Source: Protoeuglena noctilucae
Lineage: Eukaryota
Direction: 5' to 3'
Assembly (NCBI GenBank): GCA_958009085.1
Contig: OY253672.1
Coordinates: 1,426,001 to 1,490,000 of the forward strand
DNA: 64,000 nt
Shown: piece by piece, positions 1 to 64,000 of the stretch
How positions within the stretch are numbered: the first letter of the stretch is position 1
Layout: each line of letters opens with the position of its first letter
Made by a program: the position numbers and the translations under genes
Notes under the pieces: generated by a model
Databases searched by the model: none
Told to the model about the DNA's origin: nothing
Seen by the model: the letters and a program-made list of their open reading frames with translations, nothing else

Positions 1-89
1 CTGCAATCTTGAGGCGCTTTCTCGCTTCCGCATGCGATGGCGTGCGCCGGCCCCGTCCCTGAGCGCGCCAGGGCTCGGTTTCGCTGCAG

Positions 90-3000
90 GACGTCGACCC
101 TGCGGCCGGAGAGCGCGTCTTTATCGGGATATCCAACCCGATATCTTGGGGCTGCACTCTGAGGACGCCCACGGACCCGCCCCCGCCCACGCCGCCCCCG
201 GAAGGCGACCCCAGCCTCAGCGCGGAGCCCGATGGCCTGGAGGGGGCCGGGTCGCTGATGGAGAAGGACCGCGGGGAGCTTTTTGAGGGAGATGACAAAG
301 GGGAGAAGGCGGCCGGGGGTGATGGCAAGGGTGGGGACGGCAAGGGCGGGGCGGACGCGAAGGGCGCGGGGGGTGCCGCCGGGGAGCTGTTTGCGACGCG
401 ACCGTCGGCGGACTTGCAACGCTCGAGCCTGGCGACCATTTCGGAAGGCGCGGAGCTGCCGGGGCAGATGGGCCCCGTGACGCTCACGGCGGCGATGGAG
501 GGGTCGCGCAAGCCCATGGTCATCGGTGAGGAGCACGCGGGGGCTCTCACGTCTCGCTTGCTTAACGCATCCATGTAGAATTTAGTTAGGGCTTCACAGC
601 GCACCTCTGCGCATGTGTGGCAAAGGCACCTGCGCAACCTCCCCCGCAGCGCGGGACCTGATCAGCGTGGAGCGCGTCATCATGCGCGCGCACAAGCCGG
701 ACCACCTGCGCACGCACGTGGTGTGCCCGGGGATGGTGTATGGCGGTGGCGAGGACGATCTGGGCCTCCACCCGCTCTTCAAGTTGGTCTTTGAGAGCCC
801 GGACGATCCCCTGAAGCTCCTCACGCCGGGAGCAAACGTGCTCCCGCTCATCCACATCGCCGATCTGGTGGCGTACGTGCAGGGCGTCCTCTCGGGGGCG
901 CCCCCGGAGCGCTACCTGCTGGCGTGCGAGCCGGGCCGGGCGACGCTCAAGGCCGTGTCCCGGGCCATCTCGACGTGCATGGGCGGCGGGCAGCTGGCCC
1001 CCGCGTCGTGGCAGGACGTGCTGGCGAGGCCGGACGTGACGCACCTGCTCATGCACGTGCCGTTCGAGTGCACGCGGCTGCCCGAGGGCCGCGGCCCAAG
1101 TTTCTCCGAGGATGGGTTCCTGGACCGCGTCGAGCAGGTCGCGGAGGAGTACAAGGCCGCCCGGGGTTTGCGGCCGCTGCGGGTCGTGCTCCAGGGACCG
1201 CCTGCCAGCGGCAAGACCCTTTTGGCCACGGCGTCGGCCAAGATCTTTGGGGTGCGAAGGGTCGACCTCAAGACGGTCGTCGAGTGGGCCTACGCGCAGC
1301 CCGAGGGGAGCCCCACGCGCGCGCGCATCGACGCCGTCATGAAGGCGAGCCGGCCCGCGTGTGGCAGTACCCGCGTCGCCGCACTTCCGTCCCACATGCG
1401 CCCATGCATCGCCAGCCCCGCCGCTGCTCACTGAGCGCAAGGGAACCCACCATAGATAGCAGTGGTGTCGCTTTGTCTTGCAGGGCAAGCCCGGTCGCCT
1501 TCCGGACGACCTCCTGGCCCAGACGACTCGGGACTACCTCCTGCAGCCCTCCGTGGCCACGCGGGGGTGGATCCTGGAGAACTTCCCCAAGGCGGTGGCG
1601 CAGGTGGAGCCGCTACTGGCGTCCGAGGCGTACCTGAGGTACAAGGCGGACCTGGCGGCCGCGACGACGTCCAAGGGCAAGCCGGCCAAGGGCTCGTCGC
1701 AGCGTTTGGCGCGCGAGGACATCGCGCCGGTGGCGTACGGGTTCGATTCCAGGCTGGCGCCGACGCACGTGGTGGTGCTCGAGTGCGACGACGCCACGCT
1801 CATGCACCGGACGCGGATGATGGAGTCGCACGAGGCGGGGCTGGCGGCGGCGGCCAAGGAGAGGGGCGAGGTGTTCGCGCCGACACACAACAACGTCAAG
1901 GACGCCGAGCGCCGCAAGAAGCCCTACGCCGACCTGCGTGCGGCAGACAAGAAGGACCTGGAAGACAAGGCAAGTGCCTGGCTACCCTGGGTTGGCATGG
2001 CTGACGATGTGGTGCCACCAGGGCTCTCAGTGCCAGCGTTTAGAGATTGCCACAGCGACACAGTGCAGGGGAGCGCGCGTGCATGTTGATGTGACGCGTC
2101 CCAACGCCGTTGACCTGCTCCGTGTGCAGACGCGCGCGTGGGAGTCGAAGCGCGACGCGCTCGTGCGCACGGCGGACAAGAAGGCCAACTCGAAGGACCC
2201 CCGCGACGCGGACTTCAGTCTGGAAAGGGAGCTGGCGGCGTTGGGGCCTTGCCCGGTGCAGGGCGGCCTCGTGGGGGCCCTCACGGCTGAGGGCGCACCG
2301 CTGACAATCCTCGAGACGAGCACGCCGCCTCCGCCGCCCCCGGAGACCCAGACGGTGGCGAAGAAGGACCCCAGGGCGAAGATGACCAAGGAGGAGGAGG
2401 AGCGCATGGTGAGGCGCGGATGGGCGAGCGAGACGAAGGGCTCGCCTGTGTCAGGGACTCGGGGCATGTTACCCATTTGGGATCAACGACATGCGCAACC
2501 GCTCGATGCTGCGGTTTCCAAGACGTTGCCCGTTCCCACGCTTGTGCGCCTGCCACCCGCCCAGGTCAACGAGCTGCTGTCGGCGGACGTGGAGGCCACA
2601 GGGAAGCGCATCCTGCAGCTCCAGCGCATACTTGGCCTCCCCAGAAACTACACGGGCTTCCCGCAAGAGTGGGACCCCCTCAGGCCCTTGTCGCTCATCC
2701 CACACCTAGCGCTCGCGACCCCCGTCGGAGGTGCGTGGCGTGCGGCATGTGACCACGCTCTGACCTGTCCATCGACGTTTGCTTCAATCCTGCCTCGCTC
2801 ACTTCCTCGCGCGCGCAGGCAGGGCGGGGCCGCGGGCCTCAGCGGACGCAGGCGGTGGCGCGGACGCCCGCCCCGAGTCGGCCAAGCAGGGCCAGGGCCC
2901 ATCGACACGTCAGACGTGGAAGCTCGCGGAACACATTGTGGCGCTGGAGCGGTTCGCCGAAGCCGACGCAAAGCCCCTGCGGTGCGAACCTCGCGCATCG

Positions 3001-3354
3001 CCACGGGCGGGGCGCACGCCGCACGGGCGCCCAGCCCATCTAATGTCCGTAACCAATGACCCTGCCCTCGCCCGCGCTCGCAGGCGCGCGGTGCTCGAGG
3101 GCCACGGGCACCGCTTGACGCAGTATCTGCTCGACGACGTGATGCCATCCATCACCACGGCGCTGTTGGGCATCAAAGACCCGGACGCGAGCCTGCCGGA
3201 CGACCCGCTCTCCTACCTCGCGCGCATGCTCGTCTCGGGGGCCGACGAACGCGTGCAGGAGAACATCGACCCGTACGCGTCGCCGCTGTACAAGCTGCAG
3301 CGGGTCAAGCAGAAGGACACCCGGCGAGCGGCGCAGGGGACCCAGCTCGGGTGA
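90..3354 (+). CDS. AK7: Adenylate kinase 7-like flagellar protein (5'-partial, multi-exon)
   Basis: N-terminal Rossmann-like part (RVFIGISNPISWG; THVVCPGMVYGGGE; NVLPLIHIADL), P-loop GPPASGKT, GWILENFPK kinase motif and a C-terminal Dpy-30-like motif (YLLDDVMPSITTAL...PDDPLSYLA). This is the AK7 architecture. Begins at an acceptor (AG 88-89); stop TGA 3352-3354. Confidence 0.85.
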
Positions 3355-3373
3355 CCTGGCGTCGCCATCAACG

Positions 3374-3794
3374 TCATGTCTTCCCTCCCCCGTCCTTCTG
3401 GTCCTGCCCTCTCAATCGCTCCAAATGCTCCCGGAGCTTCTGCGGGCGCGCGTGCCGTCTTTGCCCACCCGCGCGCCTGGCAGGCCCGGTCCCGCGTTGA
3501 ACACTCGATCAGAAAGGTGCTGTCCTCGTCCAGGTGTCACCTGGGCGAACGGGTCGCTCATGTTGCTGTTTTCCCAGTCCTCCTCCCAAAGCTGTTGGCC
3601 CAGGTCCGTCTTGCCCACGTCCGGGCCCCAGTCCTCCTGTGCCGGATGCTCACGCAAGATGTCTTCGCCAGCAGGGGCGTGGCAGGGTGGGCTGAGCTCG
3701 CGAGGCCGCGCGCCAGCGCCCTCGCCTCCCCAAACTCGTCGAACTCGTCATCGTCCACCAGATCCGGCGCCTGCCCTGCCTGGTTCCCCGACAT
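3374..3794 (-). CDS. SEM1: SEM1/DSS1 proteasome lid subunit (3 exons)
   Basis: Spliced product MSGNQAGQAPDLVDDDEFDEFGE|EDWGPDVGKTDLGQQLWEEDWENSNMSDPFAQ|KLREHLERL... carries the DDDEFxEF and WEEDW motifs of DSS1. First intron has a GC donor (3724-3725). Confidence 0.92.
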
Positions 3795-4261
3795 AACTTC
3801 CGTGCGTATGCCCGCGGAGCGCACTGGATGAGTTGACCACAATGGCCGGCAGGAAGGCTCAGGAGGGGTTGCAAACGTGAACAAGCAAACACGTGCCAGG
3901 GGCCTCCTCGGGTGGCTGGTTGCTAGGCAGTGCTGCAGCGATGATTGAGTGTGACAGCCACGGGGCCTTCAGGAAGTCTCCAGGACCTCCAGGAAGACGC
4001 ACGGTGTCAGGCACTTTCGCCAGGATTACATCAGCTGCGCCTGCAGCCTCAGGCAGGCCAGCCATTCTCGGTTGATTGCTTGGTTGCTTGTCTCCGTGCG
4101 CTAGACATTCATCAAAAGCGTCAGTCATCTGGGAGGGTTGGCTGCCGTGTGGTGACCGCTGGGCTCCGTTGACCGCATATCCCTTCAGCGCAGAGGCTAC
4201 TAGCGCTGCCCTGCCAGCGGCCTCCGTTCCCGGGCCATGGGCGACGCTGCCCAGCCCGGTC

Positions 4262-5070
4262 ATGCCAAGGAAGAGGTGTGGACGCACTGCGGTCCCCAGC
4301 GCGGCGCGCGGCGCGATTTCGAGGCACGCAATCAAATGCCGTCTGCTCCTGCGACTGCAGGGGCAGCCGACGGGCGCATCTGCCGCGCCGATGAGGGAGG
4401 GGGCTGCTCAGGCCGGGTTGCGACGCAAAGGGTGCGTTCCCCACAAGGTGGGGCTGCCCCTGGCGCCGCTTACCTCCCCTGTGAGGCAGGACGTTCTTGG
4501 CGACATCCGCAGGGTGCGCGTGATCCAGCCGGCCACGCACTTGTGGGCCAACACATCTGTCGAGGTCTACACGTCGCTCACGGAGGAGGAGAAGGACCGG
4601 TACGGGGACTTTTTGAGAGGGACGGTGTGCTCACTGGCAACGCTCGAGAAGGTGGGGCGGGAATGGCGATGGCGGTTTCCAGGGAGCGGAGGGCGGGCGC
4701 GGAAGTGGCCCCGTGCCCTGGCCCGGCGCAGGTGTTCAATCAGATCGTCGGCCAAAAGGCGCTTTCGAAGGAGAACATGAAGAAAGTCACGACCATTATG
4801 GAGGCGGCGTCGAAGCTCTTCGCGGGGGAGCTGGTGGAGCGGGCCCGCATCGTCGGTGCGTGGTCCGGCCCGCACCGGCCCCGCGTGCCTCTCCGCGGCG
4901 CGTCGCAGCCATCACTGTACCGCCTGCTGGCCTCTCCGTGCTCCGCAGCGTCGGAGATGGGTTACGAGGGCCCGCTGCTCCCCGAGCACCTGCGCCAGGC
5001 GCACCACGAGCTTGTCGGGGAGGGCAAGATTCCCTGCCGCGATCTGAAGCGGCGGAGGATGTTTCGATAG
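4262..5070 (+). CDS. TAF11: TFIID subunit 11 (histone-fold TAF)
   Basis: LTEEEKDRYGDFLR...IMEAASKLFAGELVERARIV|...EGPLLPEHLRQAHHEL matches the TAF11 histone fold. Start exon is less certain. Confidence 0.85.
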
Positions 5071-5263
5071 CATCGATGCGCGCGGCAGGCGCGGCGGGCG
5101 GCCAGGACGTCTGTGCGTAGAGCCGATGCGCGCATTTTCTTTCAACAGCCACTCGCAAACGGGCTGAAAGGGGCACAGCGGCGGTGAAGCAAGCGGCAGC
5201 GTCTAGGCAGCGAGCGAGGGCCCCCAACGCGGCGCATCGGGGACGGCGCGGCGCTCGTCTCGT

Positions 5264-5758
5264 TCAGTGCTCCTCCTTCTTCCCTCCCGCGGCCCCGAAG
5301 GCCTGGCCGACCTTGTGTGCCATCCCCTGGACGCCTTCCTTGAGGTGCTGCGCGACGCCCTTGGAGCGCTCCCTGCGACATAGAAGCAGTCCCAGCCTCG
5401 GGACGCGGTTCCGGACATCGACGGCCCTTGGGCAAGGCGAAGGTGGTTGACGTACGCGCACCGCTCCACCCGCCCTGGCTAGCGGCGACGAGCGGCAGCA
5501 CGACCTCGGGAGCCATCGACAAAGCTTATGCCTATCGGCTGCTGGCCTCCCGCCTCTAAAATGCTGCTCACTTGGTCTCGTGCCCCGCGTCCTTCATCTT
5601 TTCCTTCGCGCCGTGAGCGTGACCGGCCTCGGTGCCCTCATGGGGCTTCTTTTCCTGCGGAAAGCGAGTCAGGACGCGCCAGGAGTCGTATGGCTCGTCC
5701 CACACGGCGGCTCCAGCTTCTCGGAAGTCCCAGCACCCACCTCGGGGGTAACCGGCAT
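5264..5758 (-). CDS. Small (69 aa) hydrophilic LEA/CsbD-like protein, 3 exons
   Basis: GT-AG joins give MPVTPE|EKKPHEGTEAGHAHGAKEKMKDAGHETK|ERSKGVAQHLKEGVQGMAHKVGQAFGAAGGKKEEH*. Splice phases are compatible. Rich in K/E/G/A/H with no C/W/Y. Confidence 0.65.
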
Positions 5759-6000
5759 CGTGACGTCGTATATGAGGCTCGCGCAAACGCTTCTATGCCA
5801 GTCGACGCGACATCGACGCCGCCTTTTCGCCGTCGATGCTTCCTGCCCGACACGTCAGACCGGTCTGACTAGCGCCGAGTCCTCGCGCTTGAACGAGTTT
5901 TGGGTGCAAATTGGCAAAAAGCACCCTCAAGAAGGTGGCCAGTGGCTCAAAGCGCCGGCCAAGGGGCTAGCCCCGCTCCCCCGGCCAGGCCTGCACCACG

Positions 6001-6057
6001 CCGGCCCGCTCGTCCCCGGCCCGCTCGTCCCTACCGCTTGCCCGGCCGCTTGCCCGG
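6001..6057. repeat. Two adjacent short tandem duplications (15 bp x2, 12 bp x2)
   Basis: ccggcccgctcgtcc twice (6001-6030), then ccgcttgcccgg twice (6034-6057). Confidence 0.8.
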
Positions 6058-6987
6058 CCACAGCTCGCGCAGCTTCTCCCGAGCGTCGGCCGCCCTGTCT
6101 CGAGCCCAATCCTGGCCTTTGTCCCCCCATGCAACGAGCTTGTCCCCGAAATCGTACAGGCGGTCCCCCAGCCGCTCCAACCGGCCAGGCTTCTTCCTGG
6201 GGACTTTGAGGGCAGAACTTCGATGGGTGCCCCCCTCACTCGCTCGACTGCGCCTCTGCCTCGCTTATGTTTGAGCTTAGCCTCACTTTTGGCCTCCTTC
6301 GCTCGCTCCTGGGAGGGGCTCCTTGGCTGGCGCAGGGCCACCTCCCTGCATTGAGCGGCAAGAGGACAGGTCGATGTCAAGGTCCCCCTCCCATGCATGC
6401 CGGGATGGAGCAGGCGCATCCCGCTCACGTGTGGGGGCTGCGACATGGCGCACGTGGGCCAGCAGCAGCAGGGTAGCGTCAAGGCCTGTCAAGGTGTCGT
6501 GTTGCTCTTCTGAACCTTCACGGAGGCATAGCAAGCCCAAATGTGACGAGCATGAAGAGTTTCTGCGACAGCAACAGCTAGTCAGTTGCCCTAGGTCTAC
6601 CTAGGGTAATGCGGCTGCGCTTTTGAATGCGCCCGCACCGCTTCGGCATGCATCGATGTTCAAGGTCATCGAGAGCGTGTGAAGAATCCTGGCCGTTCGC
6701 GGGGAGCTGCCCCTCTGGCTTTCTCGGCTCGTTTTCGCCGCATCGCAGTGAGCAGGCCGCCCGGCGCGCATCGCCGTCGCCACCATTAGTCGTAACAGGT
6801 CGTCCCAGACGGGAACGGTGGCGCCATTTGCGCCAAGGACCGCCAGCGAGGCTCGGGAGGTGCCACGCGTCACTCGGGCGACAGCGGCCTGGGCGACAGC
6901 GGTTCGTGCCTCGCGGGTGCTGTCGGGGTTCATTTGTGAGAGTTCTAGCGTGCTAGGTGGGTGACGCGCCTGTCCGTCTTCCCTGCG

Positions 6988-9981
6988 ATGCAGAACTTGC
7001 TCCAAACCATGAAGCTCTTCAGCTGCGTGTGGGGGCAGCGTTGGTCCTCGAGGAAGGGCAGTCGAGGTGCGTCCAAGTCGACGAACGCGCCGGCCTTGCC
7101 GGTCCCCGCCAAGACTGGCGCCGCGCCCAGGGCTGCCCCAGGGAGCACGCTTATTATGCCGGGCCCCTCCGCGGCCGCCTTCCTGCCCAGCGACGCGTAC
7201 GCGGCATCACCTCGTCCCGTGCGGGCCAGGGATAGGGTCAGCGAGTGGCTGGCGGACGTCACGCGCAGCGCCGGGCGCAAGCGGGCGCGGCGCTGGCCCA
7301 CGGGGAGTTCGAACGGGGGACGCGACGTCGCCGCGCAGGCGAGGCGCCCGCTTCGGCTCCCGATGCGAACCACTTTGCTTCCTGTCATCGCGGCTGTCGG
7401 AACCCTCCCGACGCGACGCCCGCAGGCCGCCCCGGACGGGCACGAGGCGTACAGGGAGGCGGACGAGCACCCGCCCGCGGCCGCGGGGCCCTCGCCGCAG
7501 GTCCTCCCGCTCCCGGTCGTCGACCCCAACAACGAGTTGAGCCCCGCGAAGCGCGCAAGCCTCATCCAGCACGCGGTGTGGAACTTCTACTCGCGCTGCG
7601 AGGTCGAAGCGAGTTCGCACGTGGGGTACCCTGCGATGGCGAGGCTCCAGATGGACTTCTCGCCGCTTCTGCCCCTGCACCACCTCAACATCAACAACAG
7701 TGAGCGAGCCGCTGCCTGCTGGGGACGGCGCCGACGATGGCGACCGCCCACATGGGACGCCGCGTGACGTGGCTGCTCCCACCCCATCCCTTCCCGCGCA
7801 GTCGGCGACCCCTTCGTGCCCTCCAACTACCACATCCACTCTCGGGAGTTCGAAGTCGGAGTTTTGCAGTTCTTTGCCGACCTGTACCAGCTGCCCACCG
7901 AGGAGATGTGGGGATACGGTGAGCGGAGCGTGGATTTGACTCTTACTCTTAGTGTGGGGTGGTCGGCCACTGTGCGTGAGCGCATGCTGCGCAGGTGATG
8001 CAGTCCGCGCCAGGCGACATCGGCTGTGACCTGCCCCTCGCGCCGCACTCCCGTCTCGCAGTGACCAATGGGGGCACAGAGGGCTGTCTGATGGGGCTCT
8101 ACACGGGTCGGACCAACCTGCCCGGAGCGCGGCTGTTCTTCTCCAAAGAGGCCCACTACTGCATCCCCAAGGCTGCCCGCCTGCTCAAGTGAGTGAGGCA
8201 GTCCAGACCCGCAGCGAGGTCTCTTTTGGGCCATGGAGTGTCACCCATCCATTCCACTATGGGCTGGTAGTCTTACACGGTCCCCGCATCGCTCCCTCAT
8301 CACTGGCGGTCCTCGCAGCATGGATCACCGGGCCATCGATACGTCGGCGAATGGCGAGGTGGACTACGCGCAGCTGCGTGGCGCGCTGGCGGAGAACCGC
8401 GCGGAGGGGCGCCCGGCGGTGCTGGCCCTCAACATCGGCACGACCGTGCGTGGGGCGATCGACGACATCGACACTGTAGTGGCCATCCTGCGCGAGACGG
8501 GGTACGGTCGCGAGGACTACTACTACATCCACGCGGACGCGGCGCTCTTCGGGATGATGCTGCCGTTTGCAGGGGAGGGCGCCCGCGGCAAGCTGACGTT
8601 CCGCAAGCCCATCGACAGCGTCTCGGTGTCGGGACACAAGTTCATCGGGGTGCCCACGCCCTGCGGCGTCGTGCTGTGCCGGTCGTCGCGCATGGGCCCC
8701 ATGCGCCTCGACGTGGACTACATCGGGACGGTCGATGACACGATCTCCGGGTCCCGGAGCGGCCTCACGAGCGTCTACATGTGGTACGTCCTCTCGATGA
8801 AGGGCGTCCGGGGGTACACGCAGGACGTGAGGAGGGTGCTTTCCATGGCGAGGCAGCTCAAGATCTTGGTGAGGGAGCGGGGCGAGAATAATGGCGCGCT
8901 GGATGGCTGGCTGGGGCGCTGCGAGGTGCTGCGGTAGCAATGGGTCCATCCAATCGGCAGTCGTGGCGGCCCTCATCGTGGCCCCCTGGTTAAGACCAAC
9001 AGTCGTGAACTGTCCTTGTAATACCCTTTATAGGGCTTTCTGATGATGTGACCGCCCTTGCTTTCACCGCAGCTGGAGGACCTGGGGGTGGAGCCCGTGC
9101 TGCTCAACACCTACAGCAACATCGTGGTGTTCAAGAAGCCAGAGGACCCCGCCCTGATCGCCCGCTGGCAGCTGTCAACCAGCGGTGACGTGGCCCACGT
9201 GGTCGTCATGCCCACGATGGAGCTCGACACGCTCACCGCCTTCGTACGCGACTACAAGGCATGCCTCGATGCCAGCGCAGGCAGCGGTGAGCTTCCCCCA
9301 CGCGCAGCTGTACTCGCCAGCGCCCTCGTTGGATCTCCCTGCCGCCCTTGCTCCCTGCCGGCCTCAGGCACAGCTCCGTTCACCCACGCAGGTCGCAACG
9401 GCAACGGCGCCGCGCACAGCCGGCCGGCCTACGAGGCCCCAGCGGGGGACGTGCTCCAATCGCTTTCGAGTGCCAACCTCCAGCCAGTCAGCGACGCCAT
9501 GGCGGCACTCGATATCATCACGGGTGCACCACCGGGCCCCGCCGCGCCGCCCATGCCGCCCCGGGAACGCGCCCGGCCCATCCTCCCGCCCTCGCCGTCT
9601 CCCCAGCCCGGCCCGCACGGCTTCGCGGCCCCGCCCACCTCGCCGCCGCCCCGCGTGCCGCACCCGCCTCGGGACATCCGGGTCGAGGTGCCGCAGAACC
9701 ACTTTGCGAGCGCCCCCGCGGCCGAGCCGTCCCTGCGCAGCTCCGTGGCGGGACCGTCCTCCCCGGGCTGGGACGCGGCTGCCAAGGGCCGGGACGGGGC
9801 GAGCGCTTGGGGCGCCACCCCCGCGCGGCGGCCGGCGCTGCGGCGGGAGATGTCTGGCCTGAGTGGCCGGCACCCGAGCATGCTGCGCCTCGTGTCGGGG
9901 AGCCGTGGGAGCGACGTGGCGGTGTCCCTCGAGTCGGCGCGGACCTGGGACCCTTACGGGAACCTCCCCGCTGCTCGGTGA
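6988..9981 (+). CDS. Group II PLP-dependent decarboxylase, serine/histidine decarboxylase family
   Basis: HVGYP, NINNIGDPF, HSREFEVGVL, WGYVTNGGTEG, YIHADAALFG, PLP lysine motif SVSGHKFIG, TISGSRSG, AHVVVMP. Long low-complexity N- and C-terminal extensions. Start codon uncertain. Confidence 0.9.
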
Positions 9982-10480
9982 GGGCTAGGCCTTGGGGTTA
10001 TGAGCCGCGCTGGTGGCGCCTGTGCTGCGGCTCTGTCGTTGCAGGGAAGAGTGGCTGGCACTGCTTGCCACATGCACTGCTCTGCCCTGTTCTCGCAGGG
10101 ACGCCCCGTCGTCGTCAGCCAGCCAGATTGGCCAGGACTCGCTGCTGTGACGACCCATGTGGTGCCTGTTGCCCTGCAATCTCGTCAGCGCTTCCCCTAG
10201 GCCTCTCCGCCCTACTTATCTAGACTTTCCTACTTCCAGAGCCCCGCATCAGTGCCGGGTGGGCGCCCATGCCCGGCGTACAGCGCAATCCAAATAGAGA
10301 GCGTCGTGCCCTCGTCTCTGCTGCGCCGTGTCCGTGTGAGCCAATGTTTGGTGCCGCCGCTCCGCACCGCACGAGCATCGTCACTTTGCAGTGTTTCCGC
10401 TTTCCAGTCATTGACTGCCCAGACATACATATGTAGGGGCGCTGCTGCCCCTTCTTTCCGGGCCTCGTGCCGTCGCCCGT

Positions 10481-12345
<1,865 letters not shown>

Positions 12346-12758
12346 CCTGGCCCGGCTGCCCCTCCCACCCCCCGTGTGCGAGCAATGCCTGTCGTGTGAC
12401 GCAGAGCACGACTGAATGGAGCCGCCCACCGCTTTCCCCGGGCTTCCTGCGCACGCCACCTCTTCCGCGGACAGCTTTGTTGAGAGAGGGTGAGACCCTG
12501 GGACCTAAGAGCGGCACTGCCCGATGATTTAACGACAGTCTGACAAGCAAGCAATCGCTATGCCAGAACAGAGACCGACCTGGCCAAGAACGAACAAGAG
12601 TGGGTAGGGAGTCGAGACGAGAGGGTTAGTGTGGCGACCGTGGCGGGTCGCGTGGATGGCCAGCCAGAGGGCAGATAGAGACAAATGCCGTGGCCAGCGA
12701 GGTAGATGCGGCGCGGGGCGTGGTGTGGAAAAATGCCGTCCGTCGGGCCTAGGGGCTC

Positions 12759-14343
12759 TCAAGGGGTCCACGAGGCGGCGCCCCCGCTGGCGGCGAAGAC
12801 GGCGTCGCTGCCGCAGCCGGCGGCGGACCCACCCTCCGCGCGCGCCACGGTGCCCTCGCCGACCGCCGCGAGGGCGGACCCCGCGCAGTTGCGGATCTCG
12901 ACGCCGTGGAGCTCCAGCAGGCCCCCATCGGCGCACGCCGCGCCGTGCGACCGCTGCGACCCCGACAGCGACCCCCCGTCCAGCGACGCGCGGGACCCGT
13001 ACCCCATGACGGCCAGGGCGCAGCGGCCGCAGTCCGCGACGGTGCAGTGCCGCGCGACGATGCGGGCGCCCCCGTCGCACGACATGCCGTCCAGCTCGGC
13101 GCAGTCGTGCACCAGCATGCCGTGGAGCACGGCGACGGAGCCGGGCCCCGACACGGCCACTCCGCTCTGCAGGCACCCCGCCACCTCTTCCGACTGCGCC
13201 TCGAGCTGGGCGCCGTCGGTGCAGTGGAGTCCGAAGCCACCCGCGGCCCCCTTGACGCACCCCCGGAGCATCGCCAGGCGGGAGGAGGTGCCCATGACCG
13301 CGGCGCCGCACCGGCCCGAAAGTAGCACGTCCGTGTCCCTCATCTCCAGGCAGCCGCCGTCGCAGCAGAACGTGCCGTGCGCCGACCGGCTCTCCCGGAT
13401 CACGCAGCCTTCCAGCTCCACCGACGACCCGGCGCCGGACACGGCGACGCCGCACCCTCCGGACCCCACCACCTCGCTCCCCAGCAGCTCCACCTCCGCC
13501 CCCGCCGTCGCCGACACCCCGTGCCCCTCCGCGCCCGTCACGGCCACCCCCGTGGCGGACAGCGACGAGCCGCGGCCGTGGGCGGCCAGCCCGCTCCCGG
13601 CGGCGTCGACCACGCGGACGTCCGTCAGCAGCGCGGCGGCGGGGCCGGCGGGCTCGTCGCTCGCCACCAGCACCCCGGCCCCCACCAGCACCACGCCCGT
13701 CATCTCGAGCTCCCCGCCCGGCAAGACCTGGATGGCGCACGACACCCCGGAGAAGCGGAGGACGCCACCGACGAGGTGAACCGGGCGCGAGACCACCAGG
13801 GCCGGACCGCCCCGGGCCGGCGGGGCGACGTCCACCTCGGCCCCCGTCAGGTCGATCTCCCCGCCCTTGCTCAGCATATACTGGATGCTGGACGCCGACA
13901 GCGCCGTCAGCAGAGACCAGGCCTGCGGGACGCGACCAGGGTGGGTCGCCAAGGCCCGTGCAGCACGGTCGCGCGCGGTGCATCTCACTCCCACGGGCAC
14001 GCAATTCGGCCACGCCGCACCTTGGGACTGGCCTCCTCCAGTTGGCCCGCGTCTCCCGATGGGCTCCACTCGCAACCGACGGTGCGCCGCGCGTCGGACC
14101 GCCGCTCATCGTCATCGAGGCGCACGGAGAAGAGCTTGTCTGCGCAGGCCTGCACGGACTCCCCCTGGCACTGACTGTCCACCGCAGACAGCTTCGCGTG
14201 CGGCCGATCCTGCGGCGGGGAACGCGCGCGGATGAAAAAGCCCTCGTCCTGGCTTGGTCAATATCGGAAAATCCGCGCCCCCCACGCACCGTGACGCCCA
14301 GCCCGCCGAGGAAGCGGCTCCCATAATCCACCACCACCTGCAT
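12759..14343 (-). CDS. Right-handed parallel beta-helix (pectin-lyase-like) repeat protein
   Basis: Repeating units of about 23 aa such as GVAVSGAGSSVELEGCVIRES and GVAVSGPGSVAVLHGMLVHDC in the long last exon. Two short upstream exons are joined by GT-AG introns. Confidence 0.75.
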
Positions 14344-15170
14344 CAAGCCTCGTCTGCGGGCACCGCGGATCGCGAGGCTCTCTGACGCTCCTCCGCGCGC
14401 CTTGCCTCGCCGGTGGCCCTCGGGGTGGGAAAGCAAGCACAGGAAAGAGCAATTGGCTCGCGATAGCGGCCCTCGAACGACTCGAAGACGCGAGATCCCC
14501 TCGCGGCGAGGCACACGCCCCACAGACGCGCCGGTGAGCCAGATGCAGCAGCGCGGCATGCGACCAGGCATTGGATCGACGAAATAAGCACACCAGTGGC
14601 TTCGCATATGGGTGTCACGAGCCATCTAAAAACATCCACGACCTCCCCGAGGGTAATTCTCCTCGAAGGAACCTCAGCTCACCGAAAGCACGGACGACGT
14701 GAGCTGGTCTCGTCACGGCGGGGCCGCACTGCCCCTGCAGCGCTGAGGGGGCGGAGAACAAAAACAAATCGGCCCCCTGGACTGCTTCGCTAGGCCGATC
14801 GGCAGTATCCAGCCGTGCGATCGTTGAGGAGCGTGTGCTTGATGCAGGGAGTCCCCGGAGGATGATGGCTCGGCCGCGCCCTCGTTTCACTGGCACGCCA
14901 GTGCGAGGCCGCGGCCTTGCAGCGACAATTTTTTGCAATTCAACACTTGTTTGACACACTCATCGCTCGCGGATCACAACCAGAGAACAGTCAAGATGCG
15001 CTCAGATGCGCTCAGATGCAAAGCCCCCAGGACAAGCCCGTCAACTATGTGCCCGCATTCACAGCGGCTTGGCGCTACTCCGCGCCGAGCTCGGTCTGCG
15101 GGCAAGGGAGGGGACCGGCTTGCCCCCGCAGACCCCGGCAGTGTGCAAAGCCCGCGCCGCGCCGCGCCGC

Positions 15171-17515
15171 TCACCGGCTGCGCTGCCCGGTCGGCGTTTG
15201 CCGGCCCTGCGGGTCCGCCTGCGAGCCAGCCACGCTCACGTCCGTCGCCGATCCCCACCCCAGCAGCCCCACGGACTTGCGCAGGGCCTTCTGGGCCGAC
15301 CCCAGCGTCTGGTCCAACGTCCACCGGCCCTGCGAGCGACGCACGGCCCATCTACGGTCGGCGACGTAGTGCCCCGAGCAGATATTCCCGCAGGCGGGGC
15401 CCGCACCCCGCGCTTCCCCCGTCACCTGGCCTCCATCCTGCTCGGATGGCTCCGACATCGGGGCCCTCCTCATATTCCCCTGCGGGCCACGCGAGGGAGG
15501 CAGCCGCCCTCGCATGATGTGCGTACGCAGCCCCCCCGCACCGCGCGCGGCCCTGCCAGCTCACCTCCGACATCTCCACCCCCACCCCCTGAGCCGCCGC
15601 CGGCACCGACACCTCGGATGCCGCCCCGTCGCGACCCCCCGGCGTCCCCGGTCGGCTCCCCGTGGGGGTCCCGGGGCGGGACAGCCCAAAAAGCCCCTGC
15701 AGGCCGCGCCGCCCCCCCGGCGTGCCCTGCCCCGCCAGCGACGCCGCCTCGGGCCGCGCTGCGTCGGCCGTGGACGGGCCGTTCTCCACGTCGGGCGGCT
15801 CGCTGTCGTCGTCCGCCTCGAGCACCTGCCCGTTCTGCTCCCACGGGTCGTGCGGGCACCACCACTTGTGCGCGTCGAGCTGCGACGCCGGGCCCCGCAT
15901 CCGCACGTGCGGCGGCGGCGTGGGCACGCAGCACACGGACCACCAGTTGCGCCCGCAAGACCCCAGGTCGAACGGGTGCCCCTGCCGAGCGTACTTGAAG
16001 TTCTCGTACGTCGTGCGGTTCTTCGACACCAGGAAGCAATGGAGGCCCGTCAGGGGGAGGAGGAAGGCAGTGGCGGGCACTGCGGGGAGGAGGCCGGGGG
16101 GTCCTGAGCCGAGCGACGAGCGCGCCGGCCGCTGCAAAGCCCCTGCGGCGCCCTCGGCTGCGGCGCGGGCGACTCACGGCAGTAGATGAGGATCGCGATG
16201 GCCGCGCCGGACCGCGCCGCGGCGTCCTTGCCGTTGGTGGCCGGGTTGTTGTCCGTGTTGACGATGTGCACGTTGCGTGCGATGTAGGCAGCGCAGATGG
16301 CGCACGTCCAGACGATGTAGCCCAGGGTGCCCATGATGAAGAAGAGGAAGGAGCGGTAGTTGCGCAGCGCGATGGTCGTGCCCGTCCAGGGGCAGTGGTG
16401 GTCGAACTTGTCGTAACTGGGAGTCGATAGCGTGGGGACGAGGTCCGTGTCCAAAAAGCAAGGGCCAGGGGCGCGTCGGTGGGGGCGCGGTAGGCGGCTC
16501 ACCAGTTGTCGTTGATGCTGCAGTGGTGCGCTCGCGGGGGCTGGTACACGCGGGCCGTGTCGTTGTACCGGATCTGGACCGGGCGCCCCCCGTTGATGTA
16601 GACCTCATAGACGCGGCTCATCCCCGGCTGGACGAGCGACGGCAGCCGCGACGGCCGGCGCGGAATGACCCCGGGGTCCATGCAGGACGTGCGGAACAGG
16701 AAGACGAGGCTGCACAGGGCCCAGACGGCCGAAATTGGCACGAAGATGTACGACAGAGAGCCGAAGTCCGCCGCGACGAGCGCGATGAAGATGACGGCGG
16801 GCACGAGGACCAGCGATGCCGTCAGGAACATCATCTTCCAGTCGGGGCCGGACATGCAGCGCCCTCCTGCGGGCAGCGTGCGCGGGCGTCGTGACGTGAC
16901 CCGCCCCGTCGAAGCGGAGTCGCGCCCGGCCCCGCGCGTGCAAGGACGACGCACCGCAAAAGAACTTCTCGTCGCCGTCCCACTGCTCGTAGAGCCGCGG
17001 CTCGGGGGCCTGCTGCTCGGCAACCGCGGACAGGGGCCGCTCCTGCGCCTGCCCCGGGTCCGGCACAGGGGGCCCCTGACGCCGCGGCGCCTCCCCGACG
17101 GTCGTCATCTGCACACTCTGCACGCTCTTGGAGTCCGTGGAAGCGGCGCCGTTCCCGTTCGCGCCCCCGCGTGTCCCCGTCGCTGTCCTGCGGGCCTCCC
17201 GAACGGCGCCCTTCGCATGGCGCGGGCGCAGGCATCCCGTTTGACATGTCTCATCGCCAGGACTGCGGCGCGAACCGCCCGCCGCGGCCTGGGCGCGACA
17301 CGACGCGCCATGGCGCGGCACGGCACTCGCCTGATGGCCCCCCCTCCCCAAAGGTTGAACCCCGTCGGCACGCTGGCACGCACGGCCGGGCCACCTTTGC
17401 CGTTGTGGTCCCCGTTCGCGCCGTCCATCGCACTGTTCGCCGCGCCATTCGCCCCCGCCTTCACGGCCTGCTGCAACGGGCCCGCGGGGGCCGAGTCGCG
17501 CACGCCGGCCGGCAT
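15171..17515 (-). CDS. DHHC protein S-acyltransferase (ERF2/ZDHHC9/plant PAT-like)
   Basis: YEQWDGDEKFFC|GGRCMSGPD, TM helices, DPGVIPR, PPRAHHCS...FDHHCPW...RNYR and the TTYE motif (NRTTYENF). Exact termini uncertain. Confidence 0.93.
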
Positions 17516-18334
17516 CGCATGCAGAGCCTAATTGCGGGCGCGATCCTCTTCCCAGCGCGATGCCACGCCTGCGAGGGAGGGGCTCGGGGAGCGCTGAAAA
17601 CGTTTGACAAGCGGAAAATCTGGGCCCCGGGCGCGGTTGGAACCAGCATTCCGCATAGAGCTTATTCGTGACAGCAGAGCGACCGGCAGGGCTGGAGGGT
17701 CGACCAAGGCTGGGCAGCGGACGAGTTGACGCGCGCCCTAACCGGCTGGGGGAGCTCGCGGGCAGCGCGCGTGCAGAGCGATGCATTCTTGCCTTGCGTG
17801 GCTCGCCAGCGGGCGAGCGGATCCCCGCTCGGCTCGAGCTGACAGGGAAACCCGAGACCTCGGCACAAACCCACAGCTCGTTCCTCTAGCTCTACACCCC
17901 CGGTTTGGGATGGATGCCGGAGGCGACTGGCCGGAGGGGGGCGAGTGTCCTGGCCGGAAGGGTGAGTTCTCAGAACTCGGTTCCTGCGCTAGGGGAAACC
18001 TGGGCCGGGCTTGTGGCCAATGCTCGCTCCCTGGCGCTGCCGCATCTGTCGTGTAGCGCGGTGCTGTAGTGCGGCCGCAATAGTTTGGCTGTCCCGTCCG
18101 TTGCTGGCCGAACGTGACTCTAGCTGACGACGCGTGACTCTGCGATCTCGCGGCGAGCCCGAGCGAAGTATTGGCGCGATTTTCTGCTTAACACGGTGAT
18201 TGTCAGGCGCTTTTGAGCGCGGCTGGGCAGCGGCATGCCTTGGCGCGCTCTCGGTCGCATGCACATGTCGTTCGCGTCGAAGACGCAATTCACTTCCGCT
18301 CAGCTGGAGCTCGTCCTTTCAAACGCACGCAGCG

Positions 18335-19424
18335 ATGAACTCGTACAACAAGCGCCTCCACACCGGGGTGCGGATCGGGAACTGGGTCGAGGAGGCGGCG
18401 CTCCATGACCTGACGGGCGAGCACCGATACATCCCCTGGGCGGCAAGGGAGGAAGGCGCGACGCTGTACCCACACCGCGCGCGCAAGCCCCAAGCCGAGG
18501 ACACGTTCCGCCGCGTCATCCTGCACACGAAGAACGACGCGGGCACGACCACCGAGGCTGCTGAGACGAGCACGAGCGCACCCACGAGCTCACCCTCTCC
18601 CTGGTCGACGACGCAGCGCTCGGACTTCAACGGCCCAGACCAGCAGGCCGCCGTGGCGGGGTGCACGCTGCCGCTGTACGGCCGCCAGGCGCCGCGCGGG
18701 GGTCGGAGGGCAGCGGTGGCGCTGCAGGCGATGGCAGCCGAGGCTTACCGACTCGCCGCGGCCCCCGTAGACGAGGTACCAGCGACGTTTGAGACCACGA
18801 GCCGGGCAGATTACGTCTCTCACGACCTGAGCAGCATCGAGGTCGGCAAGAGGGTCGCGAAGGACAGGTGAGGGCCAGTTATGCGTGAAACGTCACGATG
18901 CGGCCTCGCGCCGGGTATCACCGCGCCCCCATCGTTATCACCCCGCAGGGACGGGCGGCCATGCTGCAGGGACCCGACCTTCCTCGCTGAGACGGGCATC
19001 CTGCCGCGCAAGCTGGCCGACCGCGTGGCGGGGCCTGCGACCGTGGAGCCGGGCATCCAGGCCTTCCAGCTCCCCAACCCACTCTACAACACCGGTGCGA
19101 CTGCCACACGCACACCGCCTGCGCCCTCGCAGTCAATACCCAACGCACGGCTCCACTAACACCTGTCGCTTTCACTCGTCTTCGGCCGCAGGCATCACGG
19201 GAGGCAAGACCGGGGAGTACCACTACACCCACGCGGCCAGAGCCTTCACCGAGAGCATGCGACAGGCGGGCAGCACTGGCAAGACTGTCCGCGAGGTCCT
19301 GGTCGAGAGGGGCACACTGGGCACCTCGCCGCGCCCGGTGCTGGTGCAGACGCCCTTCTTTGGTCGGGACTCCAACTTCACCATGCCCGTGCAGCACTTC
19401 CAGAAGCAGGAGCAGGGAATCTGA
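18335..19424 (+). CDS. Ciliary microtubule-inner-protein-like, resembles SPAG8/FAP143
   Basis: N-terminal GVRIGNWVEE, TTQRSDF and FETTSRADY short motifs, and C-terminal PFFGRDSNFTMPV resembling the SPAG8 C-terminus as I recall it. Three exons with GT-AG introns. Confidence 0.6.
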
Positions 19425-19916
19425 GGAGCTGGGAAGTCGCTTGTGAAGTCTGCCCCTTGTTGAGGTGGCACTGGTAGTAAGGCGGGGAGCAAGGCGGCAG
19501 CCCAACGGCATTGACGGGTGTTTCTGGCGGACTAAGCGCCGCATAGCCTCGCGTTCAATCTGCTTCCCGCCATGCTGCGGACTCCTTGCCTACCCTTGCC
19601 CCTCCAGAAAGGCAGCAACTGCGCAGCCCCATCGCAGCACCCGCCCCTCGCGTGCACCTGCACCACTGCACCTGCACTGATGCCGCCCACACTACGCCAG
19701 CATCGGTCCCTTAGCCGCCTGCACTCATCCGCGCAGTGAGTCACCGTCAGACCTACGCTGGCAATTGCCCATGTCGCCACTGCCACCTCCCGCATCCATC
19801 CACAAGTTGCAGCACATGGTGCAGCACATTCCCATTCACCCGCCCCCGCCCCCCCCCCCCCCCCCTCACCTCGATTGCTTGGTCAGATGGCCTGACCGCT
19901 GCTACGCTTGGCCCCG

Positions 19917-21376
19917 CTAGATTGGGGTCCTGCCCCACCTGTCCCGTGCCTCAAGGTCCGCACCAGCGTCCACAAGCACGTCCACGCACTCGACGTCCAT
20001 GACCATGTGCAGGGGTGTCAAGCCCTGTGCATCAATAGCGGTGGCGTCCGCCCCCGCCTCCAGCAGCAGCCGGCATGCATTTTGCGCATGGCTCGCCGCA
20101 CTGTGCAGAGGCGTACGGCCGTCTATGTTCCTGTCATGGACGTCCGCACCCAGCTCCAACAACGTGGTGAGAGCACTGGTGTGACCCAATCGGCATGTGG
20201 TCTGAAGTGGCGAACTGTGGACTCCGTCGCCCTGGATGCTCAACCCATGTGCTGCCAGCCACCGCACAGCCTCCCCTTTCCAGACGGCATGCATCGCATT
20301 CATTCCAAAGCTGTCGACGCAGGCCCAATTGGCCCCCAGATCCACCAAAGCTTCCATGACCGCCAGCTTGCAGCGAGATGCCGCAACCTGGAAGGCCGGA
20401 GTACCACCCTCGTCAACGGCGTTCACGTCCGCCCCCGCCTCCGCCAGCCGCCTCACGATGCCCGGCGTCGGATGACCTTGGCACACCGCTGCCAATGTCT
20501 GATCCTGGCCGTCTTCCCCGGCCTTGGCCGACGCCCCCGCCTCCAGCAGCGCCTCTACCACCGCCTCGTGACCCCTGCGCCCGGCATGCACCACCGCCGT
20601 CCAGCACGACAAGCCGTCATCGCTGATGGCATCGACCTCCGCACCTGCCGCCAGGCAAATCTTGGCCGCCTCAAGGCAGCCCCGTGCTGCGCAGTAGGAC
20701 ATCAGCGGGAGTGCACTCTCGCCCCGCCAATTAACGTCCGCCCCCATCGCCACCGCCGCACGCACCATCCGCGCCACCTCCTCGGCCCCCAGCGTGTGCG
20801 CCCATTCCAGGTGGCCCCTCGCCCCGCGCCCCACCGGCCGCCGCGCCCGCACCGCCACCATCAACGGCGACTGGTCGATGTCCTCGTCAGTGGGCACAGC
20901 CCATGAAATGCCATTGATATCCGGCCCCTCCGCCACCAGCACCGCCAGCCACCACAGCCCCAGGCCGGCCAGGTGGTGCGCCATGGACCCATGATGCACG
21001 TAGACCTCCAGCGGGCTGCCATTGAGCTCCTCGTCATGGAAACGCGTACCGTAATCAAGGCGTATGCTCCTCCGCCTGTCCTCCGCCGTGGCCCGGATGC
21101 CCCACGCCCTCCACACCTCGTCCACCTCGTCGCGCATCTCCCGCGACACCCTTCGCGCCGCCGTCGCGTTGCGCAGCGGCACCAGCCGCAAGATCTCGCG
21201 ATGCACCTCCCCGGGCAGGTCGCCCAACCCTGCGCAAGCGACCGGACCACGCGGGGTGCCCTCACGACCCAGCCCAAGCAAGCAGCGCAGCAGTGGCCTC
21301 GTGGCTGCGCCTTACCAACGCGCGGACCCCCCAGGATGACACTCGACGCTTGCTCCGCCTTCACACCGCCAGGCAT
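19917..21376 (-). CDS. F-box + ankyrin repeat protein (possibly C-terminally truncated)
   Basis: F-box-like LGDLPGEVHREILRLVP...RVSREMR followed by many ankyrin repeats (GADVN, GRTPLHSAA, GLTPLH). One short 5' exon (ATG at 21376) and one ~1.3 kb exon. Confidence 0.8.
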
Positions 21377-22391
21377 CGCGGCCTCGTCTGCGGACACGCC
21401 CGCCGCGCCCTGTTGCGACTTCCGAGGCACGCGACCCGTTGGACCAGCGCAGGCGCGGCGTCCGAGGCCTCGCGTCCGGCCCCGTCCTGCCAAGCAGCTG
21501 CACGTGCCACTCACGCGTACTGATCCCGGCCCGTCGGCCCCGAAACGATGCGGCGCGGACGCAGACCAGGCCTCCCCCTGCGTGACGTCCGTGGTAAGTC
21601 CCTCCGCTCGCGCGCTCGCGTGCTCATGTGCTTGATGGCTCAGGTTCGCATCTGATGACTCGCGAGATGTGTCCCGCGCCGGGCCCGAGCCCCGCTGTCG
21701 TCGAGTCTGGGCCGCGCAGGGGAAGCCCTGTGTCAGTTGCGCACCAGCAGGGCCTCCTGGAGGCCTGCGACTGCCCCGCCGCGATCGCTGTCTTCATCGA
21801 TGCCCGCGTCGGTTGGATCATCTGTCAGCGCATGTCCCCGAGCGCGCGGCAAGCAAGCACTGCGCACTTCCCAAACCCAAAGGATGCGAAGCTGAAGCTG
21901 AAGAGGCGGCTGCTGGCGCTGGGGGAACGGAATGGAGCGAGCTCGCTTCTTCGACCGGCTCTCTCACTCGCTCGCGCCGAGGTATGAGACGGACAGCGAC
22001 GTCTTTCTCCAAGAAGCGCGGGAGAAGCACCGTAGGACGCACGGTCGAGCTCGCGCTCGTCCCCGGAGCAATTTTGGTGACTCACTTCGCGCTCTGACCG
22101 AGGTTGCGGACCGGGCATTGTTAAGCCCCGGTTGAATCCTTTGCTAAAGGATTCCTCGTCCTGTTTCCAGCGTTCGGACTGCCCAGGGTCCAGGAGGAGG
22201 AGCCGGAGGATCTGCTCCGGCTGCAAAGCATTCGCAGGCACAGCCAGACCGACTCCCCCCATGGCAGGAGAGCAGCGCCCTGCTCCTTTCCATTCCCTCG
22301 TTCAACCTTCGAATTCCTCCATGCCTCTGCGTCCTTCCGCTAGGAAGGAAAGCGACTGACTTCCATCGTTTGTTGTGCACGCAAGTCGCGC

Positions 22392-25300
22392 ATGAACAGC
22401 GCCTTGTCCGGCGCCAGCCCCGGCCCCTCGTCCCTCGCAAGTCGCCGCAGCTCTCTAAGGGCGCACCACCACGATTCGCGCCGCGACACCTCATCGACAG
22501 ACGCATCGGGGGGAACCGGTCGTAAAGAAAGAGGTGCGCGCGGGACGCGAGCCGAAATCGCGCGCAGCTTTGTCTTTGCCTCTCAGCTTTGTCTTTGCTT
22601 TTCAGATTCCGCCGCCCCGCCCTCCCGCGCCGCAGTGGCCTCCCCGGACAAGATGCATCGGATGGCGTTACCGGGGGGCCTTCCCCCTGTTCTAGAGACG
22701 GAGGGCTCTGCGGGCGCGGGGCATTGGGAGGCCTTGGCGGACGGCCGGCCCTCGTGGGTGTCAGCTGAAACCCCCCAGCCGGGGGCGGAGGGCGCCGGAA
22801 CGGCACCCGAGGCGGTCTCGGACCCCGCTGTCCCTGCCGCATCTCATACGCGCAAGCTCGCTGCCCCGGCGCGGACCCTGGAGACGGCGGTGTCGGGCGA
22901 AATGCTGCTGGAAGCGCTGCAGCGACTGGAGCGGACGCAATCGGGGGCGAAAACCAGCGAGGGCACGACGGTCGCCATGCTGCCTGCCGGGCAGGGGCAG
23001 GGGCCCAAATCAGGACCCAGGCAGGCGCCCGCGCGGGAGCCACTGCGGCCCAACACGACGCGGCTGTTGAACGCGCGGGGGGCTGCCGTCGGGCCGAGTC
23101 GCACGCCGCCGTCGCCGCGCGCCACGGCGTCCCGGCAGGGCCCGGACAGCCGCCCCTCCCGGCGCCAATCGTCGCACCGGGGAGGGGCGGTCCCTCGGGC
23201 CTCAGAGCCCGCCAGGCCAGTCGCAGATGGCCCACCTGCAGGGGCCGTGTCGCGAGAGAGGGCTGGGACCACGGGGACCCGCACCGTGGGGGTTGCCGGC
23301 ACAGGGTCGTCTCCCGGCGTCCGTAGTCCCCTGCACCGTGCGTCGTCGGCCCCACTGCCGCAGCACGCAGCCCCGACCGCCGCACCGGCAAAGGCGGCTC
23401 CGGCCAGGCCGCCGGAGACCGCTGCGAACGTGCGGTCGCCGGCGTCGCCCCGAGCCACGTCGCCCCATGCTGTGCCTGCTTCAGGGCGTGCGAGTCGGAC
23501 CGCCCCAGTTACGCGCGCGCCTCGGGACCGCCCGGCGCCCGCGCTCACCGCGGCAGAGCGCCTGCTGACGGTGCAGGACGTCGTGACGGCAGCCCAGGCA
23601 TCCCCTCGGTACCAAGGGTGGGACTACGACCTGGCAGTGCGAGCGATGGGGGCCGGGCCTGCTTGGCGAGGTGCGTACGGTAAGGGAGCGGCGGCTGCTC
23701 GCTTTCGCAGACCAGCAGGCCGTTGCGGCGCGTCAGCTCTGTCACAGCACCCCGCCACCCCTGCCACCCCCGCCGGTGCCCATGCAGGGGACACGCCAAG
23801 GGGAGCCGGGGCAGCAAAGGGCCGGTCGGGTTCGCCTGCGGGCCGTGACGCGACGCGGACGCCCAGGACAGAAGACTCTTCCTCCAATGCCCAGGCGTCC
23901 AACTCCACCCCAAGCGCCAGCGGCGGGGACTCCCCCGGCGCCACGTCGCAGCTGCGCGTGGGCGGGGGTCGCGACGCGCCCTCTCCGGCGTCGCCCCGCG
24001 CGCCCTTCCACTTGACTGGCCTGACGCCGGGCCGCTTGGAGTCACCCCCGCACGCCGGGGCGCGCTCCCGCGAACCGACCCACGCATCGGAGGTCCCTGC
24101 CGTCGCCTCCGCCGCAAGCACCGCCGTGAGCACCCCGCGTGCCCTCGGCGCCTCCCCCCGCGCGATGGACAGCCTCGAAGCGGCCGTGCGTGCCCGGCAG
24201 GGGTTCCGCGCGCACGCTCCCCCCGCGTTGTCAGCCGCCGCCCTCGCCGCACGTGTCTCGGACCCCGTGCCTCCACCCGAGTCCCCCGGGCGGTCGGCCG
24301 CGGCGCTGCGTGGCCCGGCCGCCTGGGTTCCCGAGGCTGCGGAGCCTCTGTGGGCCCCGGGTGCTACGCTGCGCCAGGTGCTGGATGCTGAGAAGAAAGC
24401 GGCAGGGGCGCGAGTGGCTTCAGGGTCGCCTGGGAGCCCACGGCTGGGTCAACGGAGGCAGGCCTCGCCTCGTAAGGCGCCGGCGGGGGCGGATGGGCGG
24501 GGGTGGAGCGAGCACGGGGTGGAGAGGCGCGGGGACGGGAATGGGGGGCTGGGGAGAAGCCAGAGCGTGCCCCACGCGAGCTCAAGTGAGTCTTGAGGCA
24601 GTGCAATGCGCTCTGCCTCGCCCGCTCCCCGCTGCGAGAAGACAAGGGGTGAGGACCGGACCAACCATACCATGATTGCACCTTCCCTGCAGCGCTGCTG
24701 GAGCTGGCGGGGTGGGGTCCCGAACAGACCAGCCAGGGCGCAGTCGTGACCCCCCGACGCGCACCTTCGCGTTCCGAGGCATCGCTGTCCGTCAAGTCTC
24801 TTTCGCGTGGGGCATCGACCCTTTCACGCCTCGCCAATGCGTCCCTGGGGGACCTGGCGGGGCCGCGGGCGATCGAGGCAAATGGGAATGGCAACGCGGA
24901 AGGTGAGGCAGATGGTAATTTGTGGGGAATGGGGTTTTGGGATTGGGCGGTGCGAGGGTTGACGGACGGGGGGGGCGGGGCAGAGGGAGCGCAAGAGAGG
25001 GAGGGGTGCGAGTGCTGCCACAGCATTGCTCACTCAGCAACCGACCTTTCTCACGTCCGTTGCAAACCTTCTCAACACCCCTCGGCGCCCTCAGATGTGA
25101 ACAATGGGGCTGTGGAGGAGGGGACTGTGCTTCGCAGCCCAACTGCTTCTGAGGCCTTTGACATCACCTTCTCCGATAACGACACCCATGGCACGAACGA
25201 CCGAGGAACGGTGGAGGCCGGCGAGTCCCCTGCTGCCGTGAGCGCTGGCAAGCCTAAGGCATCAGGAGATTCCCCGCCAGTGGCGAGTGTCAGAAAGCCC

Positions 25301-28300
25301 GACGCGGGGGTGCCGTTGGGGCCGGGGCGCGAGGAGAACCCCGAGGTATCGTCCGCGGACGGTCCGCCGGACTTCTGGAGGCAGCTGCAAGGGAGTGGCA
25401 TGGGGGGCGTGGGGCGTGGGGATCGTATGGGTCTGGCGAACGGGTATGGGCAGGACAGGGGGCCGTTGGCGGACGGGGCGGGCGGGAGAGATGCAGTCGG
25501 GGTGCGTTCGGGGGAGCTGTGGCGGGCAGAGGGGTCCCGGTCAGTGGGAGAGATGCCTGGGGTTGCTGGGAGGAGCATCAGTGAGGCGGAGGGCGGGCAT
25601 GGTGCACTGCACAGCGCGCTGCACAAGGCGTCGTCGTCGGTGCAGGAAACGCTGACGATAAACGGGCGTGGGGGAGGAGCGAGTGTGCAGGGGAGACCGC
25701 GGGCAGGGAGCGCGGGGGCAGCCGTGAGCGAGGGGCGCATGAGGGTCACGGGCCGGGGCAGGGTGGGGAGCGTCGCGAGCAGTTCGGACGGGAGAGGGAG
25801 CGCGGTTGGGCGCGTCGTTGCAGCCGGCGGCGGGTCGGGCGGAGTGACGCGCAGCCGCCCTTCCCGCCGCCTTGCATCGGCGCCGACGGACGGGGTGGCA
25901 GATGGCGCGGCTCTGTTTCAGGCCGCCATCGCCGGGGACATCAACAAGGTGGGACGCATGTGGACGATACATGGTTGGGAATCGCTGTTGCTGTGGCTTT
26001 TGCATCTGCGCGACCTGTGGGCCAGCGAGGGAGGGCACACCCTGGGGCCAGGCGTGGCGCGGATGCCGACTCGTCATCCCTGGCACAGATGGCCTCGTTA
26101 CATGCGCTCCCACGTCCACGCAGGTCAAGCGTCTGGTGCGGCAGGGCGTGAATGCGGATTGGCGGGACCCCGAGCATCGCACCACGGCCGTCCACTGTGC
26201 GGCGATGGGGGGCAGCGTGGCCGTGCTGCAGTTTTTGGTGGAGGTGTGCCGGGTGCCCGCGACCACGAAAGCCAAGGACGGCGCCAACGGTGAGGGGTCT
26301 GCGGTAGCGGGAAGTGGGGGGAATGACTGGGGCAAGGGGTACAGTGAAAGTGATTGAAGGGGAATCTCGTCTGTGCCCGTGGGACGGACCGTTTGACAAA
26401 TGACTGACTGACTGATTGACTGATGGTCACATTATACCGTCCCCTTGTTTCCTGCAGCCATGCACATGGCAGCGGCGGGGGGCAGCTCGGAAGCGGTGCG
26501 CTACCTACACCAGAACTGCCACTTGGACGTCAATTCCAAGGCAAGTGGACTAGTTTTATGTGTTTATATGTGTCATATGTACAGATGAGCAAGTCGATTA
26601 GTTCACATGTGTTCACATGTACAGAATGGCATGGCTACTGTTGCTGCACCCCGCAGGGTCCCCTGGGCTGCACGCCTCTCTTCTTCGCCCAGAGTGAGGA
26701 GGTGGCAGAGGCACTACTGAAGGCGGGGGCTGCGCTGGGACACCTGGACGAGGCGGGCAGGACGGGTGAGCAGCGAGGGCGCAGTTTCAACACATAGTAT
26801 ATACTATATGTCAATGTCTGGATGCGTGTTCACCTTCTACGCCTTTGCAATGCTTCACAAGCCTCGCATCCCACCGTTTGCAAGTTGCCATAAACACACC
26901 CACCCCTGCCGTCCCCTGTAAAGACCCTCTCGCAGCCCTGCAACCGTACACAACCCACCACCCCCTCCCTCCCCGCAGCCCTGCACGTCGCCGCGGCCGC
27001 CGGTCGCTCCGGCGCTCTCTCGGCCCTCCTGCGCCACGCCAGCGACCGAGAGGCCTGCGCCCGCGATGTCCTGACCCGCCGCAGCGTGCTGCACGTGGCC
27101 GTGGAGCAGGGCCAGTCCGCGTGTGTGGAGGCGGCGCTCGCGTCTCCGAGGGCCGCCGTCCTCGCCGCCTTGCCATTCCCATCGGACGCACCGCCCCTCC
27201 ACCACGCTGTGCTCACCAGCGACACGGGGCTCCTCGACGCTTTACTCCGCGCCGGGGCCGACCCCCGCGGCACCAATCGCGTGGGAATCGACGCACTGCA
27301 CCTCGCCCTGCGCCACGGCAAGCTCGGCATGGCCAGGCGAGCGACGGGCGGCAACGCGCGCGGTGTCTGCTGGGCTAAGCTCCACCACACTGTGCTCGCA
27401 GCCCCTTGCTCTCTTATCTCCCCGCATCCGCTCTGTCGTGACCGCTTTGGAAACGATCGTCCCACCCCTGCACACCCTGGCCCACCCCCGCAGCACGCTA
27501 CTGAGCCAATGCCCGAGCATCGACCCGAACCGACTGGACCCCCAGGGCCGGTGCCCGCTGATGCTGGCCGCCGAGAAGGGCTCCGTCGACATCATGATGC
27601 AGCTGGTCGAGCGAGGGGCGGACCCCAACGGCTGCCCCGTCCACCAGGGCCGGCTCCTGTACCCCACGCCGCTGCACGTCGCAGCCGAGGTGAGGCGCAC
27701 ACCGATGCGGTCACTTCCATCTTTCCATGGATCGCTTGTTGCGCCTGCCACCCCGCACCGGCAGTGGCACCAGGAGGAGCAGGAGGGGCTGAGGCAGAAC
27801 TAGCATGGCTGGCCCTCACGCCCCTTCCCCTTCCTCCCTGCCCCTCGCAGGCGGGGCAGCTCGAGGCGGCGGCCTTCCTGATCCGCGCGGGCGCCATCGT
27901 CCAGTCGCGGGACGTGCACGGCCGCACGCCCCTGCACGCGGCGGCGACGTGCGTGCAGGAGACGGGCGGCGCAATGATCCAGCTCCTGGTGCAGTGCGGG
28001 GCCAGCATGCGATCGCAGGACCACCAGAGGCGCACGCCTTTCCACGCCGGTGAGGGCGTGAGCAGAGCAGACAACTCGGCACGATCGGACCACTACCCTG
28101 CCAGCGTAACAGGGCGGTGTCGTGGTGTCGGTCACAGCGATTTACGGCGTCCACGTGTCACCCGCTCTGCGCTCTCTGTTCCCACTCTCTGTTCCCACGC
28201 TGTTCCAGCTCTCCGTCCCCACTCTCTGTCCCCACGTCTCTCCACCCGCAGCGTGCCTGGCGGGCAACCTCCCCGCGGTGTCGGTGATGCTGGAGGACAT

Positions 28301-30300
28301 CGGCATCGACGTGCACGTGAAGGACGAGCGGGGACCGACCCCACTGCACCTGGCCGTCGCCGAGGGCCACCTCGCTGTGGCGCAGTACCTGGTGGACAAC
28401 TCTGACACGTCGATTCTGGCGCAGGACAACGAGGGCGCCACGCCCCTGCAGGTGGCCGAGGCGGAGGCGTCGCGGCTCGCCGCCGACCGCCACGCCAAGG
28501 CCCTGCGAGTGCAGTCCTGCGTCAACTTCCTGAGGTGAGAGGGACCAGTGCTGAAACGATCGTGACGGTGCGTGGGAGTGGTGTGGGAGTGGTGTGGGAA
28601 GACCATACAGGCAGAGGCAGGCAGTGGATACACCCATCGCTCCCGTTCTACCCGCAGGGCTCTCTTCGGCGAGGCTCCCCGTCCCCGCGTCTTCGTGCCC
28701 CCTTCGCGCCATCTCCTCCAGCCCGGGTCTGCCACTGCTCCGGGGCAGCAGGACCGGGCCGCACACGCCGCGCAGGTGACGCCGCTTGGGGTGGACAGCG
28801 CTGCTTGCACTGAGCGACGCCGCTTGCACGGAGCGACGCCGCTTGCACGGAGCGACGCTGCTTGCATGAAGCGACGTTACTTGCACGGACCGACGCTGCT
28901 TAGGTGCAATGTCGCTGCATGCACGCAACCGTACCCGCTTGTCCCTCCCTCAGGCCCGCGCCACCCCCGTCCGTGTCCACCAGCCACGCCACCCCTCCAC
29001 GCCCGGCTCGCCGTTGGCGTCCGCGCCAGCCACGATGCTCCACTCCGCCCGGTCCTCGGGAGCCAGCACGCCCCTCGCGACCCGCGGGCCCTCGAACGAC
29101 GGCCGCACGAGCTTGCCAGGGCACTCGACCCAAACCCCACTCGAGCCGACTGGGTCAGGGACGGGCGTGTCATCGCCCCATTCGCCCACCGCGGGCGACG
29201 GTGGGGTTGTTTCACCAGAGCCGCTCGTCCGCAGCGACAGCCGAGGCGCCGAGCATTGCAGGGCGGGGTCTCTGGGTGGCCACGACGTCGATGCACAGCA
29301 GGGGAGGGGGCGCGGTGGGGACTCGCCGGGTGCAGACCGCGTTGTTGACCTCCAGGGTTCGAGTAAACGTCGCAGTCCGGCGTTGCTGCGGGTGGACCTC
29401 GCAGATGGCCGCCCCGCCTCTGCCCCGGCCAGCCCCACCGCCTGGGACCTGTCGGGAGCAGGAAAGGCCGAGGCTTCCGGGTCATCGACGCAAGGGCTGG
29501 GATCCGTGAGCAACTGGGCTGCGTTCGCTGCGTCTGGACGATCGTCTCCGCTGGGGCGAGGGGCCGCGTTGGCCTGGGCTGGTGAGCAGGGAGCCAAGCA
29601 CTCCTTGGTTGTTAGTAGTACTACCTAGTGTAGGCAGGGTAGGCGTGTCCTAGATTGCGGGCGCGAGATGCCAGGCGCAGTGTCATGGTATGTCATACAC
29701 ACAAACGTCGCCACCGCTCGCAGGCTCAGCAGCAGTCGCCCGGGCCTTCGCATCGGCTCCGAGCGCGGCGGCGACCTCCACGCCGTCCCGCGGGTCCTCC
29801 TCGGCAGGTCACGCGGACGCCATCAGCCCTCTCGTGTCCCCCAGTGTGGCCAGGACCTACAGCGCCTTTACGGTGGAGAGGGCGGGGGTGGCGTCACCCG
29901 CCGGCACGGGTAGCCGGCCGGGGTCGCGGGGGTGAGGGGCGCGACGCGGATCGCGGGCAGCGTTGTTTGATGCATCGCTTTCTCGCGCGTTGCCGTCACA
30001 GCTGCCCTGTCACGCGTTGCACGCGGCAGCGGCTGCAACGAGGCACCTGCGCACGCCAGTACCACTTGCAACGCTCTGACTGATGACAGCCCCTTTCGTC
30101 CCTTTCCGTCTCGCAGTGCCAGCGCCCACGGGAGCGGCGGCCTCACCCCGAGTGGGTTCCATTGCCTGGCGTGCTCTTGCCCCCCTCCGCCCGGCAAGGC
30201 GCCCGTGCGCTGCTCCCGGTGCCTCAAGGCTCGCTACTGCAGCCAGGACTGCCTGGAGGCGGACGGCAGGAGACACCGAGCCGAGTGCCGCATGCTGTGA
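22392..30300 (+). CDS. Large protein: Ser/Pro/Ala-rich disordered N-half, ankyrin repeats, C-terminal MYND zinc finger
   Basis: Ankyrin exons at ~25900-28535 (TTAVHCAA, GCTPLFFA, GRTPLHAAA, GPTPLHLAV, GATPLQVA). Final exon 30117-30300 encodes CLAC...RCSRCLKARYCSQDCLEADGRRHRAEC. Linkage of the N-terminal exons is inferred from splice phases. Confidence 0.75.
28801..28901. repeat. Intronic minisatellite, ~19-bp unit, about 5 copies
   Basis: Consensus ygcttgcacggagcgacgc repeated with divergence inside an intron of the ankyrin-MYND gene. Confidence 0.9.
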
Positions 30301-30518
30301 CGTGTTATGACGTGACCGTTTGGGGTTGACACCAGTACCGCTGCTAGTGAGGACCTGTGTCGGACACTTGATCAGACCCCCTTTCTCCCCATAGCGAGGC
30401 TCGCTGTCGACTTGGGATCGATTCAATATTCAGAGAGATCAGCAGCAGCTGGCCCCTGCGCCCTCTGGATAGCGTGCACTCCGCACTGTCAGCCCCAGGT
30501 CATGCACCCTATGCGCTG

Positions 30519-32931
30519 TCATGCGTACACGGGCCCGAACTGTGCGGCCCTCTTGGTCGGCCCCGCAGAGAGCCGCGTCTGCCTGGGAGGGTGCTTCGCT
30601 GGGTCCAGGTCATCCGAGTCATAGCCCTGGTCGTCCTCAGCCGGGGCGTTCGCGGGGCCACCCTGCCCGCCACCCTGCCCGCTGCCGCCCCCGCCTGGCC
30701 CTGCAAGCATCGAAGCACACTCGCAACCCTAACCCATGGCTAGCCAATAACGCGCTCTGTCGTCACCCGCATGCGATTGGGGTAAACAGCAACCACAGAG
30801 AGCCACCGGCAACTAGGCGCATGCCCATGCGGCTGCCCCTGCACTCGCCTTGCCCCGAGATGACCCACGCCGTGACATCGCTGCGAGATAGCCGCACGTC
30901 ACGGCCAAACTCCCACTTGCTCTGAGTGTTCCTGCGATGGACATGCCGAGGCACAGTGTACGTGAAGTGCTGAATGACAGCCGAAGAGAGAGTAAGTTCA
31001 CCACATAGGAACACCGCTTGTCCCAGACAGGCACGCCTGAACTCGGGCATCAGACACCACCTCACCCTTCCACCCATATCTCCACCATAGCGTCCGCCAT
31101 GCGCGGCGACGAGATTACGACCCCACTGTCGCTCATCACCACCGTGCCACCCGCGTTCAACACCCCCACCACGTTGTCCTGCAGCACGGGAGCCACGTCA
31201 CGCCGACGCCGACGCACGTACCCGTCCCGATGCTCCCCCCGCCGGTGCGCACCCCCCGCCAACGCATGCACCTCCCCGCCGTACCGGCCAACCACCACGG
31301 TACCCCCCGCCTCCGCCAGAAGCCCCCCCGCCTGCGTGTGCGCCTCGGTCGTGCGCCGGTTCTCCCCCTCCCGACCCCGCCCGTTGTGCGACACGCTCCC
31401 ACCCCTGCACAGCACGGAACGGCATGCAGACCTGTGACACCATCCCCAACCTCAGTGCCAGGGCCCGCCCTTGCGCCATGTCCAAGCGAGGCAGGTCCCG
31501 TTACACTCCATGTTGTGCATGACACGGCATGTCGTCTCACCGTATGAACACCTGCGCCTGGTTCCCCGCGACGGCCCCCGACACGCGGTTGCCGTCGATG
31601 CGAGCGCTCCTCCCCTGCACCGAGACCACCGTGCCCGCCCCGGACGCCACGATCCCGCAGCGGTTGCCCGAGACGAGGCAGTCGCGCATCACGAGCCTCG
31701 ACCGGTCCTCCACGAACACCCCCGCGTTGCCGCAGTCGGACACCTCGCACTCGACCATGGTCACTTGCGAGCCCCCCGTGATGCGAACGCCGTCGTAGTC
31801 GCTCCCCACGAACCGACACCGACGCAGCACCACGTTCGCGCTCCGGTCCACCGCCAGGAGCACCGCTCGGAACCCCCCGGCGCTCTTCAGGGTCAACCCC
31901 TCCAGCACCACCGTGTGACAGTCCCAGGGCACGGATGCCAGGGACGCGTCCAGGTGCGCATCCTTCGTCGACACTGCGGGACGCGGCGGTTAAGGAAACG
32001 GTTGGGGTAGCCGCTCTCCACCAACGATGCTCAGCCTCGCTCAAGGGGCCCATAGAGAGGCGTAGCATGGGTGGCGGTCTGCCAGTGTCTGGCACCGCAA
32101 CGTGAACCCCCCGCTCCAACCACGGGGGCATGGAGAGAGAGAAATGCAATCACACGCACCTTCCACGCCCGCGCGCCACCTCCGGTCGATGTCTGCTGGT
32201 GGCCGCTCCCCGCCCCAGTCGAGCGTGCCGTGCCGCAGAAAGACCTGGCGCGTCAACACCAGGCGCTCCGTGTTGGCCGCGAGCTCGGCCATGTCGTAGG
32301 TGGCGGAGGCCAGGTCGACGCGGGCCGACTCGGGGAGATCGCAGATGGCATCAAAAAGCTCCAAAGCCGCTCGGCTCGGGTCACCTGGGGTGGTCGCGAC
32401 GAGGCGGAAGCCCCGGGTGGAGCGGGAGAAGGCACGGGGGTCGCGGTAGAAGAGGCAGCAGCCGGGGCAGCAGCACCCGCAGCACGCGCAGCATGCTTCC
32501 AGGCAGAAGCAGCCCAGCACGCGAGCCCACCAGGGGCGCGGGGCGCACCCCCGGCAGCAGGCGTCGGGGCGGTAGCGGTTGCGCTGCGAGACGGGCTCGC
32601 GCACGACCTGGGTGGACCGGCGAGGGCGGGCGGCGGGGTCGGGGCAGCCGTGGCGGGCGCCGGGCGCGGATGCTTCAGCTGTGGCGACGCACCTTGCTTC
32701 TTCGACACCCGCACGAGCGCTGCCGAGGTTTTTTCGACCCAGTGCGAGGGCCTGCCTCCTTCTCTTCGTCCTCGATTCCGGCTCTCGCAGATCGGGCAGG
32801 CCGCGCGCGCTCGCGGCTCGTGCTGCGCTCGCGGCTCTGTGCGCGACCCCCTGCCTCGGCATCCACACGCACTGCCGCGGACGAGACGGCGTCCCCATGT
32901 CGAGTATCGGATTCCTCATGGTCGCGACCAT
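30519..32931 (-). CDS. Second right-handed beta-helix protein, with an N-terminal cysteine cluster
   Basis: Beta-helix turns (GVRITGGSQVTMVECEVSDCGNAGVFVEDRSRLVMRDCLVSGNRCGIVASG) and CFCLEACCACCGCCCPGCC upstream. Downstream exons join in phase, including a GC donor at 30847-30848. Start uncertain. Confidence 0.75.
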
Positions 32932-33657
32932 TCATCCGCCCGCCTGCCTCGTCTTCCCCTGCGCGCATCGGGACAAACACTTGATTGAGTAAGGTGCTTG
33001 GCCCCGCGAGAATCCTTCGAGAAATGGCAGCCGGAAATGCAAGAGCACGAAGTACATGCACGGTAACAGTCCGTCGCCGGCCGGCGCAGGCTGGGTGCCT
33101 CCCATCGTCGCCCAAATGGGTACCACGACGTACGCTGGGCGGGTTTTCCGACCAGGGCGATTCCCGCGCGCTGCAAGGGCCGTGCACACACTCACCCCGC
33201 GATGTTGACGTCCCATTCGCCTCCCGATCCCTCGCTGCTCCTCGCTTCAAGCGCATCGGACGCGGGTGCGACCCCAGGCGCGATAAACGAGTGCAAACGT
33301 AGGCCGATGGCCGCAGCTGAGCATAAGCGTGGCGATGGAATCGGGATGGGCGGCCGTCTTCGACGGCGAGCAAAATTGCCAGTGCCCTGGTCCGACTGCT
33401 CTGACGGCCTCGTGTCTCGTCCCTCCGGCGGCTCCCGTCCGCATGGCCAGTACTGATATGCTTGATTGACTCATCCCACGACTCTGTCCTTCGCTCTCCT
33501 CGATCGTGGTCCACCACAGTCGCTCCCCGCAGCAGAGTCCTGAGGCTCGCAGGCCGACCAGGCATTTTACCGTCTCTTTTGATCGCGGCAGGGACCAGGG
33601 TGGGGTTGCGGACGGGCAGGACCCTTGGCTACCTCGCGCTGCGCGGGGTCCAGCGCC

Positions 33658-36563
33658 ATGCCAAGTCGGCTCCCTTGCTCCCGGTTGAAGCTCGACGAGC
33701 TCTTCATCCATTGGCTCCTGCTACCAGGTGATTCCACGTACCCGGCTGGTCCACGATAGGTGGATTTCGCCGGGCCCCGGCGCGGCGATACGGGAGCACA
33801 GTGGAGAGCACCTAGGTTCGCACTCGTCAATGCCGCAGCGGCAGCCTCGCCAGCCACTGGCGCGTCCGCGGCCACCGAGAACCTGTATTTTGCACATGGT
33901 TTCGTTGCGATGGAGCCCGGGCCCCGCCCACGTCTCCGCCAGCAAGGGTGGTCGCGGGCCGCCGCGCTCGCTTGGCCCCGGGCCTGCCGCGTGCAGGCGT
34001 GGGGCGAGCTGCATGCTTTCTTCGATAATGCGGGGGGCTCGCGGGCGCTCGGGGACCCGCGGCCCTCTATCGGAGCTGGTTTGGGTCCAGGCCTCAAAAT
34101 ACTCTTTGACGACCCCGCGCCTCCGCGGCCCCTGCTGTTGGTTCTCCCCAGTTGCTGCACTCGCCCCGCGTCCGCGATGCCCCACCCGGCGCCTGCGCGC
34201 TGCCTGACGGGGGGGCGATGTTGCTCCGCGACGTCGCACAGCGTGCCACGCCGGCCGCCCTCGGCGGACCGGATTCCGGCCCTTCGACGCCGCCTTCGCT
34301 GCTTCATGCCAACATGCTCCCTCCACGCTCCCCGCAGAATCCCAGCGGCTCGCCTACTCGCTGATCCAGGATGCCAAGGCCAACAAGCCCCTTCAGGGGC
34401 CGCAGGGGGAGTCTCAGCAGAGGTGAGGCCGCGCGAAGCAAGGACCGGCGCCATGGATCGTCAAACGTCGTGGTGGGGACCTTGCGCCGACGGCCTGCGC
34501 CGTGGCTGCCCGCAGGGACAAGTCGGGAGCGAGGGCGGAGACTTCCCACACTCCGCCGCTGTCGCCGGGGAAGATCGACACACGTTTGACGGTGAGCAGG
34601 GACATGTTTGTCGACCTCGACGCGGCGCGGGCCCAGGGCGTTCTCAACAACGCTGCTAGCCGGCTCAAATCGTCACTGCGCGACGTTGGTGACGCCGAGC
34701 GCCGTTCCCCCACCGCAGGCGTCGCTGCGCAAGACGGCGACGCTGGAGAACGCGCGGAGCTTCGTGTCGGGCCGGGAGACGATCCCTCAGTTCTACTTCC
34801 CCAACGGGAAGCCGCCCACGGCCGAGGAGTTGGAGGCTGCCAGGAAGGCCAAGGGCGAGGCCTTTAGCAAGCAGCCCAAGGGTCTGCCTTCAGGTGACGC
34901 TGGGCTGTTGAGGAGCCCGTCTTGCAGGCCGCCCTGGCGAGCGACGGCGAACGCGACGTCCCGTGCCCCGCGCCCGCAGCGGCGTTTGTGGAGATGGTCA
35001 AAGCCGTGCTGGGCCTGCCGTCATGCGTGGGGTACGTGCTCTTCGACAAGCTGGCGCCCGTGGGCCGGGACGTGGTGACGCTGGAGGAGTGGGAGCGGTG
35101 GGTGGGCGAGACGGGCGTGATGGGGATGGCGAGGGAGACGCGCCTCTTCCACGCCCTACGCAAGGGCGACAAGGGCATCACGAAGGCGGACCTGGAGCCC
35201 ATGGTGCGCGCCGTGATCAACACGCACCCGGGCCTGGAGTTCCTGAAGGAGACGCCAGAGTTCCAGGACCGATATCAGGAGACGGTCATCCACCGCATCT
35301 TCTACCTGGTCAACCGGTCGGACAGCGGTGAGTGGGCGTGGGGATGCGGATGTCGCGAGGTTGGGCGTCGTGGGGCCCACTGGCTCGCCTGTCGGTGCGG
35401 GGGCGCCACAGTTGCTTTGCCCCAGCACGTTGGTTGTTGTCGAACATGCCGTCCTCGTCCGCGGCGTCGCAGGGGAGATCAGCTTGCGCGAGCTGCGGAT
35501 GGGGGAGTTGCTGGACGCGCTGCAGCACCTGGATGACGAGGACGACATCAACAAGGTGCTGCGCTTCTTCAGTTACGAGCACTTCTACGTCGTGTACTGC
35601 AAGTTCTGGGAGCTCGACACGGACCATGACTTCATGATCGACAAGGAGGACCTCTTGAGGTGGGTCGAGGTGGCTGTCTGTATCTGTTGCTGTGGCGTCG
35701 GGAGTGGAGGAGCGGTGGTGGGTATGCTATGTCTGTCGCGGTTGGGTGCAGACCGGCTGCAGAGGCCGCGACATCGACTCATGTGCTCTCCGCAGGTACG
35801 GCAACCACGCGCTGACGTACCGGATCGTGGACCGCATCTTTGCCCAGGTCCCGCGCAAGTTCAAATGCAAGGAGCCAGGCAAGATGGGGTACGAGGACTT
35901 TTGCTGGTTCATTTTCTCGGAGGAGGACAAGACCACGGACGTGGCCCTCAGCTACTGGTTCAAGGCGAGTGAAGCATGAGCGCGACTGCTTTGGGGGCGA
36001 AGGAACGAGGGCGGGCGTCCGCCTGGCCTGGTGCCCCGTTAGTCGGCGCGCTGCCTGCAGCATTGGACCTGTAAGCATCTGTACGATTAGAGGACACCTG
36101 TGGGGCACCCCCGACAGAGCCGGTTCTATGGCACCCCCCGTCACCGCAGTGCGTGGACTTGGACTGTGACGGCATGATCCGTCCCGACGAGATGCTCTTT
36201 TTCTACGAGGAGCAGCTGCACCGCATGGAGAGCTTGATCCACGAGCCGGTACTGTTCGAGGACATCGTGTGCCAGCTCACGGACATGCTTCACCCGGAGC
36301 GGGAGGGCGTCTTCACGATGCGGGACCTCAAGCGGGAGCGGCTGCTGGCCGGCATCCTCTTCAACTGCCTCTTCAACATCAACAAGTTCGTCGCTTTCGA
36401 GACGAGGGACCCCTTCCTGGCCCGCCAGGTTGAGCCGGACGGCACGCAGCTCTCGCCGTGGGAAAAGTTCGCACAAGCGGAGTACGTCAGGCTGGCGCTC
36501 GAGGAGGACGAGGCAGGGGCCGCGGAGGACGGCATGGGGGAGCCCTTCGACCCCAATTTCTGA
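33658..36563 (+). CDS. Protein phosphatase 2A regulatory subunit B'' (PR72 family, EF-hand)
   Basis: First exon [28 protein letters not shown], then [49 protein letters not shown] and WEKFAQAEY. Confidence 0.95.
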
Positions 36564-37166
36564 TGGGTCGGTACACACGGGGGCTGGGGGAGTGGGCCGG
36601 TCCCGACTTTTGATGGGCCGACATACACGGGGGCTGGCGTGGGGGAGCTGGTTGGCCCCAACTCCTGATGTGACGTGGGGGATGAAATAGTACAGGAGAG
36701 TTTCGTCTGACGGCGTCCTTTCCTTGTCTGGGCCTGCTTTGATGGCCCCATAGAGTCACTCGACAGATCTGAGAGGCAGGGTAGCGTTGCCTTGGGCGCA
36801 GTGTCGCCCTGCGCAGCGGTCATAGCGTCTTCCCTAGAGACGCTTGAAGACGAAACACGGTGACGGGTGCTTGCTTGCTGCACCATAACCCACCTTTTGT
36901 GGCCGCTGCAGCACTCGAACCGCATCATGCCAGCCTGCCAGAGTCTGGCATCCTGTGCCAGCGACGCCTGGCGGGTCATTGTACGAAATCCGTGGTAATT
37001 CCGGACAGAGAAGCAAGCCTGGGACTGGGAGCCCGTGAAAGGCCCGTAGATGGCCGTGCCTGTCCTTGGCCGGTCACGAGTCCTGCTCAACCACAGCCCC
37101 TTAAGCTCCATCACCGCCGCCCGGCGGACGAGACAATTCAGGTGTCCTTGCTCCTGGACTCGGGCT

Positions 37167-39497
37167 ATGAGCGGCGACGCGGGGGATGGCGGGGAGGTCG
37201 GCGCAGGCGCCGCGAACTCCAAGCGCGTGATGAAGCGGAAGAGGGACGCGCAATGCCCGGACGTGGAGGATCTGGCCAAAAAATGGTCCGAAGGCGACAT
37301 CGGGCGAGTGTCGACGCTCACATGCCTCTCAAGGAGCAGTGATTGCTTTACAAACGTCGCCTTCACTTGCGCTGCCCCGCCGTGGCTGTGCAGGAACGCG
37401 CGGCGGCAGCTGCTGGCCTGGTACGACCGCGGACACCGCATCTTGCCATGGAGGAGGAACGCGCACTCGCAACGAGGTGCGCTGGCCTCCCCAGAGCACG
37501 AGGCATTCGAGCTGCAGGGGCCTGTGCATCACTCAGCATTTCTGCCCTTCCATGCAGATGACGCAGGCGGTGGAGCGCCTGCCGACCTCGACGACTCCAC
37601 GTTCGCGTATCGGGTGAGTCCACTTGCGCGCAGAACAGCGTGCTGCGGTCGGCCCACAGCACGTTCATCCCTCCGCCCTGCTCTCGCTCTCATGCCCGCA
37701 GGTTTGGGTCTCCGAGGTCATGCTGCAGCAGACGCGGGTGCAGGCGGTCATATCTTATTTCCAGAAGTGGGTGCAGAGGTGGCCCGACGTCCGAGCGTTG
37801 GCCGCTGCGACGCTCGAAGAGGTCAACGAGGTCAGAGCGCTGTGCCAGGATCACAATCGCAGTTATATTGATGCGGAATGTGTAAAAGCCACAACACAGT
37901 TCCCGGCTGCGGTGTCGCAGGTGTGGGCCGGGCTGGGTTACTACCGGCGTGCACGGTTCTTGCTGGAAGGGGCACAGTACGTCGTGTCGGAGCTGCAGGG
38001 CACCATGCCGAGCACGGCAGAAGGACTGAGGAAGGTCCCCGGCATCGGGCCGTACACCGCGGCTGCTGTCGCGTCCATCGCCTTTGGCCGGGCGGAGGCG
38101 GCGGTGGACGGCAACGTGATACGCGTGGTGGGTGGCAGTGTGCACTGCTGCAGGGCGCATGCACACCGACTCCGTCATGTCCCTGCTGTTATGTTCATCA
38201 TCAGTGCTGTTCTTGTTAGCAAGGAGGTCAGTGCTGTTCTTATCAGCAAGGAGGTAGCCGCCACTGCTAGTCTCCCCACCGCAGGTCAGTCGGCTTTGGG
38301 CGGTGCCGGGGGACGTGAAGAAGGGCGCAGTGGCGAAGAGGATCCAGTCGCTGGCCTCGGAATTTCTCGATAGAGACAGACCGGGGGACTTCAACCAGGC
38401 GATGATGGAGCTGGGGGCCACCGTGTGCGTACCCTCAGGGCAGCCGCAGTGCGGGGTCTGCCCCTTGAGTGGCGTCTGCGTGGCGCGCAAAGAGGAGGCG
38501 GCTTTCCGGGAAAGCGGGGGCGACGTGAGCGCCCCGGACGCCCCCTTAGCCACGCGCTTCCCTCAGAAAGTGGAGAAGAAGGGGCCACGGGATGAGACGG
38601 GTGAGGGAGTGCGTGCGCACAGCATGAACACTGTGCAGCGAAGCACCCCCCAGAAGCGTACCATATCAATACACAGCATCATATAACAGCTGCGTGGATA
38701 CCTTCGCAACCGCAGTGGATGTCCACGTGGTGGAGCTTTGCCCCAGACCTGAGGAGGGGTCCCCTGGCACGGGTGGCACTGTCGATGGGCAGGGTGGCGC
38801 ACCTCCCAAGTACCTTTTGGTGCAGCGTCCCGCCAAGGGCATCCTCGCTGGGCTGTGGGAGTTCCCATCCGTCGTGAGAGAGGGAGCCGATGAGGGTGCG
38901 AGCGACGATGAGGGCGGCAGTGGGGGCGACGCGGCAGAGGAGGCGTATGGGGTGACGGGAGTGGCGACTGGGGCGGACGGGGGAGTGAAAAAACGAGCAG
39001 AGGGTGCTGACGGGGTAGTGGATGGGATAGATAAGGGGAAGCGAGGATCCTCGGCGAAAAGTGCAGACGCGAGGGCGGTGGCTGCGGAGGCGCGGCCCGA
39101 GGGGTCCGATGGGCTGCGGCGGGTCTTGGCAGAGGTGTTTGGCGACGCGGATGTCATCTCCAGCGAGGCGCTGCGGGACCTGGGAGAGGCCGGGACCCTC
39201 ACGCATGTCTTCTCTCATGTGCGGCACACCATGCACGTCAGGCGGTGGCGGTGGGAGCGTGCTGGGGAGCCGGTGGCGCTGGAGGGGGCGCGGGGCGTGC
39301 GGTGGCTGACGGAGGCGGAGCTGGAGAGCGCAGCGCTGACGTCGGGGGTGCAGAAGGTGCGGAAGCTGGTGTTCAAGGCTGGAGGGGAGTCTGGGGGTGC
39401 CAAGGGGGGTGCCAAGGGAGGAAGGAAGTCCAAGGGACGTTCCGAAGGAGAGGGCTCAAGGCAAGGTCGGCAGAGAGCATTGACGGAATTTCTCTGA
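37167..39497 (+). CDS. MUTYH: A/G-specific adenine DNA glycosylase MutY
   Basis: LLAWYD...[27 protein letters not shown], Hh[33 protein letters not shown], 4Fe-4S cysteines, NUDIX-like [10 protein letters not shown] and THVFSH. Confidence 0.97.
38201..38254. repeat. 27-bp tandem duplication in a MUTYH intron
   Basis: tcagtgctgttcttgttagcaaggagg / tcagtgctgttcttatcagcaaggagg. Confidence 0.85.
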
Positions 39498-39993
39498 GGA
39501 GGCAGCTGTGTATGGTGACGCGTGAATGTGTATAGTGACGATTGCTTTTGGATGTTGCGCATTTGCTGACGATGTTTCAAACGCACGCGTGATTTAAACG
39601 TCACACATGGTGGGTGGAAAGCCGCCAACGGAGCGACAGGATCGTGCTGCGTCGGTCGGTCCGGTCAAAGCACAACGTGAAGGGCAGTGAAGAGGGCGCG
39701 GCTGGCAGTCAGCCAAAGTGCTCAGCCCAGCCGCGGCGATACTGGGCCCAAATGCTTGGCCCCAAGCCGCGTTGCAATGCGGCTCCACAAGTCCCTGCTA
39801 GGGTGACGACCGTGCGCTGCCACCCCCAAGAGAGCGACAACGCATTGGCTGTCCTGTGTCCCACAACATCCCCCGCGATGCGACGTACCCCTGACGATGG
39901 TAACTGCGGCCCTCAATAGGGCAACGCCCTGCCCACCATACGTCCCACAACGACAACACCACGAGCCCGTAATAGCATCATGGTCGCGGCCCT

Positions 39994-42900
39994 TCAAAAG
40001 GGCGACTCTCGGTCCGTCACGTTCTCCATCGTGTGCGTCCTCGTGTGTGTTGCACGGCTCCCCGTCGGACTCTCAAAGGGCGTCCCTGGGTCATCCATCG
40101 CATCCAAGCCTTCCACCGCATCGCCTCCGCCGCCCCTTGATGCAGCGCTCTCCTGCGGCGGGTAGCAGCTCAGCATGCACCAACGCATGTGCGGTAGCAA
40201 ACACCCCCATGGCCCCACCCAAACAGCCGCTCAGCCATTCATGCAACCAGCCAGCATCTCCGTCCCATTAACCCAATACCCATCGCTCACCTCCTCGCCA
40301 CGCCCGACGGCCAGCACCCCGCTGTGCACGGTGTCGCCCATGCCGCTCAGCCGCCACAAAAACGCGTCGTCCTCCTCCCCCTGCCCCGCCACCTCCCCAG
40401 CTCTCCTCCCGCCTCCGCGCGCCCTGTCGGGTCCCGTGCTATCTCCCAGCCCCTCCTCCTCCCCCACAGGCGCAAGCGTGCGCGAGCTCGCACCCCCATC
40501 CGCCCCAGCCCTGCCCCACCCCCGCGGTGGCTCGCGGCGCCGGTCCCAATCGCCGCCCTGGGCCCCGCTGCCCGGCCCCGCAGACGCAGACGCGCCCCCC
40601 TCGCCCGCCCTCCCGCTGCCCGCTGCAACATCGTCGCCCCGCTCCAGGTCTCTCGCATGCGCATCCAGCAATGAGTCCTGCGAATGTTGACAATATCAGA
40701 AACGAATTGGTAAATACATATACAGCCGAGGGACAAGCGAGGCAGTTCCGCATAGGTCACGGTGGGCGCTACTCGTGCTCTCTGGTAGCTGCTACCCATC
40801 GCTCTCTGCGCCCCCATCCTCGCCTGCAGGTCCACGTTGCGTCTCCTCCGCCAGCTCCTGGACCTCAGCCCGAGGATCTTGGCCCCCAGTTTCTGCCGCA
40901 ATGCCGCTAAGCCCCCGCGCCGCACCGCCGGGACCCGCGCCCCGCCCCTGGCGTCCCCATCCGCCCCGGCACCCGAGGGACCCGCGCTGGCCGACTGGCT
41001 GGCGCGGTGCGCCTGCGTGATGCGCTCCCACCGCCCCAGCGCCCTCCTCTGCCGCCCCTCGGGCCACGGCACGACCAGCGCGGTGCCTGTCAGTGCCAAA
41101 GCAATCGCGACGCCCGGGACAATGGATACGAGGGCCTTGCGGACAAGCCAGACGCGCTCCAGGCCGTCACGGAACTTGCGCGCCAGCTCGGGCGTGATGG
41201 CGGACTCGACCTCGACCTCCATGATAGGGACGATGGACGGAGCGACGGCAGGGTCGATCTGGTTGTAGGGCTCCAGCTGCGTGGAGAGGACGAAGACCTG
41301 CCGCGCCCCCATCGTGATGCCCGTGGTGGGCTCGATGTCGATGAGCGCGGTCGACACCGGGTCGCTGCACCCGTCCAGGCCTTCAACTGCGGCCAGAGCA
41401 CGATGCGGTGCCTGCGTCAGCACATGCGCTTTTAAATCACAGCATGCGCCTCTCCAGGTCCCAGCATGCGTTTGGAGACACGCGCCGTGCCCGGCCACTT
41501 GGCTGGCTGCTACTCCCCAACGTTGCTCAGCTTGCTGCCACTGGCACCCCAACCTTGCTCGCCTTGGGGGAGGTCCTCGGGTCGCACGTGGCAGTAGCCC
41601 TTGCGGCTGATGTAGAGCATCGGGAGCTGCACTGGGACAGTTGGGGGCGCAGCGGAGTCGCTGCTCCGCTGCAGGGTGAGGCGCGAGAAGGGCTCCGTGA
41701 TGTTCCACATGCCCTGGATGCCCTGGTAGAAGTGGTCGTTGCGCGCCCACACGCTCGGGTCGTCCGTGAATCGTATTAGGGGGATGCCCTCGCGGTCCAC
41801 GTGGCCCGCAAAGCGAAGGTCAACAGCGCGGAAACCCTCACGGATCCACTGCGGTGGCGAGAGGGCGTCAGTCGTGAGCAAGCCGCAGCCATGAGCCATA
41901 ATGGCTGTAAGCGGGATGACGTGCGCCGACCAGAGGGGGCAGTCGTGAGCGAGTAGCTGCCATGAGTTATATAATGGCTGTAAGCGGGGTGACGTGGGGT
42001 GCTTCCTGTTCCGTCCCTGTTCCGCAAGCGGCCTCTCACCAGTGCGAGCTTGGCGCTGCGGCCGTCCTTCATGCCAGGGGGCCACTGCGCGCCCGTGGAG
42101 CCCCGGACGGGCTCGCTGGCGGGGCACCCCACGCAGTCTGCGGCCAGGAGCAGGCATGCGTTGCCATGGCGTGTGGATGAGCTCAGCATGGGCGTGTGGC
42201 AGACCCCAGCACACGCGAGTGGTCGAGCTCAACATCAGTACTAAGAACACAACTCAACACCTCGTCTATGCGCCCCCGTGAGCTCTGCCCTCACCGGAGC
42301 GCCATACGTCCAGGGCCGTCATGCCGTTCCACTGCACGAGCCTCCGCACCGCCGCCAAGTCTCTCGCCCCGGTGAGCAGGGCGTCCGGCATCGTGGTGTT
42401 GCGCAGCTCCGCCTCCGTCATGTTGCGCTCGAGGGCGAGGCGGGGGCTGACGTCGGGCAGCCACCGCTTGACCCTCTGCAGGAGCGGGTCCTCGTAGCCC
42501 CACAGGACCTCCCGCGCTGGCCGCGTCATCAGCGTCCCGTGGCAGTGCGACTTGTCCAGCCAGCCCACGAGCTGCTTGAGGATCCAGCCCACCAGCGTGG
42601 GGTGGTTGTAGTACCGCCTCTGCAGCGTCTTGACGATCGAGATGAGCGACAGGTTCGGGGTGGTGATGGGCGCATCAAGCAGGGACACGTCCAGGTCGGG
42701 GCTCTCGTGCATCGTCGTCCATGCCAGATACGTGACGCGGGACTGCGTGTGACGGGGGGAGGGAGCAAAGGCACTGAGAGCCGAGGGCAAGCTCGCTGAG
42801 GCGGACGTGGTGCAAGACCTAAGGCAAGCAATGGCAGGAACGCTGCCGGGGCCAGTGTCCCCGGCCCCGTGAGGCGCGCGCGGCACCTTATCCTCGCTGA

Positions 42901-43454
42901 ACGTCGGATCCAAGGCCCGCTGCCGCATGTGATAGCTGAGGGGGCCCACACGCGTCACGCGGGGCGGGAGGCCCGCGCGGACCTCCTCTGGATTCGTGAT
43001 GTTGAAGAACGTGTAGCGCCGATGAATTGGTGGGTTTTGAGGGTCCCACTTGGAGTCTGCGAGGTCACGCGACGCCGCCAGTGTCTCGCGAACCCTGCGC
43101 AGCGCAGCGCGTGCGACCACCTAGGTCAACAAGCGCTCACCTCGCCACGCATTGAGCAGGGCCGGGTCCATGTCGGGCGATAGAACGATCCTGTCACGTA
43201 TGCCCGCCCGCATTGCTCTGTCGAGGTACCCTGGGCCCAATCGTCCCAAAAGTCCCAACAACACGGCAAAAATTAGCAGTCCACCGCCAGCGACCTGAGA
43301 GCGCGGACGGACAGGCCCTCGTTAAGGGTGAGGATACCAGCAATCGCCAACGCGAGGCCTCTTCCTTCAGCCAGGGGCGGGGGAGCAAGGGGCGCGAAAA
43401 GAAACTGCATCGAACCTGCCGGAACGCCAGCCGAATCTTCATATTCGCAGCCAT
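39994..43454 (-). CDS. CD36 / scavenger receptor class B / LIMP-2 family membrane protein
   Basis: N-terminal TM (MAANMKIRLAFRQ|VAGGGLLIFAVLLGLL), YTFFNITNPEEV...VGPLSY, ITTPNL, REVLWGYEDPLL, VRGSTGAQWPP, IDIEPTTG, C-terminal TM (LVSIVPGVAIALALTGTALVV) and a long tail. Confidence 0.88.
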
Positions 43455-43828
43455 GGTGGACTGCTTCACAGACGACGCTTTCGGTCAACTAGAGCAACGC
43501 ATTCCTAGGCCGCTCTTGTGGAACACCGCTGCGGTCTTCACACCCCCGCGCAGTGGAGCCCTGAGGCGTAGGATGCGCAGGGCAGCTATGTCGTTGAGGA
43601 ACGTGCCGCATAGGTGCCGGGTGAGAGCTGCCTTCATGTTGTTCCACAGCCGGGCTCAGTGCCCTACCTAGGGCAAGCCTGTTTAGCTTTCTTTCCACCG
43701 TCTCGATGGCGCACGTCCCCACAGCAACGACAGAGGTGGCTTTGGTCTTTGCAGAGCATTTGCATTCTTCCGAGAAGACAGGCTGACGGACCTCTCCCAA
43801 GAGTGAGCGAACTCAGCACGCGACAACC

Positions 43829-45939
43829 ATGGCCGTGAGGCGGGTGAGTGCACTGCACAGCTACAAGCGCTGGGGTGCGTTGGGGGTTGGAACGGAGGCT
43901 GGGCGGCTAGGGATTTATGCGGCGGCTCCAGGCGGCTGACCCTGCGTCCTGGAAGACGCATGTCATTTGTATTGCGGGCGCTCAATATGTATATTCGTAC
44001 TTTAGTGTATCTAGGAGGTATGCAGCGAAGAGGGTGCGCAGTGAGGGAGCGCGGGGACCACGTGCCTTGGCCGCAGCGAAAGAAGCGCACGCACGTGCGC
44101 GCGGAGGCGGACACGTCCAAGAAGGGCGCCCCCAAGTCGTTCGGTGAGCAGTGACGCGCACATCGAAGCAGGTGGGCAGAGCGCCGCCGCGGCGGAAGCC
44201 TCCTGCAAAAGGGCCCAAGCTAGTTCCCCTCGCAGTCTTCCGCCGGGGCCGCTTCGGGGGCCTGCTCAAGGGGCTCGAGAGCGATTTGAGGGACGTGATG
44301 CGCCCCAACACAGCGCTCAACTTGCGGGAGAGCAAGCGAAACGTGCTGAAGGACTTCGTCTCCGTGTCAGGCCCCCTCGGCGTCACCCACTTCCTCATCC
44401 TCTCAGCGACCCAGCACGCCTCCTACCTGCGCGTCGCCAAGACGCCCCGCGGCCCGACCCTCACGTGCCGCATCCAGGCTTACAGCCGCGTCTCGGACGT
44501 GCAGGCCGCGCAACGCAAGCCGCGCTTCCCCCGCACAGGTGAGGCCGCGTGCCCTGCGCTCCGCCCCAGACCCTTTCAAGCAGCGCCTCGTGCTCTGGAA
44601 TATCTTAGCTCGCGCCCAGCGCCCCAGCGCTTTGGCAGGGCTTGACTCTGCGCCCGCACCTCTCGCACGCAGCCTTCCTGAACGGCCCCCTGTTGGTCAT
44701 GAACAACTTCGGGCAGGCGGAGCACATGAAGCTCGCCACCGTGCTGTTCCAGAACCTCTTCCCGGCCATCAACGTGAACACCGTCAAGCTCAGCAACTGC
44801 CGGCGCGTGGTGCTCCTCAATTACGTAAAGGAGACCAACACGATTCAGGTCGGTTGGTGTCACCCGCACTGTCTGCGTGACTGTCACGCAGCCAAGTTGG
44901 CCGCAGCCAGGAGAGCGACGTTATCGAACCCCGCGTCTCTCCGCAGTTCCGACACTACATGATCACGGCGCAGCCCGTGGGCGTGACCAAGGCGGTCAAG
45001 AAGCTCGTGCAGCGCAAGGGCGTCCCGGACATGGGGGACCTCCAAGACATCTCCGAGTTCGTCTCCAAGCAGTCGCTCCCGGGCTACAACTCAGAGGTAC
45101 GACTGGGCAACTGGCAGGCGATGGCAGCCGTTGGGCGACGGCAGCAACTAGGCGCAGCCGTGGTTTGTGACTTTTCCAATCCCGCCAGTCCCCTTCGTTC
45201 GCTCCCGCAGTCGGAATTGGAGGACCCCTCGGCGCAGGTGGAGCTGGCGCAGGAGCTGGCCGGGGGCAACCTCCCGAGCCGCCAGTCGGCCATCCGGCTG
45301 CACGAGCTGGGCCCGCGGATGGAGCTCGAGGTGGTCAAGGCGGAGGCGGGCCTGTGCGGGGGCGCCGTGCTGTACCACGCGCTGGTGGAGAAGTCTGTCG
45401 AGGAGAAGGCGGCGACCGAGGCGCGTGTCGCCGAGCGCGAGCGGCTGCGGAAAGAGCGCCGCTCCGAGCAGGAGGCCAACGTGCGGCGGAAGCGCGAGGA
45501 GCAGCGGCGCAAGCAGGAGGAGCAGGAGGCCAAGCGCCGGCGCCGGGACGAGGAGGGCGACGCGGGGGGTGCGGGCCGTGCGGGGCCGCGGCGGTCCGAG
45601 TGGGACAACCCGGAGGACGGAGAGGCGGACGACGACGCGGCGTGGTATCGGGACGAGGTCGAGGAGGAGCCGGAGGAGGGTCTGGGGACCGAGGAGCGAG
45701 GCGGGAGAGGGGGGCGCGGGGGGCGGGGGCGGGGCTTTGGCAGGGGGCGGGGAGGGAGGGGCTTTGGCGGGGGACGCGGGGGCGCGAGGGGCCGAGGGGG
45801 GCGCGACGGCCTCAAGGCGCGGGACGGCGGCGTGAGGAAGGCTGGCGCTGGCGCAGGGAGCGGGGCGCGCGGCAAGACGAGGGGGTCGGGCAAGGGGGAG
45901 CGTTCCGACAAGAGGAAGGGGCGTGGGCGCGGGTCTTGA
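43829..45939 (+). CDS. PPAN: Peter Pan / Ssf1 Brix-domain ribosome biogenesis protein
   Basis: MAVRR|RKKRTHV, PKSFVFRRG, DLRDVMRPNTALNLRE, GPLGVTHFL, PRGPTLT, FQNLFPAIN, AIRLHELGPRM, GLCGGAVLYH and an RGG-rich tail. Confidence 0.96.
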
Positions 45940-46151
45940 GCAGTGGGTGCAGCCATGGAAGGCTTGAACGCGGCGGATTCGCATAGATGGGGAGTCCGAC
46001 CGGATATTGCCCTTACGTCAGAACTTAACGCGCTGCGCCCTGCGCCTGTAATCCCCCGGCCGGTCCCCGACACCGTCACTGACCTTATTCCACCCCGCTG
46101 TATCCCCTCGGCATTCCTCGGAATCCCTTCGGCCGTTCGGAATCGTTGCAC

Positions 46152-47468
46152 ATGACCGAGGTGGTGGACCAGGTCATTGGTCTCGGTGAGTGCCGCGAGC
46201 AGAGCGCCATTGACCCCCTGCGGCATCTGTCGGGGCCCCCGACGGCCCCCCACGGCTGCATGCGAAGGTCTTTTTTGGGTCCCCCCGCTCCGGCCGCGCG
46301 GGCCCCGCCCTGGCCCTCTCCTCGGTCTCATCGCGCGTTTCTCGACGCCCGCCGCGTGCCTTTTTCAATCCCGTGCCGAGTTCGCGCGGGCCATGTTCGT
46401 GCGCGCTCCGCCGGTTCTCCCCGCCCCGGGCGAGCCTCCCGCGGCCGTCCTGCGTCTTGTGTAGTCGCCTGCGAGTCGCGAGGGGCCTCCTTCCCGGGAG
46501 GGGCGGCGCGCCGCGACCCGGAGCGGCAGGTCGGGGTTCCCGGGCCCCGACGCCTCGCCCCAGCCCCGGGTCGCGGCGACGAGGGCCTTCCTTAGCGCAG
46601 TTCGCGGCCGTACGCGTGCAGCAGCGCTCCGCGGGGCGCCCGACGGGCCCCGAGCGCGGTCTCGTAGCTTCCGAGGGCCCCCGCCCCCGTCGAGCCCGCC
46701 CGCGCCCGCGGCCCGCCACCTTTCGGTCTCGACGCCCGAGGGAGCGCGCGGGCGGTGCTCTGGGGCGCGGGCCGGGCCTTTCGCGCGCTCGCCTGCCCGA
46801 CCGTTGCGCCCGGGGTCCCGCTCGCCCCCCGCGCCCGCCCGGCTCGCCCGGTCCTTGCCCCTCGTCTCGTTCTTCGCGCCGCGAATCCCGCCCGCTGACC
46901 CCTCCCGCTGCTCCCGCCCGCAGATCCGCTGGGCGGGCTTGACGACATCGATGCGAACAACGCAACGGCGGATGTCGGTGCTGCGGAGGACAACGTGCAC
47001 ATTCGCGTTCAGCAGCGCAATGGCCGCAAGTCCTTGACGACGGTACAGGGACTGGACATCAAGGTGTGTGGCGTGGCCGCCCGTGGCCTGCTCGGGTGGC
47101 GTTTGCCGTCGCTCGTGGGTGGTCCGAGCGCAGGCTGCGCAGCGGTCCTCGTCTAAGGGCCTGGCGCGAGACCCTGCCTCGCTGCTGTGCGTTGTGGGGC
47201 CGTTGTGTGCATGCCGCTGTCGACGCGGTGCGTTGCTCCTCCACCCCCACGACAAGAACGACACCTTCCTTCCGTGCCCCCGCAGTTCGACAAGAAGCGC
47301 ATCCTGAAGGCGCTGAAGAAGGAGTACTGCTGCAACGGCTGCATCATCGAGGACGAGAAGGCCGGCGAGGTCATCCAGCTGCAGGGCGACCAGCGCAAGA
47401 ACGTGGCGACCTTCTTGATCGATAACAAGATCGTCAAGAAGGACACGCTCAAGATTCATGGCTTCTGA
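46152..47468 (+). CDS. SUI1: Translation initiation factor eIF1 (SUI1), 3 exons
   Basis: VHIRVQQRNGRKSLTTVQGL, KKEYCCNG, IQLQGDQRKNV, IHGF*. First exon MTEVVDQVIGL joins in phase over intron 46186-46923. Confidence 0.96.
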
Positions 47469-48653
47469 GCGCGCGCGCCGCCTCCGCGAGCTGCCCGCCA
47501 CGGTGTAGAGGAGCGCCGCGGGTCCAGCGCGGCCCGCAAGGTCGGTTGGGACCCTAGCCGCTCGCGCCGCCCTTCCTGGCCGCGCACCCGCTCCGCCTCG
47601 GCACCCGTACGCCGCGCGCCCGCCCTGCTTGTGTGCTAGCTTGTCTGTCTTTCCAGCGCACCCTTGTCTGGCCCAAGATGGCCCGCCTTTTGAACCTGCT
47701 CGCGGAAGACGAACGCTGTGCGGCTGCTAGGACCCGTCCAGAGTGCGAGGGTCGCGCGCGCGTGCAGAAGGATCCCCTGCGGGCGGGCAAGGCCTCGCAC
47801 TTCTGGCAACTCGGGCCGCGGTTGACAGCTTGAGCGCGAGGAGGCCGGGCGCGCGCATCCCAATCTTCCTTCATCGCCCGCGACACCTGGAGGGACGAGA
47901 CCAGCGAGGACCTCGGCTCCCCGGCGAAGGAACGACCCACCTCGACCCTCCTGCACACCAGGGGCGCCCAGCGCGGACACGGTGCGTGGTGATGGCATTA
48001 CCGCGCCTGCTGCCCGCCACCGCGTCCCCATGAGACGACCCCAGCCCCCATTGCATCCCCTTGCGCTCGATGCGGGACACAAGAGGCGCGCGCCCCCGCA
48101 ATCCGCGATCGTGTTTGGCACATCGTTCCTGGCGCGACGGTCCTCGGCCCAGCGCGCCCGCAAACGGACTTTCCGCGCGGGCGTTGTGACGCGCGCGCCG
48201 GCTGGGCCAGGCATCGCCGCGCTCGTCCCGCGCAATTTCGTTCGCTCGCTCTAAACGCTGCGATTGCCGGGCCGATCGGGTGCGGCCTGCGCGCGCGTGT
48301 TGGGACCAAAAAGGCCCGGGGCATCTCTGCCGCCGTCTGCAGCGCGCCCGGGCCGCTGTCCGCATCCCATCCGGTTGCTTCGCTTAGGTTTGCGGCCCAC
48401 CGCACCGGAAAGCGCTGGATCGTGCTGGGCGCGATCCCCGCGCAACACCTGGAGTTGGGCCAGGCAGCTGGGCCTACGCCGGCGTCTGCGGCCATCCGCG
48501 GCGGCGCTCGCCTTCTTGTGCGACTTCTCTTGCCCTGCGCGTCGGCTGCCTGACTGCCTCGGTGCCCCCCGTGACCCCCGGCAAGCGTCCGTGCCCCGCC
48601 CGTCGCTCATGGCCCTGTCCCGCCCTCTCCCAGGTGGCGAGCGTCGAGCGACC

Positions 48654-51007
48654 ATGGCCGGCGTTCTGAGCTTCACTCCCGGTGCTCGTAGCGGTGACGC
48701 GAGCTCGGAGATGATGAAGAAGCTGGCGCAGGTGCGCAGCGCGATGCGCACCAGTCGGGCCCCTCGCACCCCTGCTGCGCGCGGCCGCGTCCCAGATTCA
48801 CCGGCTCCGCGACTCTTGCGCGCAGGCCGACGCTGTCGCCGCTGCCAGGGACCAGCGCCCCCAGCGCCAGCGCGGCCCGCGGGCCCCCAAGACGGACGTC
48901 CCGGCGCCCGCGCACGCCGGCGAGAGCAACGGCAACGGCTCGGCGGCGCGCCACGAGGGCAACGGCGCCGCGCCCGACGCCGGGACTCGGGCCCCCGCCA
49001 AGCGCCCCCCGCGCCCCGAGCCCAAGGACGGCCAGGTGCTGTACATTGTGCGGTTCGCCAAGGCCGAGAAGGACGAGGTCAAGCAGGAGGCGCTGCGGTC
49101 GAGGAGGGAGTCGCTGACCAATACCGTGAACCTCCTCCGCGAGTCCCTCAAGGCCAAGCGCGTCACGCTGCAGTGAGCAGCCGGCACGCGGCTAGTTGGA
49201 ACACGCAGCCCCTTGCGGTCTTGAGGCGACCCAGCGAGTTCCGTGGCCCTCCCGTCCCCGCAGAGACGCGCAGGAGGACGTGACGAAGGAGCTGGGCCGC
49301 CTGCAGGAGGCCCGCGCGGAGGTGGAGGCAGAGAACGCCGAGATGGCCCCGCTGAAGGAGGCGGTCGAGGGCATCGACACGCAGACGCGCGAGATCCGCG
49401 ACCGCCTGCGGGACATCGGCGTCAAGATGGAGGACGAGCTGGACGCCAAGATCGAGGACATGGACTTCCGCATCCAGCACGAGGGCGTGGACCTGCGCGA
49501 GGAGAAGCGCATGGTCCAGGAGATGAAGCGCCTGCGGTCGATGCGCGAGAGCATCCGCACGCTGTCCGCCCAGTGAGTCGCGCGGGGGTGCGCGCGGCGT
49601 GGGGCGGCGGGGTTGGAGTCCTCGTGCCCTGGCGTCTCTCCAACCATGGCGCCCGCCCCGCCCGCGCCCGCAGGCACGCCAAGCTGCAGGTGGACCGCGC
49701 GGGGCGGCAGGAGATGCAGGCGGCGCTTGCGGAGATGCGGCAGGACATGCGTCTGCTGCGCGACGCCCGCGACATCATCAAGGAGCGGGTGGACGAGCTG
49801 GCGGCCCGCCGCAACGCCCTGCGCGCTGAGGTCAAGAAGATGAGCGAGGCGCTGACGGACGTGGAGGCGCAGCGGAACGCAGCGTACGAGAAGGAGCGCG
49901 CGCTCCAGGCCGAGTACCGCGCCCAGAACGACGAGTTCTGGTCCACGCTGAAGCTCAAGGATGCCGCGAAGGAGGCGTGGGCGGCGGGGCGGACGGCCGA
50001 GGCCCGGCAGATGTGCGCGGAGCAGATGGAGGAGATGATCTCCAAGTACGTGAACGACAAGGCGTTCCGGAAGGAGTACCTCGCCAAGACGGAGAAGTCG
50101 CGCCGCAAGCGCGAGCGGGGGAACGTGGAGGACGAGCCCACGCCGGCGCCCAGCAAGGNNNNNNNNNNNNNNNNNNNNNNNNNNNNNNNNNNNNNNNNNN
50201 NNNNNNNNNNNNNNNNNNNNNNNNNNNNNNNNNNNNNNNNNNNNNNNNNNNNNNNNNNNNNNNNNNNNNNNNNNNNNNNNNNNNNNNNNNNNNNNNNNNN
50301 NNNNNNNNNNNNNNNNNNNNNNNNNNNNNNNNNNNNNNNNNNNNNNNNNNNNNNNNNNGGTGAGCGGCTGGGTGGGGCGGGCTGCGCTGTCTTGCATGGG
50401 GGATTGTGAGGCCTGCTGCGGGCATGGGCTGGGCGTATATGGGCTGTGACGTGGGGTCCTCGCTCGTGGTTGGCGTCGCAGGCAGAAGGAGAAGCGGGAG
50501 CAGGAGGCCAAGATGGAGGCGGAGAGGCGGGAGGCGGAGAAGGCGGCGGCGGAGGCCCAGGCGAGGGCCAAGGAGGCCCAGGCCAGGCAGGCCGAGGAGC
50601 GGGACGCGGCGGAGGCGGCGGCGAAGGCGGCGGCGCCCGTGGCGGCCAAGGCGGAGGCCGTGCAGGCGGACGCCCGCCCGTTGGGGTGAGTGCCCGTGTG
50701 GCGCTAGCATACACGCTGGCACTCGTGAACAGCTGCCCGCTTAGAGGGTGCCTAGCAGATGGCGTACAGGGACCGATGGTGGGGGGCATGGCGCCGAGGT
50801 GTTGTGACGAGTTCACTCCCGTGGGTCTCTGTCGCTTGCAGGAAGCGTCCCCGCAAGGTGGCAGGGCCGGCCAAGAAGGGTATCCAGGCCTTCTTCTCGG
50901 ACATCCGCGTCACGTATGGCATCATCGCCATCCTGGTCGTGATCCTGCTGCTGGCCATCGTCATCCCGCTGACGCGCCCCGTGGCGCCGCGCGTGGCTGT
51001 GGCGTGA
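48654..51007 (+). CDS. Proton pump-interactor (PPI1)-like coiled-coil, tail-anchored protein
   Basis: EDELDAKIEDMDFRIQHEGVDLREEKRMVQEMKRL matches the PPI core motif (RIQHEsi.L.EEK). Long coiled coils and a C-terminal TM (YGIIAILVVILLLAIVIPL). Interrupted by the N gap. Confidence 0.75.
50159..50358. other. Assembly gap (200 N)
   Basis: Run of N characters. Confidence 1.
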
Positions 51008-51195
51008 GGTGCTGCGACTGCTGGGGGGTAGACTCGCGGAGGGCAGCCAGGGGGCATCGCCGGCCACGTTGTGGCATAGTCCGGCGACGGCCTCGGCGAC
51101 TGGCGAGCCGCATTGCATGCATGCCAGTTGACACGGTGTGGGGGTTTTGCGATACGAGGTTGAGAGCCACAGTTGACGATTGAAACAGTCTGCGC

Positions 51196-53357
51196 CTACC
51201 GGAGCACGATCGAGGGGTCGTCGTATGGGAGGTTGAACTTGCCGTTCATCGACTTGTAGCTGTGCCGGGGCCCGCTGCCGACGGGCAGCTCGTTGATCAG
51301 ATGCGGGGAGTCGATGAGTCGCAGCCGAAGCGCCATGGCCTGACTGCGTGCGACAAGACGTTGCCAACTTGCGAGCCGAGGCTCTCAGTACAAATTGCCG
51401 GTCGTACCGTCGCGCCTGAGCCGCCCACACCCTCAGCGCTCTGCCTGCAGCCGCTCACCGGACGAGGTTGTTGGGCACGCGGGGGTCGTCGCCCAGGTCC
51501 GCCAGCGTACTGGAGTTGAGGAAGTGCATGCGCACGCAGGTGTAGAGGTCATTGACGGCTGCAGAGAGGCAAGGGAAGTGCCTATTATCCGCACCGCTCC
51601 GCTGCGCCAGACGGCTGTCACATCTCCTGTCTCTGATCGCTCCGCAAGTCACCTTCCGGAGCCAGCTCCCTGCCGCTGGCGTAGAGCTGCACGAAGCTAA
51701 GGACCTGGGACTCGCATTCCGGGGCCAAGCGGGGGTGGCGCAGGATCTGGGCGATGATAGAGGGCTCGAGCTCGCACAGGTACTGCTGGCTGTTCACGTT
51801 GAAGTAGGAGAAGTGCTCGGCGATGAAGTTGAAGCAGGCGAGAAGGTAGTTCTCGTGGTTGATCTCCAGGGCGCTCATCAGCGCCTGCAGGCAGTTGCCC
51901 GTCGTGAGGCGCGGCCTGCGGGCAGGGCCACGGGGCGTGACTGGCGCCGTCGATCGGGCGACGCGCCGGTAGCGGGAGAGGCGCGGGCGGCGGTCAAGCG
52001 TCACAGCTGTCTTCGTGGCCGTCACACACTTGATGTAGTCGACGCAGTGGTCGATGAGGCGCTCGACGCCGAGGATGTAGGCCACTTGGAGCAAGCTCTT
52101 GAAGTTGTTCTGCGTGATCTCGATCTCGTGCGTGTAGAAGTAGGTGAAGACCTGCTCCACGGCGGGCGGGTAGTCGATGCGGTTGTCGAACAAAAGCTCG
52201 ACCTTCTGCGCCCTCCCCGAGTCACTCCGCGACAGCGTCTCCTTGAACCACTGCGAGTTCGCCCTGCAGGAACGGCTCGAATGACGACCGTGCCGCGGCT
52301 TCGCGCAAAGACCACGCAAGGTGCCGGGCAAGCGTGCGGTGTCGCGGCCCTCACTTGAGCAGGAGCGTGTGGAGCGGGTAGACGGTGGCCTCCGACTCGC
52401 TGCCATCTGGTTGAATGAAACGGACCTCCACGTCGATGTCCGACAGGTCGCGGTTCTTGTAGAGAGGCTCCACGACCGTCCGCGTCGACCTGAAGAGCGC
52501 AAAGGCGAACCCTGGCTCGCGAATCCGCAGAGCTCTGGCATGAAAGCACTCACGCGATAGCGCACACGCGCAGTGTGCCACCCGAACGCGACGCGTGGCC
52601 GGAGGCTGCCGGAGATGGATTGTGAAAGTGACCGCGTCGGTCGACGATCGCCCAGCGCGTCACCTGAAGCGCACCGCGCTCGTGCTAACGGAGCCCACCA
52701 TCCCCCACCGTCGATCCTCCGTATCCCGAGCGGGCAGACAAGCCTCTTTTTTGCCCCTTTCCCGTGGCTGACGACCGCGAAGTGTTAACTCCACGCCAAG
52801 AAGGCCCTCGCGGACCGTGAATGCCGTAGCTGTTCCTCCCTCAACTCGCCAAGGACTTCAAAGAGGTCGAGGGACTTGCAATAGCTCAGCAATACCTGCA
52901 CCAGCTCACGCAACTACAACTTTCAGGAACTCCTGCTCGCACTCGCACGTACCAGAGGCAACTACAGGCCTGCCTGCTGATATGGATCACGGCATCAACA
53001 GGCTCAACGCTTGCATCCGATTCGCTGAACATTTTGGCAGCTGTGTTTCTGACTATTCTGGTCCGACCCGAAACTCGATAAGTTACGCCGTTAGGTCGGC
53101 TCCCTGATTCGCTTGTTGTCCAAGTCGCGCGCTGGTGCTGCAGACCTGTGGCTTTGGCGGCAGCGGGCAGCCTCACGCGTCGCGGCGCGTCCCCTGGGGC
53201 GGTCGGGAAGTCGACGGGCGATTCCGTCCCGGCGTGCATCGAGGCTGACGGCGCTCGCTGAGGTCGACGCGGGAACCACCCCGGGGCCTGTCCAGCGGGT
53301 GAGCACCGTTGACCGAGGCACTGCTCGGCGTGGATGAGGGGTCATCTGGTCAGTCAT
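51196..53357 (-). CDS. BTB/POZ-BACK domain protein (probable Cullin-3 adaptor)
   Basis: LYKNRDLSDI...YPLHTLLLK|ANSQWFK, VFTYFYT..IEIT.NNFKSLLQVAYILGVERL..C..YI, BACK-like LTTGNCL...FIAEHF...ESQV, VRMHFL and PRHSY. Upstream exons and start uncertain. Confidence 0.85.
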
Positions 53358-53692
53358 GGGCTGGAGAGGGCGGGGCCTGGGCGGCTCCTGCCGCGCTGCT
53401 AGGTCTCAGGCAGGGGCGTGATGAAGGAGCGGGGTGCTGCCGTGACGTGCCGGCTGGCTATGAGAGGACCGGCCCTGCGTGATTGGTCTCATCGTCCGAT
53501 ATTTGACCAGTCACGCGCTGCCCTCGCCCGAGGGAAGCCCCTCCGCCGTGGCGTCCCCCGCGCCACACCCCCACCGGTGCAACTGCCTGCCAGGGCTGGC
53601 CGGCCCGGGGCCTCCTCACGTTATGCGCGCCTGTGCGTGTCGATTCACGACATTCCACCTCATCCTCGCTCCTCGTCGACCTCGCAGGCGCC

Positions 53693-56600
53693 ATGCAGAC
53701 GCTGGGCGGGTCGTGCCACGACCTCCAGGCGCTTGCGCGGGGGCAGGAGCGCAAGTTAGGGGGCGCGGCGGGCGGGGGCGGCCTGCGTCGGACCAAGGTG
53801 ATCATCAGTTACGCTGCGCGCCGCCACCGCCCGCGCCATCGCGGCCCGCGGCGTCGGCAAGGCGCGGCCCAGGTCGCCGGATAAGTTAGCACGCCAGCGA
53901 TGGGCGCCCCCGTCCGCAGCCGCAGCAGCACACGCGCATGGGCGGATCCATTCAAGAGGACTGCGCCAGCGAGGCGCCGTACGCGGGGAGCGACGTGGAG
54001 GAGCGCAGGCCGCGAATGATGGTCGTGTCCAACCAGCTCCCGGTCCGGGTCAAGCCCGCCAAGGAGGACGAGGAGGTGAGGGCGCGGGGCGCCGCGTCCG
54101 CACATGCATTTCCCGTTCCCTATCCCATCGCGACCGCCGGCGGCGCCACCGGCCCTCCCGTGCGCGGCACGGGGCGTGTCTCGACCGTCGCTTGCCTCGC
54201 CGGCTCCCAGGGCGCCGTCGGGGGCTTCCTCTTTGAGTGGGACGAGGACGCGCTGTACGGGCAGGCCAAGGACGGGATTCCGAGCGAGTTTGAGGTCGTC
54301 TATGTGGGTTCGCTGGGCGTGGAGGTCGCACTGCAGGCGCAGGAAAAGGTCTCGACGCACCTGCTTAGCACCTACAACTGCCTGCCCGTCTTCCTCGGGT
54401 CAGACCTGCGGGACAAGTACTACAAGCACTTCTGGTGAGCATTTGATGGGGCAAGGGGGATGGCGAGGACTGCATGAGGTGTGCACTGAGGTGTCGATGC
54501 AGCCAGCGGCGGGGTGCAGCTGGGCTGCCTGCGGTGATATAACGCCTCACACCCTCACGCTGCCTGCCCCCTCGCAGCAAGCTCCAGCTGTGGCCGACGC
54601 TGCACTACGTGCTGCCCATCAGCCCTCACAACCCCCAGCGATTCGACCTGGCCCTCTGGCAGTCGTACATCAAGGCGAACAAGGCCTTCTGCGACCGCAT
54701 CCTCGAGGTCCTCCTGGTTGAGTCGGGTGAGAGCTGTGCATGCATGCATTGAAATGCAAGCCAGGCCAGGCATGCCTGCGTCATTGTCACACCAGAGACG
54801 CGCTGAGGCTATCACAGCACCCCCTGTTGGCGCCCTAGTAGTCTATTGTTGCACACCACCCCCTGTTGATTGTTGCACTCTGCACATAGACTTACATCAG
54901 ACCCACATGTGTTGTTGTGACCCCTATCTCGTCACCCTCCTATTCAGACTACGTGTGGATCCACGACTACCATCTGATGGTCCTCCCGCTGCTCCTGCGC
55001 AAGAGGTTCCACCGCATTCGCGTCGGGTTCTTCCTCCACTCGCCCTTCCCATCCTCCGAGGTGAGCATTGTGTTCTGGAATGCCACTAAACGTGTAGCAT
55101 GTGACAACAACTACGTGTGTAACACAACACGTATAAGTTATCCGATACCAGCCAGCCCTGGGACACCGGCGCCCACCCTGCCGCCGTGCCACGTGCCATC
55201 GCCACCTCCCGCAAAGCTCGCGAGACGCGAGGCTGGGTGACCCCCGCAGCCGTCGCGTCCCTTCTCTCCCCGCAGATCTTCCGTACGTTCCCGAAATGCG
55301 AGGAGCTGCTGCGGTCGCTGCTCAACGCGGACATCATCGGGTTCCACACGTTTGACTATGCCCGCCACTTCCTCTCGTGCTGCTCGCGCATGCTGGGCCT
55401 GGAGCACCACACCAGGCGTGGGTCCATCGTGGTGGAGTACTTTGGGCGCAAGGTGTCGATCAAGATCCTGCCCATCGGGGTCAAGCCGCGCCGGTGAGCG
55501 GTTGGGTGGGGTGAAGCGCCGGGGCTGGTTTGGGCGAAGCGCATGGGCTGGCTCGGGTGAAGTGCTGGCTGGGGTAGAGTGCAGGGTGTTGTGGCTGGGC
55601 TGACTGCATGGATAGAGGAGAGGAGGGGCACGTGGATGGGTGATATGTACTCCCACTAGGGCGCGTCAGGTGCTTGGTGTGACTGACGCATCTGATGCTA
55701 TGCTATGCGATACCATGTCATGCCACGCAGGTATCTGGACGGTTTCGAGTGGCCGGAGTTCAAGTGGCGCAAAGGGGAGCTGGAGAGCCAGTTCGCGGGG
55801 CGGTCGGTGCTGGTGGGGGTGGACGACATGGACCTGTTCAAGGGCATCGAGCTCAAAGTGCAGGCGAGTGTGTCGGTGGGCGGGTGTGTGTGTAGAGGGT
55901 GGGCTTGCTCACAGCATCCAGCACTACGCCGAGGTCGGCAAAGATTGGCCGGCGGGCGTTTACTCTTAAGCAATGGGACGTGTTATCTATCGCAACCTCG
56001 TCTTTTATCAATGGTCCGCAGGCGATGGAGTTGCTCCTGGAGCAGCACTCGGAGATGGCGGGCAAGGCGGTGCTGGTGCAGGTCATCAACCCGGCGCGCT
56101 CAGACACGGCGGAGGTCAAGGAGATGATCCAGTTCATCCGGGTGAGTCGAGACATCGCGTGTCGTTCGCTGGTCTGCGAATGCGATGCAGCGTTGGGAAC
56201 CACGGGCAGCGTTGCGTGCGTGTGCGTGGGCCCGGCCACTGTACTCCCTGCGATGCGACTCTGCGACTGCTTCACCCTCTGTCTTCCACCATCGTTGTCG
56301 CAGGAGACGGCCCAGCGGATCAACCAGCGATTCGGGAGCGGGAGCTACCAGCCGGTGGTGCTGATCGAGCGGGCAATGCCCCTGCACGAACGCATGGCTC
56401 TCTTTACGGTGGCAGAGGTGGCGGTGGTGACGGCCACGAGGGACGGCATGAATCTGCTTCCCTACGAGGTGAGAGGGGGCCGCGTGCGGACGGACTTGTG
56501 ACCCTCGCCACGCTACATGCTGCGCTGTGCGGTGCAGTGCTGTCGCTGCAAGGCCTTCTCGCCAAGGACATCGCCCAATGTCGTTTCGCGGATGTTGTGT

Positions 56601-59273
56601 TCGTGTTTGCAATTCTAAATACTCGCTGACCGCTGTAACGCACCCCTCATCTGGTCCGCAGTACGTGGTGTGCCGCCAGGGCCTCAGCGACGCGGGGGCG
56701 GTCGTGGATGAGGGGGACGCCAAGGCGCTTCTCGAGTCTCAGGTGCGTCGCGTTACTACTCACAACTCTCATGTAACTCGTGAATGATCAGAGAGTGCGC
56801 CAGACACCAGGCAGGCGTCCGTGCCCGCCCCAACTCCGCACGACGCGCTCCCACCCCGCTGCAGAGCAGTCACCACCGCATCGCAGAGCACTTGCCACCT
56901 GGCTGACCGCTCCTCGCCCCTTATTCTTGCCCCGCAGGACGCGGACTTGACGGGCCGCCCCAGCTCGACAATCGTGGTGTCCGAGTTTGTCGGTTGCTCG
57001 CCCTCCCTGAGCGGCGCCCTCCGCATGAACCCCTGGAGCATCGAGAGCGTCAAGGAATGCTTCTTCTCCGCCCTGACCATGCCCCTGCGCGAGCGTGTGC
57101 TGAGGCATGCCAAGCACTGGAGATACGTGTCGTCGCACACGGTGGCATTCTGGACATCCAAGCTGGTCGCGGAGATGCAGGTGAGGAGAAAGAGCAGGGC
57201 TAAGGTGTTGTGGGGCACACGGGGTTGGGGCGAGCGACGGGAACAAGGCGCGGTCGCAATCGGCGGTGCGATCGGCGGGCGCAATGCCATGGTGTTCGAC
57301 GCTCCGTGTAAGGTACAGTTGTCAATGAGTCATGTCGTATCAGGAACAAATCTCCTTTGCCCCTGCAGGCGTTCACGAAGGACCACCCCCAGATGCGCTG
57401 CTACGGCCTGGGCCTGGGGTTGGACACGTTCCGCATGATCGCCCTGGACGCCTCGTTCCGGAAACTCGACACGGTGCAGGTCATGGGGGCCTACAAGAAC
57501 GCGTCTAAGCGCATGATCTTCCTCGACTACGGTGACCGTGGGGGCGGGTCATGTGGGCGGTGTGCGAGACGCATGTTGTTGATGTGTTGGGGTGGCCGTG
57601 CTGGGACGGCATGCCCACCGGGGACTTTGATGCTTGCACTTGCTTATTGCACTTGGAGATTGCTCGTTGTGCTTCTGAGTTATACACGCTCGGAGCCCAG
57701 CTGGGCTGTTCTGTGCTGTGCCATCAACCCCGTCTCACTGCCCCCTTTGCCGCAGATGGTACCCTGGTCCCCCACTCGACCATTTCCATGCACCCGTCCC
57801 CCGAGGTGGTCAGCATCGTGCGGTCTCTCGTCTCCGATCCCCTCAACGAGGTCTGGGTCATTTCGGGGCGCAAGCGGTCGGAGCTGTTAAGCTGGCTCAA
57901 GGTGAGACGACGGCGGCCGAGGTTATGCTGTAGTGTGCGATACGGGCTTACAGGGCTTATATGTTTCGGTGATGCCTGCTCATGTTTGATGTTGGCTGCT
58001 AGTCGCATCGCATACAAGAGGCTCCATTGGTGGGGCCAGTGCTGAGCATCACAATCAACTCCCCCCGATCTGCCTGCCCGCAGGACCTCCCCCCCGGTCT
58101 GGGCATCGCATCGGAGCACGGTTTCTACCACCGCCGTCCCAACACGACCGAGTGGATCGTCAAGAACCCCAACATGGACCTGTCGTGGAAGGACGCGGTC
58201 CATGAGATCGTGCAGGCGTACGCGGAGTCCACCGATGGGTCCTGGGTCGAGGTGCGGGGGGGGCATGGGGGGGGGGTTGTATGGGGGCGGGGACGTGTGC
58301 GGGGTGCGTGAGGGTGTGCGAGATTGGCGGAGTGCTTGGGGGCGTGCCGGGGGGTGTGCGAGGGGCGTCGGGAATGCCTGGAGTGTGCGGTGGCGGGTGT
58401 GGGGGTGCCTCGGGCCTGTGCTGTAGTGGCGTGCGTGGGGGTGCTTAGCTGACTGGGAGCCGCATGCGCCCTGCGGTCCCGTGCAGGTGAAGGACGCGAG
58501 CGTGGTGTGGCACTACCGCAACGCGGACCCGGACTTCGGGGCGTGGCAGGCGAAGGAGCTGCTCGACCATTTGGAGTCGGTGCTGCAGGGGACGCCCGTC
58601 GAGGTCGTGTCGGGAGGCACGGGTGAGCCGGCGACATCGGCGAGCCATAGCAACGAGGCCATAGCAACAAGGCGCACGGTATTGCAATTTGATATTACTT
58701 AAGGTGTTTGTTTTTCCGACGCCGCCGCCGACGCCGCTGCGCCCGCGCCCCCGCAGCATACGTGGAGACAAAGCCGGCGGGGGTGTCCAAGGGACGGGTC
58801 GTGGAGCGCATCCTGGCCGACACGACCGGCGCGGTGGACTTCGTGCTGTGCATCGGGGACGACCGCAGCGACGAGGAGATGTTCATCGCTCTGGAGCACC
58901 TCGTGCACTCGCCCCACATGCCCGCCGAGACGTTCGCGTGCACGGTCGGCCAGAAGCCCTCCAAGGTGCGGTGTGGTTCGAAGGGCGCCCGCCGCGATCG
59001 ACGCGGTTTGTGTTCCCCGCGACATCGCGGCTCTCCGGGCTCGCAGGCGACGTACTATCTGAACGACGTGGCGGACGTGCTCGACACCCTCAATCGCCTG
59101 GCCGCCATGAGCGACCCGGGCCGGCAGCCCGTGGTGATGACGACTTCGGGGAGCATCGTGGAGCTGCAGACGCAGGCGAGCGCGGCGCAGTGCCGCGCGA
59201 GGCGGGCCAGCAGGGCCAGCCAGTTAACGCGTGTTGACCTCCTCCCCCGCAGGCGCCCGGAGACTCGATATAG
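53693..59273 (+). CDS. Class II trehalose-6-phosphate synthase/phosphatase (TPS5-11-like)
   Basis: VVSNQLP, LWPTLHY, VWIHDYH, GFFLHSPFPSSE, GVDDMDLFKG (class II form), RDGMNL, VSEFVGCSPSLSGA, HAD motif FLDY|DGTL, SEHGF and GDDRSDEEMF. Last exon uncertain. Confidence 0.96.
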
Positions 59274-59634
59274 CGGAGCTCGGGTGGTCCGGAGCCAAGT
59301 CGTTCCTTCCTCCCTCCCCACGCGCTGGCAGCGCGGCGATCCAGACTTGCTCTGCGAGTGCCGGCGTGAACCCGCGGGCCGGGACGCGCGCGCGCCCTGT
59401 TTGAACACAGAAGGACGTTTTTCGCTATCGGAGACACATAGGAGCGTCGGAGAGCGCTGATAGGCGCGCGGGGGCGCGGGTCTGACCGCGGGCGGGTAAA
59501 AACCCCCGAGGTCGTGCGGCTTCGACGCAAGGTGGCCTGCCCCGCCCGGCCCCAGTCCAGTTCGCTGCGCTGTCCTGACCTCCGCGCGAGGATCTCAATT
59601 CTCGTTACGAAGCGTGACGGGGAGTACGACGATC

Positions 59635-62600
59635 ATGCAGGCGAGCTCCCGCAGGCCCACCGCGCTGCAGCGGTCGAGGGGCGCCCCCGCCCCTCCGATC
59701 GCGGGCCACAGCTCGCTTGCGCTTTGAAGCGTTCCGGAACGCCCTCCTCGTCCCGCGAGACCCACCCCACGCTCCTGGTACGCAGTCGGTGCTGGTGAAC
59801 GGTGGGGTGGCCACGAGCGCCCGCCCCGTCGCGGGGCAGGCCCGCCCGGTGGCCGCGGTTTCGGCGAACGTGCGCGCGGCGTCCAGGGCGGTGATCGCGC
59901 AGGTGGGTGGGCGCGCGAGGGCGTCACGGCAGCCCCCTTGTCTCGGGCTCGTTTGATTCCGGTCGCGGCGCTGATCGTGGGGCTCCGGCCCTGCGCCTTC
60001 CGCGTTGGCTCGGCACGGTCACGAGCTAGCGCAGGGCGGGAGCTCGGCCCGCTTGCGGCCCTGCCGGCTCGCGCCCGTCCCCCCAGCTGGGGCGCGCGAC
60101 GGGCATCTCGGGGAGGGTCCCTTTCCGCCCCCCGCCGAGCCCTGTCCCTTTATATTGCTTCTTTGATGTTGCGGCTGCGGAGACTGCGCTCCCGGGAGGC
60201 ATCCGCGCGCCTGGGGACCCGCCCTGCCCCGGGACCGCTGGGCCCCACGATACGCGTGCGGCCGCGGACCGAATCCCGGCGCCGGGAGGCGGGGCAGAGT
60301 TTTTGGAGGCATCCGCGCGCGTCGAGCTTTCCCCGGGCCCGCACAGGCGTCGCATGGGGCGCGCCGGGCGCCCTAGTACGCCGCCCCCCTCCAGGCTGCG
60401 CGGGAGCTGTCGAGCGGCGTCGCCTGCCCCGCGCGCGTCGTCTCCGTGCCGTTTGATGGCAATGCTGCTGCAAGTTGCCGTCGGCTGGGCCCCACGGCCT
60501 CTGCACGGCGCTCCCGGCGGCCGTACGAGGCCCCTGGCTATCCCCGCCCCGCCCCACCGCGGCGCGCCTCCTCCGCCCCCGCAGGCCACGTCCAAGGTCC
60601 GCGGCGCCGTCAACGCGCCCGATGATGCGGCGCCGGCCCTCATCGGCAAGCCCGCGGCGGCCAAGAAGGTCCCCACGGACCTGCCCCCCGTGGAGCGCAC
60701 CTCCCGCCCCATGAAGATCGTGTTCGTGTCCGCGGAGGTGGCCCCCTGGTCCAAGACCGGCGGCCTCGGCGACGTCGTGGGCGCCCTGCCCCTCGAGCTC
60801 GCCCGCCGCGGCCACAAGGTCATGACGGTGTCGCCCCGCTACGACCAGTACTACGACGCCTGGGACACGTCCGTGACCACCAACATCATGGGCAAGGAGG
60901 TCCGCTACTTCCACACCGGTGAGCGACGCGCTGGACATGCCTGCTTACCATTCTACACGGCTGCGCGATGCGTTCCGCCCGGTACCGTGCCACCGCCTTT
61001 GCATGTCCCGTTATGCAACCACCCCTCCGCCCCCGTCGCCGCGCAGTGGACCAGGGCGTGGACCGCGTGTGGGTGGACAACCCGCTCTTCCTCGCCAAGG
61101 TCTGGGGCAAGACGGGCTCCAAGATCTACGGTGCCAAGGCCGGGGCCGACTACGAGGACAACCAGGTCCGCTTCCGTATCTTCTCGGAGGCCGCGATCGA
61201 GGCCTGCCGCAAGCTGCCCTTCGGCTACGGCGAGGACGTCGTGTTCGTCGCCAACGACTGGCACTCGGCCATGGTGCCCGCCCTCCTCAAGAACGTCTAC
61301 AAGGTGACTTGGCATGCGAATTGGCACGCACGCACGCATGCTTGTATGTGAACTGGGGCTTGTGCTGCCCTCTGCATGGAGACTGTTGATGTGTGTGTGA
61401 GAGCTTGCTATGGTCGTGTCTGCGCAGCAGTCGGGCAGCCAGTGAGTGTTGACGCAGTCGAACGCTCACGGTCCGTCACCGCTTGTACCCCCGCAGCCCC
61501 GCGGCGAGTTTGCCAAGGCCAAGACGGCCTTCTGCATCCACAACATCGCCTTCCAGGGCCGCTTCCCCGACGCCTCGTTCGGCGAGCTGAACCTCCCCGG
61601 CTCGGCCAAGGGCGCCTTCGCGTTCGCCGACTCGGTGCCTTACGACAAGGCGGCCGGCAAGGCCTCGGGCAAGTTCGCCAAGATCAACTGGATGAAGGCC
61701 GGCTTCATGACGGCCGACAAGCTCCTCACCGTGTCGCCCACGTACGCCTCGGAGGTGTCTGCCAACGCCGAGAAGGGCGTGGAGCTCGACGTCGTCATCC
61801 GCGCCGCGGGCGGCATCGAGGGCATCGTGAACGGCATGGACGCCTCGGAGTGGCACCCCAAGAAGGACAAGTACCTGGACGTCAAGTACGACGCCTCCAC
61901 CGTGTTCCAGGTGAGAGGAGTTGAAGGGGTTGGCCCATGGTGCATGTACGGTGGGTCACTGACTGGTGGGGGGGCAGCGCTGCCGCGGGAGCAGCTCAGA
62001 GCAGCGTGTGCCGTAGCGGAGTGGTCATAGAAGCAGCCAGCGTGTGCCGGGCTCCAGTGGCTGACTCTACAACACCGCCATCGCACCCCCCGCAGGGCAA
62101 GGCGGTGGCCAAGGCCACGCTGCAGGCTGAGTGCGGCCTGCCGGTGAACCCCTCCGCGCCGCTGTTTGCCTTCATCGGGCGCCTGGAGGAGCAGAAGGGC
62201 GTGGACATCATGCTCAAGGCGATCCCGGGCATCGTGGCGGCGGGCGGGCAGGTGGTGGTGCTGGGGACGGGCAAGAAGGAGTTCGAGGTGGCGGTGAAGG
62301 CCCTCGAGAAGTCGAACCCGGGCGCCAAGGGCGTGGTCAAGTTCTCGGCCGCCCTGGCCCACATCATCACGGCCGGCGCCGACTTCATGCTGGTGCCGTC
62401 TCGGTTCGAGCCGTGCGGCCTCATTCAGCTGCACGCCATGCAGTACGGCACGGTCCCGGTCGTCGCCTCCACGGGCGGCCTCGTCGACACGGTCAAGGAG
62501 GGCGTGACGGGCTTCCACATGGGCGCGATGGACCCCGACACAGTCACGTCGGCCGACGTGGCTGCTGTCACTGCCGCCTGCCGCAAGGCCATCTCCTCCT

Positions 62601-62767
62601 TCTCCACGCCCGGCCACAAGGCCATGGTGCAGCGCTGCATCTTCCAGGACCTCACCTGGAGGGAGCCGGCTAAGAAGTGGGAGGGTGTGCTGGAGGAGAT
62701 CGCCTACTCCGAGTCCCAGGCCGTCAAGAAGGCCCAGGTCGCCACGCCCGTCATGGCCATGGCCTAA
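59635..62767 (+). CDS. GBSS: Granule-bound starch synthase with plastid transit peptide
   Basis: [18 protein letters not shown]... transit-like N-terminus, [65 protein letters not shown] and [15 protein letters not shown]. Confidence 0.97.
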
Positions 62768-63279
62768 GCGACTCCCTCTCCCTCGCGTTGCGGGAGGTGG
62801 GCCGCGGGGCCCTCGCACGTTGGGTGGGGGTGACTGCGCACCCCACCGGCGCTCGCGTTTTGCTCCGTCAGGACCGGTCTGATGGCCCTGCAGCTGCCCT
62901 GGCTCGTTCGCTCGCACCCTGAGATCTAGGTTCCCAGTTTCCCACCTCTTATCCATCCTTCTACAGCCAGCCCATGGGCGCCCCGTCCCCCGGTGTGACC
63001 GCTGGCGTGGTGTGGCTGTTGCTTAGCTCCCCCAGCCCACGGCGCTGGCGAGGGATGGACGCAGGCCTCCTTGCCGGCCGTTGTCTACTCGGTTGAAGTG
63101 AACGTCTCGGACAAACGGCTTGTGATAAGGCTAGCACGTGTCACAACACATGCGGACGTCGCTTGGTTGATGGCGTGACCAACAGGCTGTCAGCTGACAC
63201 ATTCAAGCGTTGCTCGGCCTGTCTGCTTGCTCTGACTGACCGCCTGGGACAACAACGCAGTCGTCGACAAGCGCACGCC

Positions 63280-64000
63280 CTATGCCTTGCCCCTGGGCTG
63301 ACGAGCACTCCCGCTTGCACCGCCGCCCGCCCCCGCGCCCCTCCGACCACTCATGTCGTCAACCCCCCCATCCCCGCTCCCCCGCATCATGTCCCTCGCG
63401 GCGTGCGCCAGTCTCTCCGCCTTGGCAGCCCTCACGTATTTGATGGCTGGGTTCATAGTCCATGATGGCTTGCGCAGTCGCAGCATCGACCCAAACACTA
63501 CCTGGTCTGCCGCGTCTGGGAACCCCGCCTGGTGCGCAAGGCTGCGAGTCACCAAAAGACACTCACTTGCAACAAGTCATGAAGGGTGCACAAAGTGACC
63601 CATGCAGCGACTACACATGCACGGACAGCCCACGACTCTCAGACTCGCAACACAAGGCTGCAGTGGCGATGCGATGCGCAGCACACACAACTCTGCCCAG
63701 CCCAGCGTCGCTCGCCTGACGAGTGCGTCCGCGTACGTCACCACATAATGCTCGAACATCATCTTGGGGAATGGGCGGAGCTTAGAGTAAAAGCTTCGAT
63801 CCACCTTCACCGCCTCCCACCGCCGCTTGTCCCGGCACCGCTCCACCCACCGCCAGTCGGCCTTCGCACGGCCCTCTGGTTTCGCGCCGCGCCCCTGAGG
63901 GCCCCGGCCCCGATCTCCCGGCCCGCGGCCACCCCCCGCCCCCGCCCCCGCCCCCGCACCCGCCGCTGCCGCAGCACCCCCATCGCCGCTCGCCGCCACG
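63280..64000 (-). CDS. Partial hypothetical protein running in from beyond the window edge
   Basis: Protein-like segments WRWVERCRDKRRWEAVKVDRSFYSKLRPFPKMMFEHYVV and AGFPDAADQVVFGSMLRLRKP flanked by splice-like sites. I could not resolve the exon join. Confidence 0.45.

Follow-up and report, generated by a model that had tools for sequence, protein, structure and literature searches.

The usual share of GC-AG introns is 1.3%, and the available part of the survey that gives this figure lists shares of 39.6% in Aureococcus anophagefferens, 22.2% in Micromonas pusilla and 7.7% in Chlorella sp., all of which are GC-rich (Iwata and Gotoh 2011, PMC3033335). The accessible text of a preprint puts the share at ~14-17% in Aureococcus and ~14% in Pelagomonas calceolata, ascribes it to G+C content and describes Aureococcus as intron-poor, with 0.43-0.92 introns per gene (bioRxiv 10.1101/2024.10.30.620910). 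Abundant GC-AG introns are a trait already published for several GC-rich algae and are not new in kind. Our literature search, with supplements left aside, turned up nothing published on how frequent GC-AG introns are in pedinophytes.

GC-AG introns in the window

The window is the whole 64-kb stretch of DNA that was analysed. Its G+C content is 67% overall and 63-70% in 4-kb bins, and it holds ~2 introns per kb. Consensus-perfect GC-AG introns account for 17 of 127 introns (13%), a share that comes from small numbers in a single 64-kb window and is inflated by a validated set biased toward genes flagged by an earlier sequence-only reading, whose GC claims were picked by motif. Six further GC calls are doubtful. 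The denominator is the union of our refined parse and the validated set. The earlier hand count of 16-18 GC-AG introns out of roughly 110-120 agrees with this tally. Counting only validated GC-AG introns gives a floor of at least 8% (10/127); the other 7 of the 17 strong introns were called by the gene finder. The introns are listed below, with a slash marking each exon-intron boundary.

1345..1483, + strand: GC-AG intron, AK7-like gene; AAG/GCGAGC..TTGCAG/GG; homologue profile
1970..2129, + strand: GC-AG intron, AK7-like gene; AAG/GCAAGT; homologue P0273
3637..3725, - strand: GC-AG intron, SEM1/DSS1; GAG/GCGAGG..GGCACAG/GA; reading and Pfam
7339..7425, + strand: candidate GC-AG intron; CAG/GCGAGG, 87 nt, stop-free, in frame; gene-finder prediction
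10961..11068, - strand: GC-AG intron, KAE1/OSGEP; AAG/GCGAGG, 108 nt, stop-free, in frame; homology
11722..11805, - strand: GC-AG intron, KAE1/OSGEP; GAG/GCGAGC, 84 nt, in frame; homology
17188..17330, - strand: candidate GC-AG intron in the gene labelled DHHC by the sequence-only reading; CAG/GCGAGT; gene-finder prediction
24337..24468, - strand: candidate GC-AG intron absent from the earlier list; GAG/GCGAGG..CTCCGCAG/CC; gene-finder prediction
26541..26656, + strand: GC-AG intron, ankyrin gene; AAG/GCAAGT; spliced RNA contigs
27337..27493, + strand: GC-AG intron, ankyrin gene; CAG/GCGAGC; spliced RNA contigs
30701..30848, - strand: candidate GC-AG intron, second beta-helix gene; AAG/GCGAGT; gene-finder prediction
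35965..36149, + strand: GC-AG intron, PP2A B''-like EF-hand gene; AAG/GCGAGT; deduced from RNA contig pieces
37304..37393, + strand: doubtful GC donor, MutY-like gene; CGG/GCGAGT, no A at -2; refined parse only
40678..40823, - strand: candidate GC-AG intron, tail of the CD36-family gene; CAG/GCGAGG; gene-finder prediction
41387..41562, - strand: GC-AG intron, CD36-family gene; AAG/GCGAGC; spliced RNA contigs
55864..56021, + strand: GC-AG intron, trehalose-phosphate synthase (TPS) gene; CAG/GCGAGT; TPS profile
59641..59785, + strand: candidate GC-AG intron, starch synthase gene, near its 5' end; CAG/GCGAGC; gene-finder prediction
63542..63715, - strand: candidate GC-AG intron, placed at ~63714 by the earlier reading; CAG/GCGAGC; gene-finder prediction

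Evidence for individual donors

The sequence-only reading had named 14 strong GC donors. All 14 carry the motif [ACG]AG/GC[GA]AG on the strands assigned to them, and ten were validated: four by RNA contigs (26541, 27337, 41562 and 35965, the last deduced from contig pieces), five by homologue scoring (11068 and 11805 in KAE1, 55864 in TPS, and 1345 and 1970 in the AK7-like gene) and one, the SEM1 donor 3725, by sequence reading together with a Pfam profile boundary. These validated GC donors are true splice sites with a strict consensus. The remaining four (17330, 30848, 40823 and 59641) are candidates that the gene finder places 0.3-8.4 bits above the best alternative. The weaker claims fared unevenly: 7339 and 63714 (63715 in our parse) were predicted with a perfect motif, while 37304 was predicted but reads GG/GCGAGT, and 59176 was lost in the refined parse.

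RNA contigs aligned to positions 24001-44000 gave 40 reported joints, 15 of which were listed with detail. In a register check of these 15, 12 were GT..AG and three were GC..AG only (26541, 27337 and minus-strand 41562). Spliced contigs from runs X1, X3 and X4 cover both ankyrin introns, for which GC..AG is the sole fitting register, and the CD36-family intron at 41562, which ends CT..GC on the + strand. In the PP2A B''-like gene, a contig piece at 35794-35962 (side = 169) resumes at 36148 in X1 and X3. This junction lies outside the 15 listed joints, and the contig pieces point to GC..AG as its sole canonical register. With it, 4 of 17 RNA-derived junctions are GC..AG only. Run X2 yielded unspliced contigs only, and one of them, the independent contig 26955-27686, spans donor 27337 with 0 differences, so that the GC there is no product of misassembly. 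Another such contig likewise spans candidate donor 40823 with 0 differences. Candidates 30848 and 40823 are absent among the 15 listed joints of 40. Among ten loose contig ends, one 30-letter string was uniquely placed and gave a junction from 43843 to 44077; strings of 8 and 10 letters fell ambiguously in several uninformative places, and 7 of the 10 had no match.

Homology or reading placed donors in four genes. Both KAE1 donors ranked first among the frame-preserving GT/GC..AG candidates: 11805 of 31 (597.1 bits compared to 584.2 for the best GT donor and 580.3 for read-through) and 11068 of 81 (597.1 compared to 587.4 for the best GT alternative). Over 332 aa, the spliced KAE1 protein aligns to homologue P0106 at 79.8% identity and without a gap. 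GC-AG introns make up 2 of 6 introns in KAE1, 1 of 13 in TPS and 2 of 5 tested in the AK7-like gene. Against a 23-sequence TPS profile, 55864 ranked first of 56 candidates (72.0 bits compared to 64.8 for GT 55870 and 62.8 for GT 55876). Elsewhere in TPS, a one-base-shifted or GC donor at 55061-55065 was rejected, as proper anchors give an ordinary GT-AG intron, 55061-55275. In the AK7-like gene, 1345 ranked first of 45 against a homologue profile (94.5 compared to 88.2 bits), and its junction is colinear with P0273 (..AALK/GKPGRLPDD). Donor 1970 ranked first of 60 against P0273, the closest homologue (207 compared to 198), and below first against the distant P0274 and a 4-sequence profile; in the gene finder it led the best competing GT donor by 26.4 bits. 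Removing 89 nt at SEM1 donor 3725 fuses MSGNQ..DDDEFDEFGE in frame with EDW.., and the first residue of exon 2, where the Pfam match starts, aligns to position 21 of the DSS1_SEM1 profile. Exon 1 alone had no Pfam match.

The gene finder was purpose-built, with splice models trained on validated introns and strand blocks imposed from Pfam and RNA evidence. Its per-site scores discriminate poorly, with only 2.0 bits for the RNA-confirmed 41562, and it produced at least one false intron (29201-29404, within an RNA-confirmed exon). The candidate at 7339 scored 1.9 bits over read-through, and Pfam support was not found on the flanking exon on either side. Candidate 17330 scored 5.5 bits; usable Pfam support was not found, and the DHHC label is weakly supported (E = 1.3). 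Measured against specific GT donors, 30848 gained 3.7 bits over 30806, 63715 gained 3.7 bits over 63688 and 40823 gained 8.4 bits over 40925, the last being beyond the reach of homology because it lies past the end of the CD36 profile. Acceptors moved between parses for two candidates: the first parse placed that of 24337..24468 at 24306, and that of 59641 (0.3 bits) shifted from 59729 in the first parse to 59785 in the refined one. Separately, a homologue search with the beta-helix ORF at 12762-14105 returned two distant matches, which align to the first beta-helix gene and not the second.

Donor consensus and the origin of the GC-AG share

The full AG/GCRAG consensus is present in 10/10 validated GC donors compared to 7/32 GT donors (Fisher p = 1.3e-5), a contrast inflated by a GC set that was partly chosen on its motif. 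Among RNA-derived junctions alone, the consensus is full in 4/4 GC and 3/13 GT donors (p = 0.015). Consensus-perfect donors number 31, 17 GC and 14 GT, so that C stands at +2 in 55%; the remaining donors include at most 6 GC compared to 90 GT. C/(C+T) is 0.567 in intron interiors and 0.857, not 0.55, at codon third positions, so the neutral share depends on which site class serves as reference.

We consider it very probable that these are ordinary U2-type (major-spliceosome) GC-AG introns, made unusually common by GC-biased substitution in a G+C-rich, intron-dense green alga. A C at donor +2 would make base pairing to the U1 snRNA 5' end weaker and might be acceptable only if all remaining donor positions fit the consensus (AG/GCRAG). 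We propose that +2 C stands at about its neutral share because T and C would be near-interchangeable in perfect donors, with GC-biased substitution pushing +2 toward that share. The GC-AG fraction would then approximate the share of consensus-perfect donors (31/127) multiplied by ~0.55. The sequence-only reading had suggested the same driver, with altered U1/U6 recognition, which our data do not support, as the alternative, and both the G+C content of the window and the closeness of 17/31 to the intronic C/(C+T) fit it. Its core inference, that the lineage tolerates GT-to-GC donor conversion at about ten times the usual rate, is supported within the window: the share is far above ~1%, roughly tenfold, and comes with a strong compensating consensus. 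The GT-to-GC direction of change is not supported: a metagenome scan with KAE1 exon 4 recovered 80 related loci, mostly intron-poor, and 0/80 have an intron at either GC-AG position.

Whether position +2 of perfect donors (AG/GYRAG) is selectively neutral here while weaker donors keep T is a more tentative idea, and we regard it as rather doubtful. If it were true genome-wide, a mutation-selection rule would follow, with the GC-AG share equal to the perfect-donor share multiplied by the neutral C fraction. Such a rule would predict algal GC-AG abundance from base composition and resolve the "enigma" of Iwata and Gotoh with an unchanged spliceosome. The pattern is quantitative and testable: +2 C restricted to perfect donors, and at about neutral frequency there.

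The canonical U1 5' end is AUACUUACCUG, and the canonical U6 box is ACAGAGA. Altered splicing machinery, whether a variant of either sequence or of U1-C/Prp8, could put GC donors on a par with GT donors and leave base composition without a role. Among consensus-perfect donors GC is indeed as common as GT (17 compared to 14), and U1 snRNP proteins or RNA base modification have been proposed for other algae in the available part of Iwata and Gotoh (PMC3033335). The same part of that paper describes the U1 5' end as canonical in Aureococcus as well as in the two Micromonas species, and all ten validated GC donors here sit in the strictest U1-complementary context, as unchanged U1 pairing predicts. 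We consider this explanation unlikely. An Rfam search of the window had no matches at all, snRNA genes included.

Introners, which are intron-generating mobile elements, could instead have supplied the GC donors, as in the GC-AG-rich algae Micromonas pusilla and Aureococcus, where Huff et al. are said to have described such elements in 2016. This is highly improbable here: comparing the window with itself by BLASTN (word size 11) revealed only two short tandem pairs (28778-28901 and 41860-41996) and no common intron family, and GC-AG and GT-AG introns differ little in length (median 148 compared to 165.5 nt).

Slightly less credible still is a hand-count artefact, in which chance AG/GCRAG motifs, plentiful in GC-rich DNA, conceal a true share near 1-2%. 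The bare motif AGGCRAG shows no significant excess (34 copies compared to 24.4 +/- 5.1 in shuffles, with 5 of 100 shuffles reaching 34), and what shows the excess of GC introns is validation together with the decoy dinucleotides. The decoys gave 5-18 spurious introns in the parse, and seven strong candidates and all weak ones are predictions. Nevertheless, strong introns numbered 16 for GC compared to 0-5 for 14 decoys (GA 2, GG 5). The ten validated GC-AG introns are already 8% of 127 and contradict such an artefact, and the three GC-AG joints among the 15 listed of 40 also speak against an artefact. Finally, U12-type (minor-spliceosome) introns, whose hallmarks are a /[AG]TATCCTT donor and a strong TCCTTAAC branch site, can be dismissed almost entirely, as all GC donors read GC[GA]AG[TCG], the U2-type consensus, and the reported donor consensus ATATCC is seen in none.

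Comparison with known systems

Ordinary U2-type introns enriched through GC-biased substitution would matter for annotation. A gene predictor in which GC donors are barred or strongly penalised would get roughly one intron in eight wrong in a genome like this window. In-frame, stop-free GC-AG introns (the KAE1 introns of 84 and 108 nt and the 87-nt candidate at 7339) would be silently read through, which would insert 28-36 false residues into conserved proteins.

The window resembles the GC-rich algae in the available part of PMC3033335 in its high G+C (67%) and in a GC-AG share many-fold above the usual; 13%, from one 64-kb window and not a genome, sits between the Chlorella and Micromonas values given there. 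The G+C content of at least roughly 64% that is a trait of GC-AG-rich algal genomes is present at the level of the window (63-70%). No near-identical intron families of the introner type of Micromonas pusilla and Aureococcus occur in the window by self-BLASTN. In contrast to Aureococcus, described as intron-poor in the accessible text of bioRxiv 10.1101/2024.10.30.620910, the window is intron-dense. Its GC-AG share nearly equals that given for pelagophytes in the same text, where the same cause, G+C content, is suggested. Pelagophytes are stramenopiles, whereas the window has a starch synthase, and the nearest named homologues come from the green alga Pedinophyceae sp. YPF-701. With this window, an intron-dense green alga joins the few GC-rich algae described as having abundant GC-AG introns. 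In plants and animals, ordinary U2-type GC-AG introns make up about 1%; those described here share with them the GC..AG ends and a donor consensus stricter than that of GT introns (10/10), but they are ~10 times commoner, and among perfect-consensus donors GC is no minority (17 GC compared to 14 GT).

Gene content of the window

Intron-rich eukaryotic genes are packed on both strands, and G+C is 63-70% across the 64 kb. Most gene names proposed by the sequence-only reading were backed by Pfam matches in exon-sized ORFs: DSS1/SEM1, TsaD/KAE1, two beta-helix proteins, ankyrin proteins, a PP2A B''-like EF-hand protein, a CD36-family protein, trehalose-phosphate synthase/phosphatase (TPS), and a starch synthase (Glyco_transf_5 and Glycos_transf_1). 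MutY, Brix, SUI1, BTB, and PLP decarboxylase were further genes supported by Pfam. The DHHC label did not fare as well. The putative gene (16502-17104, minus strand) gave only a faint match (E = 1.3), which covers positions 6-25 of the profile and sits where one ORF ends; if real, the domain would extend into further exons. A green alga, Pedinophyceae sp. YPF-701, supplied the closest named homologues (79.8% identity for KAE1 and 40% for the AK7-like protein). A 200-N assembly gap (50159-50358) lies within a coiled-coil gene on the plus strand. The window has just two internal repeats, each a short tandem duplication (about 82-83% identity) within an intron: 28778-28901 in intron 28776-28953 and 41860-41996 in intron 41849-42039.

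Evidence for individual GC-AG introns

Introns were considered validated by RNA, homologue scoring, or reading frame plus Pfam.

Validated GC-AG introns of the window and their evidence
1345-1483, AK7-like: rank 1 of 45 candidates
1970-2129, AK7-like: rank 1 of 60 candidates against the closest homologue
3725 to 3637 (89 nt), SEM1: excision puts the acidic N-terminal exon in frame with EDW...
10961-11068, KAE1: 597.1 bits vs 587.4 for the best GT alternative (81 candidates)
11722-11805, KAE1: 597.1 bits; best GT alternative 584.2, read-through 580.3 (31 candidates)
26541-26656: RNA contigs, GC..AG the sole fitting register
27337-27493: RNA contigs, GC..AG the sole fitting register
35965-36149: derived from contig pieces, GC..AG the sole canonical register
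41387-41562, minus strand: RNA contigs, GC..AG the sole fitting register
55864-56021, TPS: 72.0 bits; the GT donors lying 6 and 12 nt downstream score 64.8 and 62.8 (56 candidates)

RNA came from four runs of one marine metatranscriptome study, in which about 45% of sampled words of 24001-34000 were present. Comparing contigs with 24001-44000 gave 40 joints, and splice registers were enumerated for the 15 joints listed. Among these, 12 were GT..AG and 3 were compatible with GC..AG alone; the latter bear out donors 26541, 27337, and 41562, which had been named from sequence. For 35965, the contig piece right of the joint from 35657 to 35794 has 169 letters (35794-35962), and the same contigs resume at 36148. 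A GT-AG intron, 43844-44076, was placed from one contig loose end.

One run, X2, gave no spliced joints, and its contigs cross introns (e.g., 26955-27686 and 40727-41346), so this library holds either DNA carry-over or unspliced RNA. Unspliced X2 contigs span donors 27337 and 40823 with zero differences from the window; therefore, the GC letters there are not an assembly error. A perfect AG|GCAAG at 35877-35883 (plus strand, sense) lies inside the RNA-confirmed exon 35796-35964 and is unspliced in the contigs that confirm this exon, which shows that the motif by itself is insufficient for a donor. Another run, X3, has a backward joint from 40369 to 40309 with 11 extra letters between its sides, and a contig loose end at 40523 matches nowhere in the window. 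This may reflect alternative or aberrant processing of the CD36-family gene in its 3' part.

For junctions outside the RNA-covered stretch, homologues were fetched and each frame-preserving pair of a GT or GC donor and an AG acceptor near a junction was scored against them. At all six KAE1 introns (four GT-AG, two GC-AG), the highest homologue score and the best splice consensus fell on the same candidate, and the spliced protein aligned to its homologue P0106 without gaps over 332 residues. Thirteen TPS junctions were solved, 12 as GT-AG and one as GC-AG; junction 56743-56937 was poorly separated (80.1 vs 79.2). Both AK7-like junctions are colinear in the tblastn alignment, but 1970-2129 was not ranked first against the distant homologue P0274 or a four-sequence profile. 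In SEM1, the DSS1_SEM1 profile alignment starts at the first residue of exon 2. The GC donors that the sequence-only reading proposed in KAE1, TPS, AK7, and SEM1 are therefore upheld by homologue scoring or by frame and Pfam profile, with 1970 upheld against P0273, the closest homologue, only.

Three introns lack stop codons and keep the reading frame: 10961-11068 (108 nt), 11722-11805 (84 nt), and the candidate 7339-7425 (87 nt). ORF-based reading and tblastn cross such introns, giving insertions of 28-36 residues. The first of them was absent from the gene finder's first parse.

Window-wide frequency of GC-AG introns

Introns were tallied with an exon-chain gene finder built for this analysis, which weighs codon log-odds, splice-site matrices, and a dinucleotide prior against background. 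Its strand blocks were set from Pfam and RNA evidence, and it was partly trained on validated introns. One of its calls is an intron within exon 28954-29581, which RNA confirms, and some adjacent genes are fused in its parse. In 24001-44000, its parse has 41 introns vs 40 RNA joints. Uniting the parse with the 42 validated introns gave 127 introns.

Donors by context (validated; predicted only; total)
GC, full consensus AG|GCRAG: 10; 7; 17
GC, other context: 0; 6; 6
GT, full consensus: 7; 7; 14
GT, other context: 25; 65; 90

Strong GC-AG candidates by gene-finder prediction have donors at 7339, 17330, 24468, 30848, 40823, 59641, and 63715. The 15 listed RNA joints include neither 30848 nor 40823. 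The bare motif occurs 34 times vs 24.4 +/- 5.1 expected, which is no evidence by itself. As a decoy control, each of the 14 other dinucleotides took GC's place as the second allowed donor. Decoys yielded 5-18 introns each, with strong flanks in just 0-5 (GA 2, GG 5) vs 16 for GC. As a fair estimate, this difference puts the real GC-AG introns at about 15-16 of some 120, with a floor of 10/127.

Donor consensus, origin, and known systems

All validated GC donors (10/10) have A-2, G-1, R+3, A+4, and G+5 vs 7/32 validated GT donors (Fisher p = 1.3e-5, with motif-based ascertainment). With RNA-derived junctions only, the counts are 4/4 vs 3/13 (p = 0.015). In the validated GT donors, -1 is always G and +3 always a purine (32/32). 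In U2-type GC-AG introns, perfect pairing at other positions compensates for the +2 mismatch; the validated GC-AG introns of the window carry this signature, and none has a U12-type look. Acceptors are unusually sharp window-wide, with most introns ending in (C/G)GCAG, frequently followed by G.

GC-biased substitution had been suggested as a possible driver, alongside altered U1/U6 recognition. C occupies +2 in 17/31 (55%) of consensus-perfect donors, close to the intron-interior C/(C+T) of 0.567, although numbers are small and ascertainment is motif-based. Outside the perfect consensus, GC makes up at most 6/96 donors. Position +2 may therefore be nearly neutral in perfect donors, where GC-biased substitution would then place C. 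The choice of neutral reference is uncertain, since C/(C+T) is 0.857 at third codon positions. An introner origin of the window's introns is unlikely because no sequence families common to them were found.

The polarity of GT to GC change was to be read from orthologous introns, but none of 80 metagenomic KAE1 loci has an intron at either GC-AG position. The closest relative, metagenome contig locus L002 (positions 1-850, 70% G+C; KAE1 90% identical over residues 105-336), keeps GT-AG intron I4 and lacks I5 (GC-AG) and I6. Downstream of its KAE1 lies the gene for ubiquitin-L40, interrupted by a GT-AG intron, where the window has PLP decarboxylase. Intron content and gene order thus vary between close relatives.

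The passages of Pucker and Brockington 2018 (PMC6310983) consulted hold nothing algae-specific on GC-AG introns. Iwata and Gotoh (PMC3033335) give 1.3% GC-AG overall, with much higher values for Aureococcus (39.6%), Micromonas pusilla (22.2%), and Chlorella sp. (7.7%); they link abundance to high G+C, find canonical U1 5' ends, and term the cause an enigma. A 2024 preprint (10.1101/2024.10.30.620910) gives about 14-17% in Aureococcus and about 14% in Pelagomonas, ascribed to G+C content. The abundant GC-AG introns here are therefore a further case of a phenomenon already published for algae.
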